This document shows positions 1-64,000 of a stretch of 64,000 bases of DNA, piece by piece. The stretch is from Candidatus Methylomirabilia bacterium. Lineage in GTDB: Bacteria > Methylomirabilota > Methylomirabilia > Rokubacteriales > CSP1-6. The stretch spans positions 5,698-69,697 of the forward strand of contig JBGQFW010000006.1 in the NCBI GenBank assembly GCA_041497115.1, written 5' to 3'. The position numbers were made by a program, and so were the translations under genes. The notes beneath the pieces were generated by a model, which did no database searches, had not been told where the DNA came from, and saw only the letters and a list, made by a program, of their open reading frames with translations. Each line of letters begins with the position of its first letter. Position 1 is the stretch's first letter.

Positions 1-225
1 CCGTCGGCGCCCGGCTACGTCGGCGTCTGGCACGCCGCCGCCGTGCTGGGGCTGGCGATCTTCGGCGTCGGCCAGGCCCAGGCACTCGGGTTCGCCGTCC
101 TCTATCACGTGAGCCAGTTCGTGCCGATCACGGCGATCGGCTGGCTCTTCCTCGTGCGCGAGCAGATGTCGCTCGGCGAGGTCGCGCGCGCGCCCGGCGC
201 CGGGACCGACGCCGGGGGGGCGTGA
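1..225 (+). CDS. UPF0104/flippase-like (MprF TM-region family) membrane protein, C-terminal fragment (5' end outside window)
   Basis: Frame 1 is open from the window edge to the stop at 223-225. The sequence AAVLGLAIFGVGQAQALGFAVLYHVSQFVPITAIGWLFL resembles the terminal TM helices of this family. Confidence 0.5.
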   Translation, partial: PSAPGYVGVWHAAAVLGLAIFGVGQAQALGFAVLYHVSQFVPITAIGWLFLVREQMSLGEVARAPGAGTDAGGA

Positions 226-240
226 TAGGATGCGTGGGCT

Positions 241-1466
<1,226 letters not shown>

Positions 1467-1470
<4 letters not shown>

Positions 1471-2579
1471 TCACCGGCAAGGCGGCCGTCTTCTTCGGCC
1501 CCGGCAAGCCGTTCGAGATCCGCGAGGTAACGCTGCCCGAGGTCGAGCCGGACGCGGTGGTGATCCGCGTGGCGCTGGCCAACGTGTGCGGCTCCGACCT
1601 GCACTTCTGGCGCGGCGACGCGCCGCTGCGCCTGCCCGCCGACGGCTGGATCTACGGTCACGAGATGACGGGCCGTGTCGCCCGCCTCGGCAGCCGCGTG
1701 AAGACGGACTCGCTGGGGCGTCCCCTCAAGGAGGGCGACCGCGTCGTCTACACGTACTTCTATCCGTGCGGCCGCTGCTACGCGTGCCTGAACAAGGAGC
1801 CCGCCAACTGCCCGGCCAAGATCGAGCGGCCGCGCGGCCCCTCGGAGTTCCCGCATTTCCACGGGGCCTTCGCCGAGTACTACTACCTGCGGCCGGGCGG
1901 CCACGTCTTCCTGGTCCCCGACGAGCTCTCCGACGAGCTGGTGGCCCCGGTGAACTGCGCGCTCGCGCAGGTGATCTACGGCCTGCACCAGGCCGGCCTG
2001 CGCTTCGGCGGCAGCGTGGTGATCCAGGGCGCCGGCGGGCTCGGCCTGCAGGCGGCGGCGGTCGCCAAGGACATGGGCGCGGCCACCGTGATCGTGGTGG
2101 ACCAGATCCCCGGGCGGCTCGCGCTCGCGCGGCAGTTCGGCGCCGACCACGTCATCGACATCAAGGAGGTCACGGAGCGCCGGGACCGGATCGCCCTGGT
2201 GCGCACGCACACCGGCGGCGCCGGGGCCGACGTGGCGTGCGATTTCGTCGGCTTCCCCCAGGTGATCCCCGAGGGCATCGAGATGCTGCGGACGGGCGGC
2301 ACCTACCTCGAGATCGGCACCATCAGCCGCGGGGCGAAGATCGAGCTGGAGCCGGCCCAGCTCGTGTGGGGGGCGAAGAGGATCGTGGGCGTCATCATGT
2401 ACGATGGCTGGGTGCTGCCGCGCGCCCTCGACTTCCTCGTGCGCAACCGGACGCGCTGGCCCTTCGACAAGCTGGTCTCCCACACCTACCCGCTCGAGGA
2501 GATCAACCGCGCGTTCGCCGACTCCGAGTGGCACGGCCGCGAGACGACCACCATCACGCGGGCGGCGCTGCGGCCGTGA
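1467..2579 (+). CDS. zinc-dependent alcohol dehydrogenase family (MDR) oxidoreductase
   Basis: ATG at 1467 overlaps the lysC stop (ATGA). Motifs present are CGSDLH, GHE, the structural-Zn cysteines [15 protein letters not shown], and IQGAGGLG. The upstream part of tracked ORF 741..2579 is out-of-frame read-through over lysC. Confidence 0.85.
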
Positions 2580-2926
2580 AGGAGCTGCGGCGGCGGCTGG
2601 AGCGCGAGCGGCTGGCGGCGGCGACGCGGCTGCGCCAGCTCGGCGGGCAGATCACGCTGGAGGAGTCGACCACGCCGGCCGACAGCGTGTGGGACGAGGC
2701 GGACCACATCCAGGCCAGCGAGCAGCGCGACATGGGGCTGCTGAGCCGCGAGCGGCTGATCGAGCGCATCGAGCGGCTCACCGCCGCCCTCAAGCGGTTC
2801 GACGACGGCACCTACGGCACCTGCACGGAGTGCGAAAAGCCGATCGGTCAGGCCCGGCTGAAGGCGATCCCCGAGGTCGCGACCTGCGTCACCTGCCAGG
2901 CCAAGCTCGAGCGCGGCGAAGCCTGA
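2576..2926 (+). CDS. DksA/TraR-family C4 zinc-finger protein
   Basis: GTG at 2576 overlaps the ADH stop (GTGA). 116 aa, with a coiled-coil-like N-terminus and the C-terminal finger CTECEKPIGQARLKAIPEVATCVTC. Confidence 0.8.
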   Translation: MKELRRRLERERLAAATRLRQLGGQITLEESTTPADSVWDEADHIQASEQRDMGLLSRERLIERIERLTAALKRFDDGTYGTCTECEKPIGQARLKAIPEVATCVTCQAKLERGEA

Positions 2927-3001
2927 GCGGCGCCCGCGTCCCCTGACCGTCTCCGTTCGTCCACTCTAGCCGCCGCCGCGCGCGCGTGCGATCGTGCGCG
3001 C

Positions 3002-3388
3002 ATGACGCTCTACTCGCGCCACCAGCTCCTGCTCCTCCTGCTCCTCGTCGTCGCGGCCGGCGCCGGGCTGGCGATCGATCACTGGCGCCGCGCGCGGCCC
3101 GAGGCCGTCGAGCGGCTCGAGGAGATGGATCGACGGTCGCCGGCGGCCCCGGCGGCTCCCGCCGACGCCGCGCCCCGTCATCCCGCGCGGCGGACTCTCG
3201 CGACGCCGCCGCTCGATCTCAACCGCGCGAGCGCGCCCGAGCTGGCGCGGCTGCCGGGCGTCGGCCCGGCGCTGGCCCGCCGCATCGTCGAGGCGCGCCC
3301 GTTCGCCGCGCTCGACGACCTCGCCCGGGTGCGCGGCCTGCGACCGGCCACGCGCGAGCGGGTGCGTCCGCTGCTCACGCTGCCGTAG
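3002..3388 (+). CDS. comEA: ComEA-type helix-hairpin-helix DNA-binding competence protein
   Basis: 128 aa. It has an N-terminal TM helix (LLLLLLLVVAAGAGLAI) and a C-terminal HhH region LDLNRASAPELARLPGVGPALARRIVEARPF. Confidence 0.8.
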   Translation: MTLYSRHQLLLLLLLVVAAGAGLAIDHWRRARPEAVERLEEMDRRSPAAPAAPADAAPRHPARRTLATPPLDLNRASAPELARLPGVGPALARRIVEARPFAALDDLARVRGLRPATRERVRPLLTLP

Positions 3389-3390
3389 CG

Positions 3391-5652
3391 ATGGGCTGGC
3401 GGCGCGGCCCGCTGGTCCCGCTCGCCGCCGCGTTCGGCGCCGGCCTCGCCGCGGCGCCCTCGCTGACGCTGGCGGCGGCGTGCGCCGCGTGGGCGCTGGC
3501 GGCAGCCGCCGGCCTCGGGCTGGTGGCCCTCGCCCGCCCGCGGGCCGCGAGCGGCGGGCTGCTCGTCGCCGTCGCCGCGCTCGGCGCCCTCCGCGGGCTG
3601 GCGGCGCCACCGCCGGTGGACGACGTCGCGCGGCTGGCGCTACCGCGGACCGCGCGCGTCGAGGGACGGCTGGCAGACGAGCCGCTCGGCTGGACCGCCG
3701 AGCGCACACGGCTCGTGGTCGCCGTCGAGCGGGTGGACGGGCAGCCGCGCTCGGGCACGATCCAGCTCACGGCCTACGGAGCGGCGCCGCCGCTGGCCGA
3801 GGGGCAGCGCGTCACCGCCGAGGCCCGGCTCGATCGTCCGGTCGGCTTCCGCAACCCCGGGACGTACGACTACGCCGAGCGCCTCGCCCGCCTCGGCATC
3901 GCCGTCGTCGGCACCGCACGGGCCGATCGGCTCGTGGCCCCCGAGGCCGAGCCGCCGTGGCACGCGCGCGTCAAGCGCGCCGCCGTCGCGGCGATGCGCG
4001 AGGCGCTGCCGCCGGTGTCGGCCGCGCTGCTCGCCGGGCTCCTGCTGGGCGAGCGGACCGACCTGCCGCCTGATGTTGACGCGGCGTTCCGGCGGGCGGG
4101 CGTCTACCACGTGCTCGCGGTGTCCGGGTTCAACGTGGCGCTGGTGGCCTCCAGCGCCTGGACGCTGCTGGCCCTCGCGCGGCTCCCGCGCCGGGCGGCC
4201 TCGCTCGGCGCGCTCGCGGTCGTGCTCGGCTTCGCGGTGGTCGTGGGCCCCCAGCCCTCCGTGCTGCGCGCCACGATCATGGCCACGATCGTCCTGGGCG
4301 CCCTCGTGCTCGAGCGCGAGGCCGCGGTGCTCAACAGCCTGGCGCTCGCGGCGCTGGTGATCCTGGCCCTGCGGCCGGGCGATCTCTACGATCCCGGCTT
4401 CCAGCTCTCGTTCGCGGCGACGGCCGGCATCGTGCTGGCGCCGATGCCGCGCAGCACGCTGGCGGCGGCGGTGGCGGTCAGCCTCGCCGCCCAGCTCGCC
4501 GTCCTGCCCATCGCGCTCGCCCACTTCAATCAGGTCTCCACGATCGGCGTCGTCGCCAACCTGGCCGTCGTGCCGCTCGCCGGCGTCGCCACCGTGCTGG
4601 GATTGGTCGGCGTGGCGGCCGGCGCCGCCAGCGCGCTCCTCGCCGGCTGGCTGTTCGCGGCGGCGTGGCCGGTGCTGCTCCTGCTGCGCTGGGCGGTGGC
4701 GCTGGCGGCGGCCGTGCCCGGCGCGGTCCTGCACCTGCCCGCGCCGGGGCCCGCCGCGATCGCCGGCTACGCCGTCGCGCTCGCGCTCGGCCTGGCGGCG
4801 TGGCACGCGCGCCAGACGCGGCGGACGCTCGCCGGGCGCCTGGCGGTGGCCGCCGCCGCGCTCGCGCTGGGGAGCGTGCTGCTGGCCCTCTGGCCGATGC
4901 TGCGGCCCGCCGACGGCCGGCTGCGCGTGAGCGTCCTCGACGTCGGCCAGGGCGACGCGATCGTGATCGAGGGGCCCGACGGCCGCGCGGTGGTGGTGGA
5001 CGCCGGCGCCGGGGGCGCCTGGCGGCTGGACGCGGGCGAGCGCGTGGTCGCGCCGTTCCTCTGGAACCGGGGCATCCGGCGGCTCGCCGCCGCCGTCGTC
5101 ACCCACGCCGATCTCGACCACGCCGGCGGCATGGCGGCGATCCGCGCGCTCTTCACGGTGGACGACGCGTGGGACGCGGCGCCGGGTCGCAGCCCGCTCG
5201 CTCTCGGCGGCGCCGTCCTCACGCCGCTGGCGACCGCCGCCACCGGCCGCAACGACGCCGCCCGCGTGGTCCGCCTCGACTTCGGCGTCGTCTCGGTGCT
5301 CCTCGCCTCGGACATCGAGGGGCCGGGCGAGCAGGCGCTGCTCGCCTCCGGCGCGCCGCTGGGCGCGACGGTGCTGAAGGTGGCGCACCACGGCTCGCGC
5401 ACCTCCAGCGGGGCCCCGTTCCTCGCCGCGGTGCGACCCGCCGTCGCCGTCATCTCGGTGGGCGCGCGCAACACCTACGGCCATCCCGACGCCGGCGTCG
5501 TCGGCCGCCTCGCCGACGGCGGCGCCGTCCTCTACCGCACCGACCGCGACGGCGCGGTGCTGCTGGAGAGCGATGGCCGCGCGCTCGACGTCACGCGCTG
5601 GGCCGCCCGCGCGACCGCACGCTATTGCCTCGACCCGGAAACGACCTGTTAG
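3391..5652 (+). CDS. comEC: ComEC/Rec2 DNA internalisation channel with metallo-beta-lactamase domain
   Basis: ATG at 3391 lies 3 nt after the comEA stop. 753 aa, polytopic. The C-terminal MBL motifs are [21 protein letters not shown] and KVAHHGS. The N-terminus of tracked ORF 2986..5652 overlaps comEA and is rejected. Confidence 0.85.
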
Positions 5653-5663
5653 AATTGGCGACC

Positions 5664-6899
5664 ATGGCGAAGGTCAACGAGCACTACCTCAAGCTCAAGT
5701 CGAGCTACCTGTTCAGCGAGATCGCGCGCCGCCTCCGGGAGTTCCAGGCCGCGCACCCGGACGCGCGCATCATCCGGCTCGGCATCGGCGACGTCACCCA
5801 GCCGCTGCCGCCGGCCGTCATCCGGGCCCTGCACGAGGCGGTGGACGAGATGGCGCGGGCCGAGACGTTCCGCGGCTACGGCCCCGACGCCGGCTACGAG
5901 TTCCTCATCGCGCTCATCGCCAAGCACGACTACGGCGCCCGCGGTGTCAACATCGCGCCGGACGAGATCTTCGTCAGCGACGGCAGCAAGAGCGACAGCG
6001 GCAACATCCAGGAGATCTTCGCCGCCGACGCCACCGTGGCCCTGACCGATCCGGTCTACCCCGTGTACATGGACAGCAACGTGATGGCCGGCCGCACCGG
6101 CCCGGCCGACGAGCGCGGCCGCTACGCCGGGGTCGTCTACCTGCCGTGCACGGCCGAGAACCACTTCGAGCCGCCGCTGCCCGACCGCCCGGTGGACATG
6201 GTCTACCTGTGCTTTCCGAACAATCCGACCGGCGCCGTCCTGACGAAGCCGGCGCTCGAGAAGTGGGTGGATTGGGCGCGGCAGACGGGCGCGGTGATCC
6301 TCTACGACGCCGCCTACGAGGCGTACATCCGCGACCCCGCCGTCCCCCACTCGATCTACGAGGTCGAGGGCGCGCGCGAGGTGGCGATCGAGTTCCGCTC
6401 GTTCTCCAAGAGCGCGGGGTTCACCGGCACGCGCTGCGCGTTCACCGTCGTGCCCAAGGACGTCACCGGCCGCACCGCCGGCGGCGAGCGCGTGGCGCTC
6501 AACGGGCTCTGGCTGCGGCGGCAGTCGACGAAGTTCAACAGCGTGCCCTACATCATCCAGAAGGGCGCCGCCGCCGTGTACACCGAGGAGGGGCAGACGC
6601 AGGTCCGCGCGCTCGTCGATCACTACATGGAGAACGCGCGGATCATCCGCAGCGGCCTCGCCGCGACCGGCCTCACCGTCTACGGTGGCGAGAACGCGCC
6701 GTACATCTGGCTCCGGACGCCGCCCGGCCTGTCCTCGTGGGACTTCTTCGACAAGCTCCTGAACGAGGCCCACGTCGTCGGCACGCCGGGCGCCGGGTTC
6801 GGCCCCGCCGGCGAAGGCTACTTCCGCCTCACCGCCTTCGGCTCGCGCGCCCAGACCGAGGAAGCCATCGCCCGCATCAAGACCCGCCTCTCCCGCTAG
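5664..6899 (+). CDS. dapL: LL-diaminopimelate aminotransferase
   Basis: 411 aa. It carries [23 protein letters not shown]...[13 protein letters not shown] and the PLP-lysine motif [10 protein letters not shown], both typical of DapL. Confidence 0.85.
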
Positions 6900-6908
6900 C
6901 TGTTCACG

Positions 6909-7058
6909 GCGGAGCGGGCGGGCGGGGCCCCGGGGGTCCGGCGACCACGAGCGGCGCGGCGTAGGTCCCGTCGACGCCTCCATACTCCGGACGCCGCCTG
7001 TAATCGTTGGGAGTGAAACGGGTCGGCGGACCCCCGGGGCCCCGCCCGCCCGCTCCGC
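6909..7058. repeat. Palindrome-embedded repeat element E1 (104-nt core 6932-7035 inside perfect 23-nt inverted arms)
   Basis: 6909-6940 is the exact reverse complement of 7027-7058. The core is bounded by GGGGGTCCG...CGGACCCCC. The element starts 10 nt after the dapL stop. Confidence 0.8.
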
Positions 7059-7223
7059 CTGACCGCCAGCAGACGGGACGATTGCTGCGGCGTCTGGCGT
7101 CGCAGATCCGGTGGGACGCCGAAAGCGGCGATGCTCAGGGAGCAGCGGAAAAGCTCGTCGGTAGAAACCGAACCGGTCGGATCGAACGGCGAGCGAAGTT
7201 CGAGATCAGTTCCGAGCGGGGAG

Positions 7224-7365
7224 GTCGGCGGTGGGTGGGGCTGGGGGTCCGCCGACCCGTTTCACTCCCAACCTAGGCAGGCGCGCCGTGGTGTGTGGTG
7301 GCGTCGAACGGACCTACGCCGCGCCGCTCGTGGTCGCCGGACCCCCAGCCCCACCTGCCGCCGAC
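7224..7365. repeat. Repeat element E2: inverted copy of the E1 core (7243-7346) inside 19-nt imperfect inverted arms
   Basis: 7310-7346 is the reverse complement of 6932-6968 (37/37). 7243-7272 is the reverse complement of 7006-7035 (30/30). The central ~37 nt differ. The arms 7224-7242 and 7347-7365 are inverted with 2 mismatches. Confidence 0.8.
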
Positions 7366-7380
7366 CGGGTCGCGCGCGGG

Positions 7381-8391
7381 CTACGTCTCGTAGGCGCGCT
7401 CGTATTGCGAGCGCAGGCGCTCCAGCTCTTCGGGGTCGAGCTTCATGCCGAGCGACAGTCCCATCTCGCCGAGGATCGTCTTGATCTCGTTGAGCGACTT
7501 CTTGCCGAAGTTCTTGGTCTTGAGCAGCTCGGCCTCGGTCTTCTGCACGAGGTCGGCGATGGTGCGGATGTTCGCGGTCTTCAGGCAGTTGGAGGCCCGC
7601 ACCGAGAGCTCCAGCTCGTCCACGTTGCGGAAGAGGTTGTCGTTCAGCTCGGTGCGCGGATGCGTCTCGTCACGGCCCGTCTCCTCCTCCGCCGGCGCCG
7701 CCTCGGGGAAGTCCATCAGGAGATTGAAATGGTCCTGCAGGATGCGCGCGGCCTCGCCCACCGCGATGGCGGGCGTCACGCTGCCGTCCGTCCACACCTC
7801 GACGACGAGGCGCTCGGGCGGCTCGTCGCCGGCGGGCGCGGTGCCGATCGGCTCCACCTTGAAGCTCACGCGCTTGACCGGCGAGAAATTGGCGTCGAGC
7901 AGGATCGCGTTGATCGGCAGCGCCTCCGGCTCGCGCTTCTCGGCCGAGACGTAGCCGCGTCCGCGCTCGACACAGACCTCCATCTCCAGCACGCCGTCCT
8001 TGTCCAGCGTGGACAGCGGCACGTCGGGTGTGAGGATCTCGACGTCGGCGTCGGGCTCGAAGTCGCCCGCCTTCACCTGCCCGGCGCCGTGGGCCTTGAG
8101 GCGCAGGATCTTGGGCCGGTTCACGTGCAGCGCGAACACGACTTTGCGCAGGTTCAGGATGATGTCGAGCGTGTCCTCGGTCACTCCCGGCATGTGGGAG
8201 AACTCGTGCAGGACGTTCTCGATCTTCACCCAGGTGGGCGCGGCGCCGTGGATGGCCGACAGCAGCACGCGACGATAGGCGATGCCGACCGTCAGCGCGA
8301 ACCCCGGCTCGAACGCCTCGATGGCGAGCTTGCCGTAGGTGCGGTCGGAGGTGATCCACTCGTGGCGTGCAGGGAGCTGAAGCTCCAGCAT
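7381..8391 (-). CDS. rpoA: DNA-directed RNA polymerase alpha subunit (divergent, outside any ribosomal-protein operon)
   Basis: 336 aa. The NTD has [25 protein letters not shown] and ERGRGYV. The CTD has [13 protein letters not shown]...[16 protein letters not shown]. Confidence 0.9.
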
Positions 8392-8459
8392 GAGACCCCC
8401 TTCAAGTTCCTGGATCGAGGAAGTAAGCGGATTCGCGGACCGGTGACCCCAGGTCCGAG

Positions 8460-8489
8460 AGTATACCAGACGTTCACGCCGCGCGTCAC
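8460..8489 (-). promoter_or_regulatory. Putative sigma70-type promoter for rpoA
   Basis: On the minus strand: GTGACG (8489-8484), an 18-nt spacer, then an extended -10 TGgTATACT (-10 at 8465-8460). A GAAGGGGG Shine-Dalgarno-like motif precedes the ATG at 8391. Confidence 0.35.
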
Positions 8490-8529
8490 CGCGGGCCCGG
8501 GGTGCCGGTCGGGGTAGACTCGAAATATC

Positions 8530-9528
8530 ATGCGGTTACGGCGCCTCCTCCCGGCCCTCGCAATCGTAATGACCGCCCTGACGGGCGGGACGCTGGCCTG
8601 GCTGGCGCTCACCCCGGCGCCGGCCGTGCAGGCCGGCCCCCTGATCGTGGACATCCCCGCCCACGAGGGGCTGCTGGCCATCGCCGATCGGCTGAGCCGG
8701 GCCGGCGTGGTGCGCAGCCGCGCGGCCTTCCTCGCGCTCGCCGTCCTGCGCGGCAGCGTGCGCCGGCTCAAGGCCGGCGAGTACGAGGTGCCGCGCGACG
8801 CCTCGACGCCCGACGTGCTGGAGCTGCTCGAGGCCGGGCGCGTGCGGCAGCACGTGATCCTCCACCCCGAGGGGGCGACCGTCGGCGAGCTGGCGCGGCT
8901 GCTCCAGGACGAGCGGCTGGCCGCCACCGACGACGTGCTGCGCGCGGCGGGCGACGCACGGCTGCTCCAGGGGCTGGGAATCCCCGGACCGAGCGTCGAG
9001 GGCTACCTCTTCCCCGACACCTACCGGTTCGTGCGCGGCATGTCGGCCGAGGAGATGCTGACGCGGATGGTGCAGCGCACGCGCGCGAAGCTCACGCCCG
9101 AGATGGTGGCGCAGGCGCAGGCGCGCGGGCTCACCGTCCACCAGCTCCTCACGCTGGCCTCGATCGTCGAGCGCGAGGCGGTCGACGCCGGCGAGCGGCG
9201 GCTGATCGCCGCGGTGTTCTGGAACCGGCTGCGGCGGGACATGCCGTTGCAGTCCGATCCGACCGTGCAGTATGCGGTGTCCAAGGAGCGCCGCGCGCTC
9301 ACGCGCGGGGACCTGGCCACCGAGGACCCCTACAACACGTACGTGCACCGCGGGCTGCCGCCGGGACCGATCGCCAGCCCGGGGCTGGCGGCCATCGAGG
9401 CCACGCTGGACCCGGCCCCGGTCAACTACCTGTACTTCGTCGCCCGCGACGACCGCCGTCACTACTTCTCGACGAGCGTCGCCGAGCACAACGCGGCGGT
9501 GGCGCGCTACCGCCACCGGCCGCGCTAG
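8530..9528 (+). CDS. mltG: endolytic murein transglycosylase MltG (YceG family)
   Basis: 332 aa. It has an N-terminal TM anchor plus the motifs [20 protein letters not shown] and [17 protein letters not shown]. Confidence 0.9.
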
Positions 9529-9563
9529 CCGCCGTGCAACCCGCGTGCTATAAAACCCGCGAG

Positions 9564-10219
9564 ATGTCGACCGCCCTGTCGCCGACGCCCCGCGCGGCCG
9601 CCGCGCCGGGGCCGTTCCCGCTCCTCTACCAGGCGCTGCGCGCCCCGGTGGGCGCCGCGCTCGCGCGGTGGTTCGACTTGCGCGTCGAAGGACTCGAGCA
9701 CCTGCCCGCGGCCGGCCCGTACCTCATCGCCGCCAACCATCACAACTACCTCGACGGCGTGGTGCTGGCGGTGGCGGTGCCGGCGCCGATCGGCTTCCTC
9801 GTGATGCCGCGCGTGTGGCGGGCGACGCCGCTCCACCCGTGGCTGCATCGCCGCCTCGGCTCGATCCCGCTCAGCCTCGAGCGTCCCGACGTCGGCGCGC
9901 TCCGCGCCGCGCTGCGCGCGCTGGAGGCGGGACGCGTCGTCGGCATCTTCCCGGAGGGCCCGTTCAGCGTGCGCGGGCGGCTCGAGCACGGCCGGCCCGG
10001 CGTCGGGCTGCTGGCGCTGCGCGCCGACGTGCCGGTGGTGCCGGCCGGCATCCACGGCACCTACCAGGCGCTCCTGCACCGGCGCGGCTACATTCCGCGC
10101 CGCGTGCCGCTGGCCGTGCGCTTCGGGCCGGCGCGGCGGTTCGCCGGCGAGGGACGGGGCCGCGCGACGCGCTCGCGCATCACGCAGCGGATCATGGACG
10201 ACATCGCCGCCCTGCTCCC

Positions 10220-10223
<4 letters not shown>
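9564..10223 (+). CDS. 1-acyl-sn-glycerol-3-phosphate acyltransferase family protein
   Basis: 219 aa from the in-frame ATG at 9564. Acyltransferase motifs are present: NHHNYLDG (HX4D) and GIFPEG. Confidence 0.8.
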
Positions 10224-11610
<1,387 letters not shown>

Positions 11611-11614
<4 letters not shown>

Positions 11615-12699
11615 CCGCCCGCCGCCGGCGGGCGCTGGCGCCGTGGCTGGTCGCGGCGCTGGTCGTGCTCGCCCTGCCGGCCTGCGGCCGCAAGGGGCTC
11701 CCGGTGGCGCCGGAGCGGCGGCTGCCCATGCCCGTCAGCGACCTGCGCGGCGTCGTGCGCGAGGGCGCGGTGGAGCTCGCCTGGACCGTGCCGCAGCGCC
11801 GGGTGGACAACAGCCGGCTGATCGATCCCGGTCTGGCGCGCGTCTTCCGCGTGGAGGACGGAGGCCAGGGCGACCCGCGCGCCGCGCTGCTCGTGGACGA
11901 CCGGATCGCCGGCTACACCGAGATCGGCACGATCCGGCTCGCCGATCCGCCCTCCCCGCTCGTGCAGGGCAGCCGCGTGACCTTCGCCGACCAGCGCGCG
12001 CTCACCCTCGGCCGGCGCTACACCTACGTGGTCGTCGTCGCCGACTCCCAGGGGCGGACGAGCGCGCCCTCGCCGCGCCTGTCGCTGGCCTTCGCGGCGG
12101 CGCCGGCGCCGCCCGGCGAGCTGGGCGCCCGGCCCGGCGACCGCGAGGTGCGCCTGACCTGGCAGCCGCCCGCGCGGCTGACCGACGGCGGCGCGATCGT
12201 CGGCCCCCTCGTCTACGAGATCCTGCGCGCGCCCGCCCCCGGCGTGCCGCTGGCGCCGCTGGCCCGCACCGAGCCCGGCGCCACGTCGGCGGTGGACCGC
12301 GCGGTGGACAACGACCACACCTATCACTACGCGGTCCGGGCGATCCGCCGCGCGGGCAACACCTCCGTCGAGGGCGAGCCGACCGTGGCGGTGGCGGTGA
12401 CGCCGGTGCACACGACGCCGCCGGCGCCGCCCGCCGACCTCGTCGCGATCCCCTCCGAGGGCGTCGTGCGGCTGTCGTGGACGCCGAGTCCCGACCTCGA
12501 CGTGGCCACCTACGTCGTCTACCGCGCCGCGGGGGCCGGGCCGCTCACCCGGGTGGGCGCCGTGCGCGTGCCCGCCGCCACCTTCACCGACCGCGACGTG
12601 TCGGCCGGCGCCTGGCGCTACGCCGTCACCGCCCAGGACTCCAGCGCGCGCGTCAACGAGAGCCCGCCGTCGAACGAGGTGACCGTCACCGTCCCCTGA
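11611..12699 (+). CDS. lipoprotein with three fibronectin-III-like repeats
   Basis: ATG at 11611 overlaps the argH stop (ATGA). The lipobox is LALPACG, followed by an RKGLPV motif like that of LptM-type lipoproteins. Three repeated motifs are present: VELAWTVP, VRLTWQPP and VRLSWTPSP. Confidence 0.7.
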
Positions 12700-12797
12700 G
12701 CGCCCTCCGCGCCTTGACTTCGCCGGGAAAAAAGGCAACGATCACCGTCACACGCGCTCGGGAGAGGCGACACGGGCCTGGTGGCCGGGAGACAGTC

Positions 12798-13688
12798 ATG
12801 AGCCAGACGACGTTCCAGGGATCGCTCGTCGCGTTGGTCACCCCGTTCCGCAACGGTCAGGTGGACGAGGCGAAGGTGCGCGAGCTCGTGGAGTTCCACG
12901 TCGCCAACGGCACCGACGGCCTGATCCCGTGCGGGACGACCGGCGAGTCGCCGACCCTCTCCCACGACGAGCACAAGCGCGTCGTCGAGGTCGTCGTGGA
13001 CGCCGCGCGCAAGCGCATTCCGGTCATCGCCGGCACCGGCTCGAACTCCACCGCCGAGGCGATCGACCTCACGCGCCACGCCGAGCGGGCGGGCGCCAGC
13101 GGCGCGCTCGTCGTCAACCCGTACTACAACAAACCCACGCAGGACGGCCTCTACCGTCACTTCCGCGCGGTGGCGGAGTCGGTGGCGATCCCGATCCTCG
13201 CCTACAACATCCAGAGCCGCACCGCCGTCAACGTCGAGACGGCGACGCTGGCGCGGCTGGCCCGCGACTGCCGCAACCTCGTCGGCGTCAAGGAAGCCTC
13301 CGGCAGCCTCGACCAGATGAGCCAGGTGATCGCCGCCTGCGGCCCGAACTTCGCGGTGCTGTCGGGCGACGACAACATCACGCTGGCGCTGCTGGCCATC
13401 GGCGGCCACGGCGTCGTCTCGGTCATCGCCAACATCGTCCCCCGCGAGACCGCCGACATGGTGCACGCCGCGCTGGAGGGCGACTTCAAGCGCGCCCGCG
13501 AGCTCCACTACCGGCTCTTCCCGCTGGCGCGGGCCGCCTTCCTGGAGACGAACCCCATCCCGATCAAGGAAGCGATGGCGATGGCCGGGATGCTGGAGCC
13601 GGAGTTCCGGCTGCCGATGTGCCGGATGAGCGACGCGAACCGCGAGACCCTGCGCGGCATTCTCCGGCAGTACGCGCTCGTCAAGTAG
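12798..13688 (+). CDS. dapA: 4-hydroxy-tetrahydrodipicolinate synthase
   Basis: 296 aa, with GSLVALVTPF, GLIPCGTTGESPTLS and YNKPTQ. Confidence 0.95.
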   Translation: MSQTTFQGSLVALVTPFRNGQVDEAKVRELVEFHVANGTDGLIPCGTTGESPTLSHDEHKRVVEVVVDAARKRIPVIAGTGSNSTAEAIDLTRHAERAGASGALVVNPYYNKPTQDGLYRHFRAVAESVAIPILAYNIQSRTAVNVETATLARLARDCRNLVGVKEASGSLDQMSQVIAACGPNFAVLSGDDNITLALLAIGGHGVVSVIANIVPRETADMVHAALEGDFKRARELHYRLFPLARAAFLETNPIPIKEAMAMAGMLEPEFRLPMCRMSDANRETLRGILRQYALVK

Positions 13689-13706
13689 CCCCCGAGGCGG
13701 TCCACC

Positions 13707-14552
13707 ATGACGGCCGATTCGCCGACCGTCGGGCGCGAAGGCGCCCCGACGGTCAATCTGGTCATCGCCGGAGCCGCCGGCCGCATGGGCAGCCGCATCG
13801 TCGCCCTCGCCGGTGAGCGCGCGGACGTCACCGTCGTCGCCGCGCTGGAGGCGCCCGGCCATCCCGCGCTCGGCCGCGACGCCGGCGAGGTGGCCGGCGC
13901 CGGCCGCCTCGGCGTGGCGCTCGGCGCCGACGCTGCCGGCACGCTCACCCGCGACCGTGTTCTCGTCGAGTTCTCCGTGCCGGAGGCGACGCTCGCCCAC
14001 CTGCGGCTGGTGGCCGCCGCCGGCGCCCGCGCCGTGATCGGCACCACCGGGTTCTCCGCCGCCCAGCGCGAGGAGATCGCCGGCCTCGCCCGCCGCGCGG
14101 CGATCATGCTGGCGCCCAACATGTCGGTCGCGGTGACGCTGGCCTTCACGCTGCTGCCGCTCATGGCCCGGGCGCTCGGCGACGACTACGACGTCGAGAT
14201 CACCGAGATCCACCACCGCTTCAAGAAGGACGCGCCGAGCGGCACCGCGCTGCGCATGGCAGAGGTCATCGCCGCCGCGCTCGGCCGCGACCTGGGCAAG
14301 GTGGGCGTCTACGGGCGCGAGGGGCTGCCGGGCGAGCGCCCGCGCCAGGAGATCGCGGTCATGTCGCTGCGCTCGGGCGACGTGGTGGGCGAGCACACGG
14401 TCTCGTTCGGCGCGCTCGGCGAGCGGCTGGAGCTGACGCACCGGGCCCACACCCGCGACACCTTCGGCCGCGGCGCGCTGCGGGCCGCCCGCTGGATCAC
14501 CGGTCAGCCCCCCGGCCTCTACGACATGGCCGACGTCCTCGGGCTCGGCTGA
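13707..14552 (+). CDS. dapB: 4-hydroxy-tetrahydrodipicolinate reductase
   Basis: 281 aa, with VIAGAAGRMG, IGTTGF and EITEIHHRFKKDAPSGTA. Confidence 0.95.
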   Translation: MTADSPTVGREGAPTVNLVIAGAAGRMGSRIVALAGERADVTVVAALEAPGHPALGRDAGEVAGAGRLGVALGADAAGTLTRDRVLVEFSVPEATLAHLRLVAAAGARAVIGTTGFSAAQREEIAGLARRAAIMLAPNMSVAVTLAFTLLPLMARALGDDYDVEITEIHHRFKKDAPSGTALRMAEVIAAALGRDLGKVGVYGREGLPGERPRQEIAVMSLRSGDVVGEHTVSFGALGERLELTHRAHTRDTFGRGALRAARWITGQPPGLYDMADVLGLG

Positions 14553-14555
14553 GCC

Positions 14556-14810
14556 GTGCAGATCGTCCGCTTCCGCATCGACGGCCGCACGCGCTACGGG
14601 GCGCTCGACGGCGCGGTGGTGGTGGAGTACGGGGGCACGCCGTGGAGCCTCTTCCGCCGCGGGCGCCGCCGCCACCCGCTCCGCCAGGTCGTGCGGCTGG
14701 CGCCGGTGCTGCCCGGGAAGATCGTCGCCGTCGGCCTCAACCACCGCGACCACGCGCTGGCGCGGGGGCGCGACGTGCCCGCCGAGCCGCGGCTGTTCGT
14801 CAGGCTCTGA
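14556..14810 (+). pseudogene. fumarylacetoacetate hydrolase (FAH)-family N-terminal remnant
   Basis: The 84-aa ORF matches only the N-terminal part of FAH-family proteins (KIVAVGLNHRDHA...PAEPRLFVRL). It stops where the catalytic domain should begin. folB starts at the stop codon. Confidence 0.55.
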
Positions 14811-15169
14811 TGGCGGACAGGCTCCTCCTCGAGGACGTGCGCTTCTACGGCCACCACGGCGTGAGCAAGGCCGAGCAGACGGTCGGCGTCTGGTTCTCGG
14901 TGGACGCCGAGCTGGCGGTGGACCTGGCGCCGGCCGCGGTGTCCGACGAGCTCAGCGCCACCGTGGACTACGGCGCGGTGGCCCGGCGCATCGTGGAGAT
15001 CGGCACGCAGGGACGCGTGAACCTGATCGAGCGGCTGGCCGGGCTGATCGCCCAGGCGCTGCTGCGCGAGTTCCCCGCCCGCGAGGTGCGGGTGCGCGTA
15101 CGCAAGCTCACGCCGCCGCTCGCCGGCCTCGTCGGCACGCCCGCCGTCGAGCTGGTGCGGAGCCGCTGA
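14810..15169 (+). CDS. folB: dihydroneopterin aldolase
   Basis: 119 aa, with LEDVRFYGHHGVSKAEQ and TVDYGAV motifs. The start overlaps the upstream stop by 1 nt. Confidence 0.85.
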   Translation: MADRLLLEDVRFYGHHGVSKAEQTVGVWFSVDAELAVDLAPAAVSDELSATVDYGAVARRIVEIGTQGRVNLIERLAGLIAQALLREFPAREVRVRVRKLTPPLAGLVGTPAVELVRSR

Positions 15170-15717
15170 TGACCCGCGCCTACCTCTCGCTCGGCTCCAA
15201 CCTCGGCGATCGCCTGGCCCTGCTGCGGGCGGCGGTGGCGGAGCTGCGAGAGCGCGACGTCGCCGTGGTGGCCGTCTCGCCGCTCTACGAGTCGGAGCCG
15301 TGGGAGGAGGAGCCGGGCCAGACGGAGACCGAGCGGTCGTGGTTCCTCAACTGCGTCGTGGAGGTGGAGACGGCGCTGCCGCCGCGCGCGCTGCTCGACC
15401 GCGCGCAGGCCGTCGAGGCGGCGCTCGGCCGCGCGCGGCTGCCCGGGCTCACGCCGGAGGCGCGGCGCTTCACGCCGCGCACGGTGGACATCGACATCAT
15501 CTTCTACGGCAACGCGGTGATCAGCGCCCCCGACGACCTGCACGTGCCGCACCTGCTGGCCGCCGAGCGGGGCTTCGTGCTCCGCCCGCTCGCCGACCTC
15601 GCGCCCGAGCTCACGCACCCCACCCTCTACCGCCCGGTGCGCGAGCTGCTGGCCGAGCTGGCCGACGAGCACGAGGTGCGGCGCGGCGCCTATCCCGACG
15701 ACTGGCTGGCGGGCTGA
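15169..15717 (+). CDS. folK: 2-amino-4-hydroxy-6-hydroxymethyldihydropteridine diphosphokinase
   Basis: 182 aa, with AYLSLGSNLGDR, SPLYESEPW, TVDIDIIFYG and HPTL. Confidence 0.9.
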   Translation: MTRAYLSLGSNLGDRLALLRAAVAELRERDVAVVAVSPLYESEPWEEEPGQTETERSWFLNCVVEVETALPPRALLDRAQAVEAALGRARLPGLTPEARRFTPRTVDIDIIFYGNAVISAPDDLHVPHLLAAERGFVLRPLADLAPELTHPTLYRPVRELLAELADEHEVRRGAYPDDWLAG

Positions 15718-15718
15718 G

Positions 15719-16231
15719 ATGGCCGACACCGAATTCCAGCGTCAGGCCCTCGCCCATCTCGACGCCCTGCACAACTTCGCGATGTACCTGTCCAAGCGGC
15801 CGGCGGACGCGGAGGACCTGGTTCAGGAAACGTACTTGCGGGCCTTCCGGTTCTCCCACCGCTTCCAGCCGGGAACCCATCTGCGCGCCTGGTTGTTCCA
15901 AATCCTGAGAAACACGTTCCTGACGTTCTATCGGGTCCGCGAGCGGGAGGCCCCCGTCGCGGAGGACGGGGTCCCCGAGTGGGACCCGCCCATGTTCCAC
16001 GACGTCCCGGAAGACGACGGCGCCGCGATGGACGCCCACACCGATCTCGAGCGGGCGATGCGCCGCCTGCCGGAGGAGTTTCGCACGGTGCTGCTGCTCG
16101 CCGAGGTCGAGGGATTGCCGCTCGAGGAGGTGGCCCGCGTGATGGTCTGCCCGGTGGGCACGGTCAAGTCGCGGATCTTCCGGGCCAAGGAGCGTTTGCG
16201 GGGCATGCTCCGCGACTACGAAAGCAAATGA
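15719..16231 (+). CDS. ECF-type RNA polymerase sigma factor
   Basis: 170 aa. Region 2 (DLVQETYLRAF, LRAWLFQILRN) and region 4 (EFRTVLLLAEVEGLPLEEVARVMVCPVGTVKSRIFRAKERL) are both present. Confidence 0.9.
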   Translation: MADTEFQRQALAHLDALHNFAMYLSKRPADAEDLVQETYLRAFRFSHRFQPGTHLRAWLFQILRNTFLTFYRVREREAPVAEDGVPEWDPPMFHDVPEDDGAAMDAHTDLERAMRRLPEEFRTVLLLAEVEGLPLEEVARVMVCPVGTVKSRIFRAKERLRGMLRDYESK

Positions 16232-16926
16232 GCGACCGCTTCGACGAGCCCTCGGACGAGACGCTGGGACGCCGGCTGGCCGGCGAGCTGCCGCGCTACG
16301 CGGCGCCCGCGCGGCTGCGCGTCACCATCGTGGAGGCGGCCCCGCGTCCGCGGCGGCCGATGTGGCTGGTACCGCTGGTCGCGGCGGCGGCGACCGCGAT
16401 GCTGCTGGCGCTGGTCGCCCTGCCGGTGATCCCGCGCATCGTGCCCGCCGATCCCGTCCAGCGCTACGTGCGCGCCGTCGTCAGCGAGCACGCGCGCACG
16501 GTCATGTGGGGCGCCCGTCACGGCGAGGTGCTGCCGGCCGCCCTGCCCTGGCTCACGCAGGAGACGGGCATCGGCCTCACCCAGGTGTTCGTGGGCGACG
16601 ACCGCCTCGAGCTGGTGGCCGCCGAGCCCGTGTACCTCGAGCGGCAGCGCGGCGTCGCCATCCACTACCGCGATCCCGACGGCCACATGCTCACCTACAT
16701 CGCGCTGCCGGCCCTCGGCCTCTCCGTGCCCGAGCGCGAGCGCGTGCAGATCGACCGCTACCGGCCGGCGCTCCTGCGCGACAGCGGCTTCGCCGCCCTG
16801 GTGTGGAAGCACGGCGACGTCGCCTGCTTCCTCGTGTCGGATATGGTCTCGGCCGACGACGTCGAGCGCTTCAAGGAATACTTCGTCCGCGTCCGTACGA
16901 CGACCGAGCCGGTTCAGGCCTACTAG
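16228..16926 (+). CDS. single-pass membrane protein coupled to the ECF sigma (putative anti-sigma factor)
   Basis: ATG at 16228 overlaps the sigma-factor stop (ATGA). 232 aa, with one TM helix (WLVPLVAAAATAMLLALVAL). The cytoplasmic part is only ~44 aa and has no HxxxCxxC motif. Confidence 0.55.
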   Translation: MSDRFDEPSDETLGRRLAGELPRYAAPARLRVTIVEAAPRPRRPMWLVPLVAAAATAMLLALVALPVIPRIVPADPVQRYVRAVVSEHARTVMWGARHGEVLPAALPWLTQETGIGLTQVFVGDDRLELVAAEPVYLERQRGVAIHYRDPDGHMLTYIALPALGLSVPERERVQIDRYRPALLRDSGFAALVWKHGDVACFLVSDMVSADDVERFKEYFVRVRTTTEPVQAY

Positions 16927-16946
16927 CTTCTCGCGCGCCTTTCTGC

Positions 16947-17095
16947 GCGGGGCCGCGAGGCCGGGGGGCGGGGGCGTGCCGCCGTTCGGCGTGAGACCAG
17001 CGTGTGCGGCGTTTTCGGTTTGGTGAAATCGTAGGCCAGCCCTTACCCGATCGAAGCCAACGTACCTGCGGCACGCCCCCGCCCCCCGGCCCCGC
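16947..17095. repeat. Long GC-rich hairpin E3 (24-nt perfect inverted arms around an 85-nt loop)
   Basis: 16959-16982 (GGCCGGGGGGCGGGGGCGTGCCGC) is the exact reverse complement of 17068-17091. The hairpin sits between convergent 3' ends. Its loop shares GACCAnnG..GCGGCGT and TTGG..GTGAAA strings with E1/E2. Confidence 0.7.
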
Positions 17096-17204
17096 TGACC
17101 GTCACCGAGAGCGAGTGAGAACCTAGAGACAAACCCGCTCGACGGCGGGGGGTGGCGATGAATTCGTCGAGCGGCGGACGTGGCGTCGGGCGGTCTGCCT
17201 TTGG

Positions 17205-17702
17205 TCAGCGGTGGGAGAGGATGAGGTCGCAGAGCTCGCGGATGGCGCCGTGGCCGGCGCGGGCGCGGGTGACGTAGACGGCGGCGCGGCGGACGGCGGG
17301 GACGGCGTCGGCCACCGCGACGGGCAGGCCGATCGCACGCATCGCGGGGAGATCGCCGACGTCGTCGCCGACGTAGCAGACCTGAGCGGGGGTCAGGCGG
17401 TGGCGGGCGAGGAGCGCGGCGACCACCGCGGCCTTGTCGGTGACGTTCTGATGGACCTCGGCGACGCCGAGGTCGCGGGCGCGGCGGGTGACGATCGTCG
17501 TCTGCTTGCGCGTGACGAGCGCCACCAGGAGGCCGGCCTCCCGCAGCAGCACCAGCCCCTGCCCGTCGCGCACGTCGAAGCGCTTGAGCTCGTCGCCGTT
17601 CTCCGCGTAGTAGAGACCGCCGTCCGTCAGCACGCCGTCCACGTCGGTGACGAGCGCGCGGACGGCCGCCCACCGCGGGCGGCGGCGGCCGGCGGGGCTC
17701 AC
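17205..17702 (-). CDS. KdsC-type HAD-IIIA sugar-acid phosphate phosphatase
   Basis: GTG at 17702 overlaps the upstream stop (GTGA). 165 aa, with LVTDVDGVLTDG, KRF.VRDG, DK and YVGDDVGDLP motifs. Confidence 0.8.
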   Translation of the reverse strand: MSPAGRRRPRWAAVRALVTDVDGVLTDGGLYYAENGDELKRFDVRDGQGLVLLREAGLLVALVTRKQTTIVTRRARDLGVAEVHQNVTDKAAVVAALLARHRLTPAQVCYVGDDVGDLPAMRAIGLPVAVADAVPAVRRAAVYVTRARAGHGAIRELCDLILSHR

Positions 17703-18973
17703 GCGGGCGCGCACGGGTCGGCCGACACCCGGTCGCCGGCGAGCGCGAACGGCAGCGCCATGAAGACGGCCGCGACGAGCACCACCTCGGTGTCGCCGAC
17801 GTTGTATTCGAAGAGGCCCGCGACGACGAACGTCACCAGCGCCGCCAGCGAGCCCAGCACCAGCGCGCGGTCGTCGGCGGCGTCCGCCGGCAGCCGCCGC
17901 CGGATGGCGAGCCCCCGCCGAAAGAACGCCACGAGGACCCAGAGCCAGGCGGCCAGCCCCGGCACGCCGAGGGCGAGCGCCAGCTGCAGCGGCGTGTTGT
18001 GCACGTGGCTGGTCTGCCGGCGCATCGCCTCGGGCGGCGCGATCGTGGGGTACACGTGACGGAGCTGGCCGGGGCCGATGCCCGTGAGCGGGTGCTCGCC
18101 GGCCAGCCGCAGCCCCACCTCCATCATCGCCATCCGGTCGCGCACGGTGTCGTTGGTGGGATCCCCGATCGAGGCGACGCGGTCGCGCACGGTGGGCAGC
18201 GCCGCGACGAGGACGCCGCCCAGCAGGAGCAGCGCGGCGGCGATGGCGAGGCCGCGGCGGCCGAGGCCGGCGACCGCGGCAAGCGCGCCGGCGGCGAAGC
18301 CGATCCAGGCGCCGCGCACGTAGGTGAGCATCAGCGCGGTCGCGCTCACGAGCCACGCCGGCCCCAGCCAGCGCAGGTCCCCGCCGAGGCGGGCCAGCCG
18401 GGGCAGCGCGGCGGTCACGCTCATCGCGAGCGCACCGGCCAGCGTCATGTAGATGCTGAAGAAGCCGCGGGCGCGCGCGCACTTGCGCGTGAACCTCCAG
18501 AGCGGAGAGATCGCCGGCGCGTAGTAGTCGGGGCCCGGGCACACGCCCACCTGCACGATGCCCACGACGGCCGCGCCGGCCAGCGCCAGCACGAGCCAGG
18601 TGGTGAAGCGCCGCGCCGCGCCGGGGTCGGGAAGCGCGGCCACCAGCACGAAGATCGCGGCGAAATTCAGGACGGTGCGGGCCTCGATGAGGCTCTCGAC
18701 TGGGCGCGCCGAGGCGAGCGCGGCGACGGCCGTCCACGCCGCGAGCGCCGCCAGCGGCGGCAGCAGCGGCCAGCGCAGCGGGGCCAGCCGCCCCATGGCG
18801 CGCGCCACCAGCACCCACACCGCCAGCGCCCCGAGCGCGATCTGCGCCAGCGAGATCGATCCCGCCACGCCGATGGCGAACGCCACCAGCAGGCCGACGC
18901 GCGCGCGCTCGAGCCGGCCGGCGGGCGCCCCGGTGCCGGCGGCGATCAGCGGCTGCCGCAGGTCGGCGTCCAC
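17699..18973 (-). CDS. O-antigen ligase/polymerase-family (Wzy_C) polytopic membrane protein
   Basis: 424 aa and about 10-12 TM helices. A loop with SRGAWIGF... and HVHNTPLQLALALGVPG is typical of the Wzy_C domain. Confidence 0.75.
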   Translation of the reverse strand: MDADLRQPLIAAGTGAPAGRLERARVGLLVAFAIGVAGSISLAQIALGALAVWVLVARAMGRLAPLRWPLLPPLAALAAWTAVAALASARPVESLIEARTVLNFAAIFVLVAALPDPGAARRFTTWLVLALAGAAVVGIVQVGVCPGPDYYAPAISPLWRFTRKCARARGFFSIYMTLAGALAMSVTAALPRLARLGGDLRWLGPAWLVSATALMLTYVRGAWIGFAAGALAAVAGLGRRGLAIAAALLLLGGVLVAALPTVRDRVASIGDPTNDTVRDRMAMMEVGLRLAGEHPLTGIGPGQLRHVYPTIAPPEAMRRQTSHVHNTPLQLALALGVPGLAAWLWVLVAFFRRGLAIRRRLPADAADDRALVLGSLAALVTFVVAGLFEYNVGDTEVVLVAAVFMALPFALAGDRVSADPCAPA

Positions 18974-18974
18974 G

Positions 18975-20363
18975 CTAGTACGCGTTGCGATTGCCGAAGC
19001 CGAGCCAGAGCGTCTGCACCAGGATCTTGAGGTCGAAGCCGATGGACCAGCGCGCGATGTAGTCGAGGTCGTACTCGATGCGCTTCTCGATCGACGTGTT
19101 GCCGCGCCAGCCGTTGATCTGCGCCCAGCCGGTGATCCCCGCCTTCACCTTGTGGCGCAGCATGTAGCCGGGCACGCGGCGGCGGAAATCCTCGACGAAG
19201 CTCGGCCGCTCGGGCCGCGGCCCCACCAGGCTCATGTCGCCGCGCAGGACGTTGACGAGCTGGGGCAGCTCGTCGAGGCTGGAGCGGCGCAGGAACGCGC
19301 CGAGCGGCGTGCGGCGCGGATCGTCGGGCGTCGCCCACCGCGGGCCGGTGGCCGCCTCGGCGTCCACGCGCATGGTGCGGAACTTGAGCATGCGGAAGCG
19401 GCGGCCGTCGAGCCCCATGCGCTCCTGGCCGTAGAGCACCGGCCGGCCGGAGGTCAGCGCGATGGCGGCGGCGACGACGGCCATGACCGGCAGCGCCACC
19501 AGCAGGGCGGCGGCGCCGAGGCCGAGGTCGAACATCCGCTTGAGCACCTGGTTCCAGCCGTAGAGCGGCGACTCGCGCAGGTGGATGAACGGCACCGACT
19601 CGAACTCCTCGACGCCGCCGCGCAGCGAGGCGAGGCTGAAGAGGTCGGGGACGAAGTGGATGTCGACCGGCTCGTCGCCGATCTCGTTCAGCACGGCGCT
19701 GATGCGCGGATAGTCGCTGTGCGGCAGCGCGATGATGACGATGTCCACCGGCCGCGTGGCCAGCACCGTGCGGATCTCCTCGATGCCGCCGAGCCAGCGC
19801 ACGCCGGCGCCCTCGCCGTCCCGCTTGTCGCTCAGCAGGCCGAGCACCTGGATGCCGGTGTCGGGCCGCCGGCGCAGCACGCGCAGCACCTCGGCCGCCG
19901 GCTCGCCGCCGCCGACCACGACGGCGTAGCGCTGGTTGTACCCGCGGCGGCGGGCCACCCGGAGGATCTCGCGGAAGACGGCGCGCGAGAGGCTGGCGGT
20001 GACGATCGACGCGACCCAGAAGGTGCCGATGACGATGCGCGAGTAGTCGTACGACCGGAACGCGAAGGTCATGGTCGAGATCAGGACCAGCACGCCGAGG
20101 GTGGAGGCCTTGGTGATGTCGAACCACTCCGACAGGTGCGAGCCGAGCCGGTGCGGCCGGTAGAGGTCGAACGCCCGGTAGGCGATGCCCCACACGACGA
20201 GGATGGGCAGCAGCTGGAGCGCGTAGCCGCTGAACAGCGGGATGTCGCCGTGGCCGAACACGTGGAAGCGGAGGAGGTAGGCGGCCACCCAGCAGCCGAC
20301 GACCAGCGCCATGTCCGTCGCGAACGCCAGGTGCTCGAAGAGCCGCGAGTGCGCCTTCAGCAC
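18975..20363 (-). CDS. polyprenyl-phosphate hexose-1-phosphate transferase (WcaJ/WbaP-type initiating transferase)
   Basis: 462 aa from GTG at 20363 (alternative ATG at 20312). It has N-terminal TM helices, a Rossmann-like linker and a C-terminal sugar-transferase domain (KRMFD, MLKFRTM, DELPQLVNVLRGDMSLVGPRP). The rest of the 1108-aa tracked ORF is read-through. Confidence 0.9.
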   Translation of the reverse strand: MLKAHSRLFEHLAFATDMALVVGCWVAAYLLRFHVFGHGDIPLFSGYALQLLPILVVWGIAYRAFDLYRPHRLGSHLSEWFDITKASTLGVLVLISTMTFAFRSYDYSRIVIGTFWVASIVTASLSRAVFREILRVARRRGYNQRYAVVVGGGEPAAEVLRVLRRRPDTGIQVLGLLSDKRDGEGAGVRWLGGIEEIRTVLATRPVDIVIIALPHSDYPRISAVLNEIGDEPVDIHFVPDLFSLASLRGGVEEFESVPFIHLRESPLYGWNQVLKRMFDLGLGAAALLVALPVMAVVAAAIALTSGRPVLYGQERMGLDGRRFRMLKFRTMRVDAEAATGPRWATPDDPRRTPLGAFLRRSSLDELPQLVNVLRGDMSLVGPRPERPSFVEDFRRRVPGYMLRHKVKAGITGWAQINGWRGNTSIEKRIEYDLDYIARWSIGFDLKILVQTLWLGFGNRNAY

Positions 20364-21550
20364 AGCCGCCGCGCCTGGAACTCGCCGAAGCGCCCCTCGA
20401 CGTACTCGCGGATGCGCCGGGCGAAGATCGGCCGGTCGAAGCGGGCGGCCCGGGCCCGCAGGGCGGCCGGCTGGAAGCGATCGGTGGAGGCCTCGTACAC
20501 GGCCATCGCGGCGGCCAGCGCCTCCACCGTCTGCTCGCCGAAGAACACCGCGGTGGGCGGCTCGGCGCCGCCGAGCCCCACCATCGTCTCCAGCGCGCCG
20601 CCGCGGGCCAGCGCGATCGTGGGCCGACCGGCCGCTGCCGCCTCCAGCGGCACGATGCCGAAGTCCTCCACCGACGGGAAGAGCACGGCCCGGCAGCGCG
20701 CGTAGAGGTGGGCCACCTCGGCGTCCGGCCGCCAGCCGAGGAACGTCACGCCGGGCCCGGCCATCGCGCGCAGCCGCGCCTCCTCGGGGCCGCGGCCGAC
20801 GATGACGAGCCTCCGTCCGAGCCGCCCGGCCGCGGCGATGGCGAGGTCCACGCGCTTGTACGGCACCAGCGCCGAGACGACCAGGTAGGCGTCGTCGAGG
20901 TCGGCGCTGGGGCGGAAGCGCGCGAGGTCCACCGGCGGATGGATGACGTCGGCCGTGCGCCCGTAGACGCGGCGGATCCGGTCGGCGATGTGCTGCGAGA
21001 TCGCCACGAAGTCGTCCACGCCGGCGGTGCGGCGGTCCCAGCGCCGGAGCGCGGCCGCCGCCGGCGGCAGCGCCAGCCGGGTGAGCCAGCCGCCGCCGCG
21101 CGCGTAGTCCTCCTCGAGGTCCCAGACGTAGCGCATCGGCGTGAAGCAGTAGCAGAGGTGCAGCGCGTCCGGCGGCACGCGCACCGCCTTGGCCACGCAG
21201 TGGCTGAGCGAGAGCACCACGTCGAAGCCGCGCAGCGCGAAGCCGCGCACGGCGGCGGGGAACAACGGCAGGTACTGCCGGTAGCGCGCAGCGGCGGCGG
21301 GCAGCCGCTGCACGAACGAGGTCACGATGCGGTGGCGCTCGATCGTGGGGCTCACGCTGCCGCGCACGTGCAGCAGCGTGAACACCGGCGCGTCGGGGAA
21401 CAGCTCGCAGAAGACCTCGAGGCAGCGCTCGCCGCCCCGCATGCCGGTGAGCCAGTCGTGGACGAGGGCGACGCGGGGCCGCGCGGCCGGGACGAGCGCG
21501 GACCCCCGCTCGCTCAGTGCGAGCGAGCCGGCCGGCGCGATCGCCACCAC
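20357..21550 (-). CDS. glycosyltransferase family 4
   Basis: 397 aa. It carries VALVHDWLTGMRGGERCLE and a C-terminal E..G..PLEA motif (FPSVEDFGIVPLEAAAAGRP). Confidence 0.8.
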   Translation of the reverse strand: MVAIAPAGSLALSERGSALVPAARPRVALVHDWLTGMRGGERCLEVFCELFPDAPVFTLLHVRGSVSPTIERHRIVTSFVQRLPAAAARYRQYLPLFPAAVRGFALRGFDVVLSLSHCVAKAVRVPPDALHLCYCFTPMRYVWDLEEDYARGGGWLTRLALPPAAAALRRWDRRTAGVDDFVAISQHIADRIRRVYGRTADVIHPPVDLARFRPSADLDDAYLVVSALVPYKRVDLAIAAAGRLGRRLVIVGRGPEEARLRAMAGPGVTFLGWRPDAEVAHLYARCRAVLFPSVEDFGIVPLEAAAAGRPTIALARGGALETMVGLGGAEPPTAVFFGEQTVEALAAAMAVYEASTDRFQPAALRARAARFDRPIFARRIREYVEGRFGEFQARRLC

Positions 21551-21601
21551 TCGGCGCCGTCGGAGCGGGTGGGCCGCGAGCGTCGCATGCCGGGTATGGT
21601 A

Positions 21602-22717
21602 CTACAGCCCCAGCGCCGCCCTGTACACGCCCTCCAGCGCCGTCAGCATGTCGCGCACGTCGAACTCGCTCCGGGCGCGCGTGCGATTCTCGGCGCCCAG
21701 GCGGGCGCGCAGGTCGGCGTCGGCCAGCACGGCGCCCAGCCGCCCGGCCAGCGCCTCCACGGTGCCCGCCACGAGCCCCGCGGAGGCGGGGCCCAGCGTC
21801 TCGCGGTGGGCCGGGATGTCGCTGGCGACGACCGGCAGCCCCAGCGCCATCGCCTCGACGACGGCCAGCGGCAACCCCTCCTTGCGCGACGGCGCGGCGA
21901 AGACGTCGAAGGCGGCGAAGAGGCGGGCGGCCTCCGCCACCTCGCCGGCGAATCGCACGCGCTCGCCCAGCCGCAGCTCGGCGGCCAGCCCCCGCAGCGC
22001 CCGCTCCTCGGGGCCGTCGCCGATCAGCGCCACCGTCGGCGGCGGGGTCATGACGGCGGCCGCGCGCAGCAGCAGGTCCAGGCGCTTGACCTCGTCGAAG
22101 CGCGCCGCGGCGCCGATCACGGCGGCCGCCTGCGGCACCTGCAGCGCGGCCCGCGCGTCCCAGCGGTCGAGCGCGCGGGCCCCCAGGCGCGCGACGTCCA
22201 CGCCGTTGAGGATGACCACGCTCTGGCGGGGCTCGAACAGCCCGAGCGCCAGCCCCTCCTGCTCCTGCGCCCGCGAGACGTTGACGACGACCCGCGTCCA
22301 CGCCGACAGGCGACGCTCGAGGGCCAGGTAGGCCGCGCGCAGCGGACGCGGATAGCGCTCGTAGTGGATGCCGTGCAGCGTGTGGATCGCCGGCACACCG
22401 GTCATCCGCGCGGCGAGACGGGCGTGGAAGCCGGCGCCCTTGCCGTGCGAGTGCACGAGGCGCACGCCCCGGCGGCGGATCAGCCGCGCCAGGCGCAGCG
22501 TCGTGAGCGGCGACAAACCGCCGGCGGCGAGCGGGAGCGTCTCCACCCCGGCCTCGCGGAAGCGCGGGACGAGCGCGCCGCCGGCGGGCCCGGCCACGAT
22601 CGGCGTCCAGCCGCGCGCCCGCAGCCCGGTCGCCACCGCCAGCACGTGCTGCCCTCCCCCGCCCGCCTGCGTGGAGACGAGCACCTCGAGGATCGTGAGC
22701 GGGGCCGTGGCGCTCAC
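21602..22717 (-). CDS. glycosyltransferase family 4
   Basis: GTG at 22717 overlaps the upstream stop (GTGA). 371 aa, with a GGGQHV N-terminal motif and PSRKEGLPLAVVEAMALGLPVV. Confidence 0.85.
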   Translation of the reverse strand: MSATAPLTILEVLVSTQAGGGGQHVLAVATGLRARGWTPIVAGPAGGALVPRFREAGVETLPLAAGGLSPLTTLRLARLIRRRGVRLVHSHGKGAGFHARLAARMTGVPAIHTLHGIHYERYPRPLRAAYLALERRLSAWTRVVVNVSRAQEQEGLALGLFEPRQSVVILNGVDVARLGARALDRWDARAALQVPQAAAVIGAAARFDEVKRLDLLLRAAAVMTPPPTVALIGDGPEERALRGLAAELRLGERVRFAGEVAEAARLFAAFDVFAAPSRKEGLPLAVVEAMALGLPVVASDIPAHRETLGPASAGLVAGTVEALAGRLGAVLADADLRARLGAENRTRARSEFDVRDMLTALEGVYRAALGL

Positions 22718-23517
22718 GCGCGCGGGCCGGGACGGGCCGCCCGGAGGGCGCGGCGCAACGGGCGCGGCAGCGCCAGCGCCAGCGCCGGGCGCAGGGCGTA
22801 GAGCGCGCACCACGGCGGGTAGGCGCCGCTGCGCACGGCGCGCCAGCGCACGCGCGCCTCGGTGCGCAGGCGGTCGTCCTCGCGCTCGACCGACACGCGC
22901 CGGGCGCCGAGCCGGCGGACCACGAGGACCTCGGCGAGATTGGCCAGCCGCGTGACGCCGGCCAGGCGCATCCAGAGGTCGTAGTCCTGCGCCACCGCCA
23001 GCGTCTCGTCGTAGCCGCCCGCGCGCTCGAGCGCGGCGCGGCGCATGACCACCGAGGAGTGCACGAAGGGGTTGGCGCGGATCAGCGCGCGGCGCAGGGC
23101 GGCGTCGTCCGCGGGCGGCTGGACCAGGCGCACGGTGGCCCCGGCGGCGTCCACCTCGCGGGCGGCGGTGCCGAGCAGGCCGACCTCGGGGTGGCCCTCG
23201 AGGAACGCGCGCTGGCGGGCGAGCCGCTCGGGCAGGGCCCAGTCGTCGGCGTCCAGCCGCGCGATGAGATCCGCCTGCGCGGCGGCGAGCGCGCGGGTGA
23301 GCGCGCGGGTGAGGCCGGTGCGCTCCTGGCGTATCACACGAAGCCGCGGATCGCGCACCGCCGCCAGCAGCGCGGGCGTCGTGTCGGTGGAGCCGTCGTC
23401 CACGACGATCAGCTCGAGGTCGGACGCGGTCTGAGCCAGCACGCTGGCCACCGCGTCGGCCACCCACGGCGCGCCGTCGTGGACGGAGAGCAAGACCGAG
23501 ACGGCCGGCCGGCTCAT
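22714..23517 (-). CDS. glycosyltransferase family 2
   Basis: ATG at 23517 overlaps the upstream stop (ATGA). 267 aa, with VSVLLSVHDG, IVVDDGSTD and RLDADD. Confidence 0.85.
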   Translation of the reverse strand: MSRPAVSVLLSVHDGAPWVADAVASVLAQTASDLELIVVDDGSTDTTPALLAAVRDPRLRVIRQERTGLTRALTRALAAAQADLIARLDADDWALPERLARQRAFLEGHPEVGLLGTAAREVDAAGATVRLVQPPADDAALRRALIRANPFVHSSVVMRRAALERAGGYDETLAVAQDYDLWMRLAGVTRLANLAEVLVVRRLGARRVSVEREDDRLRTEARVRWRAVRSGAYPPWCALYALRPALALALPRPLRRALRAARPGPRA

Positions 23518-24452
23518 CGGTCCTTTCTGAACAGCAGATTGAAATACGGCAGCGCGAGCGACGGGGAGCGGCCGACGGCGCGCAGGACGCCGGCGGCGGC
23601 CGCGAACGCCGGCAGGGCGGCGCGGCGGGCGCGCGAGCGGGCGGTGGCGCGGAAGAACGCCAGGCCGTAGCCGGCGTCCTCGCTGACGTCCACCAGGCCG
23701 GCCGCGCCGTACGACGGCAGGCAGTCGGCGAGCGTGGCGTTGCGCCAGCCCGTGCCGTCGGCGGTGAACTCCGCGAAGCTCGTGGCGCGGTGCCGGTCGG
23801 GGCGCGCCCACCGCGCGTAGCGCCACGCCAGCCGCGGCGGCAGCCACTGCACGAGCGGCAGCCCGACCGAGTGCGTCTCCAGCGGGAAGGCCCGGTTCGG
23901 CGTGTCGAGGATCGCGATGTGGCCGCCGGGAGCGAGGACGCGGTAGTACTCGTCCACCTGCCGGCGCCGATGGCGGGCGGGCAGGTGCTCGACGACGCCC
24001 ACCGCCAGCACGAGATCGAAGCTGCCGTCGCCCCACGGCAGGCGGCAGGCTTCCGCCTGGTCGAGCTCCCGCACCTCGCGGACGACGCTCAGGCGGAGCT
24101 CCTCGACCTTGGCGCGCACGATCGTGACGAAGGCCGGATCGGTGTCGAACGTCGAGAGGGCCGCCACCTCGGGCTGCTCGGCGAGGTACTCCGTCATGTG
24201 ACCGAACGAGCAGCCGACCTCCAGCACGCGCAGGCCGCGCGCCCGGCGGGCGCGCAGGTAGTCGAACAGCGGGGCGAGGAAGCGCGGCCCGCGCGTCTCC
24301 TTGAATGCGAAGTAGAGCGGCGCCCGCCCGAGTCCCTTGCGCTCGATCAGCAGGCGGATGACGCGCTCGCTGTAGCGGGTGGTCCACTCGCGCCCGTCGG
24401 AGCGGAGGATTCGGCGGTCGCCGAGGTCCACGATCCGGAAGGGCTCGGCCAT
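23514..24452 (-). CDS. class I SAM-dependent methyltransferase
   Basis: 312 aa, with VLEVGCSFG (motif I) and YRVLAPGGHIAILD. Confidence 0.75.
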   Translation of the reverse strand: MAEPFRIVDLGDRRILRSDGREWTTRYSERVIRLLIERKGLGRAPLYFAFKETRGPRFLAPLFDYLRARRARGLRVLEVGCSFGHMTEYLAEQPEVAALSTFDTDPAFVTIVRAKVEELRLSVVREVRELDQAEACRLPWGDGSFDLVLAVGVVEHLPARHRRRQVDEYYRVLAPGGHIAILDTPNRAFPLETHSVGLPLVQWLPPRLAWRYARWARPDRHRATSFAEFTADGTGWRNATLADCLPSYGAAGLVDVSEDAGYGLAFFRATARSRARRAALPAFAAAAGVLRAVGRSPSLALPYFNLLFRKDR

Positions 24453-24466
24453 CGGCTCCCAGTGTG

Positions 24467-25288
24467 TCACGCCCGCCGGGCGACGACGAGCAGCATGTGG
24501 CCGAACAGCCGCAGCGAGGGCTCCGTGTAGAGCGCGGCGCGGATCGCCCCGCGCAGCCAGCCGCGCGCCCCTCCGCCGTGCGCCCCGCTGCCGCGCGCGC
24601 GCGCGGGCAACCCCGCGGCGGCGGGCGCGCCGGCGCGCAGCCGTGCCGCCAGCCGGCGCGGGAGCGCGGCGCGCAGCACGCGGGCCGGGTCGTAGGGGTG
24701 CGCGGCGAGCGGCGCGAAGCCGTGGCGGCCCAGCGCAGCCACCAGCTCGCCGCGCGAGAACGCGTACTGGTAGAAGCGTCCGCCGGCGGCGGCGAGCGCG
24801 CGGCCGCGGCGCCGGATCCACGGCGCGCCGAGGCGGCGCACACCGTTGACGTAGGGGACCGAGATCACCAGCGTGCCGCCGGGGGCCAGCACGCGCCGCG
24901 CCTCGGCGAGGATCGCGTCGGGGCCGGCCGCGTCGTGCTCGACGACGCCCAGCGAGACGTAGGCGGCGACGGCGCCGTCGCGCAGGGCCAGGCGCGTGAG
25001 CTCCATCGCGGCCAGCGGGGCGGGCGCCACGCGACGGCAGGCGGCCAGCGCCTCCACGCCCCAGTCCACCCCCACCGCCGCCCACCCGCGCTCGCGCAGC
25101 AGCAGCACGTACTGGCCCAGGCCGCACCCGCCCTCGAGCACCCGCCCGCCGCGGGGCAGCGCCCCGGTGATGAGCCCGGTCAGCGGCGAGCGCCGCGCCA
25201 GCGCCAGCAGCTCCTCGACCGAGTGGCCGCCCCAGTGGTCGCGCCAGAACTCGCGGTCGGCCGCGACCGAGTAGTAGGCGAGCCTCAC
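24467..25288 (-). CDS. class I SAM-dependent methyltransferase
   Basis: GTG at 25288 overlaps the upstream stop (GTGA). 273 aa, with VLEGGCGLG and RRVLAPGGTLVISVP. Confidence 0.8.
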   Translation of the reverse strand: MRLAYYSVAADREFWRDHWGGHSVEELLALARRSPLTGLITGALPRGGRVLEGGCGLGQYVLLLRERGWAAVGVDWGVEALAACRRVAPAPLAAMELTRLALRDGAVAAYVSLGVVEHDAAGPDAILAEARRVLAPGGTLVISVPYVNGVRRLGAPWIRRRGRALAAAGGRFYQYAFSRGELVAALGRHGFAPLAAHPYDPARVLRAALPRRLAARLRAGAPAAAGLPARARGSGAHGGGARGWLRGAIRAALYTEPSLRLFGHMLLVVARRA

Positions 25289-26892
25289 GCCCGCCGCCGC
25301 CACACCGACCAGCCGTCGCCCTCGAACGCCCGCTCGAAGTCCGCCGGCGCGCCCGCCGCCTCGAGGCCGGGCCCCACCAGCGCGTAGTCGGCCCCCGAGC
25401 GACGGGCGAGCGCGAACCAGCACTCCCGCCCGTGGATCGCGCGGCACGCCTCGAGCTCGCGGCTCTCCCGGTACCACGTGGTGAAGGGCCGGGTGCCGAC
25501 GAGGAAGAACAGCGCGCCGTCCTTGAACGAGCCGGTGATGGCCCGCCGCGCGCCGACGCGGAAGTCGAAGCTGTCGGTGAAGAACAGCGCGTCGGGCGGG
25601 GTGCGGGCGGCCGCCCACGCCGCCACCGCCCACGGGCCGGCGCGCGCCGGCGCGGCGGGCCCGGCCGCCCGCGGGGCGCCGACACCCAGCCACGCTTTCA
25701 CCTCGGCGCGCCGCTCGGCGGAGACGGCGTGGATGACCTCGCCGGGGGGAACGAGCGAGGCCACGAACAGCAGCGCGAGGGCGGCGCGCGCGCGCGGCGT
25801 CCGCCGCGCGAGCAGCGCGGCGTAGCTGAGGGCGAAGCCGCCGAGGAGGACGGGATACGCCAGCCGCACCATGCGGAGCTCCTGGATGTCGACGTAGGGG
25901 CGGTCGCGCCAGGCGCCCAGCGCCTGGATGGCCGCGGTGCCGGCGACGCCGAGGACGACCGCGCTCACGGCCACCACGTCCAGGGGCACCCGCAGCCGCT
26001 CGGGCGCGCGGCGCCGCCAGACGAGCCAGGCGCCCAGCGGCAGGCTCGCGTGGAAGAGCACGGAGAGCAGCGCGCTCGGCGCGATCGGGTAGAGCAGGTA
26101 CGGGAACTTGTAGTGCAGCGCCGCCCGCGCGAGCGACAGCGTGGCCGGGTCCGAGGCGTCGTCGCGCGCGGCGAAGAACGGCACCAGGTACGGCAGCGCG
26201 GCGATCACGAACAGCGCGACGCCGCCCGCCACCTGGAGGATCGCGCGCGGGCGCAGCCGCTCGAGCACGACGTGAGCGACCGCGGTGGCCTGGGCGAGCT
26301 GGTAGGCGGTCACCGGGTGGACGTTGAACAGCACGCCCAGCAGCAGGTAGAAGAGCGGGAACGTCCGCGAGCGCCGCCACGCCACGAAGAGCAGCAGCAG
26401 CAGCGGCACCAGCGCCGCCACGATCGTGCGGGTGGCCGCCGAGCGGACGCCGTCGAATCCCCAGAAGTCGCCGCCGAGCCCGTTGCGGATCGTCAGCGCC
26501 GAGAGGGCGGCCAGCCCGGCGGCCGCCCGGCTGCCGCTGAGCGCGCGGAAGAGGGCGTAGTGGCCGACGAGGTAGAGCGCGCCCATCGGCCACGCGAGCC
26601 ACACCAGCGCCGCCTCGACGTCGCCGCCGAGCCGGCGGGCGAGCGCGGCGTGCAGCCGGAGGAACCACGGCACGTGCAGCAGCACGGGATCGTGGCGGTA
26701 GAGCGGGTCGTGGGCGAGCACCGCCGGGTCGAGGATGCGCACCACCAGCAGGTCGTAGGCCTGCTGGTCGCTGCGCAGCGCCCGGTCGCCGGCCGCGGTG
26801 AGGGCGCCGGCCAGCAACAGGGCGGCGAGCGCGACCACCACCCACTCGAGGCCGGGGCGGCGGCTCAGCGGCGGACGCGCGGCCGGGCCCAT
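25285..26892 (-). CDS. large polytopic membrane protein with a C-terminal soluble domain (unassigned; possible membrane glycosyltransferase)
   Basis: About 535 aa from ATG at 26892, but the start is uncertain (28-nt overlap with the upstream GT2). It has more than 10 hydrophobic helices and a ~150-aa tail (DALFFTDSFDFR...). Confidence 0.6.
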   Translation of the reverse strand: MGPAARPPLSRRPGLEWVVVALAALLLAGALTAAGDRALRSDQQAYDLLVVRILDPAVLAHDPLYRHDPVLLHVPWFLRLHAALARRLGGDVEAALVWLAWPMGALYLVGHYALFRALSGSRAAAGLAALSALTIRNGLGGDFWGFDGVRSAATRTIVAALVPLLLLLFVAWRRSRTFPLFYLLLGVLFNVHPVTAYQLAQATAVAHVVLERLRPRAILQVAGGVALFVIAALPYLVPFFAARDDASDPATLSLARAALHYKFPYLLYPIAPSALLSVLFHASLPLGAWLVWRRRAPERLRVPLDVVAVSAVVLGVAGTAAIQALGAWRDRPYVDIQELRMVRLAYPVLLGGFALSYAALLARRTPRARAALALLFVASLVPPGEVIHAVSAERRAEVKAWLGVGAPRAAGPAAPARAGPWAVAAWAAARTPPDALFFTDSFDFRVGARRAITGSFKDGALFFLVGTRPFTTWYRESRELEACRAIHGRECWFALARRSGADYALVGPGLEAAGAPADFERAFEGDGWSVWRRRA

Positions 26893-27560
26893 TCGCGCAA
26901 CAGCAGGCCCAGGAACTTGAAGCCGACCGGCACCGCGTTGAGCTTGGACACCCCGCGGCCGACCCGGGGCCCCTCCTGCGTCGGGATCTCCAGCACGCGC
27001 AGCCCCTGGCGCAGCGCGCGCATCGACATCTGGAACTCGATCGCGTAGCCGTCGGCGTCGGGGTCGAGCCGCTGGAACGCCGCGCGGGTGACGGCGCGGT
27101 AGCCGTTGATCGTGTCGGTGATGCGGGGGCCGCGGAAGAGCGCGTTCACGAGCCAGGTGAACATCACGTTGCCCCACCGCCGGCTGGCGAAGAGGAACTT
27201 GTCGTCGTCCTCCGACCGCGCCCCCGCCATGAAGCGCGAGGCGATCACCATGTCGTAGCCGCGGTCGAGCCCCTCCACGAGCCGGGGAATGTCGGCGGGA
27301 TCCTCGTTGCCGTCGGGGCTGAAGAAGACGAGGAGGTCGTGGCGGGCGTGGCGGGCGGCCAGCCGGAACGCCTCGCCGCGGCCGCGGCGCTCCTGCTTGA
27401 CGACGCGCACGCCCCGCGCCTCGAAGAACTCCACGGTGCCGTCGGTGGAGCCGCCGTCCACCACCAGCACCTCGTCCACCCCCTGGGGCAGCTTGGGGAA
27501 GACGTGCCCGACGCCGTCGATCTCGTTGAGGGTGAGGACGACGAGGGTGAACGGCGTCAC
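26865..27560 (-). CDS. short GT2 glycosyltransferase (Dpm1/polyprenyl-phosphate glycosyltransferase-like)
   Basis: GTG at 27560 overlaps the upstream stop (GTGA). 231 aa, with LVVLTLNE, EVLVVDGGSTDGT and SPDGNED. It is a paralog of the GT2 at 58685..59362. Confidence 0.85.
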   Translation of the reverse strand: MTPFTLVVLTLNEIDGVGHVFPKLPQGVDEVLVVDGGSTDGTVEFFEARGVRVVKQERRGRGEAFRLAARHARHDLLVFFSPDGNEDPADIPRLVEGLDRGYDMVIASRFMAGARSEDDDKFLFASRRWGNVMFTWLVNALFRGPRITDTINGYRAVTRAAFQRLDPDADGYAIEFQMSMRALRQGLRVLEIPTQEGPRVGRGVSKLNAVPVGFKFLGLLLREWARPRVRR

Positions 27561-28507
27561 CGCGCGGCCCCCGCGCAGGCGTGGCGCGCGTACCACTCGA
27601 TGGTGCGGGCCAGCCCCTCGCGCAGTCCCACCGCCGCCTCGAAGCCGAACTCCCGGGCCGCCGCCGCCACGTCGGCGGAGCGCCGCCGCTGGCCGCTCGG
27701 CTTCGACGCGTCGAAGGCGATGCGGCCGCGGTAGCCGGTCAGGTCGGCGATGAGCGCGGCCAGGTCGCGCACGCTGATCTCGAAGCCGGCGCCCAGGTTG
27801 ACCGGCGCCCCGCCGTCGTACCGCTCGGCGGCCAGCACGATGCCGCGGGCGGCGTCCTCGACGTAGAGGAACTCGCGGGTGGCCAGCCCGTCGCCCCACA
27901 CGACGACCTCGGCGGCCCCCGCGGCGGCGGCCTCCACGAAGCGGCGGATCAGCGCGGGCACCACGTGCGAGCGGTCGGGATCGAAGTGATCCCCGGGGCC
28001 GTAGAGGTTCATCAGCAGCAGGTGGATGGCGTCGAAGCCGTACTGGGCCCGGTAGGCCTGCCCCTGCACGAGCATCATCTTCTTGGCCAGCCCGTACGGC
28101 CCGTTGGTGGGCTCGGGATAGCCCTCCCACAGCTCGTCCTCGCGGAACGGCACCCGCGCGTGCTCGGGGTAGGCGCACACCGAGCCGACGCCGACGAACT
28201 TGGCGACGCCGCGGCGCCGGGCGTGCTCCATCACCAGCGTGCTCATCATGACGTTGCGGTAGAAGATCGCGCCGGGGTTCGCCATGTTGAAGTCGATGCC
28301 GCCGACCTCGGCGGCGAGGTGCACCACCACGTCCACCGGCGGCCCGGCGAAGAGCCGGGCGACGTCCGCCTCGTGGGTGAGGTCGTACTCGCTCGCGCGG
28401 GGGGCGACGACGTCGGCGCAGCCGGCCGCCCGCAGCCGCTCGACGACGTGACGGCCGAGGAACCCGGCGCCGCCGGTGACGAGCACCCGGGCGCCCGCCA
28501 GCCTCAT
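27557..28507 (-). CDS. GDP-L-fucose synthase family epimerase/reductase (Fcl/ColC-like)
   Basis: ATG at 28507 overlaps the upstream stop (ATGA). 316 aa, with TGGAGFLG, GSVCAYP, PYGLAKK (YxxxK) and DRSHVVPA. Confidence 0.85.
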   Translation of the reverse strand: MRLAGARVLVTGGAGFLGRHVVERLRAAGCADVVAPRASEYDLTHEADVARLFAGPPVDVVVHLAAEVGGIDFNMANPGAIFYRNVMMSTLVMEHARRRGVAKFVGVGSVCAYPEHARVPFREDELWEGYPEPTNGPYGLAKKMMLVQGQAYRAQYGFDAIHLLLMNLYGPGDHFDPDRSHVVPALIRRFVEAAAAGAAEVVVWGDGLATREFLYVEDAARGIVLAAERYDGGAPVNLGAGFEISVRDLAALIADLTGYRGRIAFDASKPSGQRRRSADVAAAAREFGFEAAVGLREGLARTIEWYARHACAGAAR

Positions 28508-29775
28508 GCCCACCGGCTCATGAACTCGTCCACGCACTCCGTGACGTAGCCCCGCTCGCGCTCGCCGATGGCGTGATGGTTCCCGATGAAGAACGACTGC
28601 CGCATGATCAGCTCGGCATTGGTCAGCGGCCCGGCGATCCGGTGGTCGAACAGCGCGATGGCCGGCTGGTCCCGGAAGTTGCCGGCCATGATGGGCCGCG
28701 TCTCGATCCCCTTGGACTCCAGAAATGTCACCAGGTCGGCGCGGGTGAACGGCGCGTCCGGCCGCACGGTGATCGGGTAGCCGAACCATACCGAGCGCGA
28801 GCCGCCGCCCTCGCGGCCGGGGCACTCGATGAGCCAGTGGGCGTACTTGCGCAGCGCGGCGTTCCAGTCGTCCACGTTCTCGCGCCGGATCCGGATGAAC
28901 TCCTCCAGCTTCGGCACCTGGTGGATGCCGAAGGCGCCCTGGACCTCGGTCGGCCGCAGGTTGTAGCCGAGGTTCACGAACAGGAAGCGGTCGTCGATGC
29001 CGGGGTTCGGCACGTCGGGCTTGACCTGCACGTCGCGCGTCCAGCCGTGGGCGCGCAGCGTGCGGGCGAGGTCGGCGACGCGGTCGTCGTCGGTGACGAC
29101 CATGCCGCCCTCGATCGTGCTGATGTGGTGCGAGAAGTAGAAGCTGAAGGTGCCCATCGTGCCGAAGGTGCCGACCGTGCGCCCCTCGAAGCGCGCGCCG
29201 TGCGCCTCGCAGGTGTCCTCGACGATCAGCAGCCGATGGCGGCGGGCGAGGTCGCCGAGCGCGCGCATGTCGCAGGGGTTGCCGAGCAGGTGGACCGGCA
29301 TGATCGCCCGCGTGCGCGGCCCCACCGCGCGCTCGGCGGCGGCGGGATCGAGCGTGAACGTCTCGAGATCGACGTCCACCAGCACCGGCACCAGCCCCAC
29401 GTTGACGAGCGGGAAATAGGTCGTGGACCACGCTACCGCCGGCACCAGCACCTCGTCGCCCGGCGCGAGCCGGCCGGCGAACGCCGGGTTCACGAGCACG
29501 GCCGCCGCGATGAGGTTCGCCGAGGAGCCCGAGTTGACCATCACGGCGTGGCGCGCGCCGACGTACCCCGCCCACAGCGCCTCGAACCGCCGCACCCGGT
29601 CGCCCATCGTCACGCGCAGGCTGAGCAGCGCGTCGATCGCCTCGTTCACCTCGTCGGCGCCGTAGGAGGGCACGTGCAGCGGCAGCCGGACGCCGGCGGG
29701 GGGCTCGGGCAGGGCGAAGTACGACCGCACGAGCTCGCGGATGCGCGCGGCCAGGGCCGGGCGGGAGTCAGCCAT
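28504..29775 (-). CDS. ColD/E1-type PLP/PMP-dependent NDP-4-keto-6-deoxyhexose 3-dehydratase (DegT superfamily)
   Basis: 423 aa, with [28 protein letters not shown] and WFGY. The active-site segment [14 protein letters not shown] has His where DegT aminotransferases have the Schiff-base Lys. Confidence 0.85.
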
Positions 29776-29796
29776 CGCGCCGGGAGGGAGCGGCGA

Positions 29797-31326
29797 CTAC
29801 GAGGCGGCTCCGCCCGCGAGCTTCCGCCACCGCCGCCGCGTGAACACGACGTCGACGAACCACTTCGCGTAGCGGGTCTCCTCCGTCCCGGTGACGACGG
29901 CCCGCACCAGCGCCCGCACGACCCGCCACGGGCGCAGGCAGAAGGACAGCACGTAGAAGCTCGCGAACATCGACAGCATCGTCCAGTAGAGCCGGCGCGT
30001 GGACACACGGTCGGCGTAGGACGGCGCCTTGGCCGTGTAGAAATCCATCGGGGAGACGAAGAACGCGTCGTCGAGCTCGATCTTGCCCTCGCGCTGCAGC
30101 CGCCGGAACAGCTCGGACCCCGGGTACGGCACGAACTTGGAGACCGCGATGTCGTGCACGCCCAGGCGGGCGAGCGTGAGGACCAGCCCGAGCGACTGGC
30201 GCAGGGTGGCCGGCGTGTCGTCGGGGAAGCCGATCACGATGAAGCACGAGAGCTTGAGCCCGCGGCGGACGGCCGCGCGCACGGCGTCCTTCATGTGGTC
30301 GAGGTCCACCTGCTTCTTGACGATCTTGAGGATCTCCGGCGAGCCGCTCTCCGGCGCGAACGCCAGCGCCCGGCACCCCGACCGGTAGAGGAGGTCGGCC
30401 ACCTCGGCGTCGAAGACCTCGGCGCGCGTGCCGATCGGCATCTGCCAGGTGATGCCGAGGTTGCGCGCGATGAGCTCGCGGCAGAAGTCGACCACCCACT
30501 GCCGCTTCACGATCGCGGTGAGGTCCTGGAAGTCGAAGTTCGTCGTCCCGTACTCGCGGAGGTACCCCTCCATCTCGTCGGCGAGCCGCTGCGGGTTGCG
30601 GGCGATCCACCGCTGCGTCCACATGCCGGGATTCGAGCAGAACGTGCACTGGAACGGGCACCCGCGGGTGCCCAGGATCGGCATCGAGCGGCCGAGGTTG
30701 ACGCCGTTGGTCTGGTGGCGGTCGATGTACTCGCGGATCGGGAACGACGCCCAGTCGGGCACCGGGATCGCGTCCACGTCGCGCCGGCGGGCCGACAACC
30801 CGGTCTTCACGACGCCGCCGCCCTCGCGGAACGCGATCCCCTTCACGCTCCCCAGCGGCCGCCCGTCGGCGTGGGCGCGCAGCAGCTCGACGAACGTCTC
30901 CTCGCCCTCCCCCAGCACCACGACGTCGAAGGGGCTGACGCCGAGCACGTGGTCGGGCACGGCGGTGCCGTGCTCGCCGCCCAGCACCATCAGGACGTGC
31001 GGGAACTTCTCGCGCACCGCATGCGCCACGCGGTTGGTCACCGGCCAGAGCGTGCTGAACATGCAGGTGATGCCGACCACGCGCGTGTCGGGGTGGATGC
31101 GTCGGACTACCTCGCCGAGGGGCAGCCCCTGCACCATGAAGTCGCCCCGGTCGGGATAGGTCGAGACCTCGTCGAGGGCCTCCCCGGTGGCGTCGATCAC
31201 CCGGTACGGGAGGCCGACCGCCTTGAGCGTGCCGGCGATGTAGGCCAGCCCCAGGGGCGGGTTCGGCGTGTGCATCTGAAGACCGGAAAAGCTCTTGATT
31301 CCTGGGGGATTGATGAGGGTGATCAT
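29797..31326 (-). CDS. B12-binding-domain radical SAM enzyme (class B)
   Basis: 509 aa. It has an N-terminal cobalamin-binding-like domain and the canonical GTRGCPFQCTFC (CX3CX2C) motif. The C-terminus contains a hydrophobic segment. Confidence 0.9.
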   Translation of the reverse strand: MITLINPPGIKSFSGLQMHTPNPPLGLAYIAGTLKAVGLPYRVIDATGEALDEVSTYPDRGDFMVQGLPLGEVVRRIHPDTRVVGITCMFSTLWPVTNRVAHAVREKFPHVLMVLGGEHGTAVPDHVLGVSPFDVVVLGEGEETFVELLRAHADGRPLGSVKGIAFREGGGVVKTGLSARRRDVDAIPVPDWASFPIREYIDRHQTNGVNLGRSMPILGTRGCPFQCTFCSNPGMWTQRWIARNPQRLADEMEGYLREYGTTNFDFQDLTAIVKRQWVVDFCRELIARNLGITWQMPIGTRAEVFDAEVADLLYRSGCRALAFAPESGSPEILKIVKKQVDLDHMKDAVRAAVRRGLKLSCFIVIGFPDDTPATLRQSLGLVLTLARLGVHDIAVSKFVPYPGSELFRRLQREGKIELDDAFFVSPMDFYTAKAPSYADRVSTRRLYWTMLSMFASFYVLSFCLRPWRVVRALVRAVVTGTEETRYAKWFVDVVFTRRRWRKLAGGAAS

Positions 31327-31369
31327 GCGAAAGCCCGTCCGCTAAATCTGGCTGATACACGCCGATAAG

Positions 31370-32032
31370 TCAAGGTTGCGGACCGCTCGCACGCTTCGTG
31401 GCGACCGCCAGGTACCCGGTGGTGAAGCTCGACAGGAACGCCGAGCGCCGCACCCGGGCGAGCCGATCGAGGCGCACCAGGACCCCGCCCAGCGGCAGGG
31501 TGCAGCCGGCCAGCGCCCAGCGCAGCGGCCGGGAGCCCACGTGGGCCGTCGCCTGACGCAGCATGTTGGCCAGCGCGGTGAAGAACCGCCCCTGCGCCAC
31601 CACCTCGCGCACCGCCAGGCCGGCCTGCTCGAGCAGCTCGCGCAGGCGCGCCTCGGTGAAGCGATGGCGGTCGGCGGCGGCATCGGCGCGATGCAGGAAG
31701 GGCACCGAGACGAGCGCGAGGCCGCCGGCGCGCAGCACGCGCGCCAGCTCGGCCACCGCCCGCTCCGGGGCCTCGACGTACTCCAGCGTCTCCAGGCACA
31801 GCACCCAGTCCACCGCGCCCGCGCGCAGCGGCAGCGCCTGGGCGTCGGCGACCACGGTGGGCCGCTCGCGCGGGTCCAGATTGACGCGGGTCGTCCCGGC
31901 GGGAGCGCGGAAGCGGCCGCGCGGCCGCCGTCGCCCGCCGACGTCCAGCCCCCGGCCGCCGAGACCGGCGGCGACGCGCGCCAGCTCGGCGTCGAGCAGC
32001 ATCCGGCGATAGCTGGTCCCCAGCTCTGTCAT
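31370..32032 (-). CDS. class I SAM-dependent methyltransferase
   Basis: ATG at 32032 overlaps the upstream stop (ATGA). 220 aa, with DWVLCLETLEYV and LARVLRAGGLALVSVP. Confidence 0.7.
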   Translation of the reverse strand: MTELGTSYRRMLLDAELARVAAGLGGRGLDVGGRRRPRGRFRAPAGTTRVNLDPRERPTVVADAQALPLRAGAVDWVLCLETLEYVEAPERAVAELARVLRAGGLALVSVPFLHRADAAADRHRFTEARLRELLEQAGLAVREVVAQGRFFTALANMLRQATAHVGSRPLRWALAGCTLPLGGVLVRLDRLARVRRSAFLSSFTTGYLAVATKRASGPQP

Positions 32033-33141
32033 CGGCCTCCGGCCAGCCCGCGCACGAGCGCGATCTCGGAGGCCACCAGCCGCTCGAGATCGTAGGACGC
32101 CACCACGGCGGCGCGGGCGCGCTCGCCCAGCGCGCGGGCGCGCTCGGCGTGCGTGAGCACCTCGGCCAGCCGCTCGGCCAGCCGCGCGTGATCGGTGGGC
32201 GGGACGAGCAGGCCGGTGTCGCCGTCGGCCAGGATCGCGCGGTTGCCGCCCACGTCGGAGGCCACGCACGGCAGGCCGCAGGCCATCGCCTCCAGCAGCA
32301 CCTTGGGATGCCCCTCGGTGAACGAGGGCAGGACGAACACGTCGGCGCCGCCGAAGACCTCGGGCAGGCGGCGGTGGTCCACGAACGGCCGCACCTCGAG
32401 CGCCACGCCGAGCGCGCGGGCGCGCGCCTCGAGTGCCGGGCGCTCGGGCCCCTCACCGACGAAGAGGACGCCGGCCGCCACGCGGCCGCGCAGCCGCGCC
32501 GCCGCCTCCAGCACCGCGCCCAGGTTCTTCTCGGCCGACAGCCGGCCCACGTAGAGGATGCGGCGCGGCTCCGCCGCGGCGCGCGCGGCGGGATGAAAGA
32601 GCCTGGTGTCCACGCCGTTGGGGATCAGGTGAACCTTGGCCGGATCGGTGCGCGCGCCGACGTGCGCGGCCAGCTCGGCCGTCGTCACGATCACCGCCGA
32701 GGCGGCGGCCAGGCCGAGCCGCTCGACCGCCAAGCGGAGCAGCGCGGTGGCGCGCGAGCGCGCGAGACGGCCGTACCAGAAGCCGTAGGTGACGGCGAAC
32801 GGCGTGCCCCAGCGGCGGCGGGCCACCACCGCCGGCAGCGCGCCGGTGATCTGGAACACGCGCAGCGCCGCGCACGCCGAGAGCGCGCGCCCCGCCCGGA
32901 ACGGCAGGAGGAGCGTCTGTGCCCAGGGATGGCCGCGGCCGGGAATCAGCGTCACGCGGGCGAGCACCTCGGCGTCGCTGGTCCAGTCGCCCAGCCGCTC
33001 GTCGAGATAGCTGAAGTAGCGCACCTCGTCGAACGCGCGCGCGTACGGCTTGAGGTAGCCGTCGACGAGGCGCGAGTGCTGGCCGCTCTTGGCCAGCTCG
33101 CCGAGCCCGCCCCGGATGGCCGGCAGCAGCCCGACGATCAC
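32029..33141 (-). CDS. glycosyltransferase family 4
   Basis: GTG at 33141 overlaps the upstream stop (GTGA). 370 aa, with [10 protein letters not shown] and [23 protein letters not shown]. Confidence 0.85.
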
Positions 33142-34430
33142 GAGGCGGGCGTGGCGAGGGGCGCCCGGGCGGCGGCGTAGATCGCCAGCAGCCGCTCGAC
33201 GGTGTCGGCGGCGCCGAACCGCTCGGCCACGTGGCGACGGGCGCCCTCGCCGAGCGCGCCGCGCAGCCCCCGATCGGTCAGGATCCGCACGATCGCGTCG
33301 GCGAGCTGGCCGGGCGCGTTGCGCTCGACGAGCAGGCCGGTGCGCTCGTGGATCACCAGCTCCGGCGTGCCGCCCACCCGCGTGCCGATCACCGGGCAGC
33401 CCGCGGTCATCGCCTCCAGGATCACGCGGCTCAGCGCGTCGGGGATCACCGAGGGCACGACGGCGACGTCGGCGGCGCGGTAGAGCGGCAGCACGTCGCG
33501 GTTGGGCAGCGGCCCCAGCCGCCGCACGTGCGGGCCGCTCGGCGCGATCTCCCCTTCCCCCGCCAGCACGAACACCGCGTCGGGCACGCGCCGGATCACC
33601 GCGTCGGCCGCGGCGGCGAGATCCGGGCTGCCCTTGCCCGGCGACATCTTGCCGACGTAGAGCACGATCGGACGCCCGGTGAGTCCCAGCCGCGCGCGCA
33701 CCGCCGCGCCGTCCTCCGACGACGCCGCCGGCGGCGGCACGTTGTAGACGGTCTCGACGCGACGGACGCGCTCGAGCAGTCCCGAGCGGCGGTAGATGCC
33801 GAGGATCCCGTCGCTCACCCCGATGACGCCGTCGAGGCGGCCGAGCGCCCGCTGCTTGAGCCGGCTGTCGAGCCAGAAGTAGAGGAACGCCAGCTTGGCG
33901 CGCAGCCGCCGCCGCGGCCGCTTCACGTAGAGCGCCACGTACTCCTCCGCGCACTCGCGCCAGAGCTTGCGCACGCCGCAGTCCACCGGCATGCGATCCC
34001 CGTGGTGCAGGCACATCGGCGCCGCGTCGATGATGCTGCCGTCGCGAATGGTGAGGAACGCCGGCACCCCGGTGAGCCGCGCGGCGAGCACGGCGGGGAT
34101 GAGGCTCTGCTTGTTCTGGGCGTGGATCACCTCGGCCCGCTCGCGCCGGACGGTCCGCGCGACGGCGAGGCCGCCCCACAGGTAGGCGAGCGGATTGGCC
34201 AGCCACTTCGCCGAGGCCGGCGTGCGGCCGGGCGGCAGCCGCCGGGGAAACGGGTAGCGCACGACCAGGACGCCGTCGTCCTCCTCGCGGGCGGCCGCCC
34301 CCCAGTTGGGCGTGACGACGATCACGCGGTGGTCGCGGGCGGCCATCGCGCGGGCCAGCGCCTGCAGGCTCCACTCGGCGCCGCCGGGCGCCCACGGCGG
34401 GTAGTACTCGTTGACGAGACAGATCCTCAC
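33138..34430 (-). CDS. glycosyltransferase family 4
   Basis: GTG at 34430 overlaps the upstream stop (GTGA). 430 aa, with [27 protein letters not shown] and [22 protein letters not shown]. Confidence 0.85.
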
Positions 34431-35206
34431 CGCAACCGCTCCCCGACCTCGCGCACGGTGGCGAAGCCGCCGGCGGGCCGCCGCGCGAGCGTGCGCGCGA
34501 GCGCGTCCATCCCCTCCACCACCAGGTCGCGGTCGTGCAGCACGGCGACGCGCGCGTCGTCCACGAACGTCAGTCCCGGCACCGCGCCGAAGCGGCCGGC
34601 GTCGCGGCACGAGAGATAGCGCAGGCCGTGGTCCACCGCCATGCGCGCGGTGGCGGCGGTGAAGGCGTTGCCGGGAGGCACGAACGTCACCACGCGGGTC
34701 GCGAAATATTCCTCGAGGATCGCCTGCGCGCGGGCGAGGTGCTCGCGCTGCACAAGGTCGGGCACCTCGGGCAGGAACTCGCGATGCCAGCGGCGGTTGC
34801 CGGTGAACGCGCGCGGGCGGAAGGCGCGGCCGGCGAGCACGCAGTGCGTGTAGCCGTGGTTGGCGACCTCGAGCAGCCCGCGCGTCACCCCCCCGCGGAT
34901 CACCGACGCCGCCTCCCGAAACTTCTCGGGGAACGGCACCACGCGGCCGTCGCGCTCGACCCAGCCGGCGGTGATCGCCACCGTCAGCCGCGCCCCCGCC
35001 CCCTCCAGCAGCGCCAGCACGCGCTCCCACTCCGCCGCGCCGAGCTCGCGATACGGTCCCCAGCGCTTGATCGGCGGCAGGTACTTGAGGAAGAGGAAGT
35101 TGCCGGGGAACGGCAGCGGGCCCAGGCGCGTGCGGCCGTAGACCTCGAGCCGCTTGGAGGCGGCGCCCACGTCATCGAGCCGGAGCGCGACGCCTTCGCC
35201 ACTCAT
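34427..35206 (-). CDS. polysaccharide deacetylase-like (DUF2334-type) protein
   Basis: 259 aa, with [18 protein letters not shown] and VPPGNAF. The family assignment rests on motif resemblance only. Confidence 0.6.
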
Positions 35207-36401
35207 CCACCACGTCCTCGTAGATCTTCTTGGTCGCGCGCGCGCAGCGGTCCCACCGGAAGCGCGCCTCCACCCGCTCGCGGTTCAGCGCGCCGAGCTT
35301 CTGGCGCAGCGGCGCGTCGGCCAGCAGCTGGGCCAGCCGCCGCGCGGCGGTCTCGCGGTCGTCGGGATCGACGAGGACGCCGCCCTCGCCGTCCGCCAGC
35401 AGCTCGGGGAGCGAGCCGCGGTTGGAGGCGACGACGGGCAGCCCGCACGACATCGCCTCGGCCACGCTGAAGCCGAACCCCTCCAGCGACGACGGGAAGA
35501 ACAGCACGTCGGCGAGGTTGTAGTAGTCCACCTTCTCGCGCTCGGGGACATACCCGGTGAAGACCACGCGCCGCGCCTCCACCAGATCGGCGGCGCGGCG
35601 GCGGAGCGGCTCGAGCAGCGGGCCGGCGCCGCACACCAGCAGGCAGGCGTCCGGCCGCTCGGCGGCGACGAGGCGCCAGGTGTCGAGCAGGCCGAACAGG
35701 TTCTTGCGCGCCTTGAGCCCGCCGAGAAACAGCGCGACGGTCCGCCCCTCGAGCCCCCAGCGCCGGGCGAGCGGCGCCGGGCGCGGCCCCGGCGCGAAGC
35801 GCGCGTCCACGCCGTAGGGCACGACCGCGAACCGCTCGGCGGGCACGCCGAGCTCGGCCACCGCCTGGCGCACCGCGAACTCGCTGCCGACCACCACCCG
35901 CTCGACCGCGCGCATCACACGTCCCTCGATCAGCGGGTTGAGCCAGTGGGGATCGAGGTGGTGGTGGTGGGCGACGATCGGCACGTCGAGCCGGTAGCGG
36001 CGGCGGGCCAGCAGCGCGGCGGGGCCGATGTAGCGCAGCGAGTGGACGCGCAGGAAGTCGAACGGCGTCGCGTCCCACACGCGCTTGATCGCCGGCGGCA
36101 GCACGAGCGGCGCCACCGGCCACCGCAGCCCGCGGCCGATCGGCAGCCGGTGGATCGTCCAGTTGGCGACGCCGGCGGGGTAGCGCTTGTGGCGGGCCAG
36201 CAGGATGTCGAAGTGGACCCCGAGCGCGGCGACTCGCTGCAGGAGCTCGCGCTCGAACGTTTCCCCGCCCGACGTCGTCTCCGGATCGATGCCGCAGTGG
36301 GGGGAGCAGCCTCTCAGAGCGCGTATCCCAGGCGGCGCAGCACCGGCTCCTCGATGGCGGTGATCAGCGCCGCGTCCTCGGCGGCCAGCCGGGTGCGCCA
36401 C
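35172..36401 (-). CDS. glycosyltransferase family 4 (start codon uncertain)
   Basis: The GT4 core is clear (SGGETFEREL..., GGLKARKN, FPSSLEGFGFSVAEAMSCGLPVV). No ATG, GTG or TTG lies in frame between 36317 and about 36120. The nearest canonical start is GTG at 36401, an 88-nt overlap with the sulfotransferase. Confidence 0.75.
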   Translation of the reverse strand: MAHPAGRRGRGADHRHRGAGAAPPGIRALRGCSPHCGIDPETTSGGETFERELLQRVAALGVHFDILLARHKRYPAGVANWTIHRLPIGRGLRWPVAPLVLPPAIKRVWDATPFDFLRVHSLRYIGPAALLARRRYRLDVPIVAHHHHLDPHWLNPLIEGRVMRAVERVVVGSEFAVRQAVAELGVPAERFAVVPYGVDARFAPGPRPAPLARRWGLEGRTVALFLGGLKARKNLFGLLDTWRLVAAERPDACLLVCGAGPLLEPLRRRAADLVEARRVVFTGYVPEREKVDYYNLADVLFFPSSLEGFGFSVAEAMSCGLPVVASNRGSLPELLADGEGGVLVDPDDRETAARRLAQLLADAPLRQKLGALNRERVEARFRWDRCARATKKIYEDVVDEWRRRRAPAR

Positions 36402-37288
36402 TTCTCGTTGCGGTTCTCGAGCCGCTCCGGCACGCGGGCCATGATCTCGGGCGACACCGGCAGCCCGGCGAAGCTGAACAGCGTCTCCAGCGTGCCGCGC
36501 GGGTCCTGACAGAGCGTCTCGTAGCGCACGTGCAGCACCGGGAGCCGCAGCCGCTCCTCCACCTCGAACGCGTAGGCGAGCGCGTCGCGCCACTGCAGCG
36601 CATGCTGCTCGAGCGGGTTGTCGCGCAGGAGCTCGCGCCAGCGCGGGGGCTTGACGCCGGGAAACGGGTCCTCGCGCTCGCGCCACGGCTTGAAGCGGTC
36701 CTCCGGCTCGCCGGGCTGGGCGTGGCCCCAGATGAGCGAGTGCACCACCGCGCGGCCGTCGCGGATGATGTGCACGAACACCGCGTCGGGGAAGACGGCC
36801 TTGAGGAAATCCAGCCGCACCGTGTTGTTGGGGCTCTTGTTCAGCACGCGCGGCTTGCCCTCCCGCCACGCCTGGAACGCGAACCGCCGGTGCAGCCGCT
36901 CGATCTCGGCGGGCGTGGCGTCGGCGGCGGAGCGGACGTAGTCGCCGTTGGCGTAGTCGAAGTAGCCGTGCGGCTGGAGGATCGGGTTCGCCTCGGAGAG
37001 GTTGGCCAGGTCCGGGTGCGTCGCGGCGAGGTGCATGGAGATCGTCGTCCCCGAGTGCGGCATGCCGTACATCAGCACGGGCCGCTCGGCCCGGGCGTCG
37101 CGGCCGGCGGTGCGGCGCCAGAGCTCGTAGCGGAGCTCGTAGGCGAGCGTCTTGGCCGCGCGCGCCGGGAACTTCACGAACCAGCCGGCGGTGCCGAAGT
37201 CGCGAGTGAGCACGCGCGGGTCCACCTCGTTCAGCCGCGTGCGGTTGCCGAGCATCTCTTGCAGCCGGAGCTCCGTCATCCTCGCCAC
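36314..37288 (-). CDS. PAPS-dependent sulfotransferase
   Basis: 324 aa. It has a 5'-PSB-like motif MPHSGTT and a 3'-PB-like segment VHIIRDGRAVVHS. Confidence 0.8.
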   Translation of the reverse strand: MARMTELRLQEMLGNRTRLNEVDPRVLTRDFGTAGWFVKFPARAAKTLAYELRYELWRRTAGRDARAERPVLMYGMPHSGTTISMHLAATHPDLANLSEANPILQPHGYFDYANGDYVRSAADATPAEIERLHRRFAFQAWREGKPRVLNKSPNNTVRLDFLKAVFPDAVFVHIIRDGRAVVHSLIWGHAQPGEPEDRFKPWREREDPFPGVKPPRWRELLRDNPLEQHALQWRDALAYAFEVEERLRLPVLHVRYETLCQDPRGTLETLFSFAGLPVSPEIMARVPERLENRNEKWRTRLAAEDAALITAIEEPVLRRLGYAL

Positions 37289-37312
37289 GCCGTCACCTCG
37301 TCGTCGCTCATT

Positions 37313-38083
37313 CTAGCCGTGGGACGCCACGATCTCGATGTTCGGGTTCACGCCCGCCGCGCGGTAGTAGAGGCGCACCAGCGGCCACAGCGGGCCGCCC
37401 ACCCGGCGCGGCTCGCGATCCTCCAGCACGCGCAGGACGCGGCCCCCCGCCGCCGTGACGAGCGCCCGCGTCTCGCCGAGCGTGAGCGGGCGGAGCGTGT
37501 CCAGGAACGCGGCCGGGCGGCCGCGGGCGCTCACCCAGGCGCGCGCCGCCCACCGGGGCAGCCCGGGGATCCAGAAGATCTTGTAGTGGCCCTCCTGGCA
37601 GGAGAAGCGGTGCGGCGCGTGGAGGTAGAGCGCGCCGTGCGGCCGGAGCACCCGCAGCATCTCGCCGACCGCGCGGCCGGCGTCGGCGACGTGCTCGAGC
37701 GTCGAGTAGCAGTGCACGACGTCGAAGGCGCCGCGCGCGAACGGCAGCGCCTCGGCGACGGCCCGCGCCACGCGCGACGGTCCCAGCCGCCGTCCGGCGA
37801 TCGCCGTCGCCTCGCCGGAGGCGTCCACACCCCATACCGCGGCGCCGGCCGCGCCGGCGGCGGCGGCGAAGCCGCCGGTGCCGCAGCCGACGTCGAGCAG
37901 CCGCAGGCCGCGCAGCGGGCGACCCAGCGCTTGTTGCAGCCGCGCCACCCGTCCGCGCTCCTGGGCGCCGTCGTCGAGGCGCGCCGTCACGTGCTCGCGC
38001 CAGCCGGGAATGCCGAGCGTGTCGCGGTAGTAGCGCGTGTAGTACGCCTCCAGCGCCGCCCGCACGTCCCCCCCGCCCGTCAC
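37313..38083 (-). CDS. class I SAM-dependent methyltransferase
   Basis: GTG at 38083 overlaps the upstream stop (GTGA). 256 aa, with LLDVGCGTGG and LRVLRPHGALYLHAP. Confidence 0.8.
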   Translation of the reverse strand: MTGGGDVRAALEAYYTRYYRDTLGIPGWREHVTARLDDGAQERGRVARLQQALGRPLRGLRLLDVGCGTGGFAAAAGAAGAAVWGVDASGEATAIAGRRLGPSRVARAVAEALPFARGAFDVVHCYSTLEHVADAGRAVGEMLRVLRPHGALYLHAPHRFSCQEGHYKIFWIPGLPRWAARAWVSARGRPAAFLDTLRPLTLGETRALVTAAGGRVLRVLEDREPRRVGGPLWPLVRLYYRAAGVNPNIEIVASHG

Positions 38084-39117
38084 ACCGCCACCTCCCGCCC
38101 GAGCGCGGCCGCCGCCACGCGACGGGCGCCGCGGCCGTCCACCAGCCGCTGGCCGGCCCCGCTCATCGCGCGGCGGGTGGCGGCGTCTCCGAGCAGCGCG
38201 GCCAGCGCCTCGGCCAGCCGCACGGCGAAGTCGGCGGCGTCGGGCGACGGCAGCGCGCGCACGGCGCCGCCGGCCGCGAAGCCCGCGAGGTTCGCGCGCT
38301 GATTGTCGGCCACGGCGGTGGCGAGGGCGGGGCATCCCGCCCACGCCAGCTCGAGGAGCGTGAGACCGGCGGCGGTCACCGCCAGGTCGGCCTCGAGGAA
38401 CAACGAGCACACGTCCGGCGGGTCGTGGCGCACGCGCACCGTCCGGCGGCAGCGGCCGGCCGCCGTCGCCGCCGGCGCCGGATCGGCGAACGGCCCGACG
38501 AGCGCGTCGACGACGAAATCGCCGGGCGCGGCGTCGAGCGCGGCCAGCAGCGGGGCGAGCACCCCCGGCACCTCGCCGCCCCCGAGGGTGACCACGACGG
38601 CGGCGACGCGCTCGCGCAGCCGGCGCTCGGGCCGCGTCCAGCACTGCGGGCGCAGCGGCGCGTACGCCGGGCCGAGGAGGAACCGTGTGTCACCGTGACG
38701 CGAGCGGTGCGGCCGCTCGGCGGCGCCCGGCGCGGGATCGACCACCACGTGGCACGGCGACGGCGTCGCGGCCAGATCGTCGAACGCGACCAGTGTCAGG
38801 CCGGTCGCCCGCAACCGCTCCAGCGCGTCGTCGCTGGCGCGATAGCTGTCGATCACGAGGGTGGCGGCGCCCGTCGCGCCGGCGGCGGCGCACAGCCGCT
38901 CGAGCGCCGGCGCGTCCCACGCCGGCCAGCCGTCGATCGTCACCGCCGTCCGGCCGGCCGCCTCCACGCGCGTGCGGAAGGGGCCGGCGGCGGGCGCGGC
39001 CACCGACGCCAACGCGCCCTCCGCCTCGAGCGCGGCCGCCAGCGCGAGCGCGCGGCCGAGATGGCCCAGCCCGATGTCGGGGCCGCCGTCGGCGGCGAGG
39101 AGGACGCGCTCAGCCAT
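38080..39117 (-). CDS. pseG: PseG-like UDP-2,4-diacetamido-2,4,6-trideoxyhexose hydrolase
   Basis: 345 aa. It has ADGGPDIGLGHLGRALALA at the N-terminus and a GT-B-like C-terminal half. It sits adjacent to the GNAT and NeuB homologs. Confidence 0.7.
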   Translation of the reverse strand: MAERVLLAADGGPDIGLGHLGRALALAAALEAEGALASVAAPAAGPFRTRVEAAGRTAVTIDGWPAWDAPALERLCAAAGATGAATLVIDSYRASDDALERLRATGLTLVAFDDLAATPSPCHVVVDPAPGAAERPHRSRHGDTRFLLGPAYAPLRPQCWTRPERRLRERVAAVVVTLGGGEVPGVLAPLLAALDAAPGDFVVDALVGPFADPAPAATAAGRCRRTVRVRHDPPDVCSLFLEADLAVTAAGLTLLELAWAGCPALATAVADNQRANLAGFAAGGAVRALPSPDAADFAVRLAEALAALLGDAATRRAMSGAGQRLVDGRGARRVAAAALGREVAV

Positions 39118-39589
39118 CGCGCCAGGCCATCGCCGTCGCGGTCGCGCCGCCGACGCGGCGCTCGCCGGCCGCCACGAAGCCGGCGCGCTCGAAGGCCGTC
39201 CGCGACCGGGGGTTGTCGGCGCGCACGAGGGCGACCACCGGCGCGCGGCGGCCGGCGGCGCGGAACGCCGCGACCGCCGCGCGCAGCGCCGCCGGTCCGA
39301 GCCCGTGGCCGCGCGCCTCGGGGGCAAGCGCCACGCTCACGAGCGCCTCGCCGGCGGCGGCGTCGAAGCGCACGTAGCCGACGTCGGCGCCGCCCTCGGC
39401 GGCGATCATGTAGATCGGCGCCGTCTCGTCGGTGAGCCGCGCCGCCAGCCAGCGCTCGTGGCGGTCGAAGGCGATCGGCTCGGCGCTGAACGACACGCGG
39501 CGGACGGTCTCCTCGTTTCTCAGCTCCCAGAGCCGCCGCGCGTCCGCGGCGGTCGCCCGGCGCAGCGACACGGCGGACGCCTCACGCAT
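39110..39589 (-). CDS. GNAT N-acetyltransferase (PseH-like by position)
   Basis: 159 aa. It has the GNAT motif A region (RGHGLGPAAL) and ...NPRSRTAFERAGF. It lies between the pseG-like and neuB-like genes. Confidence 0.7.
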   Translation of the reverse strand: MREASAVSLRRATAADARRLWELRNEETVRRVSFSAEPIAFDRHERWLAARLTDETAPIYMIAAEGGADVGYVRFDAAAGEALVSVALAPEARGHGLGPAALRAAVAAFRAAGRRAPVVALVRADNPRSRTAFERAGFVAAGERRVGGATATAMAWRDG

Positions 39590-40631
39590 AGTCCGCCGCG
39601 GTCAGCGGCGCCTGCGCCGAGAGCGGACGGGCGGCGCGCCGCCCGACGACGCGGTCCCACGCGCTGGGCGGCAGGCCGGGCTCGAGAGCGCCGCAGCGGA
39701 GGATGACGAGGTTGTCGGGGCCGAGCGGCTCGCCCGAGGCCACGTCGCGGGCGACGAAGATCGCGCGGCGGGCGAAGCGCCGCAGCTCCTGCTCGACCGG
39801 CTGCACCGTCTTGTCGCCGCTGCCGAGCGCGCTCTCGACCTCGCGGACCTTGCGCACGAGCAGCGCCAGCTCGTCGGGCTCGACGGCGAACGCGTGGTCG
39901 GGGCCGGGCAGCCGGTTGCTCAGCGTGAAGTGCTTCTCGAGCAGGTTGGCCCCGAGCGCGACCGCCGCGAGCGGCCCCACCAGCGGATCGCGGGAGTGAT
40001 CGGACAGCCCCACCGGCACGCCGAACGCCGCCTTCATCGTCACGATCGCGCGCAGGTTGAGCGCGTCGAGCGGCGCCGGGTAGGCGGCGGTGCACTGCAT
40101 GAGCGCCAGCGGTCGTCCCGCCATCGCGGTCACCGTCTCGCCCACCTCGTCGAGGTCGGCGGTGCCGGTGGAGACGATCAGCGGCTTGCCGCGGGCGGCC
40201 GTGTAGCGCACGAGCGGCAGGTGCGTCATCTCATAGGAGGCGATCTTGTAGGCGCGCACGAGCGGGTCGAGCCGGTCCACCGACTCCTCGTCGAACGCGG
40301 AGGCCAGGAAGTCGATCGAGCGGGAGGCCGAGTGGTCGGCCAGCGCGGGCAGCCACTCGTACGGCATCTCCATGTCGGCGATGACGTCGTAGATCGACCG
40401 GTCGAGCTTGAGGTACTCGGACCGCCCGGCGCCGCGGGCGTAGAGCTTGCTCGCCCGGAAGAGCTGAAACTTGACGGCGTCGGCGCCCGCCTCGGCGGCG
40501 ACGTCGATGAGCCGCCGCGCCTGCTCGAGGCGGCCGTCGTGATTGGACCCCGCCTCGGCGATGACGTAGCACGGCTGCCCGTCGCCGATCCGCCGCCGCC
40601 CCACGCCGACCGTCGCCACCACAGCGCTCAC
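39582..40631 (-). CDS. pseI: NeuB-family nonulosonic acid synthase (pseudaminic acid synthase-like)
   Basis: GTG at 40631 overlaps the upstream stop (GTGA). 349 aa, with YVIAEAGSNHDG, DAVKFQ, YKIASYE, LSDHS and a C-terminal SAF/AFP-like domain. Confidence 0.85.
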   Translation of the reverse strand: MSAVVATVGVGRRRIGDGQPCYVIAEAGSNHDGRLEQARRLIDVAAEAGADAVKFQLFRASKLYARGAGRSEYLKLDRSIYDVIADMEMPYEWLPALADHSASRSIDFLASAFDEESVDRLDPLVRAYKIASYEMTHLPLVRYTAARGKPLIVSTGTADLDEVGETVTAMAGRPLALMQCTAAYPAPLDALNLRAIVTMKAAFGVPVGLSDHSRDPLVGPLAAVALGANLLEKHFTLSNRLPGPDHAFAVEPDELALLVRKVREVESALGSGDKTVQPVEQELRRFARRAIFVARDVASGEPLGPDNLVILRCGALEPGLPPSAWDRVVGRRAARPLSAQAPLTAADYA

Positions 40632-41917
40632 GGCTGGCGGAACACCGGCTCGACGACGCGGCCCTCCAGGCGGCGGGCGGCGTCCCCCGCCCGCACCGCG
40701 TCGGCGACGATGCCGAGCGCGGTGCCGTACACGCCGAGGGTCGTCTCGACGTCCCGATCGTCGTGGGAGAACGACACGTTCATCCCGCCGCCCAGCAGGA
40801 TGCCGCGCTTGAGGCACTCTTGTAGAAACAGCGTCTTGAGGATCGCCGGATCGCCGCCGCCGGGATCGGCGACCGTGATCACGGTGCGCGGCGGATAGCC
40901 GACGCACGCCAGGTGGCGCTCGAGCCCGGCCGCGCGGGCGAGCGCGTTGAACCCCTCCTGCAGCCGGCCGCCCTGCCGCCACAGGTGCGCGATCACCGGC
41001 TTGTCGCACATCTCGCGCACCGTCGCCAGCGCCGCCGCCAGCGAGACGGCCTCGCCGCCGAAGGTGAACGAGAAGAAGATCCGGTCGAAGACCTCCATGA
41101 GGTCGCGGCGCCCGACCACCGCCGCGATGGGAAAGCCGTTGCCGAGCGCCTTGCCGAAGCAGGCCAGGTCGGGAATCACGCCGAACAGCTCCTGGGCGCC
41201 GCCGAGCGCCAGGCGGAATCCGGTGACGATCTCATCGAACACCAGCAGCGCCCCCTGGCGATGGGCGAGGTCGCGCACGCCCTCGAGGAAGCCGGGGGCG
41301 GGCGGCACGATGCCGACCGGCTCCATGACGACGGCGGCCACGCGACCGGGATGCTCGGCGAACACGCGCTCGAGGCTGGCCAGGTCGTTGTAGGCGAACG
41401 TCACCGTGAGCTCGCGCACCGCCTTCGGGATGCCGTCGGCGCGCGTGGTCGTGGCGATGTACCAGTCCTGCCAGCCGTGGTAGCCGCAGCAGGCGATGAC
41501 GTCGCGGCCGGTGAGGGCGCGCGCGGCGCGCACCGCGCCGGCGGTCGCGTCGGAGCCGTTCTTGCCGAAGCGCACCATGTCGGCGCCGGGGATGAGCTCG
41601 GTCAACGCCTCCGCCACCTCGACCTCGAGTGGATGCGCCGTCGAGAACGACACGCCCTCGGCGGCCTGGCGGGTGACGGCCTCCACGACGGCCGGGTAGG
41701 CGTGGCCGAGGATCACCGCGCCGAGCGCCATCGGGTAGTCGATGTACTCGTTGTCGTCGACATCCCAGACGTGGCTGCCGCGGCCGCGGGCCAGGAACGC
41801 CGGTCCCACCCCCTCGACGTAGGCGTTCCGCCCCTTGCTGAACGTCTGCGTGGCCGACGGGATGACAGCCAGCGCCCGCTTGAGATACGCGCTCGACCGC
41901 TCGCCCTTGCGCGCCAT
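40628..41917 (-). CDS. class III aminotransferase (glutamate-1-semialdehyde 2,1-aminomutase-like)
   Basis: 429 aa, with FSKGRN, GSHVWDVDDNEYIDY, LVFDEIVTGFR and DLACFGKALGNGFP (PLP Lys). Confidence 0.85.
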   Translation of the reverse strand: MARKGERSSAYLKRALAVIPSATQTFSKGRNAYVEGVGPAFLARGRGSHVWDVDDNEYIDYPMALGAVILGHAYPAVVEAVTRQAAEGVSFSTAHPLEVEVAEALTELIPGADMVRFGKNGSDATAGAVRAARALTGRDVIACCGYHGWQDWYIATTTRADGIPKAVRELTVTFAYNDLASLERVFAEHPGRVAAVVMEPVGIVPPAPGFLEGVRDLAHRQGALLVFDEIVTGFRLALGGAQELFGVIPDLACFGKALGNGFPIAAVVGRRDLMEVFDRIFFSFTFGGEAVSLAAALATVREMCDKPVIAHLWRQGGRLQEGFNALARAAGLERHLACVGYPPRTVITVADPGGGDPAILKTLFLQECLKRGILLGGGMNVSFSHDDRDVETTLGVYGTALGIVADAVRAGDAARRLEGRVVEPVFRQP

Positions 41918-43173
41918 CACGCCTCCCCTGCCGCGCCCGCGCGCATCGTGCCGGCGACGAGGTCGAGGAGACGCGCCGACGCGCGCCCGTCGACCGCTCC
42001 CAGGAACTTCGCCAGGTACGCCTCCCGCGCCGCGCCGTCGACGGCCCAGTCGCCCAGGCGCATGCGCGGCAGCTGCTCGATCGTCTCGCCGACGCCCAGC
42101 GTGGCGGCCACGCCCTTGAACTGGAACAACATCCCCTCCTCGCGCCCGAACAGCCGCGGGTGCCACGGCTGGGTCGTGCCCATCTGGTCCAGCTCCGGCG
42201 CGATCGAGAGGCTGGGCACGCCGACCGCCACCGCCTCGAGGATCGCGAAGCTGTAGAAGTGGACGCACAGGCCGGCGACGGCGAGCAGCTCGACGATCGT
42301 CGCCGGGTACTGGGTGCGGTCGTACAGCACCTGGTCGGCGACGCGCCGGAGATAGCGCGGCACCGGATCCTTGGCCCGCGCCTTCACCACGAGCAGGGCG
42401 TCGTTGGCGTCGGCGAACTCGCGCACGGCGCGCGTCACGCCGACGTCGTCCCAGCCACGATCCACCAGCCGGACGAGGTCGCCGGCGCTGCTCCGACGCA
42501 GGCGCCACCGTCGCCACGCGCGGTTGCCGCCCGCGTACGCCCAGCGGCTCCACGGCGTCGCTGGATTCGAGTGGAAGGGATAGGGCAGGTAGAGGACGAC
42601 CGGGCGCGCCGCCGGGATCCCGAGCCGCCGCCGGATCTCCTCGGGATCGACCGCGCCGATCTGGTCGAGCTCCGGCATCCCGACCGCGGTCGAGCGCGCG
42701 CGGATCTCCCCCTCGCGCGCGTCGCCGGCGGTCGTGAGCCCGCGGTCGCGGAAGTTGTCGAGCGCGAAGTCCACCCACCAGTCGCTGTGGACGGCCACGC
42801 CGGCCGCCCGCGTGAAGTCCTCGGGGACGAGCTTTCGCCAGAGGTCCCCGGTGAACTGGAGGATCGTCCACGGCACCGCGGCGGCCGCGCGGCCGTCCGG
42901 CTTCTTCTCGATCGCGACGACCGCGTCCACGCCCGCCGCCGCCACCGCATCGAGCAGCGCGGCGCGGCCGGCGTACATGACGATCCGCGGCGTCCCCGCG
43001 CGGAAGCGGGGGGCCCGGTCGGCGGCGGGGAACTCGTAGCCCTTGTGGCCGCGTCGCGCCTGCGCGCCGTCGTGCAGGGCGACGACCTCCATTCCGCGGG
43101 CGAGCGCCGCCTCGACCACCGGCCCCAGCAGCCGGTAGTAGTTGTTCCGGGTGATGACGACGCCGAGCCTCAT
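41917..43173 (-). CDS. hypothetical protein, two-Rossmann-domain (GT-B-like) appearance
   Basis: 418 aa and coding-like, with tight coupling at both ends. No diagnostic motif was recognised. The C-terminal half (LLVVKARAKDP...VHFYSFAILEAVAVGVPSLSI) resembles capsule/teichoic-type transferase folds. Confidence 0.55.
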   Translation of the reverse strand: MRLGVVITRNNYYRLLGPVVEAALARGMEVVALHDGAQARRGHKGYEFPAADRAPRFRAGTPRIVMYAGRAALLDAVAAAGVDAVVAIEKKPDGRAAAAVPWTILQFTGDLWRKLVPEDFTRAAGVAVHSDWWVDFALDNFRDRGLTTAGDAREGEIRARSTAVGMPELDQIGAVDPEEIRRRLGIPAARPVVLYLPYPFHSNPATPWSRWAYAGGNRAWRRWRLRRSSAGDLVRLVDRGWDDVGVTRAVREFADANDALLVVKARAKDPVPRYLRRVADQVLYDRTQYPATIVELLAVAGLCVHFYSFAILEAVAVGVPSLSIAPELDQMGTTQPWHPRLFGREEGMLFQFKGVAATLGVGETIEQLPRMRLGDWAVDGAAREAYLAKFLGAVDGRASARLLDLVAGTMRAGAAGEA

Positions 43174-44522
43174 GCCGCCGCCGCCATGCGCACGAGCCCC
43201 TCGCGCGCGAAGCGGTCCACCCAGCCGCGGACCTGCTCGAACGGCAGCCGCACGAACGCGGCGATCTCGCCCACCGAGTTCCGGCCGTCGATGCACGCCA
43301 TGATCAGGTCCATCGCGGCGTTGAGCTCCGGCTGCTCGCGCCAGTCCACCCACAGCCCGTACTGCGACAGGAAGATCGGCCCCGTGTAGAGCGGCACCGG
43401 CACCACGTCGTCCGCCTGCGCCGGCCGCGCCGGCAGGCGGTCGCGCAGCCGCAGCCCTCCGCGCTCGCGCGCGCAGCCCGCCGGCTCCAGGCTCTCCAGG
43501 CCGTCCACGATGTCCCGCACGATCTCGAACCCCTCGGTGATGCCGGGCCAGTCCAGCCGCGCGGGAATGTCGCGGTGGGAATGGTAGTCCTCGAACGGGC
43601 CGCGGTTGAGCGCGATCGAGGGGATCCAGAGATTCGCGCTCGACGTCACCGCCTCGTCGTTCATGATGCCGTCCTCGCGGAAGGGCAGCGCCGTGAAGTC
43701 CGAGCCGAACCGCTTGGTGAGGACCTGGGTCGCCACCTCGTCGATCAGCGAGTCGCCGCGCAGCGATCTCTGCAGCCGCACCCGCCCCGGCCGCCCCCAG
43801 AACTCGGTGTAGACGCTGTACACGATGTCGTCCGCCAGCTCCGGGTGGTTGGCCAGGAACGCGATGGTGCCGATCGTCTCGGGCAGGAACGTGAACACGT
43901 ACGTGAAGAACCGCGGCGTCGCCTTCAGGTGCGCGTAGAGCGCGTGGGCGACCGCCGTCCCGCTCAGGCTGTCGTTGCACTGGTAGGGGTGGCAGATGTC
44001 GCTGCTGACGAGGATCGTCTGCGGCGAGCGGCCGGGCAGCCGGACGTAGCCGACCCGGAAGACGTCGTCGTAGTAACGGGCGTCCACCCTCACGTGATAC
44101 TCGGCGTCGCGATCGAGCCGCGCGACCAGATCGAAGGGCAGGTTGAATCCCCAGTCCAGCCGTCCGTAGTAGCGGAAGTTCCACACGAGCAGCGCCGGCC
44201 GCGTCGCGTCCGCGTAGACGTGCCGCCGCAGCTCGTCGTAGGAGACGACCGCGTCGACCGGCAGCGAGCCGCTCGACACGCACAGCGGCTCGGTGGCCGT
44301 CGAGACGATCTCCCGCCCGCCGCACGCGATCGAGGCCGACCGGAGGTCCCACTTGCGTGGCAGCCGCCAGGTCCAGGCGGCGCTGCCGGTGGGATAGCCG
44401 TCGATCACGAGGTCGGGAACGAACTCCGCCTTGATGATGTCCAGGGCCCGGTCGAGGTCGGGGCTGCAGATCGACCGGTTGAGCGGATGCAGTCGCTCGA
44501 TGAAGCGCCGCATGTCGCTCAT
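43170..44522 (-). CDS. DUF4910/aminopeptidase-like domain protein with C-terminal winged helix
   Basis: 450 aa. It shows M28-like remnants (CHPYQCNDSLSG, FLPETIGTIAFL, HSHRD) and a C-terminal wHTH-like region (GRNSVGEIAAFVRLPFEQVRGWVDRFAREGLV). Confidence 0.7.
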   Translation of the reverse strand: MSDMRRFIERLHPLNRSICSPDLDRALDIIKAEFVPDLVIDGYPTGSAAWTWRLPRKWDLRSASIACGGREIVSTATEPLCVSSGSLPVDAVVSYDELRRHVYADATRPALLVWNFRYYGRLDWGFNLPFDLVARLDRDAEYHVRVDARYYDDVFRVGYVRLPGRSPQTILVSSDICHPYQCNDSLSGTAVAHALYAHLKATPRFFTYVFTFLPETIGTIAFLANHPELADDIVYSVYTEFWGRPGRVRLQRSLRGDSLIDEVATQVLTKRFGSDFTALPFREDGIMNDEAVTSSANLWIPSIALNRGPFEDYHSHRDIPARLDWPGITEGFEIVRDIVDGLESLEPAGCARERGGLRLRDRLPARPAQADDVVPVPLYTGPIFLSQYGLWVDWREQPELNAAMDLIMACIDGRNSVGEIAAFVRLPFEQVRGWVDRFAREGLVRMAAAA

Positions 44523-45286
44523 CGGTTGCCCTTCCCGGAGCCCGCGAACTTCTCGTTGCGCGTGAGGCCGGCGTTGAGCGTCGCCAGCTCGGGATGCGCG
44601 CGCAGGAGCGCGAGCACCTCGGCCATTCCGAACGGGCGCGTCCCGTCCGGGCTCAGCGCGGCGTAGACCGCCCGCACGAACTCGAGATCGCCGGCGGTAT
44701 CGACGGTCCAGCGCAGCGCGGAGAGGTCCTCGGCGTGGCGCACGTTGACGAGGCCGAACCGCTCGGGTCGGTCCCAGATGTACGGCGTCACGTGCTCGCG
44801 GTCGGCGGGATGGCGCGCCTCGCGCCACGCCGCCTCCAGCGCCTCGCGCGAGAACACCTCGGTGTCGAGGCCGTCGGGATAGGTCGGCGGGTGCACGTTG
44901 CTGACGTAGCCGACGCGTCCCCCGTGGGCGACGAACTCGGCGACGACGCGCGCCGAGACCGCCGGATCGAGGAGCGGGCAGTCCGGCGTGATCCGCACGA
45001 TGGCGTCGGCGGGATGGGCGCGCACCGCCGCCTGGAAGCGGTCGAGGACGTCGTCCTCGCTGCCCCGCACCCACGGGAGCCCGGCCGCCACCGCGAACCG
45101 CACGACCGGCTCGTCGCGCGGCTGGTCGGTGGTGGCGATCACGATCTCGTCGAGGCCGGGGATCGCGCGCGCCCGCGCGACGACGTGCGCCAGCATGGGA
45201 CGGCCGGCCACCTCCGCCAGCGCCTTGCCGGGCAGGCGGCTCGAGCCGAGGCGGACCTGCACGACGGCCACGCAGCGCAGCGCCAT
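44519..45286 (-). CDS. SpsF/FlmC-type cytidylyltransferase-domain protein
   Basis: 255 aa. VAVVQVRLGSSRLPGKAL is the acylneuraminate cytidylyltransferase-family N-terminus. Confidence 0.8.
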   Translation of the reverse strand: MALRCVAVVQVRLGSSRLPGKALAEVAGRPMLAHVVARARAIPGLDEIVIATTDQPRDEPVVRFAVAAGLPWVRGSEDDVLDRFQAAVRAHPADAIVRITPDCPLLDPAVSARVVAEFVAHGGRVGYVSNVHPPTYPDGLDTEVFSREALEAAWREARHPADREHVTPYIWDRPERFGLVNVRHAEDLSALRWTVDTAGDLEFVRAVYAALSPDGTRPFGMAEVLALLRAHPELATLNAGLTRNEKFAGSGKGNR

Positions 45287-46272
45287 CAGACGGTGATCCA
45301 GCGGCGCCCGGCCGCCGAGGCCTTGGCCGCTTCCACCAGCCGGAGGGCGGCGAGCGCCTCGCCCGCCCCGATCGTCGGCTGCTCGCGCCCCTCGAGGCAC
45401 GCGACGAGGTGCCGCATCTCCTCCACGAACATCTCGTTGTGGTCGAAGTCGATCGGCTCGCGAAACCCCTCCCAGCGGTCGCGCTCCTCGCCGAAGACCG
45501 TCACCCGCCCCTCGATGTAGTCGCACACGATGACGCCCCGCTCGCCGATGACCTCGCAGTCGCGCCGGTAGGAGCGCTGCAGGTAGTCCAGGTGGAGCTG
45601 GGCGATCGGGCCGCCGGCGAACCGCAGCGTCACCTCCGCGAAGTCCTCCACGTCGATCGCCAGCTCGGAGAGGCGGCCGGCCGTGCAGAAGACGTCGGTG
45701 ACGGGGCCGAACATCCAGCGCAGATAGTCGAACTCGTGGATGGCGTCGAGGAGGATCCCGCCCCCGTGGGCGGCGTGGGCGCGATACGTCTGGCGGTAGT
45801 CCGCGCCCGGCTTCCAGAACGGCAGGTGGAAGCCGCACTGGGCCCGGACCGCGAGGACGCGGCCGATCCGCCCCTCGTCCACCAGCGCCTTGACGCGCCG
45901 GAGCGGGCGGAAGAAGCGCAGGTTGGCGCCGACCAGCACGCGGCAGCCGCGCGCGTCGGCCTCCGCGAGCAGGTCGGCGACGCCCTCGGAGCGCGCCGCG
46001 ATCGGCTTCTCGACGAACAGGTGGGTGGCCCAGCCGAGCGTGAGGCGGGCCAGCTCGAGATGGGACGACGGCGGCGTGCAGATCACCACCGCGTCCGGCT
46101 TGTGCGCGCCGGCGCCGGCGAGGGCCGGCAGGGGCTCGAGGCCGAGGCCGGCCGCCGCCCCCGCCAGCCGCTCGCCGTCGGCGTCGAAGCCGAGGACGTC
46201 GTGGCCGAGCGCGCGCAGGTTGCGCGCGTGGCGCTGGCCGATCGACCCGAGCCCGACGACCAGGAACCGCAT
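45286..46272 (-). CDS. Gfo/Idh/MocA-family NAD(P)-dependent oxidoreductase
   Basis: 328 aa, with MRFLVVGLGSIGQRH, VVICTPPSSH and HLFVEKP. Confidence 0.85.
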   Translation of the reverse strand: MRFLVVGLGSIGQRHARNLRALGHDVLGFDADGERLAGAAAGLGLEPLPALAGAGAHKPDAVVICTPPSSHLELARLTLGWATHLFVEKPIAARSEGVADLLAEADARGCRVLVGANLRFFRPLRRVKALVDEGRIGRVLAVRAQCGFHLPFWKPGADYRQTYRAHAAHGGGILLDAIHEFDYLRWMFGPVTDVFCTAGRLSELAIDVEDFAEVTLRFAGGPIAQLHLDYLQRSYRRDCEVIGERGVIVCDYIEGRVTVFGEERDRWEGFREPIDFDHNEMFVEEMRHLVACLEGREQPTIGAGEALAALRLVEAAKASAAGRRWITV

Positions 46273-46283
46273 GCGGGCCGGCG

Positions 46284-47978
46284 CTACACGTCGGCGCGGG
46301 TGGCCCCGCGCACGCCGCGCCGGGCGGTCTGGCTGTCGCCGGTGTGGGGATGGCGCACCGTGTTCTGCCCGCCCAGCTCGCTGACCGCGCCCCACGACAG
46401 CTCGATGATCTCCTCGTCGGGAAGGTCGCTGAAGTTCGTGCGCACCTCCTCGCCCTGCTCGCCCAGCCGCAGGAAGTACTGCTCGATGATGTCCTCGTCG
46501 GCCGGCCCCTTCTCGCCGGTGACCGCCTTCCGGATGAGCCCCTTGTCGAGGGCCAGCTGCCAGAACGACGTGCCCGGGTACGCCGTCGTGAAGAAGAACA
46601 CCTCCGGCTTCAGGTTCACCTTGCGGCAGAACTCGACGGTCTCGCGCACGGTGTCGGCGGTCTCGCCGGGCGAGCCGATCATGAACGAGCAGTCGGCGTA
46701 GCCGAGCACCCGCTGCGTCTCCAGGATGGCGATCTCCATCTTCTCGAGCGTCTGCCCGCTCTTGTCGATGTTCTTCAAGATCGTCGGGCTGGCCGACTCC
46801 ACGCCGTAGCCGGCCTGGCGCATCCCGACCTCGTAGCCGAGCTCGAGCATGTGCGGGCGTCCCTCGCGCCGCGCGCGCAGCACGTCGTCGGCCACGATGT
46901 TGGTCCGGCAGGTTCCGCCCCACATCACCTCGAAGCCGGCCGTCCGCTTGCGCTCGCGGAGCTCGGTGAAGAGCTCCAGCGCCCAGCGGTAGTCGGTCAT
47001 CAGGAGGTCGTCCAGGAAGTGGATGTACACCGCGCCGTAGCGCTCCCTGATGTACTGCATCTCGTCCACGACCTCCCGCGGGCTCCGCAGCCGGTAGGTC
47101 TTGCCGAGATACGCCGCATAGCAGTAGTCGCACGCGCGCGACGCGTACGGACAGCCGCGCGAGGCGATCATGGACACCGAGTACTGCCCGGTCTGGACCG
47201 GCGCGCCGTCGACCCACTTCGTCTGCCAGTTCAGGTGGCCGACGGGATTCAGCTTGTAGACCTCGTCCTCGGCCCACCGCGAGCGCAGCGGCCAGGGCAG
47301 CCCGTCGAGCCCCGCCTCGCGCGACTGCACGGAGGCGCGCAGCCCGTTGTCGCGCACCGTCCACTCCCCCGGCCGGAGGACGTGCCGGTACGCCACCCCC
47401 TTCACCCCTTCGAGCGTCGCCCCCGCCTCGAGCCGGTGGAGCAGCTCCGAGACGGTCACCTCGCCCTCTTCCTGCACGACCGCGTCGACCGGCAGCCGCT
47501 GCACCATGAACGCCGGCATCGAGGAGGCGATGCCGCCCCCGAGCACGATCGGCACGTCGGGATGCACCCGCCGGCAGATCGTCGCGATCCGCTTGATCCA
47601 CGCGTACTGGGTGATGATCCCGCCCAGCCCGATCACGTCGGGGCGCGCGCTCTGGAGCTTCTCGACGATGCGGGTCTCGACCCACTTCACGAACGCCTCG
47701 GGCGAATCTTTCACGGGCTGGCGGCGCTCGGCGTTGAGGTCGAGCACGTCGACGGTGTGGCCGTCCATCGCGACGACCGCCCCGACGTACCCCTGCCCGA
47801 TCGGCATGATGTTCGGATACGACCACTCGCGGATCGGCGCGTTGATCAGGAGCACGCGCAGCCCCCCGTCGCGGGGCGCGAAGCGCGCCTCGCCGGCCTG
47901 GGTGGTGATGCGCGGCGCCGCCGAGTCCGCGATCCGCCCGTGCGCGTCGAACCGCTCGTAGAAGCGCGATGCCGTCAC
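46284..47978 (-). CDS. B12-binding-domain radical SAM enzyme with non-canonical cysteine spacing
   Basis: 564 aa. It has an N-terminal B12-binding-like domain (VLLINAP..., IGLGGIITQ). The cluster motif reads ASRGCPYASRACDYC (CX6CX2C). Confidence 0.85.
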   Translation of the reverse strand: MTASRFYERFDAHGRIADSAAPRITTQAGEARFAPRDGGLRVLLINAPIREWSYPNIMPIGQGYVGAVVAMDGHTVDVLDLNAERRQPVKDSPEAFVKWVETRIVEKLQSARPDVIGLGGIITQYAWIKRIATICRRVHPDVPIVLGGGIASSMPAFMVQRLPVDAVVQEEGEVTVSELLHRLEAGATLEGVKGVAYRHVLRPGEWTVRDNGLRASVQSREAGLDGLPWPLRSRWAEDEVYKLNPVGHLNWQTKWVDGAPVQTGQYSVSMIASRGCPYASRACDYCYAAYLGKTYRLRSPREVVDEMQYIRERYGAVYIHFLDDLLMTDYRWALELFTELRERKRTAGFEVMWGGTCRTNIVADDVLRARREGRPHMLELGYEVGMRQAGYGVESASPTILKNIDKSGQTLEKMEIAILETQRVLGYADCSFMIGSPGETADTVRETVEFCRKVNLKPEVFFFTTAYPGTSFWQLALDKGLIRKAVTGEKGPADEDIIEQYFLRLGEQGEEVRTNFSDLPDEEIIELSWGAVSELGGQNTVRHPHTGDSQTARRGVRGATRADV

Positions 47979-47982
47979 CTCG

Positions 47983-48240
47983 TCACCTCCCGATCCGTTT
48001 CTCGAGATAGGCCGCGATCTGGTTGACCGACTTCAGGCCGTCGACGTCCTCGTCGGGGATGGCCACGTCGTACGTCTCCTCCAGCGCGAGCAGCATCGCC
48101 GAGTGGTCGAGGGAGTCGAGGCCCAGGTCGAACAGGGACTGGTCGTGATCTCCCGGGCTCTCGACCGTGGGCGCGGCGTCCTTCACGGCCTTCAGGACGG
48201 CGGCGACGAGATCCTCGTCGGGCATGGCTGGCTCCCTCAC
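47983..48240 (-). CDS. acyl carrier protein
   Basis: 80-85 aa (GTG at 48240 in a GTGA overlap, or ATG at 48225). The phosphopantetheine site is LFDLGLDSLDHSAML. Confidence 0.8.
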   Translation of the reverse strand: MREPAMPDEDLVAAVLKAVKDAAPTVESPGDHDQSLFDLGLDSLDHSAMLLALEETYDVAIPDEDVDGLKSVNQIAAYLEKRIGR

Positions 48241-57004: not shown

Positions 57005-58683
57005 GACCGCGGCCTCACCTGCCAGAGCGTCTGGAGCCGTTCACCGAAGAGGTAGATCGGCTCCTGGGCCTCCTCCCAGTAGGTCAGCACCGGGACCAGA
57101 TCGTAGCGCTGCCGCAGCCCGGCCGCGAACGCCTCGAAGTCGCGCGTCGTGAACCGCTCGCCCGGCCGGCGCACGAGGGCGTGGTTGATGCCGAACAGCG
57201 TGTAGGGGCCGGGCACGAGGTTGTAGACGAACACCCGCCGGCCGAGCACGAGCTGGGTCGCGATGGTCTCGCGCACGACGCCGAAGCCGTCCTCCTTCGA
57301 CTTCTCGCGGAACACGTCCTTGACGTTAACGTGATGCTCGTCGTTGCGCGCCAGCACCGCGTCCAGCCCGGACTCGGCGGAGACGAAGAAGTCGTCGGCC
57401 CGGAACTCGCTGCGCGCGCGCGCGGCCAGCGCCTGCTGCTGGCGCCCGTAGCGATAGTAGGGCAGCATCGCGCCCCAGGCGTTGCCGGCAACGACCACCA
57501 CCAGCAGCGCGGCGACGAGGCCGACCTGGCGCCGGCACGCGCGTGGCCCGACGTCGGGCGCGAGCCGGGTCACGATCGGTCCGAGCAGCAGGAGGACCAG
57601 CAGCGGGGGCAGAGTCAGCAGGTGGTACTTGGCGGCGCCAGGCCAGAACCACGAGTTGAGGACGACCTTGCCGGCGAGCCACCACGCTCCGCACAGCACC
57701 AGCGCCAGCAGGCCGTGCTCGAGGACACGCCGACGCGCCCACCAGGCCTCCGCCGCGAGCGCGAGCAGCAGGCCACAGCCGACCACGCCGAGGCTCACGA
57801 GCGCGACCACCGTGCCGTGCGCGAAGAGCGCCGGCTCGCGCAGCGCGTCGCTCAGCACCTGCACGCCGAAGAGCAGCGCGCTGAGCTGGCCCTTGAGCAG
57901 CTTGAGCGGCGTGACGAGCACCCCCGTCGTCTCGTACACTTCGTGCGGTCGCCAGACTTGGCGCACGTTGATGATGTACCACGCGCCGAGCTCGTCCAGA
58001 CCCCGCGCGCCCTTCAGCGCCACGCCGACCAGGATCGACAGCGCGACGGTAGTCGCGACGCCGACGCCGACGTAGACGAGCGCGGCGCGCAGGGCGCGGC
58101 GCGGCGGCTGGCCGACGAAGCCGGCCGCCACCGCGCCGGCGCCGAACAAGACGGCGCTTCGCAGCAGCAGACCCTCCGCAGCGTTGAAGAACGCGAGGAC
58201 GCCGGCGAAGCGCCAGTCGTAGGGCCGTCCGCTCGTCCGCCGGCGCACGAACAGGTAGAACAGCCACAGCACGGCGCCGAGCGCCAGGTGGTGGGTGTCG
58301 GCGTTCACGTAGAACCAGGAGGCGAACGAGGTGGCCAGCAGCAGCGCGCCCAGCACGCCCAGCACGGGACCCGCGCCGAGCAGCACGAGCGTCTGGCCGA
58401 AGGCGGCGATGCCGCTGGCGGCCGCCAGCGCGTTCGCCGTCTGCACGACCGCGAGCGGCGTGAAGGGTCCGCCGGGGCCGGCCAGCGCGCGGATGAGCCA
58501 GTAAAAGATCGCGGCGGTGAGCGGCCAGTCGGCGATGAAGACGTCCGGCCGGTCGCCGCGGGCGAACTCGGGCAGGAGCCACTGCCCGTTGCCAGTGGGG
58601 ATCGCGGCGAACGTCAGCTCGTAAAGCAGGAACACGCCGGCGAAGACGGCCAGCCCCACCCGCCAGTCGGTGCGGGGCGGCAT
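57001..58683 (-). CDS. large polytopic membrane protein with a C-terminal soluble domain (unassigned; GT-C-like candidate)
   Basis: 560 aa, with more than 10 TM helices and a ~170-aa tail (FRADDFFVSAESGLD...). It lies immediately downstream of a short GT2. Confidence 0.6.
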   Translation of the reverse strand: MPPRTDWRVGLAVFAGVFLLYELTFAAIPTGNGQWLLPEFARGDRPDVFIADWPLTAAIFYWLIRALAGPGGPFTPLAVVQTANALAAASGIAAFGQTLVLLGAGPVLGVLGALLLATSFASWFYVNADTHHLALGAVLWLFYLFVRRRTSGRPYDWRFAGVLAFFNAAEGLLLRSAVLFGAGAVAAGFVGQPPRRALRAALVYVGVGVATTVALSILVGVALKGARGLDELGAWYIINVRQVWRPHEVYETTGVLVTPLKLLKGQLSALLFGVQVLSDALREPALFAHGTVVALVSLGVVGCGLLLALAAEAWWARRRVLEHGLLALVLCGAWWLAGKVVLNSWFWPGAAKYHLLTLPPLLVLLLLGPIVTRLAPDVGPRACRRQVGLVAALLVVVVAGNAWGAMLPYYRYGRQQQALAARARSEFRADDFFVSAESGLDAVLARNDEHHVNVKDVFREKSKEDGFGVVRETIATQLVLGRRVFVYNLVPGPYTLFGINHALVRRPGERFTTRDFEAFAAGLRQRYDLVPVLTYWEEAQEPIYLFGERLQTLWQVRPRS

Positions 58684-58684
58684 G

Positions 58685-59362
58685 CTACCGGAGCGCCTCG
58701 CGCGCCATCACGCGGAGGATCCGCAGGCCGTCGAGGAGCGCGTTGACCTTGGAGCGGCCGGCGGTGCGCTTGCGCTCGGCGGAGGGGATCTCGGCGAAGC
58801 GGAATCCTGCCCGGCGCGCGCGGATGAGGAACTCCACGATGTACTCGAAGCCGGTGGAGGAGGGGGTGATCGTCTCGAAGACCCGGCGGCGCATCGCCGC
58901 GTAGAAGAAGAGCACGTCGGAGCTCGGCACCCCGAACAGCCACCGGATCAGGAAGGTGAAGCCGGCGTTGCCCACCCGCCGCACGAGCGTGTCGTCCTCG
59001 CTGCCCGAGGCGGGCAGATAGCGTGACCCCAGCGCGACGTCGGCCCCCGCGGCGACCGCCGCCAGCAGGTGCGGGATGTCGTCGAGGGTGTAGGAGCCGT
59101 CGGCGTCCGCCAGCACCGCGACGTCGCCGCGGGCGTGGCGGAAGCCGGCCGCGATGGCGTCGCCGTAGCCCCGCCCGGGCTGCTCGACGACCCGGTACCC
59201 CAGCCGGCGCACGAGGTCGGGGGTGCCGTCGGTCGAGTGGCCGTCCACCACCAGCACCTCGTCGATCACGCCGGCGGGAATCTCCTTCAGCACGCCGCCG
59301 ATGGCGTCGACCTCGTCGAGCGTGGGGATGATGAGCGTGACCGTCATCCGGGGCGCGCTCAC
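58685..59362 (-). CDS. short GT2 glycosyltransferase (Dpm1/polyprenyl-phosphate glycosyltransferase-like)
   Basis: GTG at 59362 (GTGA overlap) or ATG at 59347. It carries LIIPTLDE, EVLVVDGHSTDGT and DADGSY. Confidence 0.85.
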   Translation of the reverse strand: MSAPRMTVTLIIPTLDEVDAIGGVLKEIPAGVIDEVLVVDGHSTDGTPDLVRRLGYRVVEQPGRGYGDAIAAGFRHARGDVAVLADADGSYTLDDIPHLLAAVAAGADVALGSRYLPASGSEDDTLVRRVGNAGFTFLIRWLFGVPSSDVLFFYAAMRRRVFETITPSSTGFEYIVEFLIRARRAGFRFAEIPSAERKRTAGRSKVNALLDGLRILRVMAREALR

Positions 59363-59907
59363 CGGTCCGCCTCCACGTTGAGGCTGACGAGCCGGCCGTG
59401 CTCCCGGTCGAGGTGGGGGATGTAGGCCTGGGCGAAGTCGTCGTGGTCGCGATGGATCGTCTGGCGCCAGTCCCAGCGGCGCACGCGGGTGAAGCCGGCC
59501 GCCTCCAGCGTCGCCCGCAGGCTGTCCTCGTCGTAGACCGTCCGGTGGTACACGATGCGCGGCCCGTCGGGCGTCGCCACCTCGATGCGCCCGTACAGCG
59601 GCCCGTGGATCAGTCCCAGGTCGCCGGAGGCGCGGTAGACCTCGACGAGGGCGGCGAAGTCCGGCACCGCCAGCCGCAGCGTCCCGCCCGGCCGGAGCAC
59701 GCGGCGCCACTCGGCGAGGACGTCACGCACCTCGACCCGGTCGAAGTACTCCAGCACGTGGCAGGCGTAGACGAGGTCGGCCGCGCCGTCGCCGAACATC
59801 GGCAGCGTGCGGACGTCGTGGCGGTGGTCGATGTGCGGGAAGTCGGCGAGGTCGACGTGCACGAATCCCGGGAGACGGCGCTTGCCGCACCCCAGGTGCA
59901 GGTTCAC
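59359..59907 (-). CDS. class I SAM-dependent methyltransferase (Methyltransf_11-like)
   Basis: GTG at 59907 overlaps the upstream stop (GTGA). 182 aa, with NLHLGCG, ACHVLEYF and RRVLRPGGTLRLAVP. Confidence 0.75.
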   Translation of the reverse strand: MNLHLGCGKRRLPGFVHVDLADFPHIDHRHDVRTLPMFGDGAADLVYACHVLEYFDRVEVRDVLAEWRRVLRPGGTLRLAVPDFAALVEVYRASGDLGLIHGPLYGRIEVATPDGPRIVYHRTVYDEDSLRATLEAAGFTRVRRWDWRQTIHRDHDDFAQAYIPHLDREHGRLVSLNVEADR

Positions 59908-60995
59908 GCCCGGCTCGTGCGATAGAACGTCCGGATCTCGTCGCCGATGCGGGCGATGGTCTCGTCGTCGAGGAACGACGACGACGGCAGCCAGAGTCCC
60001 CGGCGTGAGATCGACTCGGCCACCGGATAGCGGGCGGCCAGCCGGTAGGGCGCCTGGGTGTGGACGGGCGGATAGAACGGACGCGAGCCGATCCCCCGCC
60101 CGCGCAGATGCTCGCGCAGCGCGGCGGGGTCGGGGACGAGCACGTCGATGAACCACGGCGAGGTCGCCTCGAGATCCGTCGGCAGGAACTCGACCTCGGG
60201 GACGTCGGCCAGCGCGGCCCGGTAGCGCGCGAACATCGCCTTCTTGCGCTCCACGCGCCAGGCCAGCTTGGTCATCTGGGCGAGGCCGACCACCGCCTGG
60301 AGGTCAGTGAACTTGAAGTTGAAGCCGAGCGCCACGTGGTCGTCGACGCCGTCCCGCGAGCGGCCGAAGTCGCGCACCTTGCGGATCCGGTCGATCAGCG
60401 CGTCGTCGTCGGTCACCAGCGCCCCGCCCTGGCCCGTGGTGATGACCTTCGGCGCGCTGAAGGAGAAGCTGCCGATCTCCCCGAAGGTGCCGAGGTGGCG
60501 GCCGCGCCAGCGCGAGCCGAGCGACTGCGCGGCGTCCTCCACCAGGGCGAGGCCGCGCCGGCGCGCCAGCGCCACCGCGCGCTCCATGTCCGGCGCGCGG
60601 CCGTTGATGCTCACCACCATGATCGCCTTCGTGCGCGGGGTGATGGCCCGCTCGGCCAGGTCGAGATCGAGGCAGGCGGTGGCGGGCTCGACGTCCACAA
60701 GGACCGGCCGGGCGCCCGCCAGCAGCACGGTGTTGGCGGAGGCGATCATCGTGTAGTCGGGCACGAGCACCTCGTCCCCCGCCCCCACGCCGAGGGCGGC
60801 GAGGGCGACGTAGAGGCTCACCGTGCCGTTGCTCACCACCGAGGCGTGGCGGCTGCCGACGTACGCCGCGATGACGCGCTCGAACTCGCGCGTCTGCTTG
60901 AACTCGGTCAGCCAGCCGCCGGAGTCGAGGTACTCGAGGACGGCCTTCTTCTCCTCCTCGCCGATCCACGGCTCCATCTGGTTGATGAAACTCAT
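59904..60995 (-). CDS. DegT/DnrJ/EryC1-family sugar aminotransferase
   Basis: ATG at 60995 overlaps the upstream stop (ATGA). 363 aa, with SNGTVSL, GDEVLVPDYT and SFSFSAPKVITTGQGG (Lys present). Confidence 0.85.
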   Translation of the reverse strand: MSFINQMEPWIGEEEKKAVLEYLDSGGWLTEFKQTREFERVIAAYVGSRHASVVSNGTVSLYVALAALGVGAGDEVLVPDYTMIASANTVLLAGARPVLVDVEPATACLDLDLAERAITPRTKAIMVVSINGRAPDMERAVALARRRGLALVEDAAQSLGSRWRGRHLGTFGEIGSFSFSAPKVITTGQGGALVTDDDALIDRIRKVRDFGRSRDGVDDHVALGFNFKFTDLQAVVGLAQMTKLAWRVERKKAMFARYRAALADVPEVEFLPTDLEATSPWFIDVLVPDPAALREHLRGRGIGSRPFYPPVHTQAPYRLAARYPVAESISRRGLWLPSSSFLDDETIARIGDEIRTFYRTSRA

Positions 60996-61921
60996 CGCCG
61001 GGCCCGGTACCACTCCACCGTGCGGCGGAGCCCGTCCTCGAGGCTCACCCGCGGGGTGAAGCCGAGGACCCGGTCGGCCCGCGCGCGGCTGGCGCCCCGG
61101 CGCGGATCGCCGCCGCCCTTGTCGGCGTCGAAGTGGATCGCGCCCTTGAACCCGGTGAGGCGGGCGATGAGCCGCACGAGGTCGCCGATGCTGATCTCGT
61201 GGCCGGAGGCGAGGTTGACGTACTGCCCGCCGGGGAGGCGCTCGCCCGCGGCGGCCAGCCCGGCCGCCACGTCCTCGACGTACAGGAAATCGCGCGTCGG
61301 CGTCCCGTCGCCCCACACCACCAGCTCGGGCGGCTGGTCGCAGCACTTGATGATGGTCGCGGGGATCACGTGCGACTTCTCGGCCTCGAAGTGGTCGCGG
61401 GGGCCGTAGGAGTTGGCCGAGAGCACGACCACCGCATCCAGCCCGAACTCGCGGTGGTACATCTCGGCCATGACGACGAGGTCGCGCTTGGAGAGGCCGA
61501 TGCCGAGGTGCGTCGCGGCGATCGGCCCCTCGTGCAGCTGCTCCTCGCGCAGCGGCGAGGGCGCCGCCGCCGGGTACGCGAGCAGGTTGCCGAGCGCGAC
61601 GAGCTTACGCACCCCCGCCTGCCGCGCCGCCTCGAGGACGTGCAGGTTGATGAGCGCGCAGCTGTAGTACTGCGAGGCCGGATAGGCGCGGCTGAAGGCG
61701 ATGCCCCCGGTGGTGGCGGCCAGGTGGAACACCACGTCGCACCCCTCGACCGCCCTCCGGGCGTTGTCGAAGACGCGGAGGTCGCAGTCGCGGCTGCGGG
61801 GGACCACGACGTCGGCCGGGCGCACGCCGCGGTCACGCGCGAGGTGCTCCACGAGGAAGGAGCCGATGAAGCCCGCGCCGCCGGTCACCAGGATCTTCCG
61901 GCCGGCGTAGAAATCGGTCAC
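60992..61921 (-). CDS. Fcl-family SDR paralog lacking the canonical catalytic Ser/Cys/Tyr
   Basis: 309 aa with a GTG start. TGGAGFIG is retained. A gap-free by-eye alignment to 27557..28507 gives GSVCAYP to GNLLAYP and PYGLAKK to GIGLSKR. Confidence 0.8.
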   Translation of the reverse strand: MTDFYAGRKILVTGGAGFIGSFLVEHLARDRGVRPADVVVPRSRDCDLRVFDNARRAVEGCDVVFHLAATTGGIAFSRAYPASQYYSCALINLHVLEAARQAGVRKLVALGNLLAYPAAAPSPLREEQLHEGPIAATHLGIGLSKRDLVVMAEMYHREFGLDAVVVLSANSYGPRDHFEAEKSHVIPATIIKCCDQPPELVVWGDGTPTRDFLYVEDVAAGLAAAGERLPGGQYVNLASGHEISIGDLVRLIARLTGFKGAIHFDADKGGGDPRRGASRARADRVLGFTPRVSLEDGLRRTVEWYRARR

Positions 61922-61934
61922 GCCGGCGCCCGCC

Positions 61935-63035
61935 CTACCAGTCGACGCGGCCGACCCACTTGTCCTGGTTCTCCACGTACCACTTGATCGTCTCGCGCAG
62001 GCCGTCCTCCCACGAGTACTCCGGCACCCAGCCGGTGAGCGTGGTGAGCTTGGCGTGGTCCACGCGCAGCTCCTCCACCTCGCTCCGGCCCAGGCGCGCG
62101 CGGCCTTCGGTGTCGGCGCGCAGCTCCTTGTCGCCCCAGTAGCCGTGCTCCTGCCCGATACGGAGAATCATCCGGTACCAGTCGAGGATGGAGATCGCCC
62201 GGCCGGAGCCGTACACGTACGTCTCGCCGGGCGTGCCGAACAGCGTGGCGAAGATGTGGCCGCGCACGCCGTCCCGCACGAAGCAGAAGTCGCGCTTGGA
62301 CAGCACGTAGCCGAGCTGGATCACGTCGTGCGTCAGCGCCTGCGTGATGATCGTCCCGGTGATGAAGCGCGGGCTCTGGCGGGGGCCGTAGTTGTTGAAC
62401 ATCCGCGTCACCACCGCCGGGACCGAGTACGCCGCGCAGTAGTTGCGGGTCAGGAAGTCGGCGGCGAGCTTGGCCGTCGCGTACACGCTCTGGGGATTGA
62501 CCGGCGAGCGCTCGTCGAGGATCAGCCCGCCGGAGTCGTCGAAGCGGTAGTGCTCGCGGACGTCGGCCCGGACGTTGCCGTACTCCTCGGAGGAGCCGGC
62601 GGTGTCGAACCGGAGCAGGTCGAGCTCGAGGTCCACGATGGACTGGAGCAGGTTGACCGTGCCCAGCACGTTGACGTTCAGCGTCTCGTAGGGGCGCGCC
62701 CAGCACTCGCCCACGTGGGCCTGGGCGCCGAGGTGGAAGATCACCGGCCGGTCGCCGAAGCCCTTGAGGATGCGCAGCGTCTGCAGCATCGCCTGCTTGT
62801 CGGTGAGGTCGCCGCGGTGGATCGTCACCCGGCGCTGCAGGGAGCCGATGTTGTGCAGCATGCCCGACGAGGTGGCCCGCACGAGGACGTGGACGTTGGC
62901 CCCGTACCCCACCAGCGTCTCGGTGAGGTGCGACCCGACGAATCCGTCCGCGCCGGTGACGAGCACCGTGCGGCCGGTCAGAAGCTCACGGATCCGGCTT
63001 TCCATCGCGGCTGGCGGGGTCGAGGCGACCGGCAC
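61935..63035 (-). CDS. NDP-sugar 4,6-dehydratase (RmlB/Gmd-type extended SDR)
   Basis: 356-366 aa (GTG at 63035 or ATG at 63005), with VTGADGFVGSH, GSSEEYG, YATAKLA (YxxxK) and MFNNYGPRQ. Confidence 0.85.
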   Translation of the reverse strand: MPVASTPPAAMESRIRELLTGRTVLVTGADGFVGSHLTETLVGYGANVHVLVRATSSGMLHNIGSLQRRVTIHRGDLTDKQAMLQTLRILKGFGDRPVIFHLGAQAHVGECWARPYETLNVNVLGTVNLLQSIVDLELDLLRFDTAGSSEEYGNVRADVREHYRFDDSGGLILDERSPVNPQSVYATAKLAADFLTRNYCAAYSVPAVVTRMFNNYGPRQSPRFITGTIITQALTHDVIQLGYVLSKRDFCFVRDGVRGHIFATLFGTPGETYVYGSGRAISILDWYRMILRIGQEHGYWGDKELRADTEGRARLGRSEVEELRVDHAKLTTLTGWVPEYSWEDGLRETIKWYVENQDKWVGRVDW

Positions 63036-63068
63036 AGGCGACGGCGGAGGGACGCCGCCGCCGATTCG

Positions 63069-63497
63069 CTACTCTCCGATGATCTGGACGGTGATCTCGC
63101 GCTTTCGGGGGCCGTCCAGCTCGGCGAAGATCACCGACTGGAAGCGGCCGAGCGAGAGCTCGCCGTTCACGATCCCGACGGCGATGTTGCGTCCCAGCAG
63201 CGCCGCCCGCAGATGGGCGTGGGCGTTGCCCCGCTCGCAGTCCGAGAAGCGGGGATCGTCGTGGCGATAGCCGCCGCGCTCGGGCACGAGCCGCTCGATG
63301 AGGCCCTTGAGGTCGTCGATCAGCGCGCTCTGGAACTCGTTGATGAAGAGGGCGCAGGTCGTGTGCAGCGTGTTGATGAGGGCCATGCCGTTCGCCACCG
63401 GGAACTGCTGGACCGCCTCACGGACGAGCTTGGTGATGTCCGAAACCTCGGTACGCTCCTCCGTGGGAAGCGTGAACGACGCGCTGAAGACCTTCAT
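63069..63497 (-). CDS. yjbQ: YjbQ/UPF0047-family protein (secondary thiamine-phosphate synthase-like)
   Basis: 142 aa from ATG at 63497, with HTTCALFINE, DDL, NAHAHL and GELSLGRFQSVIFAELDGPRKR. The longer tracked N-terminus was judged spurious. Confidence 0.85.
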   Translation of the reverse strand: MKVFSASFTLPTEERTEVSDITKLVREAVQQFPVANGMALINTLHTTCALFINEFQSALIDDLKGLIERLVPERGGYRHDDPRFSDCERGNAHAHLRAALLGRNIAVGIVNGELSLGRFQSVIFAELDGPRKREITVQIIGE

Positions 63498-63572
63498 GTC
63501 CGTGCATTCTCCGGGGCGCCAATGAGATTCGCCAGCGCGAGAGCCGGCGTGCCAGCGCCGAGGCCAGCCGAT

Positions 63573-63602
63573 ACGATAAATGCAGGGTCGCACAATTGTC
63601 AA
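63573..63602 (-). promoter_or_regulatory. Putative sigma70-type promoter upstream of yjbQ and the glycan gene array
   Basis: This is the only AT-rich patch in the region. On the minus strand: TTGACA (63602-63597), an 18-nt spacer, then TATCGT (63578-63573). Confidence 0.35.
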
Positions 63603-63642
63603 ATAAGGATATGGGGATGCGCGGGAGCGGGCCGGCCCCGGC

Positions 63643-64000
63643 TCAGGCCATTTTGGGGTCCAGGAGGTCGCGCAGGCCGTCGCCCAGGAGGTTCAGCCCG
63701 AGCACGGTGAGCGCGATCGCGCCGCCCGGAAACACCGCGAACCAGGGGTTCAGGGAGAGGAAATTCTGGGCCTCCCGCAGCATCAGCCCCCAGGACGGGT
63801 ACGGCGGCTGCGTGCCGAGCCCCAGATAGGCCAGCGCCGCCTCGGCCAGAATGGCCACCGGAAAGCTCGTGGTGGCCTGCACGACGAGGGGCGGCAGCGC
63901 GTTGGGCAGGATGTGGCGCAGGACGAGCCGGGCGTCGCCGCCGCCCAGCGCGCGCGCCGCCACCACGAACTCGCGCTCGCGCAGCTCGAGGACCGCGCCC
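63643..64000 (-). CDS. peptide/nickel ABC transporter permease (DppC/OppC-type), C-terminal part; 5' end outside window
   Basis: The frame is open to the window edge. It carries REREFVVAARALGGGD..LRHILPNALPPLVV and the C-terminal GDGLRDLLDP motif. Confidence 0.85.
   Translation of the reverse strand, partial: GAVLELREREFVVAARALGGGDARLVLRHILPNALPPLVVQATTSFPVAILAEAALAYLGLGTQPPYPSWGLMLREAQNFLSLNPWFAVFPGGAIALTVLGLNLLGDGLRDLLDPKMA

Follow-up and report, generated by a model that had tools for sequence, protein, structure and literature searches.

The O-antigen of Helicobacter pylori is made via the Wzk/WaaL route (PMC2841628), and cells of Methylomirabilis are diderm (PMC8671808). The locus we describe comes from a metagenome-assembled genome of an uncultured soil member of the Rokubacteria/Methylomirabilota. 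Its core, consisting of an initiating phosphoglycosyltransferase (PGT), an ABC exporter and a ligase-like protein, follows the logic of the Helicobacter route. We propose, with a probability of about 55%, that this surface-glycan locus varies between strains of a diderm Rokubacterium and directs the building of one heavily decorated Und-PP-linked hetero-oligosaccharide by a Wzk/WaaL-like ABC-flippase/ligase route.

Gene array and assembly core

In the window (the whole 64-kb stretch of DNA analysed), gene calling by codon usage and GC3, followed by homology refinement, gave 44 genes between 17205 and 63035, all on the minus strand, with a coding share of about 99.5% and no coding signal on plus-strand ORFs in this interval. 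An earlier note had described the same 44 minus-strand genes, with a maximum gap of 65 nt, as a glycan-biosynthesis array. Pfam and NCBIfam profile HMMs, applied to all 44 proteins, bear out every functional class it listed: five GT4 and three GT2 glycosyltransferases, five class-I methyltransferases and two B12-radical SAM enzymes in the same counts, an ACP acylation module (FabH, ACP and an AAC(3)-like acyltransferase), PAPS synthesis with sulfotransfer (ATP-sulfurylase/APS-kinase and sulfotransferase), and nonulosonic acid with 3,6-dideoxyhexose-type chemistry (Pse genes and an E1/ColD-type enzyme). Since the PseG-, PseH-, PseI- and PseF-like proteins and the matches to RfbH, Fcl, GT2 polyprenyl-P synthase and ABC exporter models score below the curated NCBIfam cutoffs, their substrate assignments are soft. 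The assembly genes are as follows.

17205..17702, minus, KdsC/YrbI-family HAD sugar-acid phosphate phosphatase (TIGR01670, 148.6 bits, cutoff 107)
17699..18973, minus, Wzy_C O-antigen-ligase/O-oligosaccharyltransferase-like membrane protein (Pfam; H[NSQ]x9Gxx[GTY])
18975..20363, minus, WcaJ-type undecaprenyl-phosphate hexose-1-phosphate transferase, initiating enzyme (TIGR03023, 485 bits, cutoff 411)
51561..53411, minus, type-IV ABC exporter half-transporter, MsbA/HepA/PglK-like (profile HMMs), proposed Und-PP-glycan flippase

From its family membership, the WcaJ-type enzyme would begin the chain on Und-P. The lipid-linked glycan would later be flipped by the ABC exporter, a generic ABCB-type protein (179 bits to the PglK model, cutoff 1000), and the Wzy_C protein may pass the completed chain as one unit to lipid A-core or possibly to proteins. 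The H[NSQ]x9Gxx[GTY] motif is common to WaaL and O-oligosaccharyltransferases (O-OTases), and some Wzy polymerases also belong to Pfam Wzy_C; here the motif is kept in four orthologues, and ligase, Wzy polymerase and PglL O-OTase are not separable by sequence. As the earlier note had stated, none of the 44 proteins matches the Wzx (Polysacc_synt), Wzz/Wzc or Wza families in Pfam, and the full 64 kb is likewise devoid of the Wzx, Wzz/PCP and Wza/OPX families. This absence is expected where a WcaJ-type PGT, an ABC exporter and a Wzy_C ligase-like protein are present. The note was silent on these three route-defining genes.

Chain extension would fall to five GT4 enzymes, one Leloir GT2 and a TagF-like GT-B protein (next section), and the methyltransferases, the deacetylase and the PAPS-dependent sulfotransferase, assigned by family, would decorate the product.

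20357..21550, minus, GT4e, with which the conserved 3' block begins (Pfam and comparison with relatives)
21602..22717, minus, GT4d (Pfam)
22714..23517, minus, GT2c, Leloir-type GT2 (Pfam)
23514..24470, minus, methyltransferase MTd (Pfam)
24467..25288, minus, methyltransferase MTc (Pfam)
31370..32032, minus, methyltransferase MTb (Pfam)
32029..33141, minus, GT4c (Pfam)
33138..34430, minus, GT4b (Pfam)
34427..35170, minus, polysaccharide deacetylase (Pfam)
35172..36317, minus, GT4a (Pfam), probably starting at a CTG that overlaps the TGA of the preceding gene
36314..37288, minus, sulfotransferase (Sulfotransfer_3, Pfam)
37313..38083, minus, class-I SAM methyltransferase MTa (Pfam)
54042..55745, minus, bifunctional ATP sulfurylase/APS kinase, PAPS synthase (Pfam)

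The predicted nonulosonic acid and its proposed tailoring module

A further group of genes combines Pse genes with a proposed tailoring module and an acyl cassette.

38080..39117, minus, PseG-like UDP-sugar hydrolase (aligns over the full length; 115 bits, cutoff 154)
39110..39571, minus, GNAT N-acetyltransferase, PseH role (profile HMMs)
39582..40631, minus, NeuB-family nonulosonate synthase, PseI role (profile HMMs)
40628..41917, minus, class-III aminotransferase AT3, GSA-aminomutase-like (PRK06209, 462 bits, cutoff 486)
41917..43173, minus, unk418, 418-aa GT-B-fold protein, TagF-like (AF2 pLDDT 92.8; Foldseek TagF TM 0.56)
43170..44522, minus, DUF4910/DUF2172 aminopeptidase-like protein with HTH (PDB 3k9t "putative peptidase", E 8e-34; Cj1295-type by description)
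44519..45286, minus, CTP_transf_3 cytidylyltransferase, PseF role (profile HMMs)
45286..46272, minus, GFO/IDH/MocA oxidoreductase, sugar 3-dehydrogenase-like (profile HMMs)
46284..47978, minus, rSAM1, B12-binding radical SAM bearing a CX6CX2C motif (profile HMMs), at the core of the conserved tailoring module
47983..48225, minus, acyl carrier protein (Pfam)
48237..49046, minus, AAC(3)-like N-acyltransferase, Antibiotic_NAT (profile HMMs)
49039..49959, minus, FabH/KAS-III-like protein, Cys-His-Asn triad intact (profile HMMs)
49956..50570, minus, 204-aa acyl-cassette protein without a match in family searches
50563..51534, minus, PseB, inverting UDP-GlcNAc 4,6-dehydratase (TIGR03589, 468 bits, cutoff 408)
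55811..57004, minus, PseC, UDP-4-amino-4,6-dideoxy-AltNAc transaminase (TIGR03588, 441.5 bits, cutoff 423.5)

A Pse-type nonulosonic acid would thus be made by PseB and PseC, both above their cutoffs, and probably by the PseH-, PseG-, PseI- and PseF-like proteins, the last being the array's sole candidate CMP-sugar synthetase. The rSAM1–GFO–aminotransferase trio may then oxidise, aminate and possibly C-methylate the nonulosonate. Cj1295 acts in Pse N-acyl remodelling (PMC3068675); the Cj1295-like amidase-type protein, together with the FabH/ACP/AAC(3)-like cassette, may re-acylate the nonulosonate nitrogen. Alternatively, GFO, whose second-best model is UDP-GlcNAc 3-dehydrogenase, and AT3 could build a 3-amino sugar, for example UDP-GlcNAc3N. 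For unk418, whose further Foldseek matches include MshA and UDP-GlcNAc 2-epimerases and whose gene accompanies Pse genes in the related loci L005, L092, L093 and L094 (L093 without PseC in the stretch examined), we propose from the structure model a role as the nonulosonate transferase; this GT-B enzyme would probably add the nonulosonate during chain extension.

The rSAM1, GFO, cytidylyltransferase and AT3 genes adjoin Pse genes in loci of 48-73% GC. This set is a cross-lineage module inside Pse genes and the most novel part of the locus, and no paper tying nonulosonic acids to radical SAM enzymes was found in the searchable literature library.

Two paralogous cassettes and the acceptor

Two further cassettes each pair deoxyhexose genes with a GT2 and a polytopic membrane protein.

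25285..26841, minus, cassette 2, GTC518, 518-aa polytopic membrane protein, DUF6798 family (GT-C-like role suggested by context)
26865..27560, minus, cassette 2, GT2b, paralogue of GT2a (40% identity)
27557..28507, minus, cassette 2, Fcl/ColC-like epimerase-reductase Fcl2 (profile HMMs)
28504..29775, minus, cassette 2, E1/ColD-type PLP 3-dehydratase (RfbH, 333 bits, cutoff 423)
29797..31326, minus, cassette 2, rSAM2, B12-binding radical SAM, canonical CX3CX2C (profile HMMs)
57001..58683, minus, cassette 1, GTC560, 560-aa polytopic membrane protein, GT-C fold (structure model)
58685..59347, minus, cassette 1, GT2a, soluble, polyprenyl-phosphate hexose synthase-like (AglJ/DPM/PpgS-like, below cutoffs)
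59359..59907, minus, cassette 1, small class-I methyltransferase-like protein, 182 aa (Pfam)
59904..60995, minus, cassette 1, DegT-family sugar aminotransferase, PLP lysine kept
60992..61921, minus, cassette 1, Fcl-like SDR epimerase/reductase Fcl1 (profile HMMs; 46% identity to Fcl2)
61935..63035, minus, cassette 1, extended-SDR NDP-hexose 4,6-dehydratase, LegB/RmlB/Gmd-like (all NCBIfam matches below cutoffs)

From the identities between GT2a and GT2b and between Fcl1 and Fcl2, the two cassettes are paralogous. Each would make one modified 6-deoxyhexose, of a 4-amino type in one and a ColD-type 3,6-dideoxy type in the other; the cassette GT2 may load it onto polyprenyl phosphate, and the polytopic membrane glycosyltransferase would attach it outside the cytoplasm. 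In the E1/ColD-type protein, His stands in place of the PLP lysine (14-residue stretch compared against SFHPVKAITTGEGG). Neither a GDP-mannose dehydratase equivalog for a colitose route nor a small GtrA/ArnEF-type flippase for polyprenyl-P-sugars was found. Both membrane-protein genes lie directly after the paralogous GT2 genes, and homologues of GTC518 have a GT2 gene directly upstream in 27 of 41 loci. GTC560 has no sequence match in Pfam, NCBIfam or PDB and its first loop has no invariant acidic residue; its AF2 model (pLDDT 77.7, pTM 0.81) finds STT3/PglB/ALG12/DPY19/ArnT as top Foldseek matches with probability 1.0 and a TM of only 0.41-0.51, the best being oligosaccharyltransferases (STT3/PglB) as much as ArnT/ALG12. 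GTC518 resembles neither GTC560 nor any GT-C family at a detectable level. Where the earlier note left two membrane proteins unassigned, one now models as GT-C, and the other is a DUF6798 protein with a GT-C-like role by context; unk418, with its GT-B fold, is a third protein that had lacked an assignment.

A rival reading concerns the acceptor. With unchanged chemistry, the locus could serve general O-glycosylation of S-layer or outer-membrane proteins; Wzy_C would then act as a PglL/PilO-type O-OTase that places the Und-PP-glycan on Ser/Thr residues of secreted proteins, or GTC560 would be a PglB-like oligosaccharyltransferase. The shared Wzy_C motif and the STT3/PglB matches suit this reading, as do the roughly seven cytoplasmic transferases without a polymerase or chain-length regulator, which suit a defined oligosaccharide. 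Furthermore, an S-layer is present in Methylomirabilis (PMC8671808), and proteins are among the acceptors of H. pylori WaaL (PMC9553153). Nevertheless, we consider it fairly unlikely: the S-layer protein of M. lanthanidiphila yielded no N- or O-glycans (PMC8671808), the Pfam match is to Wzy_C only and not to a PglL_A-type family, and a KdsC-family gene adjoins the Wzy_C gene. GTC560 itself is short, has no visible WWDxG-like motif, and its place directly after a polyprenyl-P-sugar-synthase-like GT2 suits ArnT/GtrC logic better.

Packing, transcription and locus history

53408..54031, minus, MarR/HTH_24 EPS-associated-type regulator (profile HMMs), heading the locus in relatives
63069..63497, minus, UPF0047/YjbQ gene, not a glycan gene (Pfam; orthologue of 69% identity at the same position in L005)
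63573..63602, minus, sigma-70-like promoter match TTGACA-18-TATCGT, 5' of UPF0047 (consensus match only)
17134..17149, minus, terminator-like GC hairpin with T-rich tail, just 3' of the last gene

Neighbouring genes overlap at 26 of 43 junctions. The exact 4-nt ATGA/GTGA type accounts for 20 of these, about the 21 given earlier, and the 8-, 1- and 7-nt overlaps also noted then number three, two and one. Up to 23-24 junctions permit a 4-nt overlap through some in-frame start. Exact 4-nt overlaps also occur in the left flank (5 of 15 same-strand junctions), so their frequency is a trait of this high-GC genome and not of the locus. GTG starts are indeed many (24, with 19 ATG and one CTG). The CTG, at 36317 in GT4a, is homologous to the GTG start of the L005 orthologue and alone makes the junction with the sulfotransferase gene tight ("CTGA"); GTG 36401 would give an 88-nt overlap and GTG 36116 a 197-nt gap. 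The first gene may start at 63035, 63005 or 62966, and the same-direction run extends past it: UPF0047 and an ABC permease, the latter reaching from 63643 to the end of the window, are both on the minus strand. A single long transcript would agree with the dense packing, with the terminator-like hairpin 3' of the last gene and with internal hairpins of this kind being no commoner than chance; the promoter-like site is a possible start of the transcription unit. Larger gaps (65 nt, the widest, 5' of the PAPS synthase gene, then 51, 43, 26 and 24 nt) lie at cassette borders, making internal promoters plausible.

Such borders might also mean several glycan systems packed together, with the GT2/GT-C cassettes modifying lipid A, core or another polymer like ArnC/ArnT, Pse serving, for example, flagellin, and the GT4/PGT genes making a polysaccharide of their own, in which case "super-operon, one product" would be mistaken. 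The independent gain and loss of cassettes among relatives, a regulator gene internal here that heads the locus elsewhere, and a KdsC-like gene without a role in the Pse pathway are in keeping with this. Still, the coding density and overlaps, internal terminator-like hairpins no more frequent than by chance, a single initiating transferase, exporter and ligase, the absence of a Maf-type flagellin glycosyltransferase, and the position of cassette 2 between backbone methyltransferase and GT genes in many contigs make it distinctly unlikely. A polysaccharide of repeat units made by the Wzy-dependent route, whether capsule, EPS or polymeric O-antigen, with Wzy_C as polymerase, the ABC exporter or a Wzx elsewhere as flippase and Wzz/Wza elsewhere in the genome, is very improbable given the lack of export families in the 64 kb, the conserved ligase-type motif and relatives in which PGT and Wzy_C stay side by side while the flanks carry no export genes, even though some polymerases are Wzy_C proteins, WcaJ-type initiators are typical of colanic-acid-like EPS and the regulator weakly matches a "MarR family EPS-associated" model (65 bits, cutoff 88).

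For the single Und-PP-linked oligosaccharide that we favour, relatives show how the locus is built. The 3' block GT4e-PGT-WzyC has ECF sigma/folKB genes as neighbours in L010, L011 and L016; the short contig L012 shows part of this arrangement. At the other end, UPF0047 is the conserved 5' neighbour; the block UPF0047-MarR-ABC-PseB occupies the same site in L005, and in L093 and L094 the locus opens with MarR-ABC-PseB. From one relative to another, the cassettes enclosed by these blocks differ. The earlier description of functions "rarely seen together" goes too far: many soil metagenome contigs share the right-hand third, several Rokubacterial contigs share the Pse/rSAM/GT4 backbone, and the relatives L091 and L092 have PAPS synthase or sulfotransferase genes. 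Given conserved ends with variable cassettes at the same chromosomal site, the window holds an expanded mosaic and not a unique invention. The locus has clearly grown through cassettes added to a backbone common to relatives. It is real and unusually large, an expanded form of a locus common to many relatives, with a known assembly logic.

Gene packing and transcription signals

At the window's G+C content of about 73-74%, raw ORF lists are uninformative: all frames together give 193 ORFs of 100 aa or more. We called genes by third-position GC and codon-usage log-odds, and starts were refined from junction candidates and homology. The single-strand array of 44 genes claimed in the earlier note was recovered: exactly 44 genes lie on the minus strand from 63035 down to 17205, covering about 99.5% of the interval. 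Its description of the packing was also accurate. Exact 4-nt ATGA/GTGA overlaps occur at 20 of the 43 junctions (about 21 had been counted), further short overlaps are of 8 nt (three), 1 nt (two) and 7 nt (one), the largest gap is 65 nt, and the many GTG starts number 24 among the 44 genes. Since the unrelated left flank likewise has exact 4-nt overlaps at 5 of its 15 same-strand junctions, the overlap habit is a property of the genome and not specific to the locus.

Two starts deserve comment. The first gene has start candidates at 63035, 63005 and 62966. For GT4a, one of the GT4 glycosyltransferase genes, a CTG start at 36317 ("CTGA") gives a tight junction with the sulfotransferase gene; otherwise the junction would be an 88-nt overlap or a 197-nt gap. 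The CTG codon is homologous to the GTG start ("GTGA") of the orthologue in the related locus L005. This CTG, at 36314-36317 on the minus strand, sits on the sulfotransferase stop; it is either a start codon that has decayed or a rare CTG start at which a ribosome re-initiates.

The minus-strand run extends upstream past the locus through a UPF0047 gene and then an ABC permease gene that reaches the window edge. Consensus scans placed a terminator-like hairpin directly past the last gene (17149-17134) and a promoter-like site upstream of the UPF0047 gene (63602-63573), with no excess of internal terminator-like sites in the array. The packing and these predicted signals are compatible with a single long transcript. 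Rfam and tRNA scans of the window gave zero matches, and thus there is no riboswitch and no tRNA-linked island. The larger gaps (65, 51, 43, 26 and 24 nt) coincide with cassette borders, and the MarR-type regulator gene, internal here, heads the locus in relatives. Per-gene GC3 is uniform (0.93-0.99); composition thus gives no hint of recently acquired foreign DNA, and the cassettes would derive from similar genomes. A repeat search returned only weak paralogue matches among DegT genes, with no IS elements or cassette scars.

In the left flank, a lone rpoA-like gene (7381-8391, minus strand), with the insert, dimerisation and CTD domains of RNA polymerase alpha, lies among metabolic genes of the plus strand. 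Gaps of 481 and 177 nt flank it, and it stands apart from the ribosomal-protein genes with which rpoA is usually found; this gene may be a second copy. Two intervals of about 460-480 nt each, 2927-3390 and 6900-7380, are without a called gene, Rfam match or tRNA.

Sugar genes and the assembly core

The features discussed below are as follows.

57001-63035, minus strand: cassette 1, ending in the membrane protein GTC560 (57001-58683)
49956-50570, minus strand: unk204, a 204-aa protein
46284-47978, minus strand: rSAM1, a B12-binding radical SAM enzyme
45286-46272, minus strand: GFO, an oxidoreductase
44519-45286, minus strand: cytidylyltransferase
41917-43173, minus strand: unk418, a 418-aa protein
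40628-41917, minus strand: AT3, a class-III aminotransferase
25285-31326, minus strand: cassette 2, ending in the membrane protein GTC518 (25285-26841)

Pfam was run on all 44 proteins and NCBIfam on 30 of the 44. These profiles back every class of function that the earlier note had listed, and its interpretation of the array as a glycan locus was right.

Function classes in the locus, from Pfam/NCBIfam profiles
Glycosyltransferases: five GT4, three GT2
Methyltransferases: five of class I
Radical SAM enzymes: two, B12-binding
Acylation: FabH-like enzyme, ACP, AAC(3)-like N-acyltransferase
Sulfation: fused ATP-sulfurylase/APS-kinase, sulfotransferase
Sugar synthesis: nonulosonic acid genes, RfbH-like enzyme

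From these predicted functions, we propose that this is an ABC-flippase- and ligase-dependent surface-glycan locus containing pseudaminic acid (Pse), unusually large and cassette-rich, from an uncultured phylum. The system is of a known kind; its assembly logic has clear precedents.

The first two Pse enzymes score above their curated cutoffs: the inverting UDP-GlcNAc 4,6-dehydratase PseB (TIGR03589, 468.2 bits; cutoff 407.75) and the aminotransferase PseC (TIGR03588, 441.5 bits; cutoff 423.5). The PseG-like UDP-sugar hydrolase (115 bits; cutoff 154) aligns over its full length, and the PseH-like N-acetyltransferase (27 bits; cutoff 93) has GNAT Pfam domains. The PseI-like synthase matches Pfam NeuB at 257 bits and scores higher with the NeuB equivalog (316; cutoff 400) than with PseI (267; cutoff 340), both under their cutoffs. 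A PseF equivalog was not found: the sole cytidylyltransferase in the locus scores 26 bits against a PseF cutoff of 206, and is a CTP_transf_3 member (95 bits) nearer to KdsB models. The protein unk418 is confidently modelled (pLDDT 92.8) with a GT-B fold, TagF being the closest match; its gene accompanies the Pse genes in relatives, and it may act as the nonulosonate transferase.

The FabH-like enzyme has an intact catalytic triad. A DUF4910/DUF2172 aminopeptidase-like protein fits, by family description, Cj1295, which is required for di-O-methylglyceroyl-Pse in Campylobacter jejuni (PMC3068675). Together with FabH, ACP and the AAC(3)-like transferase, this protein suggests, by analogy, N-acyl remodelling. 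As in the C. jejuni Cj1295-type genes, the Pse biosynthesis genes stand among others for methyltransferases, ACP, a FabH-like enzyme and an aminopeptidase-like "polysaccharide biosynthesis" protein, a combination tied there to N-acyl-modified Pse (di-O-methylglyceroyl-Pse). Unlike those genes, the present set is without Maf transferases, has no flagellin context within the window, belongs to a predicted lipid-linked pathway, and has an extra AAC(3)-like acyltransferase and a B12-radical SAM/GFO/class-III aminotransferase module. The FabH/NAT/ACP cassette is headed by unk204, which has no Pfam, NCBIfam or PDB match. A literature search that combined nonulosonic acid with sulfotransferase, methyltransferase, glycosylation and gene cluster, all at once, found nothing.

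In the RfbH-like DegT-fold protein, a His occupies the position of the PLP lysine of two aminotransferase paralogues (SHH aligns with VKA/PKV in the alignment against SFHPVKAITTGEGG). A His replacing the PLP lysine is the signature of E1/ColD 3-dehydratases. The RfbH equivalog score (333 bits; cutoff 423) and the Fcl score of its neighbour (275 bits; cutoff 500) are below cutoff, and searches for Gmd and CDP-glucose dehydratase gave 105 bits (cutoff 415) and 79 bits (cutoff 278). Because the locus has no E3 reductase-like gene and an Fcl-like SDR is the neighbour, these sequences fit a ColD/ColC-like 3,6-dideoxyhexose branch better. The His is shared with both colitose ColD and the CDP-3,6-dideoxyhexose E1 (RfbH), and the adjacent Fcl-like SDR and missing E3 reductase with the colitose ColD/ColC pair. 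The locus departs from both in its sub-cutoff RfbH and Fcl scores, its want of a Gmd equivalog, and a B12-radical SAM gene that precedes the pair, suggesting an extra modification such as C-methylation.

The earlier note had recognised no Wzx, Wzz/Wzc or Wza, and indeed no such Pfam family occurs in the 44 proteins; the Wzx, Wzz and Wza families are also absent by Pfam from the flanking genes scanned (all except four small left-flank genes). To say that assembly machinery is missing is, on the other hand, an overstatement, since a PGT, an ABC half-transporter and a Wzy_C protein are present. The PGT is a WcaJ-type undecaprenyl-phosphate hexose-1-phosphate transferase (TIGR03023, 485 bits; cutoff 411). 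The exporter is a type-IV half-transporter with ABC_membrane and ABC_tran domains; it scores below the cutoffs for PglK (179; 1000), MsbA (406; 602) and HepA (398; 725), and its PDB matches are generic ABCB proteins. The ligase-like WzyC protein matches Wzy_C at 80 bits (cutoff 31.7), and its motif HNTPLQLALALGVPG, kept in four Methylomirabilota orthologues, fits H[NSQ]x9Gxx[GTY]. This is the motif of O-antigen ligases and O-oligosaccharyltransferases and does not separate WaaL from O-OTases.

On this reading, the PGT, cytoplasmic glycosyltransferases, a putative ABC flippase and a WaaL-type ligase would follow the Wzk/WaaL O-antigen logic of Helicobacter pylori, and the absence of Wzx/Wzz/Wza export genes would be expected. 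The H. pylori route is related to Campylobacter Pgl (PMC2841628). Shared with it and with C. jejuni Pgl (PglC/PglK/PglB) would be an Und-PP-linked glycan built in the cytoplasm (PMC2841628) and flipped not by Wzx but by an MsbA/PglK-like ABC half-transporter; shared with H. pylori would be en bloc transfer by a Wzy_C-family ligase, without Wzy polymerase, Wzz or Wza. The differences are that initiation here is by a WcaJ-type PGT instead of WecA, that all genes lie in one 46-kb array whereas those of H. pylori are scattered, that the exporter falls short of the PglK and MsbA equivalog cutoffs, and that the locus is predicted to add sulfation, tailoring of the nonulosonate and two GT2/GT-C cassettes acting outside the cytoplasm.

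Putative membrane-transferase cassettes and a proposed nonulosonate-tailoring module

Two cassettes share the order PLP enzyme, Fcl-like SDR, GT2, polytopic membrane protein. Given this order and the identities between their GT2s (GT2a and GT2b, 40%) and upstream Fcl-like SDRs (Fcl1 and Fcl2, 46%), they are paralogous. GTC560 has about 10 predicted TM segments followed by a C-terminal soluble domain, no Pfam, NCBIfam or PDB sequence match, and only seven homologues in a word-indexed search of 5.8 billion clustered proteins. It models as a GT-C fold: the AlphaFold model (pLDDT 77.7, pTM 0.81) matches the GT-C enzymes STT3, PglB, ALG12, DPY19 and ArnT (5f15) at a Foldseek probability of 1.0 and TM 0.41-0.51. 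GTC518 belongs to a membrane-protein family ending in DUF6798 (41 of 50 remote homologues), the only family found by Pfam scans of those 50. Its first loop has a near-invariant Asp (D45 in 49/50; D25 in 41/50), while loop 1 of the GTC560 family has no invariant Asp (D44 in 5/7, D52 in 4/7), and hhalign of GTC518 or its family profile against the GTC560 family showed no relationship. PDB sequence searches with GTC560, GTC518, unk418, unk204 and WzyC gave no meaningful match.

The small soluble GT2 that precedes each membrane protein resembles polyprenyl-phosphate-hexose synthases (AglJ, DPM, PpgS), with all GT2a scores below cutoff: AglJ 128 (325), dolichyl-P-hexose transferase 104 (375) and PpgS 53 (370). 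Of 41 metagenome loci with enough upstream sequence, 27 have a GT2 gene as the immediate upstream neighbour of the GTC518 homologue. By analogy, the pairing would be of the ArnC/ArnT or GtrB/GtrC logic: in these systems and in PpgS/Rv3779, a small polyprenyl-phosphate-sugar-synthase-like GT2 likewise adjoins a large polytopic membrane glycosyltransferase. In contrast to ArnC/ArnT-type systems, no small flippase (GtrA or ArnE/F) is found among the 44 genes, the GT2s are without C-terminal TM helices, and the route is not known to take the predicted sugars (4-amino-4,6-dideoxy- and 3,6-dideoxy-hexoses) as donors; the membrane partners differ too, GTC560 having only about seven detectable homologues and GTC518 falling in the uncharacterised DUF6798 family.

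The proposed tailoring module consists of rSAM1, GFO, the cytidylyltransferase and AT3. Both radical SAM proteins have B12-binding and Radical_SAM domains above the Pfam cutoffs (rSAM1, 65.5 and 49.3 bits; rSAM2, 52.6 and 60.6 bits). The cluster motif of rSAM2 is canonical (CPFQCTFC), whereas rSAM1 has CX6CX2C (CPYASRACDYC, residues ~285-295; kept in ~106 of 120 close homologues) in place of CX3CX2C. The module is found among Pse genes beyond Rokubacteria too, in L007 (a 60%-GC contig) and L008 (a 48%-GC, Anaerolineae-labelled MAG). Across loci of 48-73% GC, rSAM1 keeps 74-85% identity while neighbouring enzymes fall to 38-63%; the L008 (GC 0.48) and L007 (GC 0.60) proteins are 74-77% identical to that of the window (GC 0.73), against 38-60% for the enzymes next to them. 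Such identity despite the GC spread points to unusually strong constraint or recent horizontal spread. In L007 (8989-11043) and in another related locus, L092 (12760-14823), a single ~685-aa fusion protein combines the cytidylyltransferase with the aminotransferase, which argues for a shared substrate.

About 14 rSAM1 homologues, ~930 aa long, contain a LAGLIDADG-type intein, such as that of the related locus L094 (10001-12793; P0081); the others (about 13) include P0041, P0061, P0067, P0072, P0074, P0077-P0079, P0082-P0084 and P0102. The intein interrupts the Fe-S motif directly ahead of its third Cys (...ACDY / intein / CYAAY), which makes this Cys the +1 residue.

In aminoglycoside tailoring, an oxidoreductase and an aminotransferase act with a B12-radical SAM methylase. 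By analogy, rSAM1, GFO and AT3 could carry out oxidation, transamination and C-methylation of the nonulosonate. We raise, at a probability of about 0.3, the possibility that the module acts on a Pse-type sugar, probably in its CMP-activated form, and turns it into an undescribed class of nonulosonic acid, extra-aminated and C-methylated. That GFO and AT3 instead make a 3-amino sugar is a live alternative. A likeness to the proposed nonulosonate-tailoring set is found in non-Sg1 O-antigen clusters of Legionella pneumophila, where a GSA-aminomutase-like class-III aminotransferase also adjoins a CMP-nonulosonate synthetase and PseG, but the gene table there shows no B12-radical SAM enzyme and no GFO oxidoreductase (PMC3694923). 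A search of the paper library for literature joining nonulosonic or pseudaminic acid with radical SAM enzymes found nothing relevant.

Cassette exchange, acceptor and biological meaning

Exact protein matches to the locus come from an NCBI MAG (GCA_041495465.1) and two JGI soil metagenomes, 3300053058 and 3300052991. Homologues are labelled Rokubacteria/Methylomirabilota, and the best match in a species-representative genome collection is 73% identical. The 3' end has GT4e-PGT-WzyC and, beyond it, an anti-sigma-like gene, an ECF sigma gene, folK and folB; the related contigs L010, L011 and L016 keep this order, and L012, a short contig, keeps part of it. Here, folB, folK, the ECF sigma gene and that for a single-TM anti-sigma-like protein (no Pfam match) lie at 14810-16926 on the plus strand, convergent to the locus. 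The 5' end, UPF0047-MarR-ABC-PseB-PseC, is kept in L005, and MarR-ABC-PseB heads the locus in L093 and L094. A backbone recurs: MarR-ABC-PseB-(PseC)-PseG-unk418-NeuB-GNAT-rSAM1-GFO-CTP-AT3, continuing as MT-GT4a-GT4b-GT4c-MT-MT-GT2. In the window, cassette 1 and the PAPS synthase gene (both also in L091), unk204-FabH-NAT-ACP, the DUF4910 protein gene, cassette 2 and a sulfotransferase gene (L092 holds a different one) are added to it. The arrangement of cassette 2 ahead of MTc-MTd-GT2c-GT4d-GT4e-PGT is common among soil contigs (L099, L103, L107, L112, L114). In L093, a TylF-type methyltransferase and a 2OG-Fe(II) oxygenase (1037-2586) stand just upstream of MarR, at the position of cassette 1, indicating another 5'-end cassette exchange. 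As backbone and cassettes recur in relatives, the claim that these functions are rarely seen together was too strong. With its fixed site, conserved ends and variable middle, the locus behaves in the manner of the O-antigen or K loci of pathogens.

As for the acceptor, the cells of Methylomirabilis have a diderm envelope and an S-layer, and glycan was not detected on that layer (PMC8671808). Given this and the KdsC-family gene beside the ligase gene, we tilt toward lipid A-core. Protein may instead be the acceptor, via O-glycosylation; H. pylori WaaL serves both lipid A-core and protein glycosylation (PMC9553153). Three other readings were rejected: for an antibiotic (aminoglycoside-like) cluster, the PGT, ligase and many GT4 genes argue for a surface glycan; for a flagellin-glycosylation island, Maf genes are absent and a lipid-linked initiation enzyme is present; and for an Actinobacterial cell-wall glycopolymer, considered from GC content, homologue taxonomy pointed to Rokubacteria.

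Rokubacteria are uncultured and abundant in soil; to our knowledge nothing is known of their cell surface, and a literature search on Rokubacteria and polysaccharide found nothing relevant. This locus, with its many relatives, seems to be the main variable surface-glycan locus of the lineage, with conserved ends and exchangeable cassettes. It offers three leads: a B12-radical SAM/oxidoreductase/aminotransferase set that accompanies genes for nonulosonic acids in several lineages; two cassettes pairing a GT2 with a putative membrane transferase, one partner of a very rare GT-C-fold family and the other of DUF6798, by which unusual deoxy sugars might be delivered via polyprenyl phosphate; and glycan sulfation in a soil bacterium. 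If the proposed tailoring of the nonulosonate is true, then together with the two polyprenyl-phosphate deoxy/amino-sugar cassettes and sulfation, Rokubacteria would have a glycan chemistry without characterised counterpart.

Follow-up and report, generated by a model that had tools for sequence, protein, structure and literature searches.

A predicted 5,7-diamino nonulosonic acid operon carrying a recurrent module of oxidoreductase, cytidylyltransferase and class-III aminotransferase

GC3 frame analysis of the window (the whole 64,000-nucleotide stretch of DNA analysed here) revealed uninterrupted minus-strand genes from ~33 kb to 60 kb. Eight of these, co-directional and overlapping their neighbours by 1–8 nt, occupy positions 38080–46272 (Table 1), which run exactly from the stop codon of a PseG-like gene (38080) to the start codon of a Gfo/Idh/MocA oxidoreductase gene (46272). 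The gene identities reached E-values of 1e-15 to 1e-140 in profile searches, which excludes chance, and every gene that an initial annotation had placed in this sub-cluster was recovered within the bounds it gave. Their identities also support its designation as a nonulosonic-acid sub-cluster, and the segment is a real part of an operon for a sialic-acid-like nine-carbon surface sugar.

Table 1. Features of the nonulosonic-acid locus (positions within the window)
Feature	Length (aa)	Position	Strand	Match or evidence
Gfo/Idh/MocA NAD(P) oxidoreductase	328	45286..46272	-	PF22725, PF02894, PF01408
SpsF-like (CTP_transf_3) cytidylyltransferase	255	44519..45286	-	PF02348
DUF4910/DUF2172 metallopeptidase-like protein, C-terminal HTH	450	43170..44522	-	PF16254
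GT-B-fold, TagB/TagF-like protein	418	41917..43173	-	AlphaFold model, Foldseek
Class-III (GSA-aminomutase-like, HemL-like) PLP aminotransferase	430	40628..41920	-	PF00202
NeuB-family nonulosonate synthase, SpsE type, with SAF domain	349	39582..40631	-	PF03102
GNAT N-acetyltransferase, PseH/SpsD position	159	39110..39589	-	PF13302
PseG-like nucleotide-sugar hydrolase	345	38080..39117	-	TIGR03590
PseB, UDP-GlcNAc 4,6-dehydratase (inverting by model), first step	333	50563..51564	-	TIGR03589
PseC, DegT-type aminotransferase, second step	397	55811..57004	-	TIGR03588
Acyl module near the sub-cluster		47983..49959	-	ACP + AAC(3)-like N-acyltransferase + KASIII
ACP of acyl module		47983-48240	-	DSLD motif present
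AAC(3)-like N-acyltransferase of acyl module		48237-49046	-	PF02522, 107 bits
KASIII of acyl module		49039-49959	-	PF08545, PF08541

Upstream of the sub-cluster, PseB (TIGR03589, 467.9 bits vs a cut-off of 407.75) and PseC (TIGR03588, 441.5 bits vs 423.5) are bona fide, as first annotated, and they are the only proteins here that reach Pse equivalog cut-offs. The PseG-like protein scored 115.4 bits against a cut-off of 153.55 while covering positions 2–276 of the 280 in the TIGR03590 model, and its gene is kept in related loci. The GNAT protein matched PF13302 with 58 bits and the PseH model with 27 bits (cut-off 93.1), its gene adjoining the NeuB gene in nearly all related loci. The NeuB protein itself (PF03102, 257 bits) was below both relevant cut-offs (NeuB_NnaB, 316 bits vs 399.65; PseI, 266.8 vs 340.25); its scores against solved relatives were 273 bits for SpsE (1VLI), 174 for PseI (8H2C) and 145 for N. 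meningitidis NeuB, and phylogeny placed it in a clade with B. subtilis SpsE (support 99/98), whose pathway leads to legionaminic acid (Leg; PMC7439481). Among the checks suggested with the initial annotation, TIGRFAM scoring secured PseB and PseC and left the PseF, PseG, PseH and PseI/NeuB models below their cut-offs, and the NeuB phylogeny pointed to SpsE. Because NeuB reaches neither of these cut-offs and clusters with SpsE, pseudaminic acid (Pse) is not a secure name for the product, and of the six canonical Pse steps claimed at first, equivalog cut-offs secure those of PseB and PseC alone. Judged by homology, the pathway would yield a pseudaminic/legionaminic-type 5,7-diamino nonulosonic acid, a class within which Pse and Leg stereochemistry cannot be told apart from sequence.

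The putative activating enzyme matched CTP_transf_3 with 95.3 bits and the PseF model with only 26.4 bits (cut-off 205.7); its best solved relative was 6OEW ("cytidylyltransferase", 114 bits). Apart from KdsB, the genome encodes no further CTP_transf_3 protein, and no second candidate for a CMP-nonulosonate synthetase was found in it. These results bear out its earlier assignment to the SpsF type rather than PseF, and we propose that it is the CMP-nonulosonate synthetase. An SpsF-type activator is by itself not new, being preceded by B. subtilis SpsF and by FlmC, the non-PseF cytidylyltransferase of Caulobacter (PMC7591256).

Active-site motifs are intact in the Gfo oxidoreductase, the cytidylyltransferase and the aminotransferase. 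The oxidoreductase matched PF22725 (93.7 bits), PF01408 (61.9 bits) and PF02894, shows GxGxxG, EKP and D-x3-H motifs, and has 3EZY as its closest solved structure. The aminotransferase matched PF00202 with 175 bits, scored 462 vs 486 against PRK06209 and 276 vs 527 against hemL, and retains DEIVTGFR and FGK(257)ALGNG; it comes nearest to true GSA aminomutases (218 bits), not to known sugar aminotransferases. By analogy with published systems, we propose that the former is a dehydrogenase giving a keto intermediate on the (CMP-)nonulosonate and the latter the enzyme that aminates it.

Profile searches with the 418-aa protein by itself returned no family match, and its family (547 representatives at 50% identity) has no annotated members, although 26 of 37 members gave weak PF04464 matches below the Pfam threshold. 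Foldseek matched its AlphaFold model (pLDDT 92.3) to TagF (TMq 0.57, the best by TM-score), UDP-GlcNAc 2-epimerases and MshA, hits that fit a TagF-like transferase and a NeuC/LegG-like hydrolysing 2-epimerase alike. TagB-domain proteins of Tannerella forsythia are genetically supported Pse/Leg transferases (PMC5420450), whereas B. subtilis SpsB, likewise TagB-like, is dispensable for Leg transfer, which counts against a transferase here. Based on the modelled fold, the 418-aa protein is probably the transferase of the CMP-activated sugar and not a tailoring enzyme. The DUF4910 protein (PF16254, 141 bits; 120 bits to 3K9T, CA_C2195, over residues 5–343) belongs to a family known as a companion in spsE/spsF-type clusters (PMC4000134); homologues were found in 0 of 28 related loci, so that among relatives the window alone has it, and we consider it an accessory protein. 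The nearby acyl module is a candidate for N-acylating one amino group of the sugar, and a related locus (L041) encodes a 51%-identical homologue of its AAC(3)-like protein beside the tailoring genes.

Eighteen loci from many phyla carry an orthologous aminotransferase. A Gfo gene (40–56% identity to that of the window) lies within one or two genes of it in 18/18, and in 17/18 the aminotransferase gene either adjoins a CTP_transf_3 gene or is fused to one. Among the best 120 aminotransferase homologues, 71 are single CTP_transf_3::Aminotran_3 polypeptides of ~685 aa, whose N-terminal domain is 46–51% identical to the cytidylyltransferase of the window. The aminotransferase is the best conserved of the set (64–67% identity across phyla, vs 40–51% for Gfo and the SpsF-like protein). 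Gfo, cytidylyltransferase and aminotransferase are therefore a recurrent and widespread module, linked to the CMP-activating enzyme and not unique to the window, the role of which is predicted from sequence; a literature search found no paper giving it a function. The four genes initially listed as additions to the Pse pathway are all present but are not one set, as Gfo and the aminotransferase belong to this module, the 418-aa protein is a probable transferase without homologues in module loci L034–L041, and DUF4910 is absent in relatives. The module occurs alongside bona fide PseB/C/G/I sets in L034 and L036, an SpsE-type NeuB in the window, L035, L039 and L041, and a third NeuB clade in L004, L016 and L020, and is therefore a portable addition to the core pathway. 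Bona fide PseC occurs in the window and in 16/18 contexts. Two loci (L036, with a second SpsF-like paralogue, and L040) are minimal cassettes that lack the acyl module and other sugar genes, and the module still lies between pseC and neuB/pseG. Its roles may differ between contexts, as L040 has Gfo and the aminotransferase with no CTP_transf_3 gene nearby and a DegT gene is missing within 10 kb in L035. A search of 14 control genomes, including B. subtilis and Caulobacter, gave no PRK06209 match above the cut-off, which carries little weight because the window protein is also below it.

With confidence a little short of even, we read the segment as the late half of an operon for a CMP-activated 5,7-diamino nonulosonate, with transfer and tailoring to a triamino sugar. 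In the core pathway, PseB and PseC would supply UDP-4-amino-6-deoxy-hexosamine, the GNAT would acetylate it and the PseG-like enzyme would remove UDP, after which the SpsE-type NeuB would condense the product with PEP and the SpsF-like enzyme would attach CMP. Judging by the conserved gene order, the fusions and analogues in the literature, the module probably adds a third amino group: Gfo would turn one of the secondary hydroxyls of the (CMP-)nonulosonate into a ketone, most likely at C8 since this adjoins the C9 methyl, and the class-III aminotransferase would convert the ketone to an amine. The resulting 5,7,8-triamino-3,5,7,8,9-pentadeoxy-nonulosonate would be passed, once activated, to an acceptor by the 418-aa protein. 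The position (C8 or C4) and stage (free or CMP-sugar) of amination are assigned by analogy only. Hexose C5 and C1 become C8 and C4, with free hydroxyls, only past the NeuB step, so the extra amination must be late, which fits the linkage to the cytidylyltransferase. The oxidoreductase–aminotransferase pair singled out initially is a genuine conserved addition, most plausibly one installing an extra amino group. An 8-amino-3,5,7,8,9-pentadeoxy-nonulosonic acid is found in nature (PMC3210612), and a 5,7,8-triamino sugar of Tenacibaculum maritimum is known chemically, its genes being unknown (PMC9796276).

It seems unlikely that the product is an ordinary di-N-acyl Pse or Leg and that Gfo and the aminotransferase make or modify an N-acyl side chain (amino-acyl or amino-hydroxy-acyl) or another sugar of the glycan. 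Such a role would suit an aminotransferase most like GSA aminomutases, which are enzymes of small amino-aldehyde acids, as well as the ACP, KASIII and AAC(3)-like genes of the window and the unusual N-acyl groups, e.g., 3-hydroxybutyryl, well known on nonulosonates. However, most aminotransferase homologues are fused to a cytidylyltransferase, the position between pseC and neuB/pseG is invariable even in the minimal cassettes, and structural precedent exists for a CMP-nonulosonate as the direct substrate of a Gfo/Idh/MocA enzyme.

We judge it very unlikely that the class-III enzyme acts at the hexose stage, as an alternative or second C4 aminotransferase or an aminomutase, with Gfo as a ketoreductase or epimerase, to give a stereoisomer (Leg-, 8-epi- or Aci-like) and not a triamino sugar. 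The prevalence of bona fide PseC argues against it, epimerisation requires a reductase partner and not a PLP aminotransferase, and on the hexose the C3 hydroxyl is needed for nonulosonate pyranose closure while C2 and C4 already bear nitrogen. Consistent with it are L035, which has PseB, Gfo, the fusion and NeuB without a nearby DegT gene, the SpsE-type NeuB (Pse-like enzymes of the B. subtilis Sps pathway produce Leg) and the part that the Gfo-type ElaA takes in epimerisation. Slightly less probable still is a separate CDP/CMP-activated amino-alcohol or amino-acid phosphate made by the module and transferred as a phosphodiester, teichoic-acid style, by the TagF-like 418-aa protein. TagB/F enzymes do use CDP-alcohol donors, and the PF04464 matches, the second paralogue in L036 and the missing cytidylyltransferase of L040 would agree with this; but the genome offers, besides KdsB, no further CTP_transf_3 protein that could then activate the nonulosonate, L034–L041 carry the module without the 418-aa homologue, and neither a kinase nor a step that forms a phosphate is conserved alongside the module.

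To our knowledge, the sps and flm gene sets are without a Gfo oxidoreductase, a class-III aminotransferase and DUF4910. Both B. subtilis SpsC/D/E/F/G/M (PMC7439481) and Caulobacter FlmA/B/H/D/NeuB/FlmC (PMC7591256) otherwise resemble the window in their UDP-linked precursors, PseG-like hydrolase, GNAT, NeuB homologue and non-PseF cytidylyltransferase. Compared by fold and description, the 418-aa protein (GT-B fold, TagF as best TM-score, weak PF04464) is like Tanf_01245 and TFUB4_00887 of T. forsythia, GT-B/TagB-like proteins that are encoded with nonulosonate genes and needed for addition of a Pse/Leg derivative (PMC5420450), and the DUF4910 protein shares with CA_C2195 (3K9T) a peptidase-like part and a C-terminal HTH (PMC4000134). 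Maps of Aeromonas group I polar-flagellin islands show pseB, pseC, reductase, pseF, class-III aminotransferase, pseG and pseI, with no function given to the reductase or the class-III aminotransferase (PMC7874193); by this order, the cytidylyltransferase of a Pse locus has an oxidoreductase on one side and a class-III aminotransferase on the other, a likeness by gene map in which the reductase is of the aldo/keto type instead of Gfo and the cytidylyltransferase goes by the name pseF. Of the new derivative first suggested, the extra amination remains plausible, but given the Aeromonas analogue and the earlier SpsF-type activators, neither the arrangement nor the activator is peculiar to this genome.

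Published C8 tailoring systems are the basis on which oxidation followed by transamination at C8 is proposed. In the prophages of A. baumannii, Pse becomes 8-epi-Pse through EpaB and EpaA, the latter a CTP_transf_3::aldo-keto-reductase fusion (PMC12053666). EpaA resembles the SpsF::aminotransferase fusions of relatives in that an N-terminal CTP_transf_3 domain is joined to the enzyme finishing the C8 reaction, and here too the dehydrogenase partner is separate. It differs in that the fused enzyme is an aldo-keto reductase, the dehydrogenase is an SDR and the C8 hydroxyl is kept; moreover, cytidylyltransferase and aminotransferase are separate genes in the window. The nonulosonate locus of Acinetobacter baumannii KL49, for 8-epi-legionaminic acid, likewise contains a tailoring set of three genes, in which ElaB is a CTP-transferase, ElaA a Gfo/Idh/MocA enzyme proposed to oxidise CMP-Leg5,7Ac2 at C8, and ElaC a reductase (PMC13656337). 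ElaA and the window Gfo, compared through structure and description, share 3EZY as nearest solved structure, whereas the cytidylyltransferase is SpsF-like in the window and PseF/NeuA-like in Ela. The third enzyme also differs, being an SDR reductase acting on the 8-keto intermediate in Ela and a PLP class-III aminotransferase in the window, for which amination is therefore predicted instead of the epimerisation seen in Ela.

All eight genes that the initial annotation had placed in the nonulosonic-acid sub-cluster were recovered with exactly the limits it gave, and PseB and PseC were likewise found upstream, both over their NCBIfam equivalog cut-offs (see table). The window has a G+C content of ~73% and corresponds to contig C6 of an assembly of 4.58 Mb in 217 contigs (91.6% complete), and the genes in it have their nearest relatives in metagenome-assembled genomes of Candidatus Rokubacteria/Methylomirabilota. 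From ~33 kb to 60 kb, third-position GC analysis placed all genes on the minus strand with overlaps of a few bases between neighbours, as would be expected of a single long operon. This operon also encodes a MarR_EPS regulator, an ABC exporter, methyltransferases, GT2 and GT4 glycosyltransferases, and a polysaccharide deacetylase.

Features of the nonulosonate operon in the window, with the profile evidence for each
Feature	Coordinates	Strand	Evidence
Sulfotransferase	36314-37288	-	
PseG-like protein	38080-39117	-	TIGR03590, 115.4 bits across the full model (cut-off 153.55)
GNAT in PseH position	39110-39589	-	generic GNAT match
NeuB + SAF	39582-40631	-	profile match
Class-III aminotransferase	40628-41920	-	profile match
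418-aa protein	41917-43173	-	no family match
DUF4910/DUF2172/HTH	43170-44522	-	PF16254, 141.1 bits (threshold 26.6)
CTP_transf_3 cytidylyltransferase	44519-45286	-	profile match
Gfo/Idh/MocA oxidoreductase	45286-46272	-	profile match
B12-binding radical SAM enzyme	46284-47978	-	
ACP, AAC(3)-like N-acyltransferase, KASIII, 204-aa protein	47983-50570	-	
PseB	50563-51564	-	TIGR03589, 467.9 bits (cut-off 407.75)
PAPS synthase	54042-55745	-	
PseC	55811-57004	-	TIGR03588, 441.5 bits (cut-off 423.5)
560-aa protein	57001-58683	-	no match in Pfam or NCBIfam

Several other genes of the operon are worth recording. The PAPS synthase (a fused ATP-sulfurylase/APS-kinase) shares 79% identity and synteny with its counterparts in Rokubacterial loci (L023 and L026), and its occurrence in one operon with a sulfotransferase suggests that the glycan is sulfated. 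No gene of the cluster is more conserved than that of the B12-binding radical SAM enzyme (81-83% identity to Rokubacterial loci). The gene stands between the GNAT and Gfo/Idh/MocA oxidoreductase (Gfo) genes in four such loci (L017, L018, L019, and L028), and its product might methylate the sugar, or the sugar's acyl group, at C or N. Between pseB and this gene are encoded an 85-aa ACP that carries a DSLD motif, an AAC(3)-like N-acyltransferase, a KASIII, and a 204-aa protein without assignment, which probably form an acyl-ACP N-acylation module; near the Gfo, cytidylyltransferase, and aminotransferase genes of one related locus (L041) there is likewise an AAC(3)-like homologue (51% identity). 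The 560-aa protein is encoded between the GT2 gene and pseC.

Six canonical steps of the pseudaminic acid (Pse) pathway had been read from this gene set, of which PseB and PseC hold at equivalog level, whereas the counterparts of PseH, PseG, PseI, and PseF fall below their cut-offs. Specifically, the GNAT scored 27 bits against the PseH model TIGR03585 (cut-off 93.1), NeuB 266.8 bits against the PseI model TIGR03586 (cut-off 340.25), and the cytidylyltransferase 26.4 bits against the PseF model TIGR03584 (cut-off 205.7). By its sequence match, the PseG-like protein is a PseG homologue of sub-equivalog rank. NeuB scored better on the NeuB_NnaB model (316 bits) than on the PseI model, yet the NeuB_NnaB cut-off is 400. 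Among solved structures, it was closest to Bacillus subtilis SpsE (1VLI, 272.9 bits), followed by PseI (8H2C, 173.8 bits) and Neisseria meningitidis NeuB (144.9 bits). We then placed it in a maximum likelihood tree of the solved references and the NeuB homologues from related loci, a tree that separates the SpsE, PseI, and NeuB types only, as its solved-structure references include no LegI. The window NeuB clustered with SpsE (support 99/98) and outside the distinct PseI clade (8H2C and loci L034 and L036; support 100/100). The Sps enzymes of B. subtilis are Pse-like by homology, yet were shown to make legionaminic acid (Leg) from UDP-linked precursors (PMC7439481), and, judged from sequence, the window product may accordingly have either Pse or Leg stereochemistry.

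The activating enzyme had been described as other than a typical PseF, and its PseF score and CTP_transf_3 family membership agree with that description. The name "SpsF-like" rests on this membership and on the JGI label "SpsF" for its fused homologues; the GSSRLPGK motif is intact. Caulobacter FlmC, a cytidylyltransferase without homology to PseF, works in a reconstituted Pse pathway (PMC7591256), and together with the Sps systems it gives an SpsF-type activator precedent. As the one other CTP_transf_3 protein in the genome is a clear KdsB, the SpsF-like enzyme is the sole candidate CMP-nonulosonate synthetase in this genome.

Related loci were gathered via the family of the 418-aa protein and then compared in a tblastn matrix with the window proteins. 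It revealed a Rokubacterial order, namely PAPS synthase, MarR, ABC, PseB, PseC, PseG, the 418-aa gene, NeuB, GNAT, and sometimes the radical SAM gene, followed by Gfo, SpsF, and the aminotransferase, and then a methyltransferase and GT4; the Gfo-SpsF-aminotransferase trio was always contiguous and in that order in this matrix. The Gfo gene adjoins the SpsF-like gene in the window, as it does in 17 of 18 related loci. Among the best 120 homologues of the aminotransferase (63-70% identity), 71 are a single CTP_transf_3 + class-III aminotransferase polypeptide of ~685 aa. Six contexts from other phyla (including Thermodesulfobacteriota, Binatia, Tectomicrobia, and Dehalococcoidia) run PseB, DegT, Gfo, SpsF (as a separate gene or fused), and aminotransferase, and then, in either order, NeuB, GNAT, and PseG. 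Some of these lie in flagellin islands, where flagellin genes, FliD and FliS, or Maf are close by. PseB, PseC, PseG, and PseI of L034 and L036 all score over trusted cut-offs, and given these bona fide Pse sets and the NeuB tree, the trio is found with three NeuB clades. The aminotransferase is its best-conserved member (64-67% identity across phyla). Within the phylum of the window, the trio is patchy (10 of 151 genomes), as would suit an accessory tailoring unit. The window departs from its relatives in one respect only, namely the insertion of the DUF4910 and 418-aa genes between the cytidylyltransferase and the aminotransferase. The oxidoreductase/aminotransferase pair, which the initial annotation had taken as a sign of a new derivative, is thus a genuine addition, as judged from the recurrent trio, the fusions, and intact catalytic motifs (GxGxxG, EKP, and D-x3-H in Gfo; DEIVTGFR and FGK257 in the aminotransferase), but it is not unique to the window.

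Some of the compared loci show features of their own. The Binatia flagellin island L036 (5372-6040, 10001-12061) carries, beside its bona fide PseB/C/G/I, two cytidylyltransferase copies that may divide roles: the SpsF::aminotransferase fusion and an SpsF-like paralogue (36% identity) that stands alone. L035 encodes PseB, Gfo, the fusion, an SpsE-type NeuB (66% identity to that of the window), a formyltransferase, and a PseG-like protein, with no DegT aminotransferase within 10 kb; here the class-III enzyme might also perform the C4 amination. Two or three divergent NeuB paralogues per locus in L003 (1843-4978) and L030 (6741-16900) hint that one glycan may carry more than a single nonulosonate. 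In the genome of the window itself, a 2.1-kb contig (C215, locus L002) has a second nonulosonate gene set. It holds the end of a DegT aminotransferase gene, a PseG-like gene whose 144 bits come closer to the cut-off than those of the window copy, and the beginning of another neuB. The encoded NeuB groups with those of L004, L016, and L020 in a third clade, and these loci also carry the trio. The remainder of such a cassette is absent from the assembly, and the C215 set may represent an assembly-broken second cluster, strain heterogeneity, or contamination.

The four additional genes had been treated as one set, which stands for the Gfo and aminotransferase genes as parts of the conserved trio, but not for the DUF4910 and 418-aa genes, which are both missing from the related loci L034-L041. 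The trio is independent of these two, and we rejected the 418-aa protein as its obligate partner on the same grounds. The DUF4910 protein is a clear member of its family and a homologue of CA_C2195 (3K9T, 120.4 bits), which gene neighbourhood tied to spsE/spsF-type clusters in 2014, with a transacylase or amidase role suggested (PMC4000134). No DUF4910 homologue was found in 28 related loci examined, and the gene is a local addition outside the conserved module. The 418-aa family comprises 547 representatives at 50% identity, none of them annotated, and its profile gave nothing meaningful against PDB sequences. AlphaFold reached a pLDDT of 36 from the single sequence and 92.3 from the family alignment, and the latter model predicts a two-Rossmann-domain GT-B fold. 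In Foldseek, TagF (3L7M) gave the best TM-score (TMq 0.57), with MshA also among the matches; UDP-GlcNAc 2-epimerases scored about as well as TagF, so the protein may instead be a NeuC/LegG-like hydrolysing epimerase. The TagB/TagF family PF04464 was weakly matched by 26 of 37 family members (best E-value 1.3e-5), the window protein itself scoring 11.6 bits (threshold 22.1). In Tannerella forsythia, TagB/GT-B-domain proteins are genetically supported transferases of Pse/Leg derivatives (PMC5420450), and because they serve that role we read the modelled 418-aa protein as probably a transferase of the activated sugar rather than a tailoring enzyme.

A true HemL role for the aminotransferase was considered and rejected, as it scored about half the cut-off of the hemL model TIGR00713 (276.2 vs 527.3 bits), its relatives are fused to a cytidylyltransferase, and the genome has other HemL-like paralogues. 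It also stayed below the PRK06209 cut-off (462.4 vs 486 bits). The paralogues number at least five (contigs C61, C59, C98, C44, and C72; PRK06209 209-245 bits), and that on C61 has an in-frame TGA. Nor does amination at the hexose stage fit: C2 and C4 of the hexose already bear nitrogen, its C3 hydroxyl is needed for the nonulosonate ring oxygen, and the hydroxyls destined to be C8 and C4 of the nonulosonate (hexose C5 and C1) are freed only after the NeuB step. Such late availability of a site for the extra amine agrees with the coupling of the pair to the cytidylyltransferase, the enzyme that acts last.

What the analysis shows directly is the gene content, its linkage, the fusion, and the integrity of the motifs; we infer the substrate, position (C8 rather than C4), stage, and product of the trio, with C8 of the CMP-sugar as the putative site by analogy with Ela and Epa, the published C8-tailoring enzymes of Acinetobacter baumannii. 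Mechanistically, Gfo would oxidise the C8 hydroxyl of the (CMP-)nonulosonate to a ketone, acting on either the CMP-sugar or the free sugar, and the class-III aminotransferase, in place of a reductase, would aminate the 8-keto group. The 8-keto intermediate would be a methyl ketone, a substrate shape typical of class-III (omega) transaminases. Such a swap of reductase for PLP aminotransferase in an Ela/Epa-like layout predicts an 8-amino-8-deoxy product. A sugar of this type, 5-acetamido-7-(3-hydroxybutyramido)-8-amino-3,5,7,8,9-pentadeoxy-nonulosonic acid, occurs in the O-polysaccharide of Tenacibaculum (Flexibacter) maritimum (PMC3210612), so far the sole known source of the 5,7,8-triamino type; the text of the T. 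maritimum O-antigen paper names no neuB, class-III aminotransferase, or Gfo gene (PMC9796276). We tentatively suggest, with the chances somewhat against it, that the trio is the missing route to CMP-activated 5,7,8-triamino-3,5,7,8,9-pentadeoxy-nonulosonic acids, and that triamino nonulosonates are common, overlooked surface sugars. They would be a common class because many phyla have the module, often fused, in their flagellin islands and in operons for surface glycans. The gene set of the window is a real, non-unique case of a widespread, uncharacterised Pse/Leg pathway variant, its specific chemistry being hypothetical with good analogues.

Flagella, capsules, S-layers, and LPS all carry nonulosonic acids, which affect immune recognition, phage adsorption, and motility and whose diversity is usually credited to stereoisomers and N-acyl groups. 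If our proposal is true, a trio adding a third amino group late would be a new biosynthetic branch, would provide candidates for the genes behind the orphan 8-amino sugar of T. maritimum, and would account for unassigned genes drawn in Aeromonas flagellin islands, while the cytidylyltransferase::aminotransferase fusion would give genomic and metagenomic surveys a sequence marker by which to predict such sugars. To our knowledge, very few nonulosonate transferases have been described, and the 418-aa family would add a candidate class to them.

We found no paper assigning a function to the HemL-like + SpsF + Gfo combination, and a paper on Clostridium flagellar Pse and another on Leptospira gave no relevant gene information. 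Two publications depict parts of the combination, neither with an assigned function: in maps of Aeromonas group I flagellin islands, an aldo/keto reductase and a class-III aminotransferase flank pseF (PMC7874193), and a table of the Legionella serogroup 6/12 O-antigen lists GNAT, PseG, "glutamate-1-semialdehyde aminomutase", and cytidylyltransferase in a row (PMC3694923). Closest in layout are the A. baumannii systems, in which ElaB (CTP-transferase), ElaA (Gfo/Idh/MocA, with proposed C8-OH oxidation of CMP-Leg5,7Ac2), and ElaC (SDR) lead to 8-epi-Leg (PMC13656337), and EpaA, a CTP_transf_3::aldo-keto-reductase fusion, acts with the SDR EpaB to turn Pse into 8-epi-Pse (PMC12053666). In the window, too, a dehydrogenase gene of the nonulosonate locus is coupled to that of a CTP_transf_3 cytidylyltransferase. 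Those systems finish with a reductase that uses NAD(P)H (an SDR or AKR) and yields the 8-epimer, whereas the coupled enzyme here is a PLP class-III aminotransferase. The window trio may work like an Ela/Epa module without being a member of that group.

Follow-up and report, generated by a model that had tools for sequence, protein, structure and literature searches.

A gene for a putative B12-binding radical SAM enzyme, at positions 46284-47978 on the minus strand of the 64,000-nt stretch of DNA analysed here (the window), raises two connected questions: whether its unusually spaced cysteines can be the site of a [4Fe-4S] cluster, and whether the enzyme acts on an acyl group tethered to the acyl carrier protein (ACP) encoded next to it or on a sugar. 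The initial annotation of this locus had put forward either an ACP-tethered acyl group or an acylated amino sugar as substrate. We address the enzyme and its cluster motif, then the company that its family keeps across genomes, and finally what it may do.

Enzyme architecture and cluster motif

The open reading frame encodes 564 aa from a GTG start with a GC3 of 0.97, and it is supported as a gene by composition, Pfam, homologs and fold matches. Two Pfam domains score above their cut-offs: a B12-binding (Rossmann-like) domain at residues 58-179 (47442-47807, minus strand; PF02310, 65.5 bits, cut-off 32.1) and a radical SAM core at residues 271-451 (46626-47168, minus strand; PF04055, 49.3 bits, cut-off 29.5). 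The PF04055 score places the protein in the radical SAM superfamily, and the two domains together give it the architecture of class B; no other Pfam family matched the 564-aa protein at E <= 0.01. The GGIITQY, LGGGI and EGE stretches of the B12-binding domain are invariant in the family alignment, and the GVESxSP and FMIGSPGET motifs of the radical SAM core are kept in the family and outgroup alignments. An AlphaFold model (pTM 0.87) matches TsrM (E = 2.5e-21), OxsB, AprD4, MgmA, CysS and TokK in Foldseek, with the cluster loop (model residues 274-293) at pLDDT below 50. With both domains above cut-off and a fold that matches class B enzymes, the earlier identification as a B12-radical SAM enzyme holds, and we describe the product as a predicted class-B-type enzyme in which an N-terminal cobalamin-binding Rossmann domain is followed by the radical SAM barrel. 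An Rfam scan of the window detected no cobalamin riboswitch and no other family, a result that says little either way on cobalamin use.

Seven cysteines occur in the protein (135, 276, 283, 286, 357, 430 and 451), and the sole triad among them is C276-X6-C283-X2-C286, GCPYASRACDYC, which reads G275-C-P-Y-A-S-R-A-C-D-Y-C286 in context and is encoded at 47121-47153 on the minus strand (CPYASRACDYC). A search for CX3CX2C elsewhere in the protein found none, and the initial annotation was right both in naming CX6CX2C as the only plausible cluster motif and in assigning a canonical motif to the paralog, placed here at 29797-31275 (CPFQCTFC). Because C276, C283 and C286 match the three cysteines of canonical CX3CX2C relatives column for column in MAFFT, they are predicted to hold the [4Fe-4S] cluster. 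The difference in spacing resolves to a three-residue insertion, placed by MAFFT at A279-S280-R281 (47136-47144, minus strand), where a 3-column gap lies between Cys1 and Cys2 in all seven of the canonical-motif rows while the three cysteine columns are invariant. CX3CX2C is the motif of both sisters, P0123 (54% identity) and P0126 (50%), and of all outgroup representatives in which this region is covered (more than 140, the rest of the 150 listed being family fragments).

Two other readings of these residues were considered and set aside. An ungapped HMMER alignment to TokK puts Ser280 at the canonical Cys2 position, which implies a shifted triad; MAFFT with the 54% and 50% identical sisters rules this out in favour of a clean three-residue insertion with all cysteines aligned. 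An auxiliary iron-sulfur cluster formed by C135, C357, C430 and C451 is unsupported, these residues being invariant in the family but not conserved in sister or outgroup sequences.

The motif C-P-Y-x4-C-[DE]-Y-C is intact in 107 of the 121 family proteins; in 13 others it is split by an intein, and in one Gly replaces Cys2. At the genome level, CX6CX2C is present in every locus with an intact reading frame (28 of 28, spread over many bacterial phyla plus a DPANN archaeon), and in one further relative, at locus L031, a 58-nt deletion has removed the motif. Because the motif is intact in so many proteins and loci, its spacing is, on the sequence record, inherited and fixed in the family, far beyond chance and beyond the sequencing error that had been raised as a possible explanation of the insertion. 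The intein in the 13 homologs, of which P0043 is one, lies directly before the third cluster cysteine, with Cys3 as the +1 splice residue. Inteins usually occupy functionally critical sites, and a literature search on inteins in radical SAM enzymes returned nothing relevant.

Other radical SAM enzymes have insertions at this place, and on their example the three residues would most likely only bulge a surface loop beside the cluster; they may tune the docking of the electron donor. Since the CxYC part of the motif is canonical, as are the SAM-binding motifs that follow it, we expect that SAM should still undergo reductive cleavage by the enzyme.

Family distribution and gene neighbourhood

Homologs of the protein are 65-99% identical to it, and roughly 270 representatives match at E <= 1e-30. 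The family keeps an identity of 65-85% over more than 10 phyla; its carriers include Rokubacteria, cyanobacteria, candidate-phyla-radiation bacteria and a DPANN archaeon, and the family alignment has a mean column identity of 74%. Its neighbours in the same loci are far less conserved (NeuB 30-63%, PseC 39-66%). In a collection of cultured phages the sole match was a 26% identical gene of Streptomyces phage SF3.

The window holds homologs of all six pse genes (pseB, pseC, pseH, pseG, pseI and pseF), all on the minus strand like the radical SAM gene and assigned by Pfam except where stated. In the same operon are a PseB-like 4,6-dehydratase (Polysacc_synt_2, 50563-51534; PF02719, 335.7 bits), a DegT/PseC-like aminotransferase (55811-57004; PF01041, 416.5 bits) and, also on the minus strand, a class III aminotransferase (40628-41920). 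Immediately downstream partners of the radical SAM gene are a GFO/IDH/MocA oxidoreductase (45286-46272) and a CTP_transf_3 cytidylyltransferase (44519-45286), and further along the same operon lie NeuB/PseI (39582-40622), GNAT/PseH (39110-39571) and a PseG-like gene (38080-39117) that is recognised by homolog position and an N-terminal motif only, with no Pfam match.

This setting is conserved. The order radical SAM, GFO, cytidylyltransferase, class III aminotransferase is found in L002, L003, L005, L013, L014, L018, L026 and L029. The L018 locus belongs to a cultured carrier, Lusitaniella coriacea LEGE 07167, and has pseB, pseC and neuB besides this run of genes. Among the fetched loci, the genes near the radical SAM gene include NeuB in 25, PseB-like in 21, DegT/PseC in 19, CTP_transf_3 in 15, class III aminotransferase in 13, PseG-like in 10 and GNAT in 7. 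Seven further loci have, as the next gene after the radical SAM gene, one that starts with a NeuA/PseF-like N-terminal motif (recognised by eye and unscored), and with these seven a cytidylyltransferase adjoins the radical SAM gene in at least 22 loci. A DegT/PseC homolog is often directly upstream, and the typical position of the gene is wedged between pseC and the CMP-sugar cytidylyltransferase. One locus, L007, apparently has all six pse gene types together with the enzyme, about 1.6 kb of its cluster being without annotation; the GFO and aminotransferase genes are missing from many loci that retain the enzyme. Such conserved co-location with pse gene homologs is that of an accessory gene of a pseudaminic acid cluster, and we read the family as an optional part of nonulosonic acid clusters of the pseudaminic acid type that has spread horizontally.

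Shorter relatives (33-40% identity) carry the canonical motif. Eight single loci of this clade were looked up, and five of them adjoin NeuB and/or CTP_transf_3, including one on a phage-like contig in which, apart from the radical SAM gene, the cytidylyltransferase alone can be recognised as a sugar gene. A sixth has a PseB-like gene alone as neighbour, and the remaining two give no information or have a different sugar context.

Coupling to the ACP gene

The ACP gene (47983-48225, minus strand; PF00550, 46 bits, with an LGLDSLD serine motif) is immediately upstream of the radical SAM gene. Its TGA stop, at 47983-47985, is separated by 4 nt (cgag) from the radical SAM GTG at 47978, and the GGGAGG ribosome-binding site of the radical SAM gene lies inside the last ACP codons. 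The 4-nt distance reported in the initial annotation is therefore exact, and the physical coupling is real, the two genes being translationally coupled in this genome; KASIII, AAC(3)-like and ACP genes are all directly upstream in the window.

Across the family the picture is different. A tblastn search (E <= 0.01) found ACP in none of the 32 fetched loci. KASIII and AAC(3)-like genes are confined to a single one of the 32, L016 from Planctomycetia, where they lie 6-7 kb from the enzyme and share the cluster with a DUF4910 gene. In the closest relatives, which belong to the same genus, the upstream place that the ACP gene has in the window is taken by a GNAT gene, and many loci have no space for an ACP gene because of what flanks the enzyme (pseC upstream, cytidylyltransferase or GFO downstream). 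Judged from these gene orders, coupling to ACP belongs to this genome only, and ACP is not a conserved partner. Because the family is widely conserved yet ACP was detected in none of the 32 loci, action on an ACP-tethered acyl group is unsupported: of the two substrates suggested at the outset the acyl-ACP loses its support, and the amino sugar, which matches the gene context, is retained. The enzyme and the ACP/KASIII/AAC(3) module probably each decorate the same sugar independently of the other, and the pathway logic of the window is corrected to that extent.

Proposed role and alternatives

Because the family sits in pseudaminic-acid clusters of many phyla, we consider it quite likely that the enzyme is a class B enzyme with an inherited loop insertion that is accessory to these clusters and acts on a sugar of the pathway, not on ACP. 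It would act on a pseudaminic pathway intermediate or on CMP-pseudaminic acid; gene order does not separate a UDP-sugar, a free sugar and a CMP-sugar. The leading candidate for its reaction, to which we give somewhat less than an even chance, would be cobalamin-dependent methylation of an unactivated sugar carbon. The enzyme may recognise its substrate by a CMP or UDP group, in the way that Fom3 uses CMP as a handle.

One alternative keeps the family and the pathway and changes the chemistry to epimerisation, dehydration or deamination, oxidation or rearrangement, with cobalamin unused or used differently. Known class B reactions also include cyclisation, ring contraction and, in the case of AprD4, a diol dehydration that needs no cobalamin. 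AprD4, whose substrate is an aminoglycoside sugar, is in fact the best PDB sequence match of the family protein (E = 6.8e-6); NCBIfam matches are equally weak to methylases and to non-methylases (HpnJ, BchE and the ladderane enzyme); and the GFO oxidoreductase and class III aminotransferase genes that often lie nearby point to redox and amination chemistry in part of the loci. Many loci, however, have the enzyme and lack these neighbours, conservation of the B12-binding domain is strong (65.5 bits, invariant Rossmann motifs), and methyltransferases make up the majority of characterised class B enzymes. We regard a non-methylating chemistry as rather unlikely.

Modification, for example methylation, of the acyl group on ACP, or of the N-acyl chain after its transfer to the amino sugar, is improbable, even if the layout of the window speaks for it: the 4-nt gap with a ribosome-binding site within the ACP gene, the KASIII, AAC(3)-like and ACP genes directly upstream, and the KASIII, AAC(3)-like and DUF4910 genes of the Planctomycetia cluster are all compatible with it, and TokK and CysS have, going by the titles of their structures, pantetheine-bearing substrates. 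It has to contend with the 32 loci without an ACP match, the distance of KASIII and AAC(3) from the enzyme in the one locus that has them, and the GNAT gene or lack of room at the corresponding position in relatives; moreover, a different substrate in one lineage would be unlikely for a protein that is 65-85% identical across phyla. We find it very improbable that the unusual spacing reflects decay or the loss of radical chemistry, whether in a pseudoenzyme or a TsrM-like enzyme without reductive SAM cleavage. TsrM is the top Foldseek match, the cluster loop is modelled at low confidence and L031 has lost the motif by deletion, but the three cysteines and the aromatic residue of CxYC are kept in more than 100 sequences, the mean column identity of 74% and the intein at Cys3 argue against decay, and insertions between Cys1 and Cys2 are tolerated elsewhere, as in QueE with its CX14CX2C cluster motif. 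Among active enzymes, OxsB has CX4CX2C (PMC9204698).

Wider significance

Flagella, S-layers, capsules and lipopolysaccharide carry nonulosonic acids (pseudaminic, legionaminic and sialic), which influence motility, phage recognition and immune recognition. To our knowledge, the known nonulosonic acid pathways involve no radical chemistry. A full-text literature search returned no paper that links radical SAM enzymes to nonulosonic acid synthesis, the papers co-mentioning pseudaminic acid appearing irrelevant by title and abstract, and in the literature searched no nonulosonic acid pathway is described as having a B12 radical SAM enzyme. Because the family is widely conserved and embedded in pseudaminic clusters, and because its shorter relatives lie beside a cytidylyltransferase, even on phage-like contigs, a widespread and undescribed modification of nonulosonic sugars is indicated. 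Radical SAM enzymology in turn gains a new cluster-loop spacing within class B and a natural intein with a cluster ligand as its +1 nucleophile.

A broader proposal, possible but doubtful, is that the family and its shorter relatives represent the first radical SAM step in nonulosonic acid biosynthesis, a cobalamin-dependent C-methylation of pseudaminic acid, or of its UDP- or CMP-linked form, with a nucleotide handle as for Fom3; the products would be C-methylated or chain-extended ulosonic acids. Such 'higher-carbon' ulosonic acids are on record from mass spectrometry of Magnetospirillum gryphiswaldense and of Methanococcus, with their genes unassigned (PMC8157484; bioRxiv 10.64898/2026.04.20.719630). 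A link to C10 ulosonic acid was tested in Magnetospirillum, where no ortholog of the family clade was found: none of 22 genomes of the genus has a member of the clade, the best identity being 28-32%. Magnetospirillum moscoviense BB-1, a genome reached with a MamC query, has 11 B12 radical SAM genes at 30% identity or less to the family clade, and its nonulosonic acid island holds other B12 radical SAM subfamilies.

Comparison with known systems

NCBIfam gave 17 matches, none of them reaching an equivalog cut-off and all of them far below: 36.3 bits against a cut-off of 500 for the AprD4 model (NF033070), 87 against 481 for BchE, 93 against 578 for HpnJ and 94 against 360 for the ladderane-lipid enzyme, and among the methylase models 92 against 575 for Sden_1168, 76 against 600 for PhpK, 37 against 700 for KedN5 and 29 against 500 for the TsrM type. 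Assignment of a reaction by equivalog was dropped because of these shortfalls. In substrate, we infer an analogy, and only that, with the class B C-methyltransferases Fom3, which acts on a CMP-linked phosphonate, and GenK, which acts on an aminoglycoside sugar; no close relationship in sequence to them emerged, and the PhpK/P-methylase-type models score 76-92 bits against cut-offs of 575-600. A cytidylyltransferase gene is nearly always a neighbour of the family gene. Fom3 methylates an sp3 carbon of its CMP-linked substrate, 2-HEP-CMP (PMC8158854).

The CX6CX2C spacing itself is listed for the DUF5131 group, Megacluster-5-2 at RadicalSAM.org, where B12-binding enzymes form Megacluster-2-1 (PMC9477430). 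DUF5131 has the same cysteine spacing as the family, yet this subgroup is unrelated and lacks a B12-binding domain, and the family protein has no Pfam DUF5131 match at E <= 0.01.

In architecture the counterparts are TsrM (6wte), TokK (7kdx), CysS (9n1d) and MgmA/QCMT (9ccb), which share the two-domain arrangement and the fold of the family (Foldseek E = 2.5e-21 to 1e-13, TM about 0.5-0.6) at an identity of merely 16-21%. The aligned solved class B enzymes have CX3CX2C, as in GCPYSCSFC of TokK, where the family has CX6CX2C, and they lack the conserved extensions of the family (about 40 aa at the N-terminus and 60 aa at the C-terminus). The substrates of these four enzymes are peptides, carbapenems or tryptophan, not sugars. 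AprD4 (6fd2), the radical SAM diol dehydratase of apramycin and the best PDB match by sequence, does act on an amino sugar; its motif, CX3CX3C in alignment with the family protein, is altered on the other side of Cys2. It keeps a B12-binding domain without using cobalamin. OxsB (5ul4), a class B enzyme with CX4CX2C (PMC9204698), has one extra residue where the family has three, carries further domains (744 aa) and catalyses ring contraction in oxetanocin synthesis; like the family, it belongs to the B12-binding radical SAM enzymes and has its Cys1 and Cys2 further apart than usual, and it is among the top fold matches.

The radical SAM protein and its cysteine motif

The gene at 46284-47978 (minus strand, GTG start, 564 aa, GC3 0.97, in a window of ~73% G+C) encodes a protein with two Pfam domains above their curated cut-offs, B12-binding (65.5 bits, residues 58-179) and Radical_SAM (49.3 bits, residues 271-451), consistent with its initial annotation as a B12-radical SAM enzyme. 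Its seven cysteines include only one cluster, C276, C283 and C286 within GCPYASRACDYC, giving the CX6CX2C spacing originally read there; the paralog at 29797-31275 carries the canonical motif also claimed for it, CPFQCTFC. The CxYC half of the family motif, including its aromatic residue, is canonical, as are the downstream GVESxSP and IGSPGET.

A sequencing error is excluded as the source of this spacing. Among the best 120 homologs from a 5.8-billion-protein set (73-99% identity; 121 proteins with the query), C-P-Y-x4-C-[DE]-Y-C is unbroken in 107, split by an intein in 13 and has glycine at Cys2 in one. The last, P0068 (585 aa, 80% identical, CPYASRAGDYC), is a single sequence from a single contig and may represent a rare inactive allele, or else an error. 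Scanning one genome per GTDB species yielded 32 loci with a homolog of 65-85% identity, hosted by Rokubacteria/Methylomirabilota, Anaerolineales, Nitrospiria, Planctomycetes, Omnitrophota, Terriglobia, Verrucomicrobiota, Gammaproteobacteria, candidate-phyla-radiation lineages, the cultured cyanobacterium Lusitaniella coriacea and a Pacearchaeota archaeon, and the motif is present at every locus with an intact frame (28/28). Inside it, A279 and A282 are almost invariant and the two residues between them are variable.

The MAFFT alignment, which lines up all the cysteines and gaps the canonical rows, shows that the spacing is derived and stems from three residues inserted between Cys1 and Cys2: C276, C283 and C286 match the canonical cysteines in invariant columns, in keeping with the initial reading of this motif as the cluster site, and a 3-column gap in the canonical sequences faces A279-S280-R281. 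An exhaustive HMMER search covered 1.84 billion cluster representatives (50% identity), among which the family reduces to fragments and, in essence, a single full-length protein. The nearest proteins outside it, P0123 (54% identity, CFYRCDFC) and P0126 (50%, CPYFCRYC), have CX3CX2C, as do all remaining outgroup representatives covering the motif region (30-40% identity). An ungapped HMMER pairing with TokK placed Ser280 at the Cys2 position, an alignment artefact given that MAFFT aligns all three cysteines. Both OxsB and QueE likewise tolerate extra residues where the insertion lies.

Intein and deletion allele

The intein found in 13 of the best 120 homologs (P0043, P0063, P0069, P0074, P0076, P0079-P0081, P0083-P0086 and P0104; proteins of ~930 aa) is ~345 aa long with a LAGLIDADG_3 domain, and is inserted at the site corresponding to window 47121-47123 (...CDY/AVAADTPIL...VISHN/CYAAYLG), immediately ahead of the third cluster cysteine, so that its +1 nucleophile is a predicted [4Fe-4S] ligand. 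It begins with Ala, terminates in HN and has no Cys seen in the C-terminal motif region, and so resembles KlbA-like class 2 inteins. The family representative at 50% clustering is an intein-bearing form. In the Rokubacteria MAG AR5 (L031:10780-10900, the same locus as G009:C130), 58 nt are deleted between two ATC repeats, which causes a frameshift and loses exactly ASRGCPYASRACDYCYAAY; either the gene is a pseudogene, or assembly or curation collapsed a site at which alleles with and without the intein coexist.

Gene neighbourhoods

The gene lies within a minus-strand array of ~46 genes in which all six pseudaminic acid gene types are present: PseB-like (50563-51534), DegT/PseC (55811-57004), GNAT/PseH (39110-39571), NeuB/PseI (39582-40622), a CTP_transf_3 cytidylyltransferase (44519-45286) and a PseG-like gene (38080-39117), which had no Pfam match and is identified solely from its N-terminal motif and the position of its homologs. 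Also present in the array are a GFO/IDH/MocA oxidoreductase, a class III aminotransferase, a DUF4910 protein, PAPS synthesis genes, a sulfotransferase, glycosyltransferases and an ABC exporter. The sulfotransferase (36314-37288) and the fused ATP-sulfurylase/APS-kinase (54042-55745) suggest that the final glycan is probably sulfated. A 418-aa protein without a Pfam family (41917-43173) has homologs of 35-40% identity directly after the PseG-like gene in two loci (L001, L015) and others in the L002, L007 and L031 clusters, and may be a nonulosonic acid transferase or some other conserved accessory protein.

When the window proteins were mapped onto the 32 loci by tblastn, the conserved neighbours were NeuB (25 loci), PseB (21), PseC (19), cytidylyltransferase (15), GFO (14), class III aminotransferase (13) and PseG-like (10), usually in the order pseB, pseC, radical SAM gene, (GFO), cytidylyltransferase, (aminotransferase), neuB, GNAT, pseG. 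At seven more loci the gene directly after the radical SAM gene opens with a NeuA/PseF-like N-terminus, MKTLGIIPARKGS..., judged by eye and unscored. One locus, L007, apparently has the six pse gene types with the radical SAM gene, ~1.6 kb of the cluster being unannotated.

The initial annotation proposed action on an ACP-tethered acyl group or on the acylated amino sugar. The ACP gene (47983-48225, minus strand; PF00550 46 bits, LGLDSLD serine motif) does adjoin as described, its stop codon 4 nt ahead of the GTG and a GGGAGG ribosome-binding site in its last codons. In the 32 loci, however, tblastn with a threshold as loose as E <= 0.01 detected no ACP; L016 alone has KASIII and AAC(3)-like genes, 6-7 kb from the radical SAM gene, and a GNAT gene lies upstream in the same-genus relatives L001 and L031. 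The ACP-substrate interpretation is not supported; the alternative of action on the amino sugar fits the recurring pse neighbours. The KASIII, AAC(3)-like and DUF4910 set (48237-50546 and 43170-44522), which includes the coordinates of a 196-aa ORF without a Pfam match (49956-50546), recurs in a Planctomycetia pseudaminic acid cluster (L016:15349-19004) and looks like a separate, optional N-acylation module.

Between the Pacearchaeota locus and the window, the radical SAM enzyme is 69% identical and NeuB, PseC and the cytidylyltransferase 30-39%; the enzyme is conserved far better than its neighbours. It is patchily distributed (6/14 genomes of the window's genus, 0/27 in the rest of the family and order), which suggests that horizontal transfer has spread it as an accessory gene.

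The second B12 radical SAM gene (29797-31275) sits in its own module (26865-31275) with a DegT aminotransferase (28504-29775), an SDR (27557-28513) and a 231-aa gene (26865-27560). Weaker homologs of this radical SAM gene (24-27%) and of the 231-aa gene (39-41%) occur at ~400-4900 in Planctomycetia (L024) and Omnitrophota (L027) loci. In the nonulosonic acid island of Magnetospirillum moscoviense (G041:C104:1273-5669), DegT, dehydratase, SDR and radical SAM genes form a similar module, though its B12 radical SAM gene is more distant; a radical SAM gene 41% identical to the one at 29797-31275 lies elsewhere in that genome (L042).

Shorter canonical relatives

Eight shorter relatives with the canonical motif (about 435-490 aa, 33-40% identical) were examined. 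Five adjoin a NeuB and/or CTP_transf_3 gene: one of these comes after a flagellar operon, another is flanked by a PseF-PseG fusion and NeuB, and a third is carried by a phage-like contig (integrase, RecT) whose sole other recognisable sugar gene is the cytidylyltransferase. A sixth adjoins a PseB-like gene, and the remaining two are uninformative or in other sugar context. The CX6CX2C family thus belongs to a larger class B set, mostly tied to nonulosonic acid clusters, of which it is a very strongly conserved branch.

Three loci, L036 (5621-7902), L037 and L033, are phage-like. L036 and L037 have integrase, RecT, many small ORFs and, ~300 bp beyond the radical SAM gene on its downstream side, CTP_transf_3; at L033 the 54% identical sister P0123 adjoins an HNH endonuclease and a GNAT gene. 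The radical SAM and cytidylyltransferase pair may serve viruses in altering host nonulosonic acids. Immediately after the radical SAM gene of one short-clade locus, a small protein combines ferredoxin (Fer4_13/15) and DUF4346 pterin-binding-like domains (L053:7443-8015); it may be a dedicated donor of electrons or a partner that handles the corrinoid.

Proposed chemistry

Conservation of the cysteine triad, of the SAM motifs and of the B12 domain suggests that the class B enzyme is functional; it would reduce its cluster, cleave SAM and take hydrogen from a sugar carbon. Because the gene recurs between pseC and the cytidylyltransferase, and because a bare radical SAM and cytidylyltransferase pair stands on a phage-like contig, the substrate would lie on the pseudaminic acid route. 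Class B enzymes most commonly transfer methyl groups, and we tentatively favour that reaction here at somewhat under even chances; a different radical reaction (for example epimerisation, dehydration or rearrangement) seems rather less likely. The substrate is possibly nucleotide-linked, with a precedent in the class B methylase Fom3, which requires a CMP-linked substrate (PMC8158854). Most likely the insertion would only reshape a surface loop by the cluster, leaving the reaction type unchanged.

A C-methylating radical SAM enzyme would account for a group of compounds without assigned genes: the CMP-linked ulosonic acids with a C10 backbone marker detected by mass spectrometry in Magnetospirillum gryphiswaldense and, at lower abundance, in Methanococcus (PMC8157484; bioRxiv 10.64898/2026.04.20.719630). 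Of the 11 B12 radical SAM genes in M. moscoviense BB-1, six share a contig with two NeuB and three CTP_transf_3 genes; none of the 11 exceeds 30% identity to the CX6CX2C clade, and the best identity across 22 Magnetospirillum-genus genomes is 32%. A C10 link is thus not supported by orthology for this family, and is possible for B12 radical SAM enzymes generally.

Comparison with other radical SAM enzymes

An AlphaFold2 model built on a 32-sequence alignment (mean pLDDT 81.8, pTM 0.87; cluster loop pLDDT < 50) is placed by Foldseek among solved class B enzymes, namely TsrM (E = 2.5e-21), OxsB, AprD4, MgmA, CysS and TokK. No NCBIfam equivalog came near its cut-off for the protein, and the family falls outside every characterised class B subfamily. 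AprD4 shows CX3CX3C in alignment with the query, and the class B enzyme OxsB has CX4CX2C (PMC9204698). RadicalSAM.org lists spacing variants from CX4 to CX11, giving CX6CX2C only for the DUF5131 group and placing B12-binding enzymes in Megacluster-2-1 (PMC9477430). The DUF5131 group has the same spacing as our family, yet is unrelated to it; the gene described here is a new spacing variant within class B, in an uncharacterised family of pseudaminic acid clusters.
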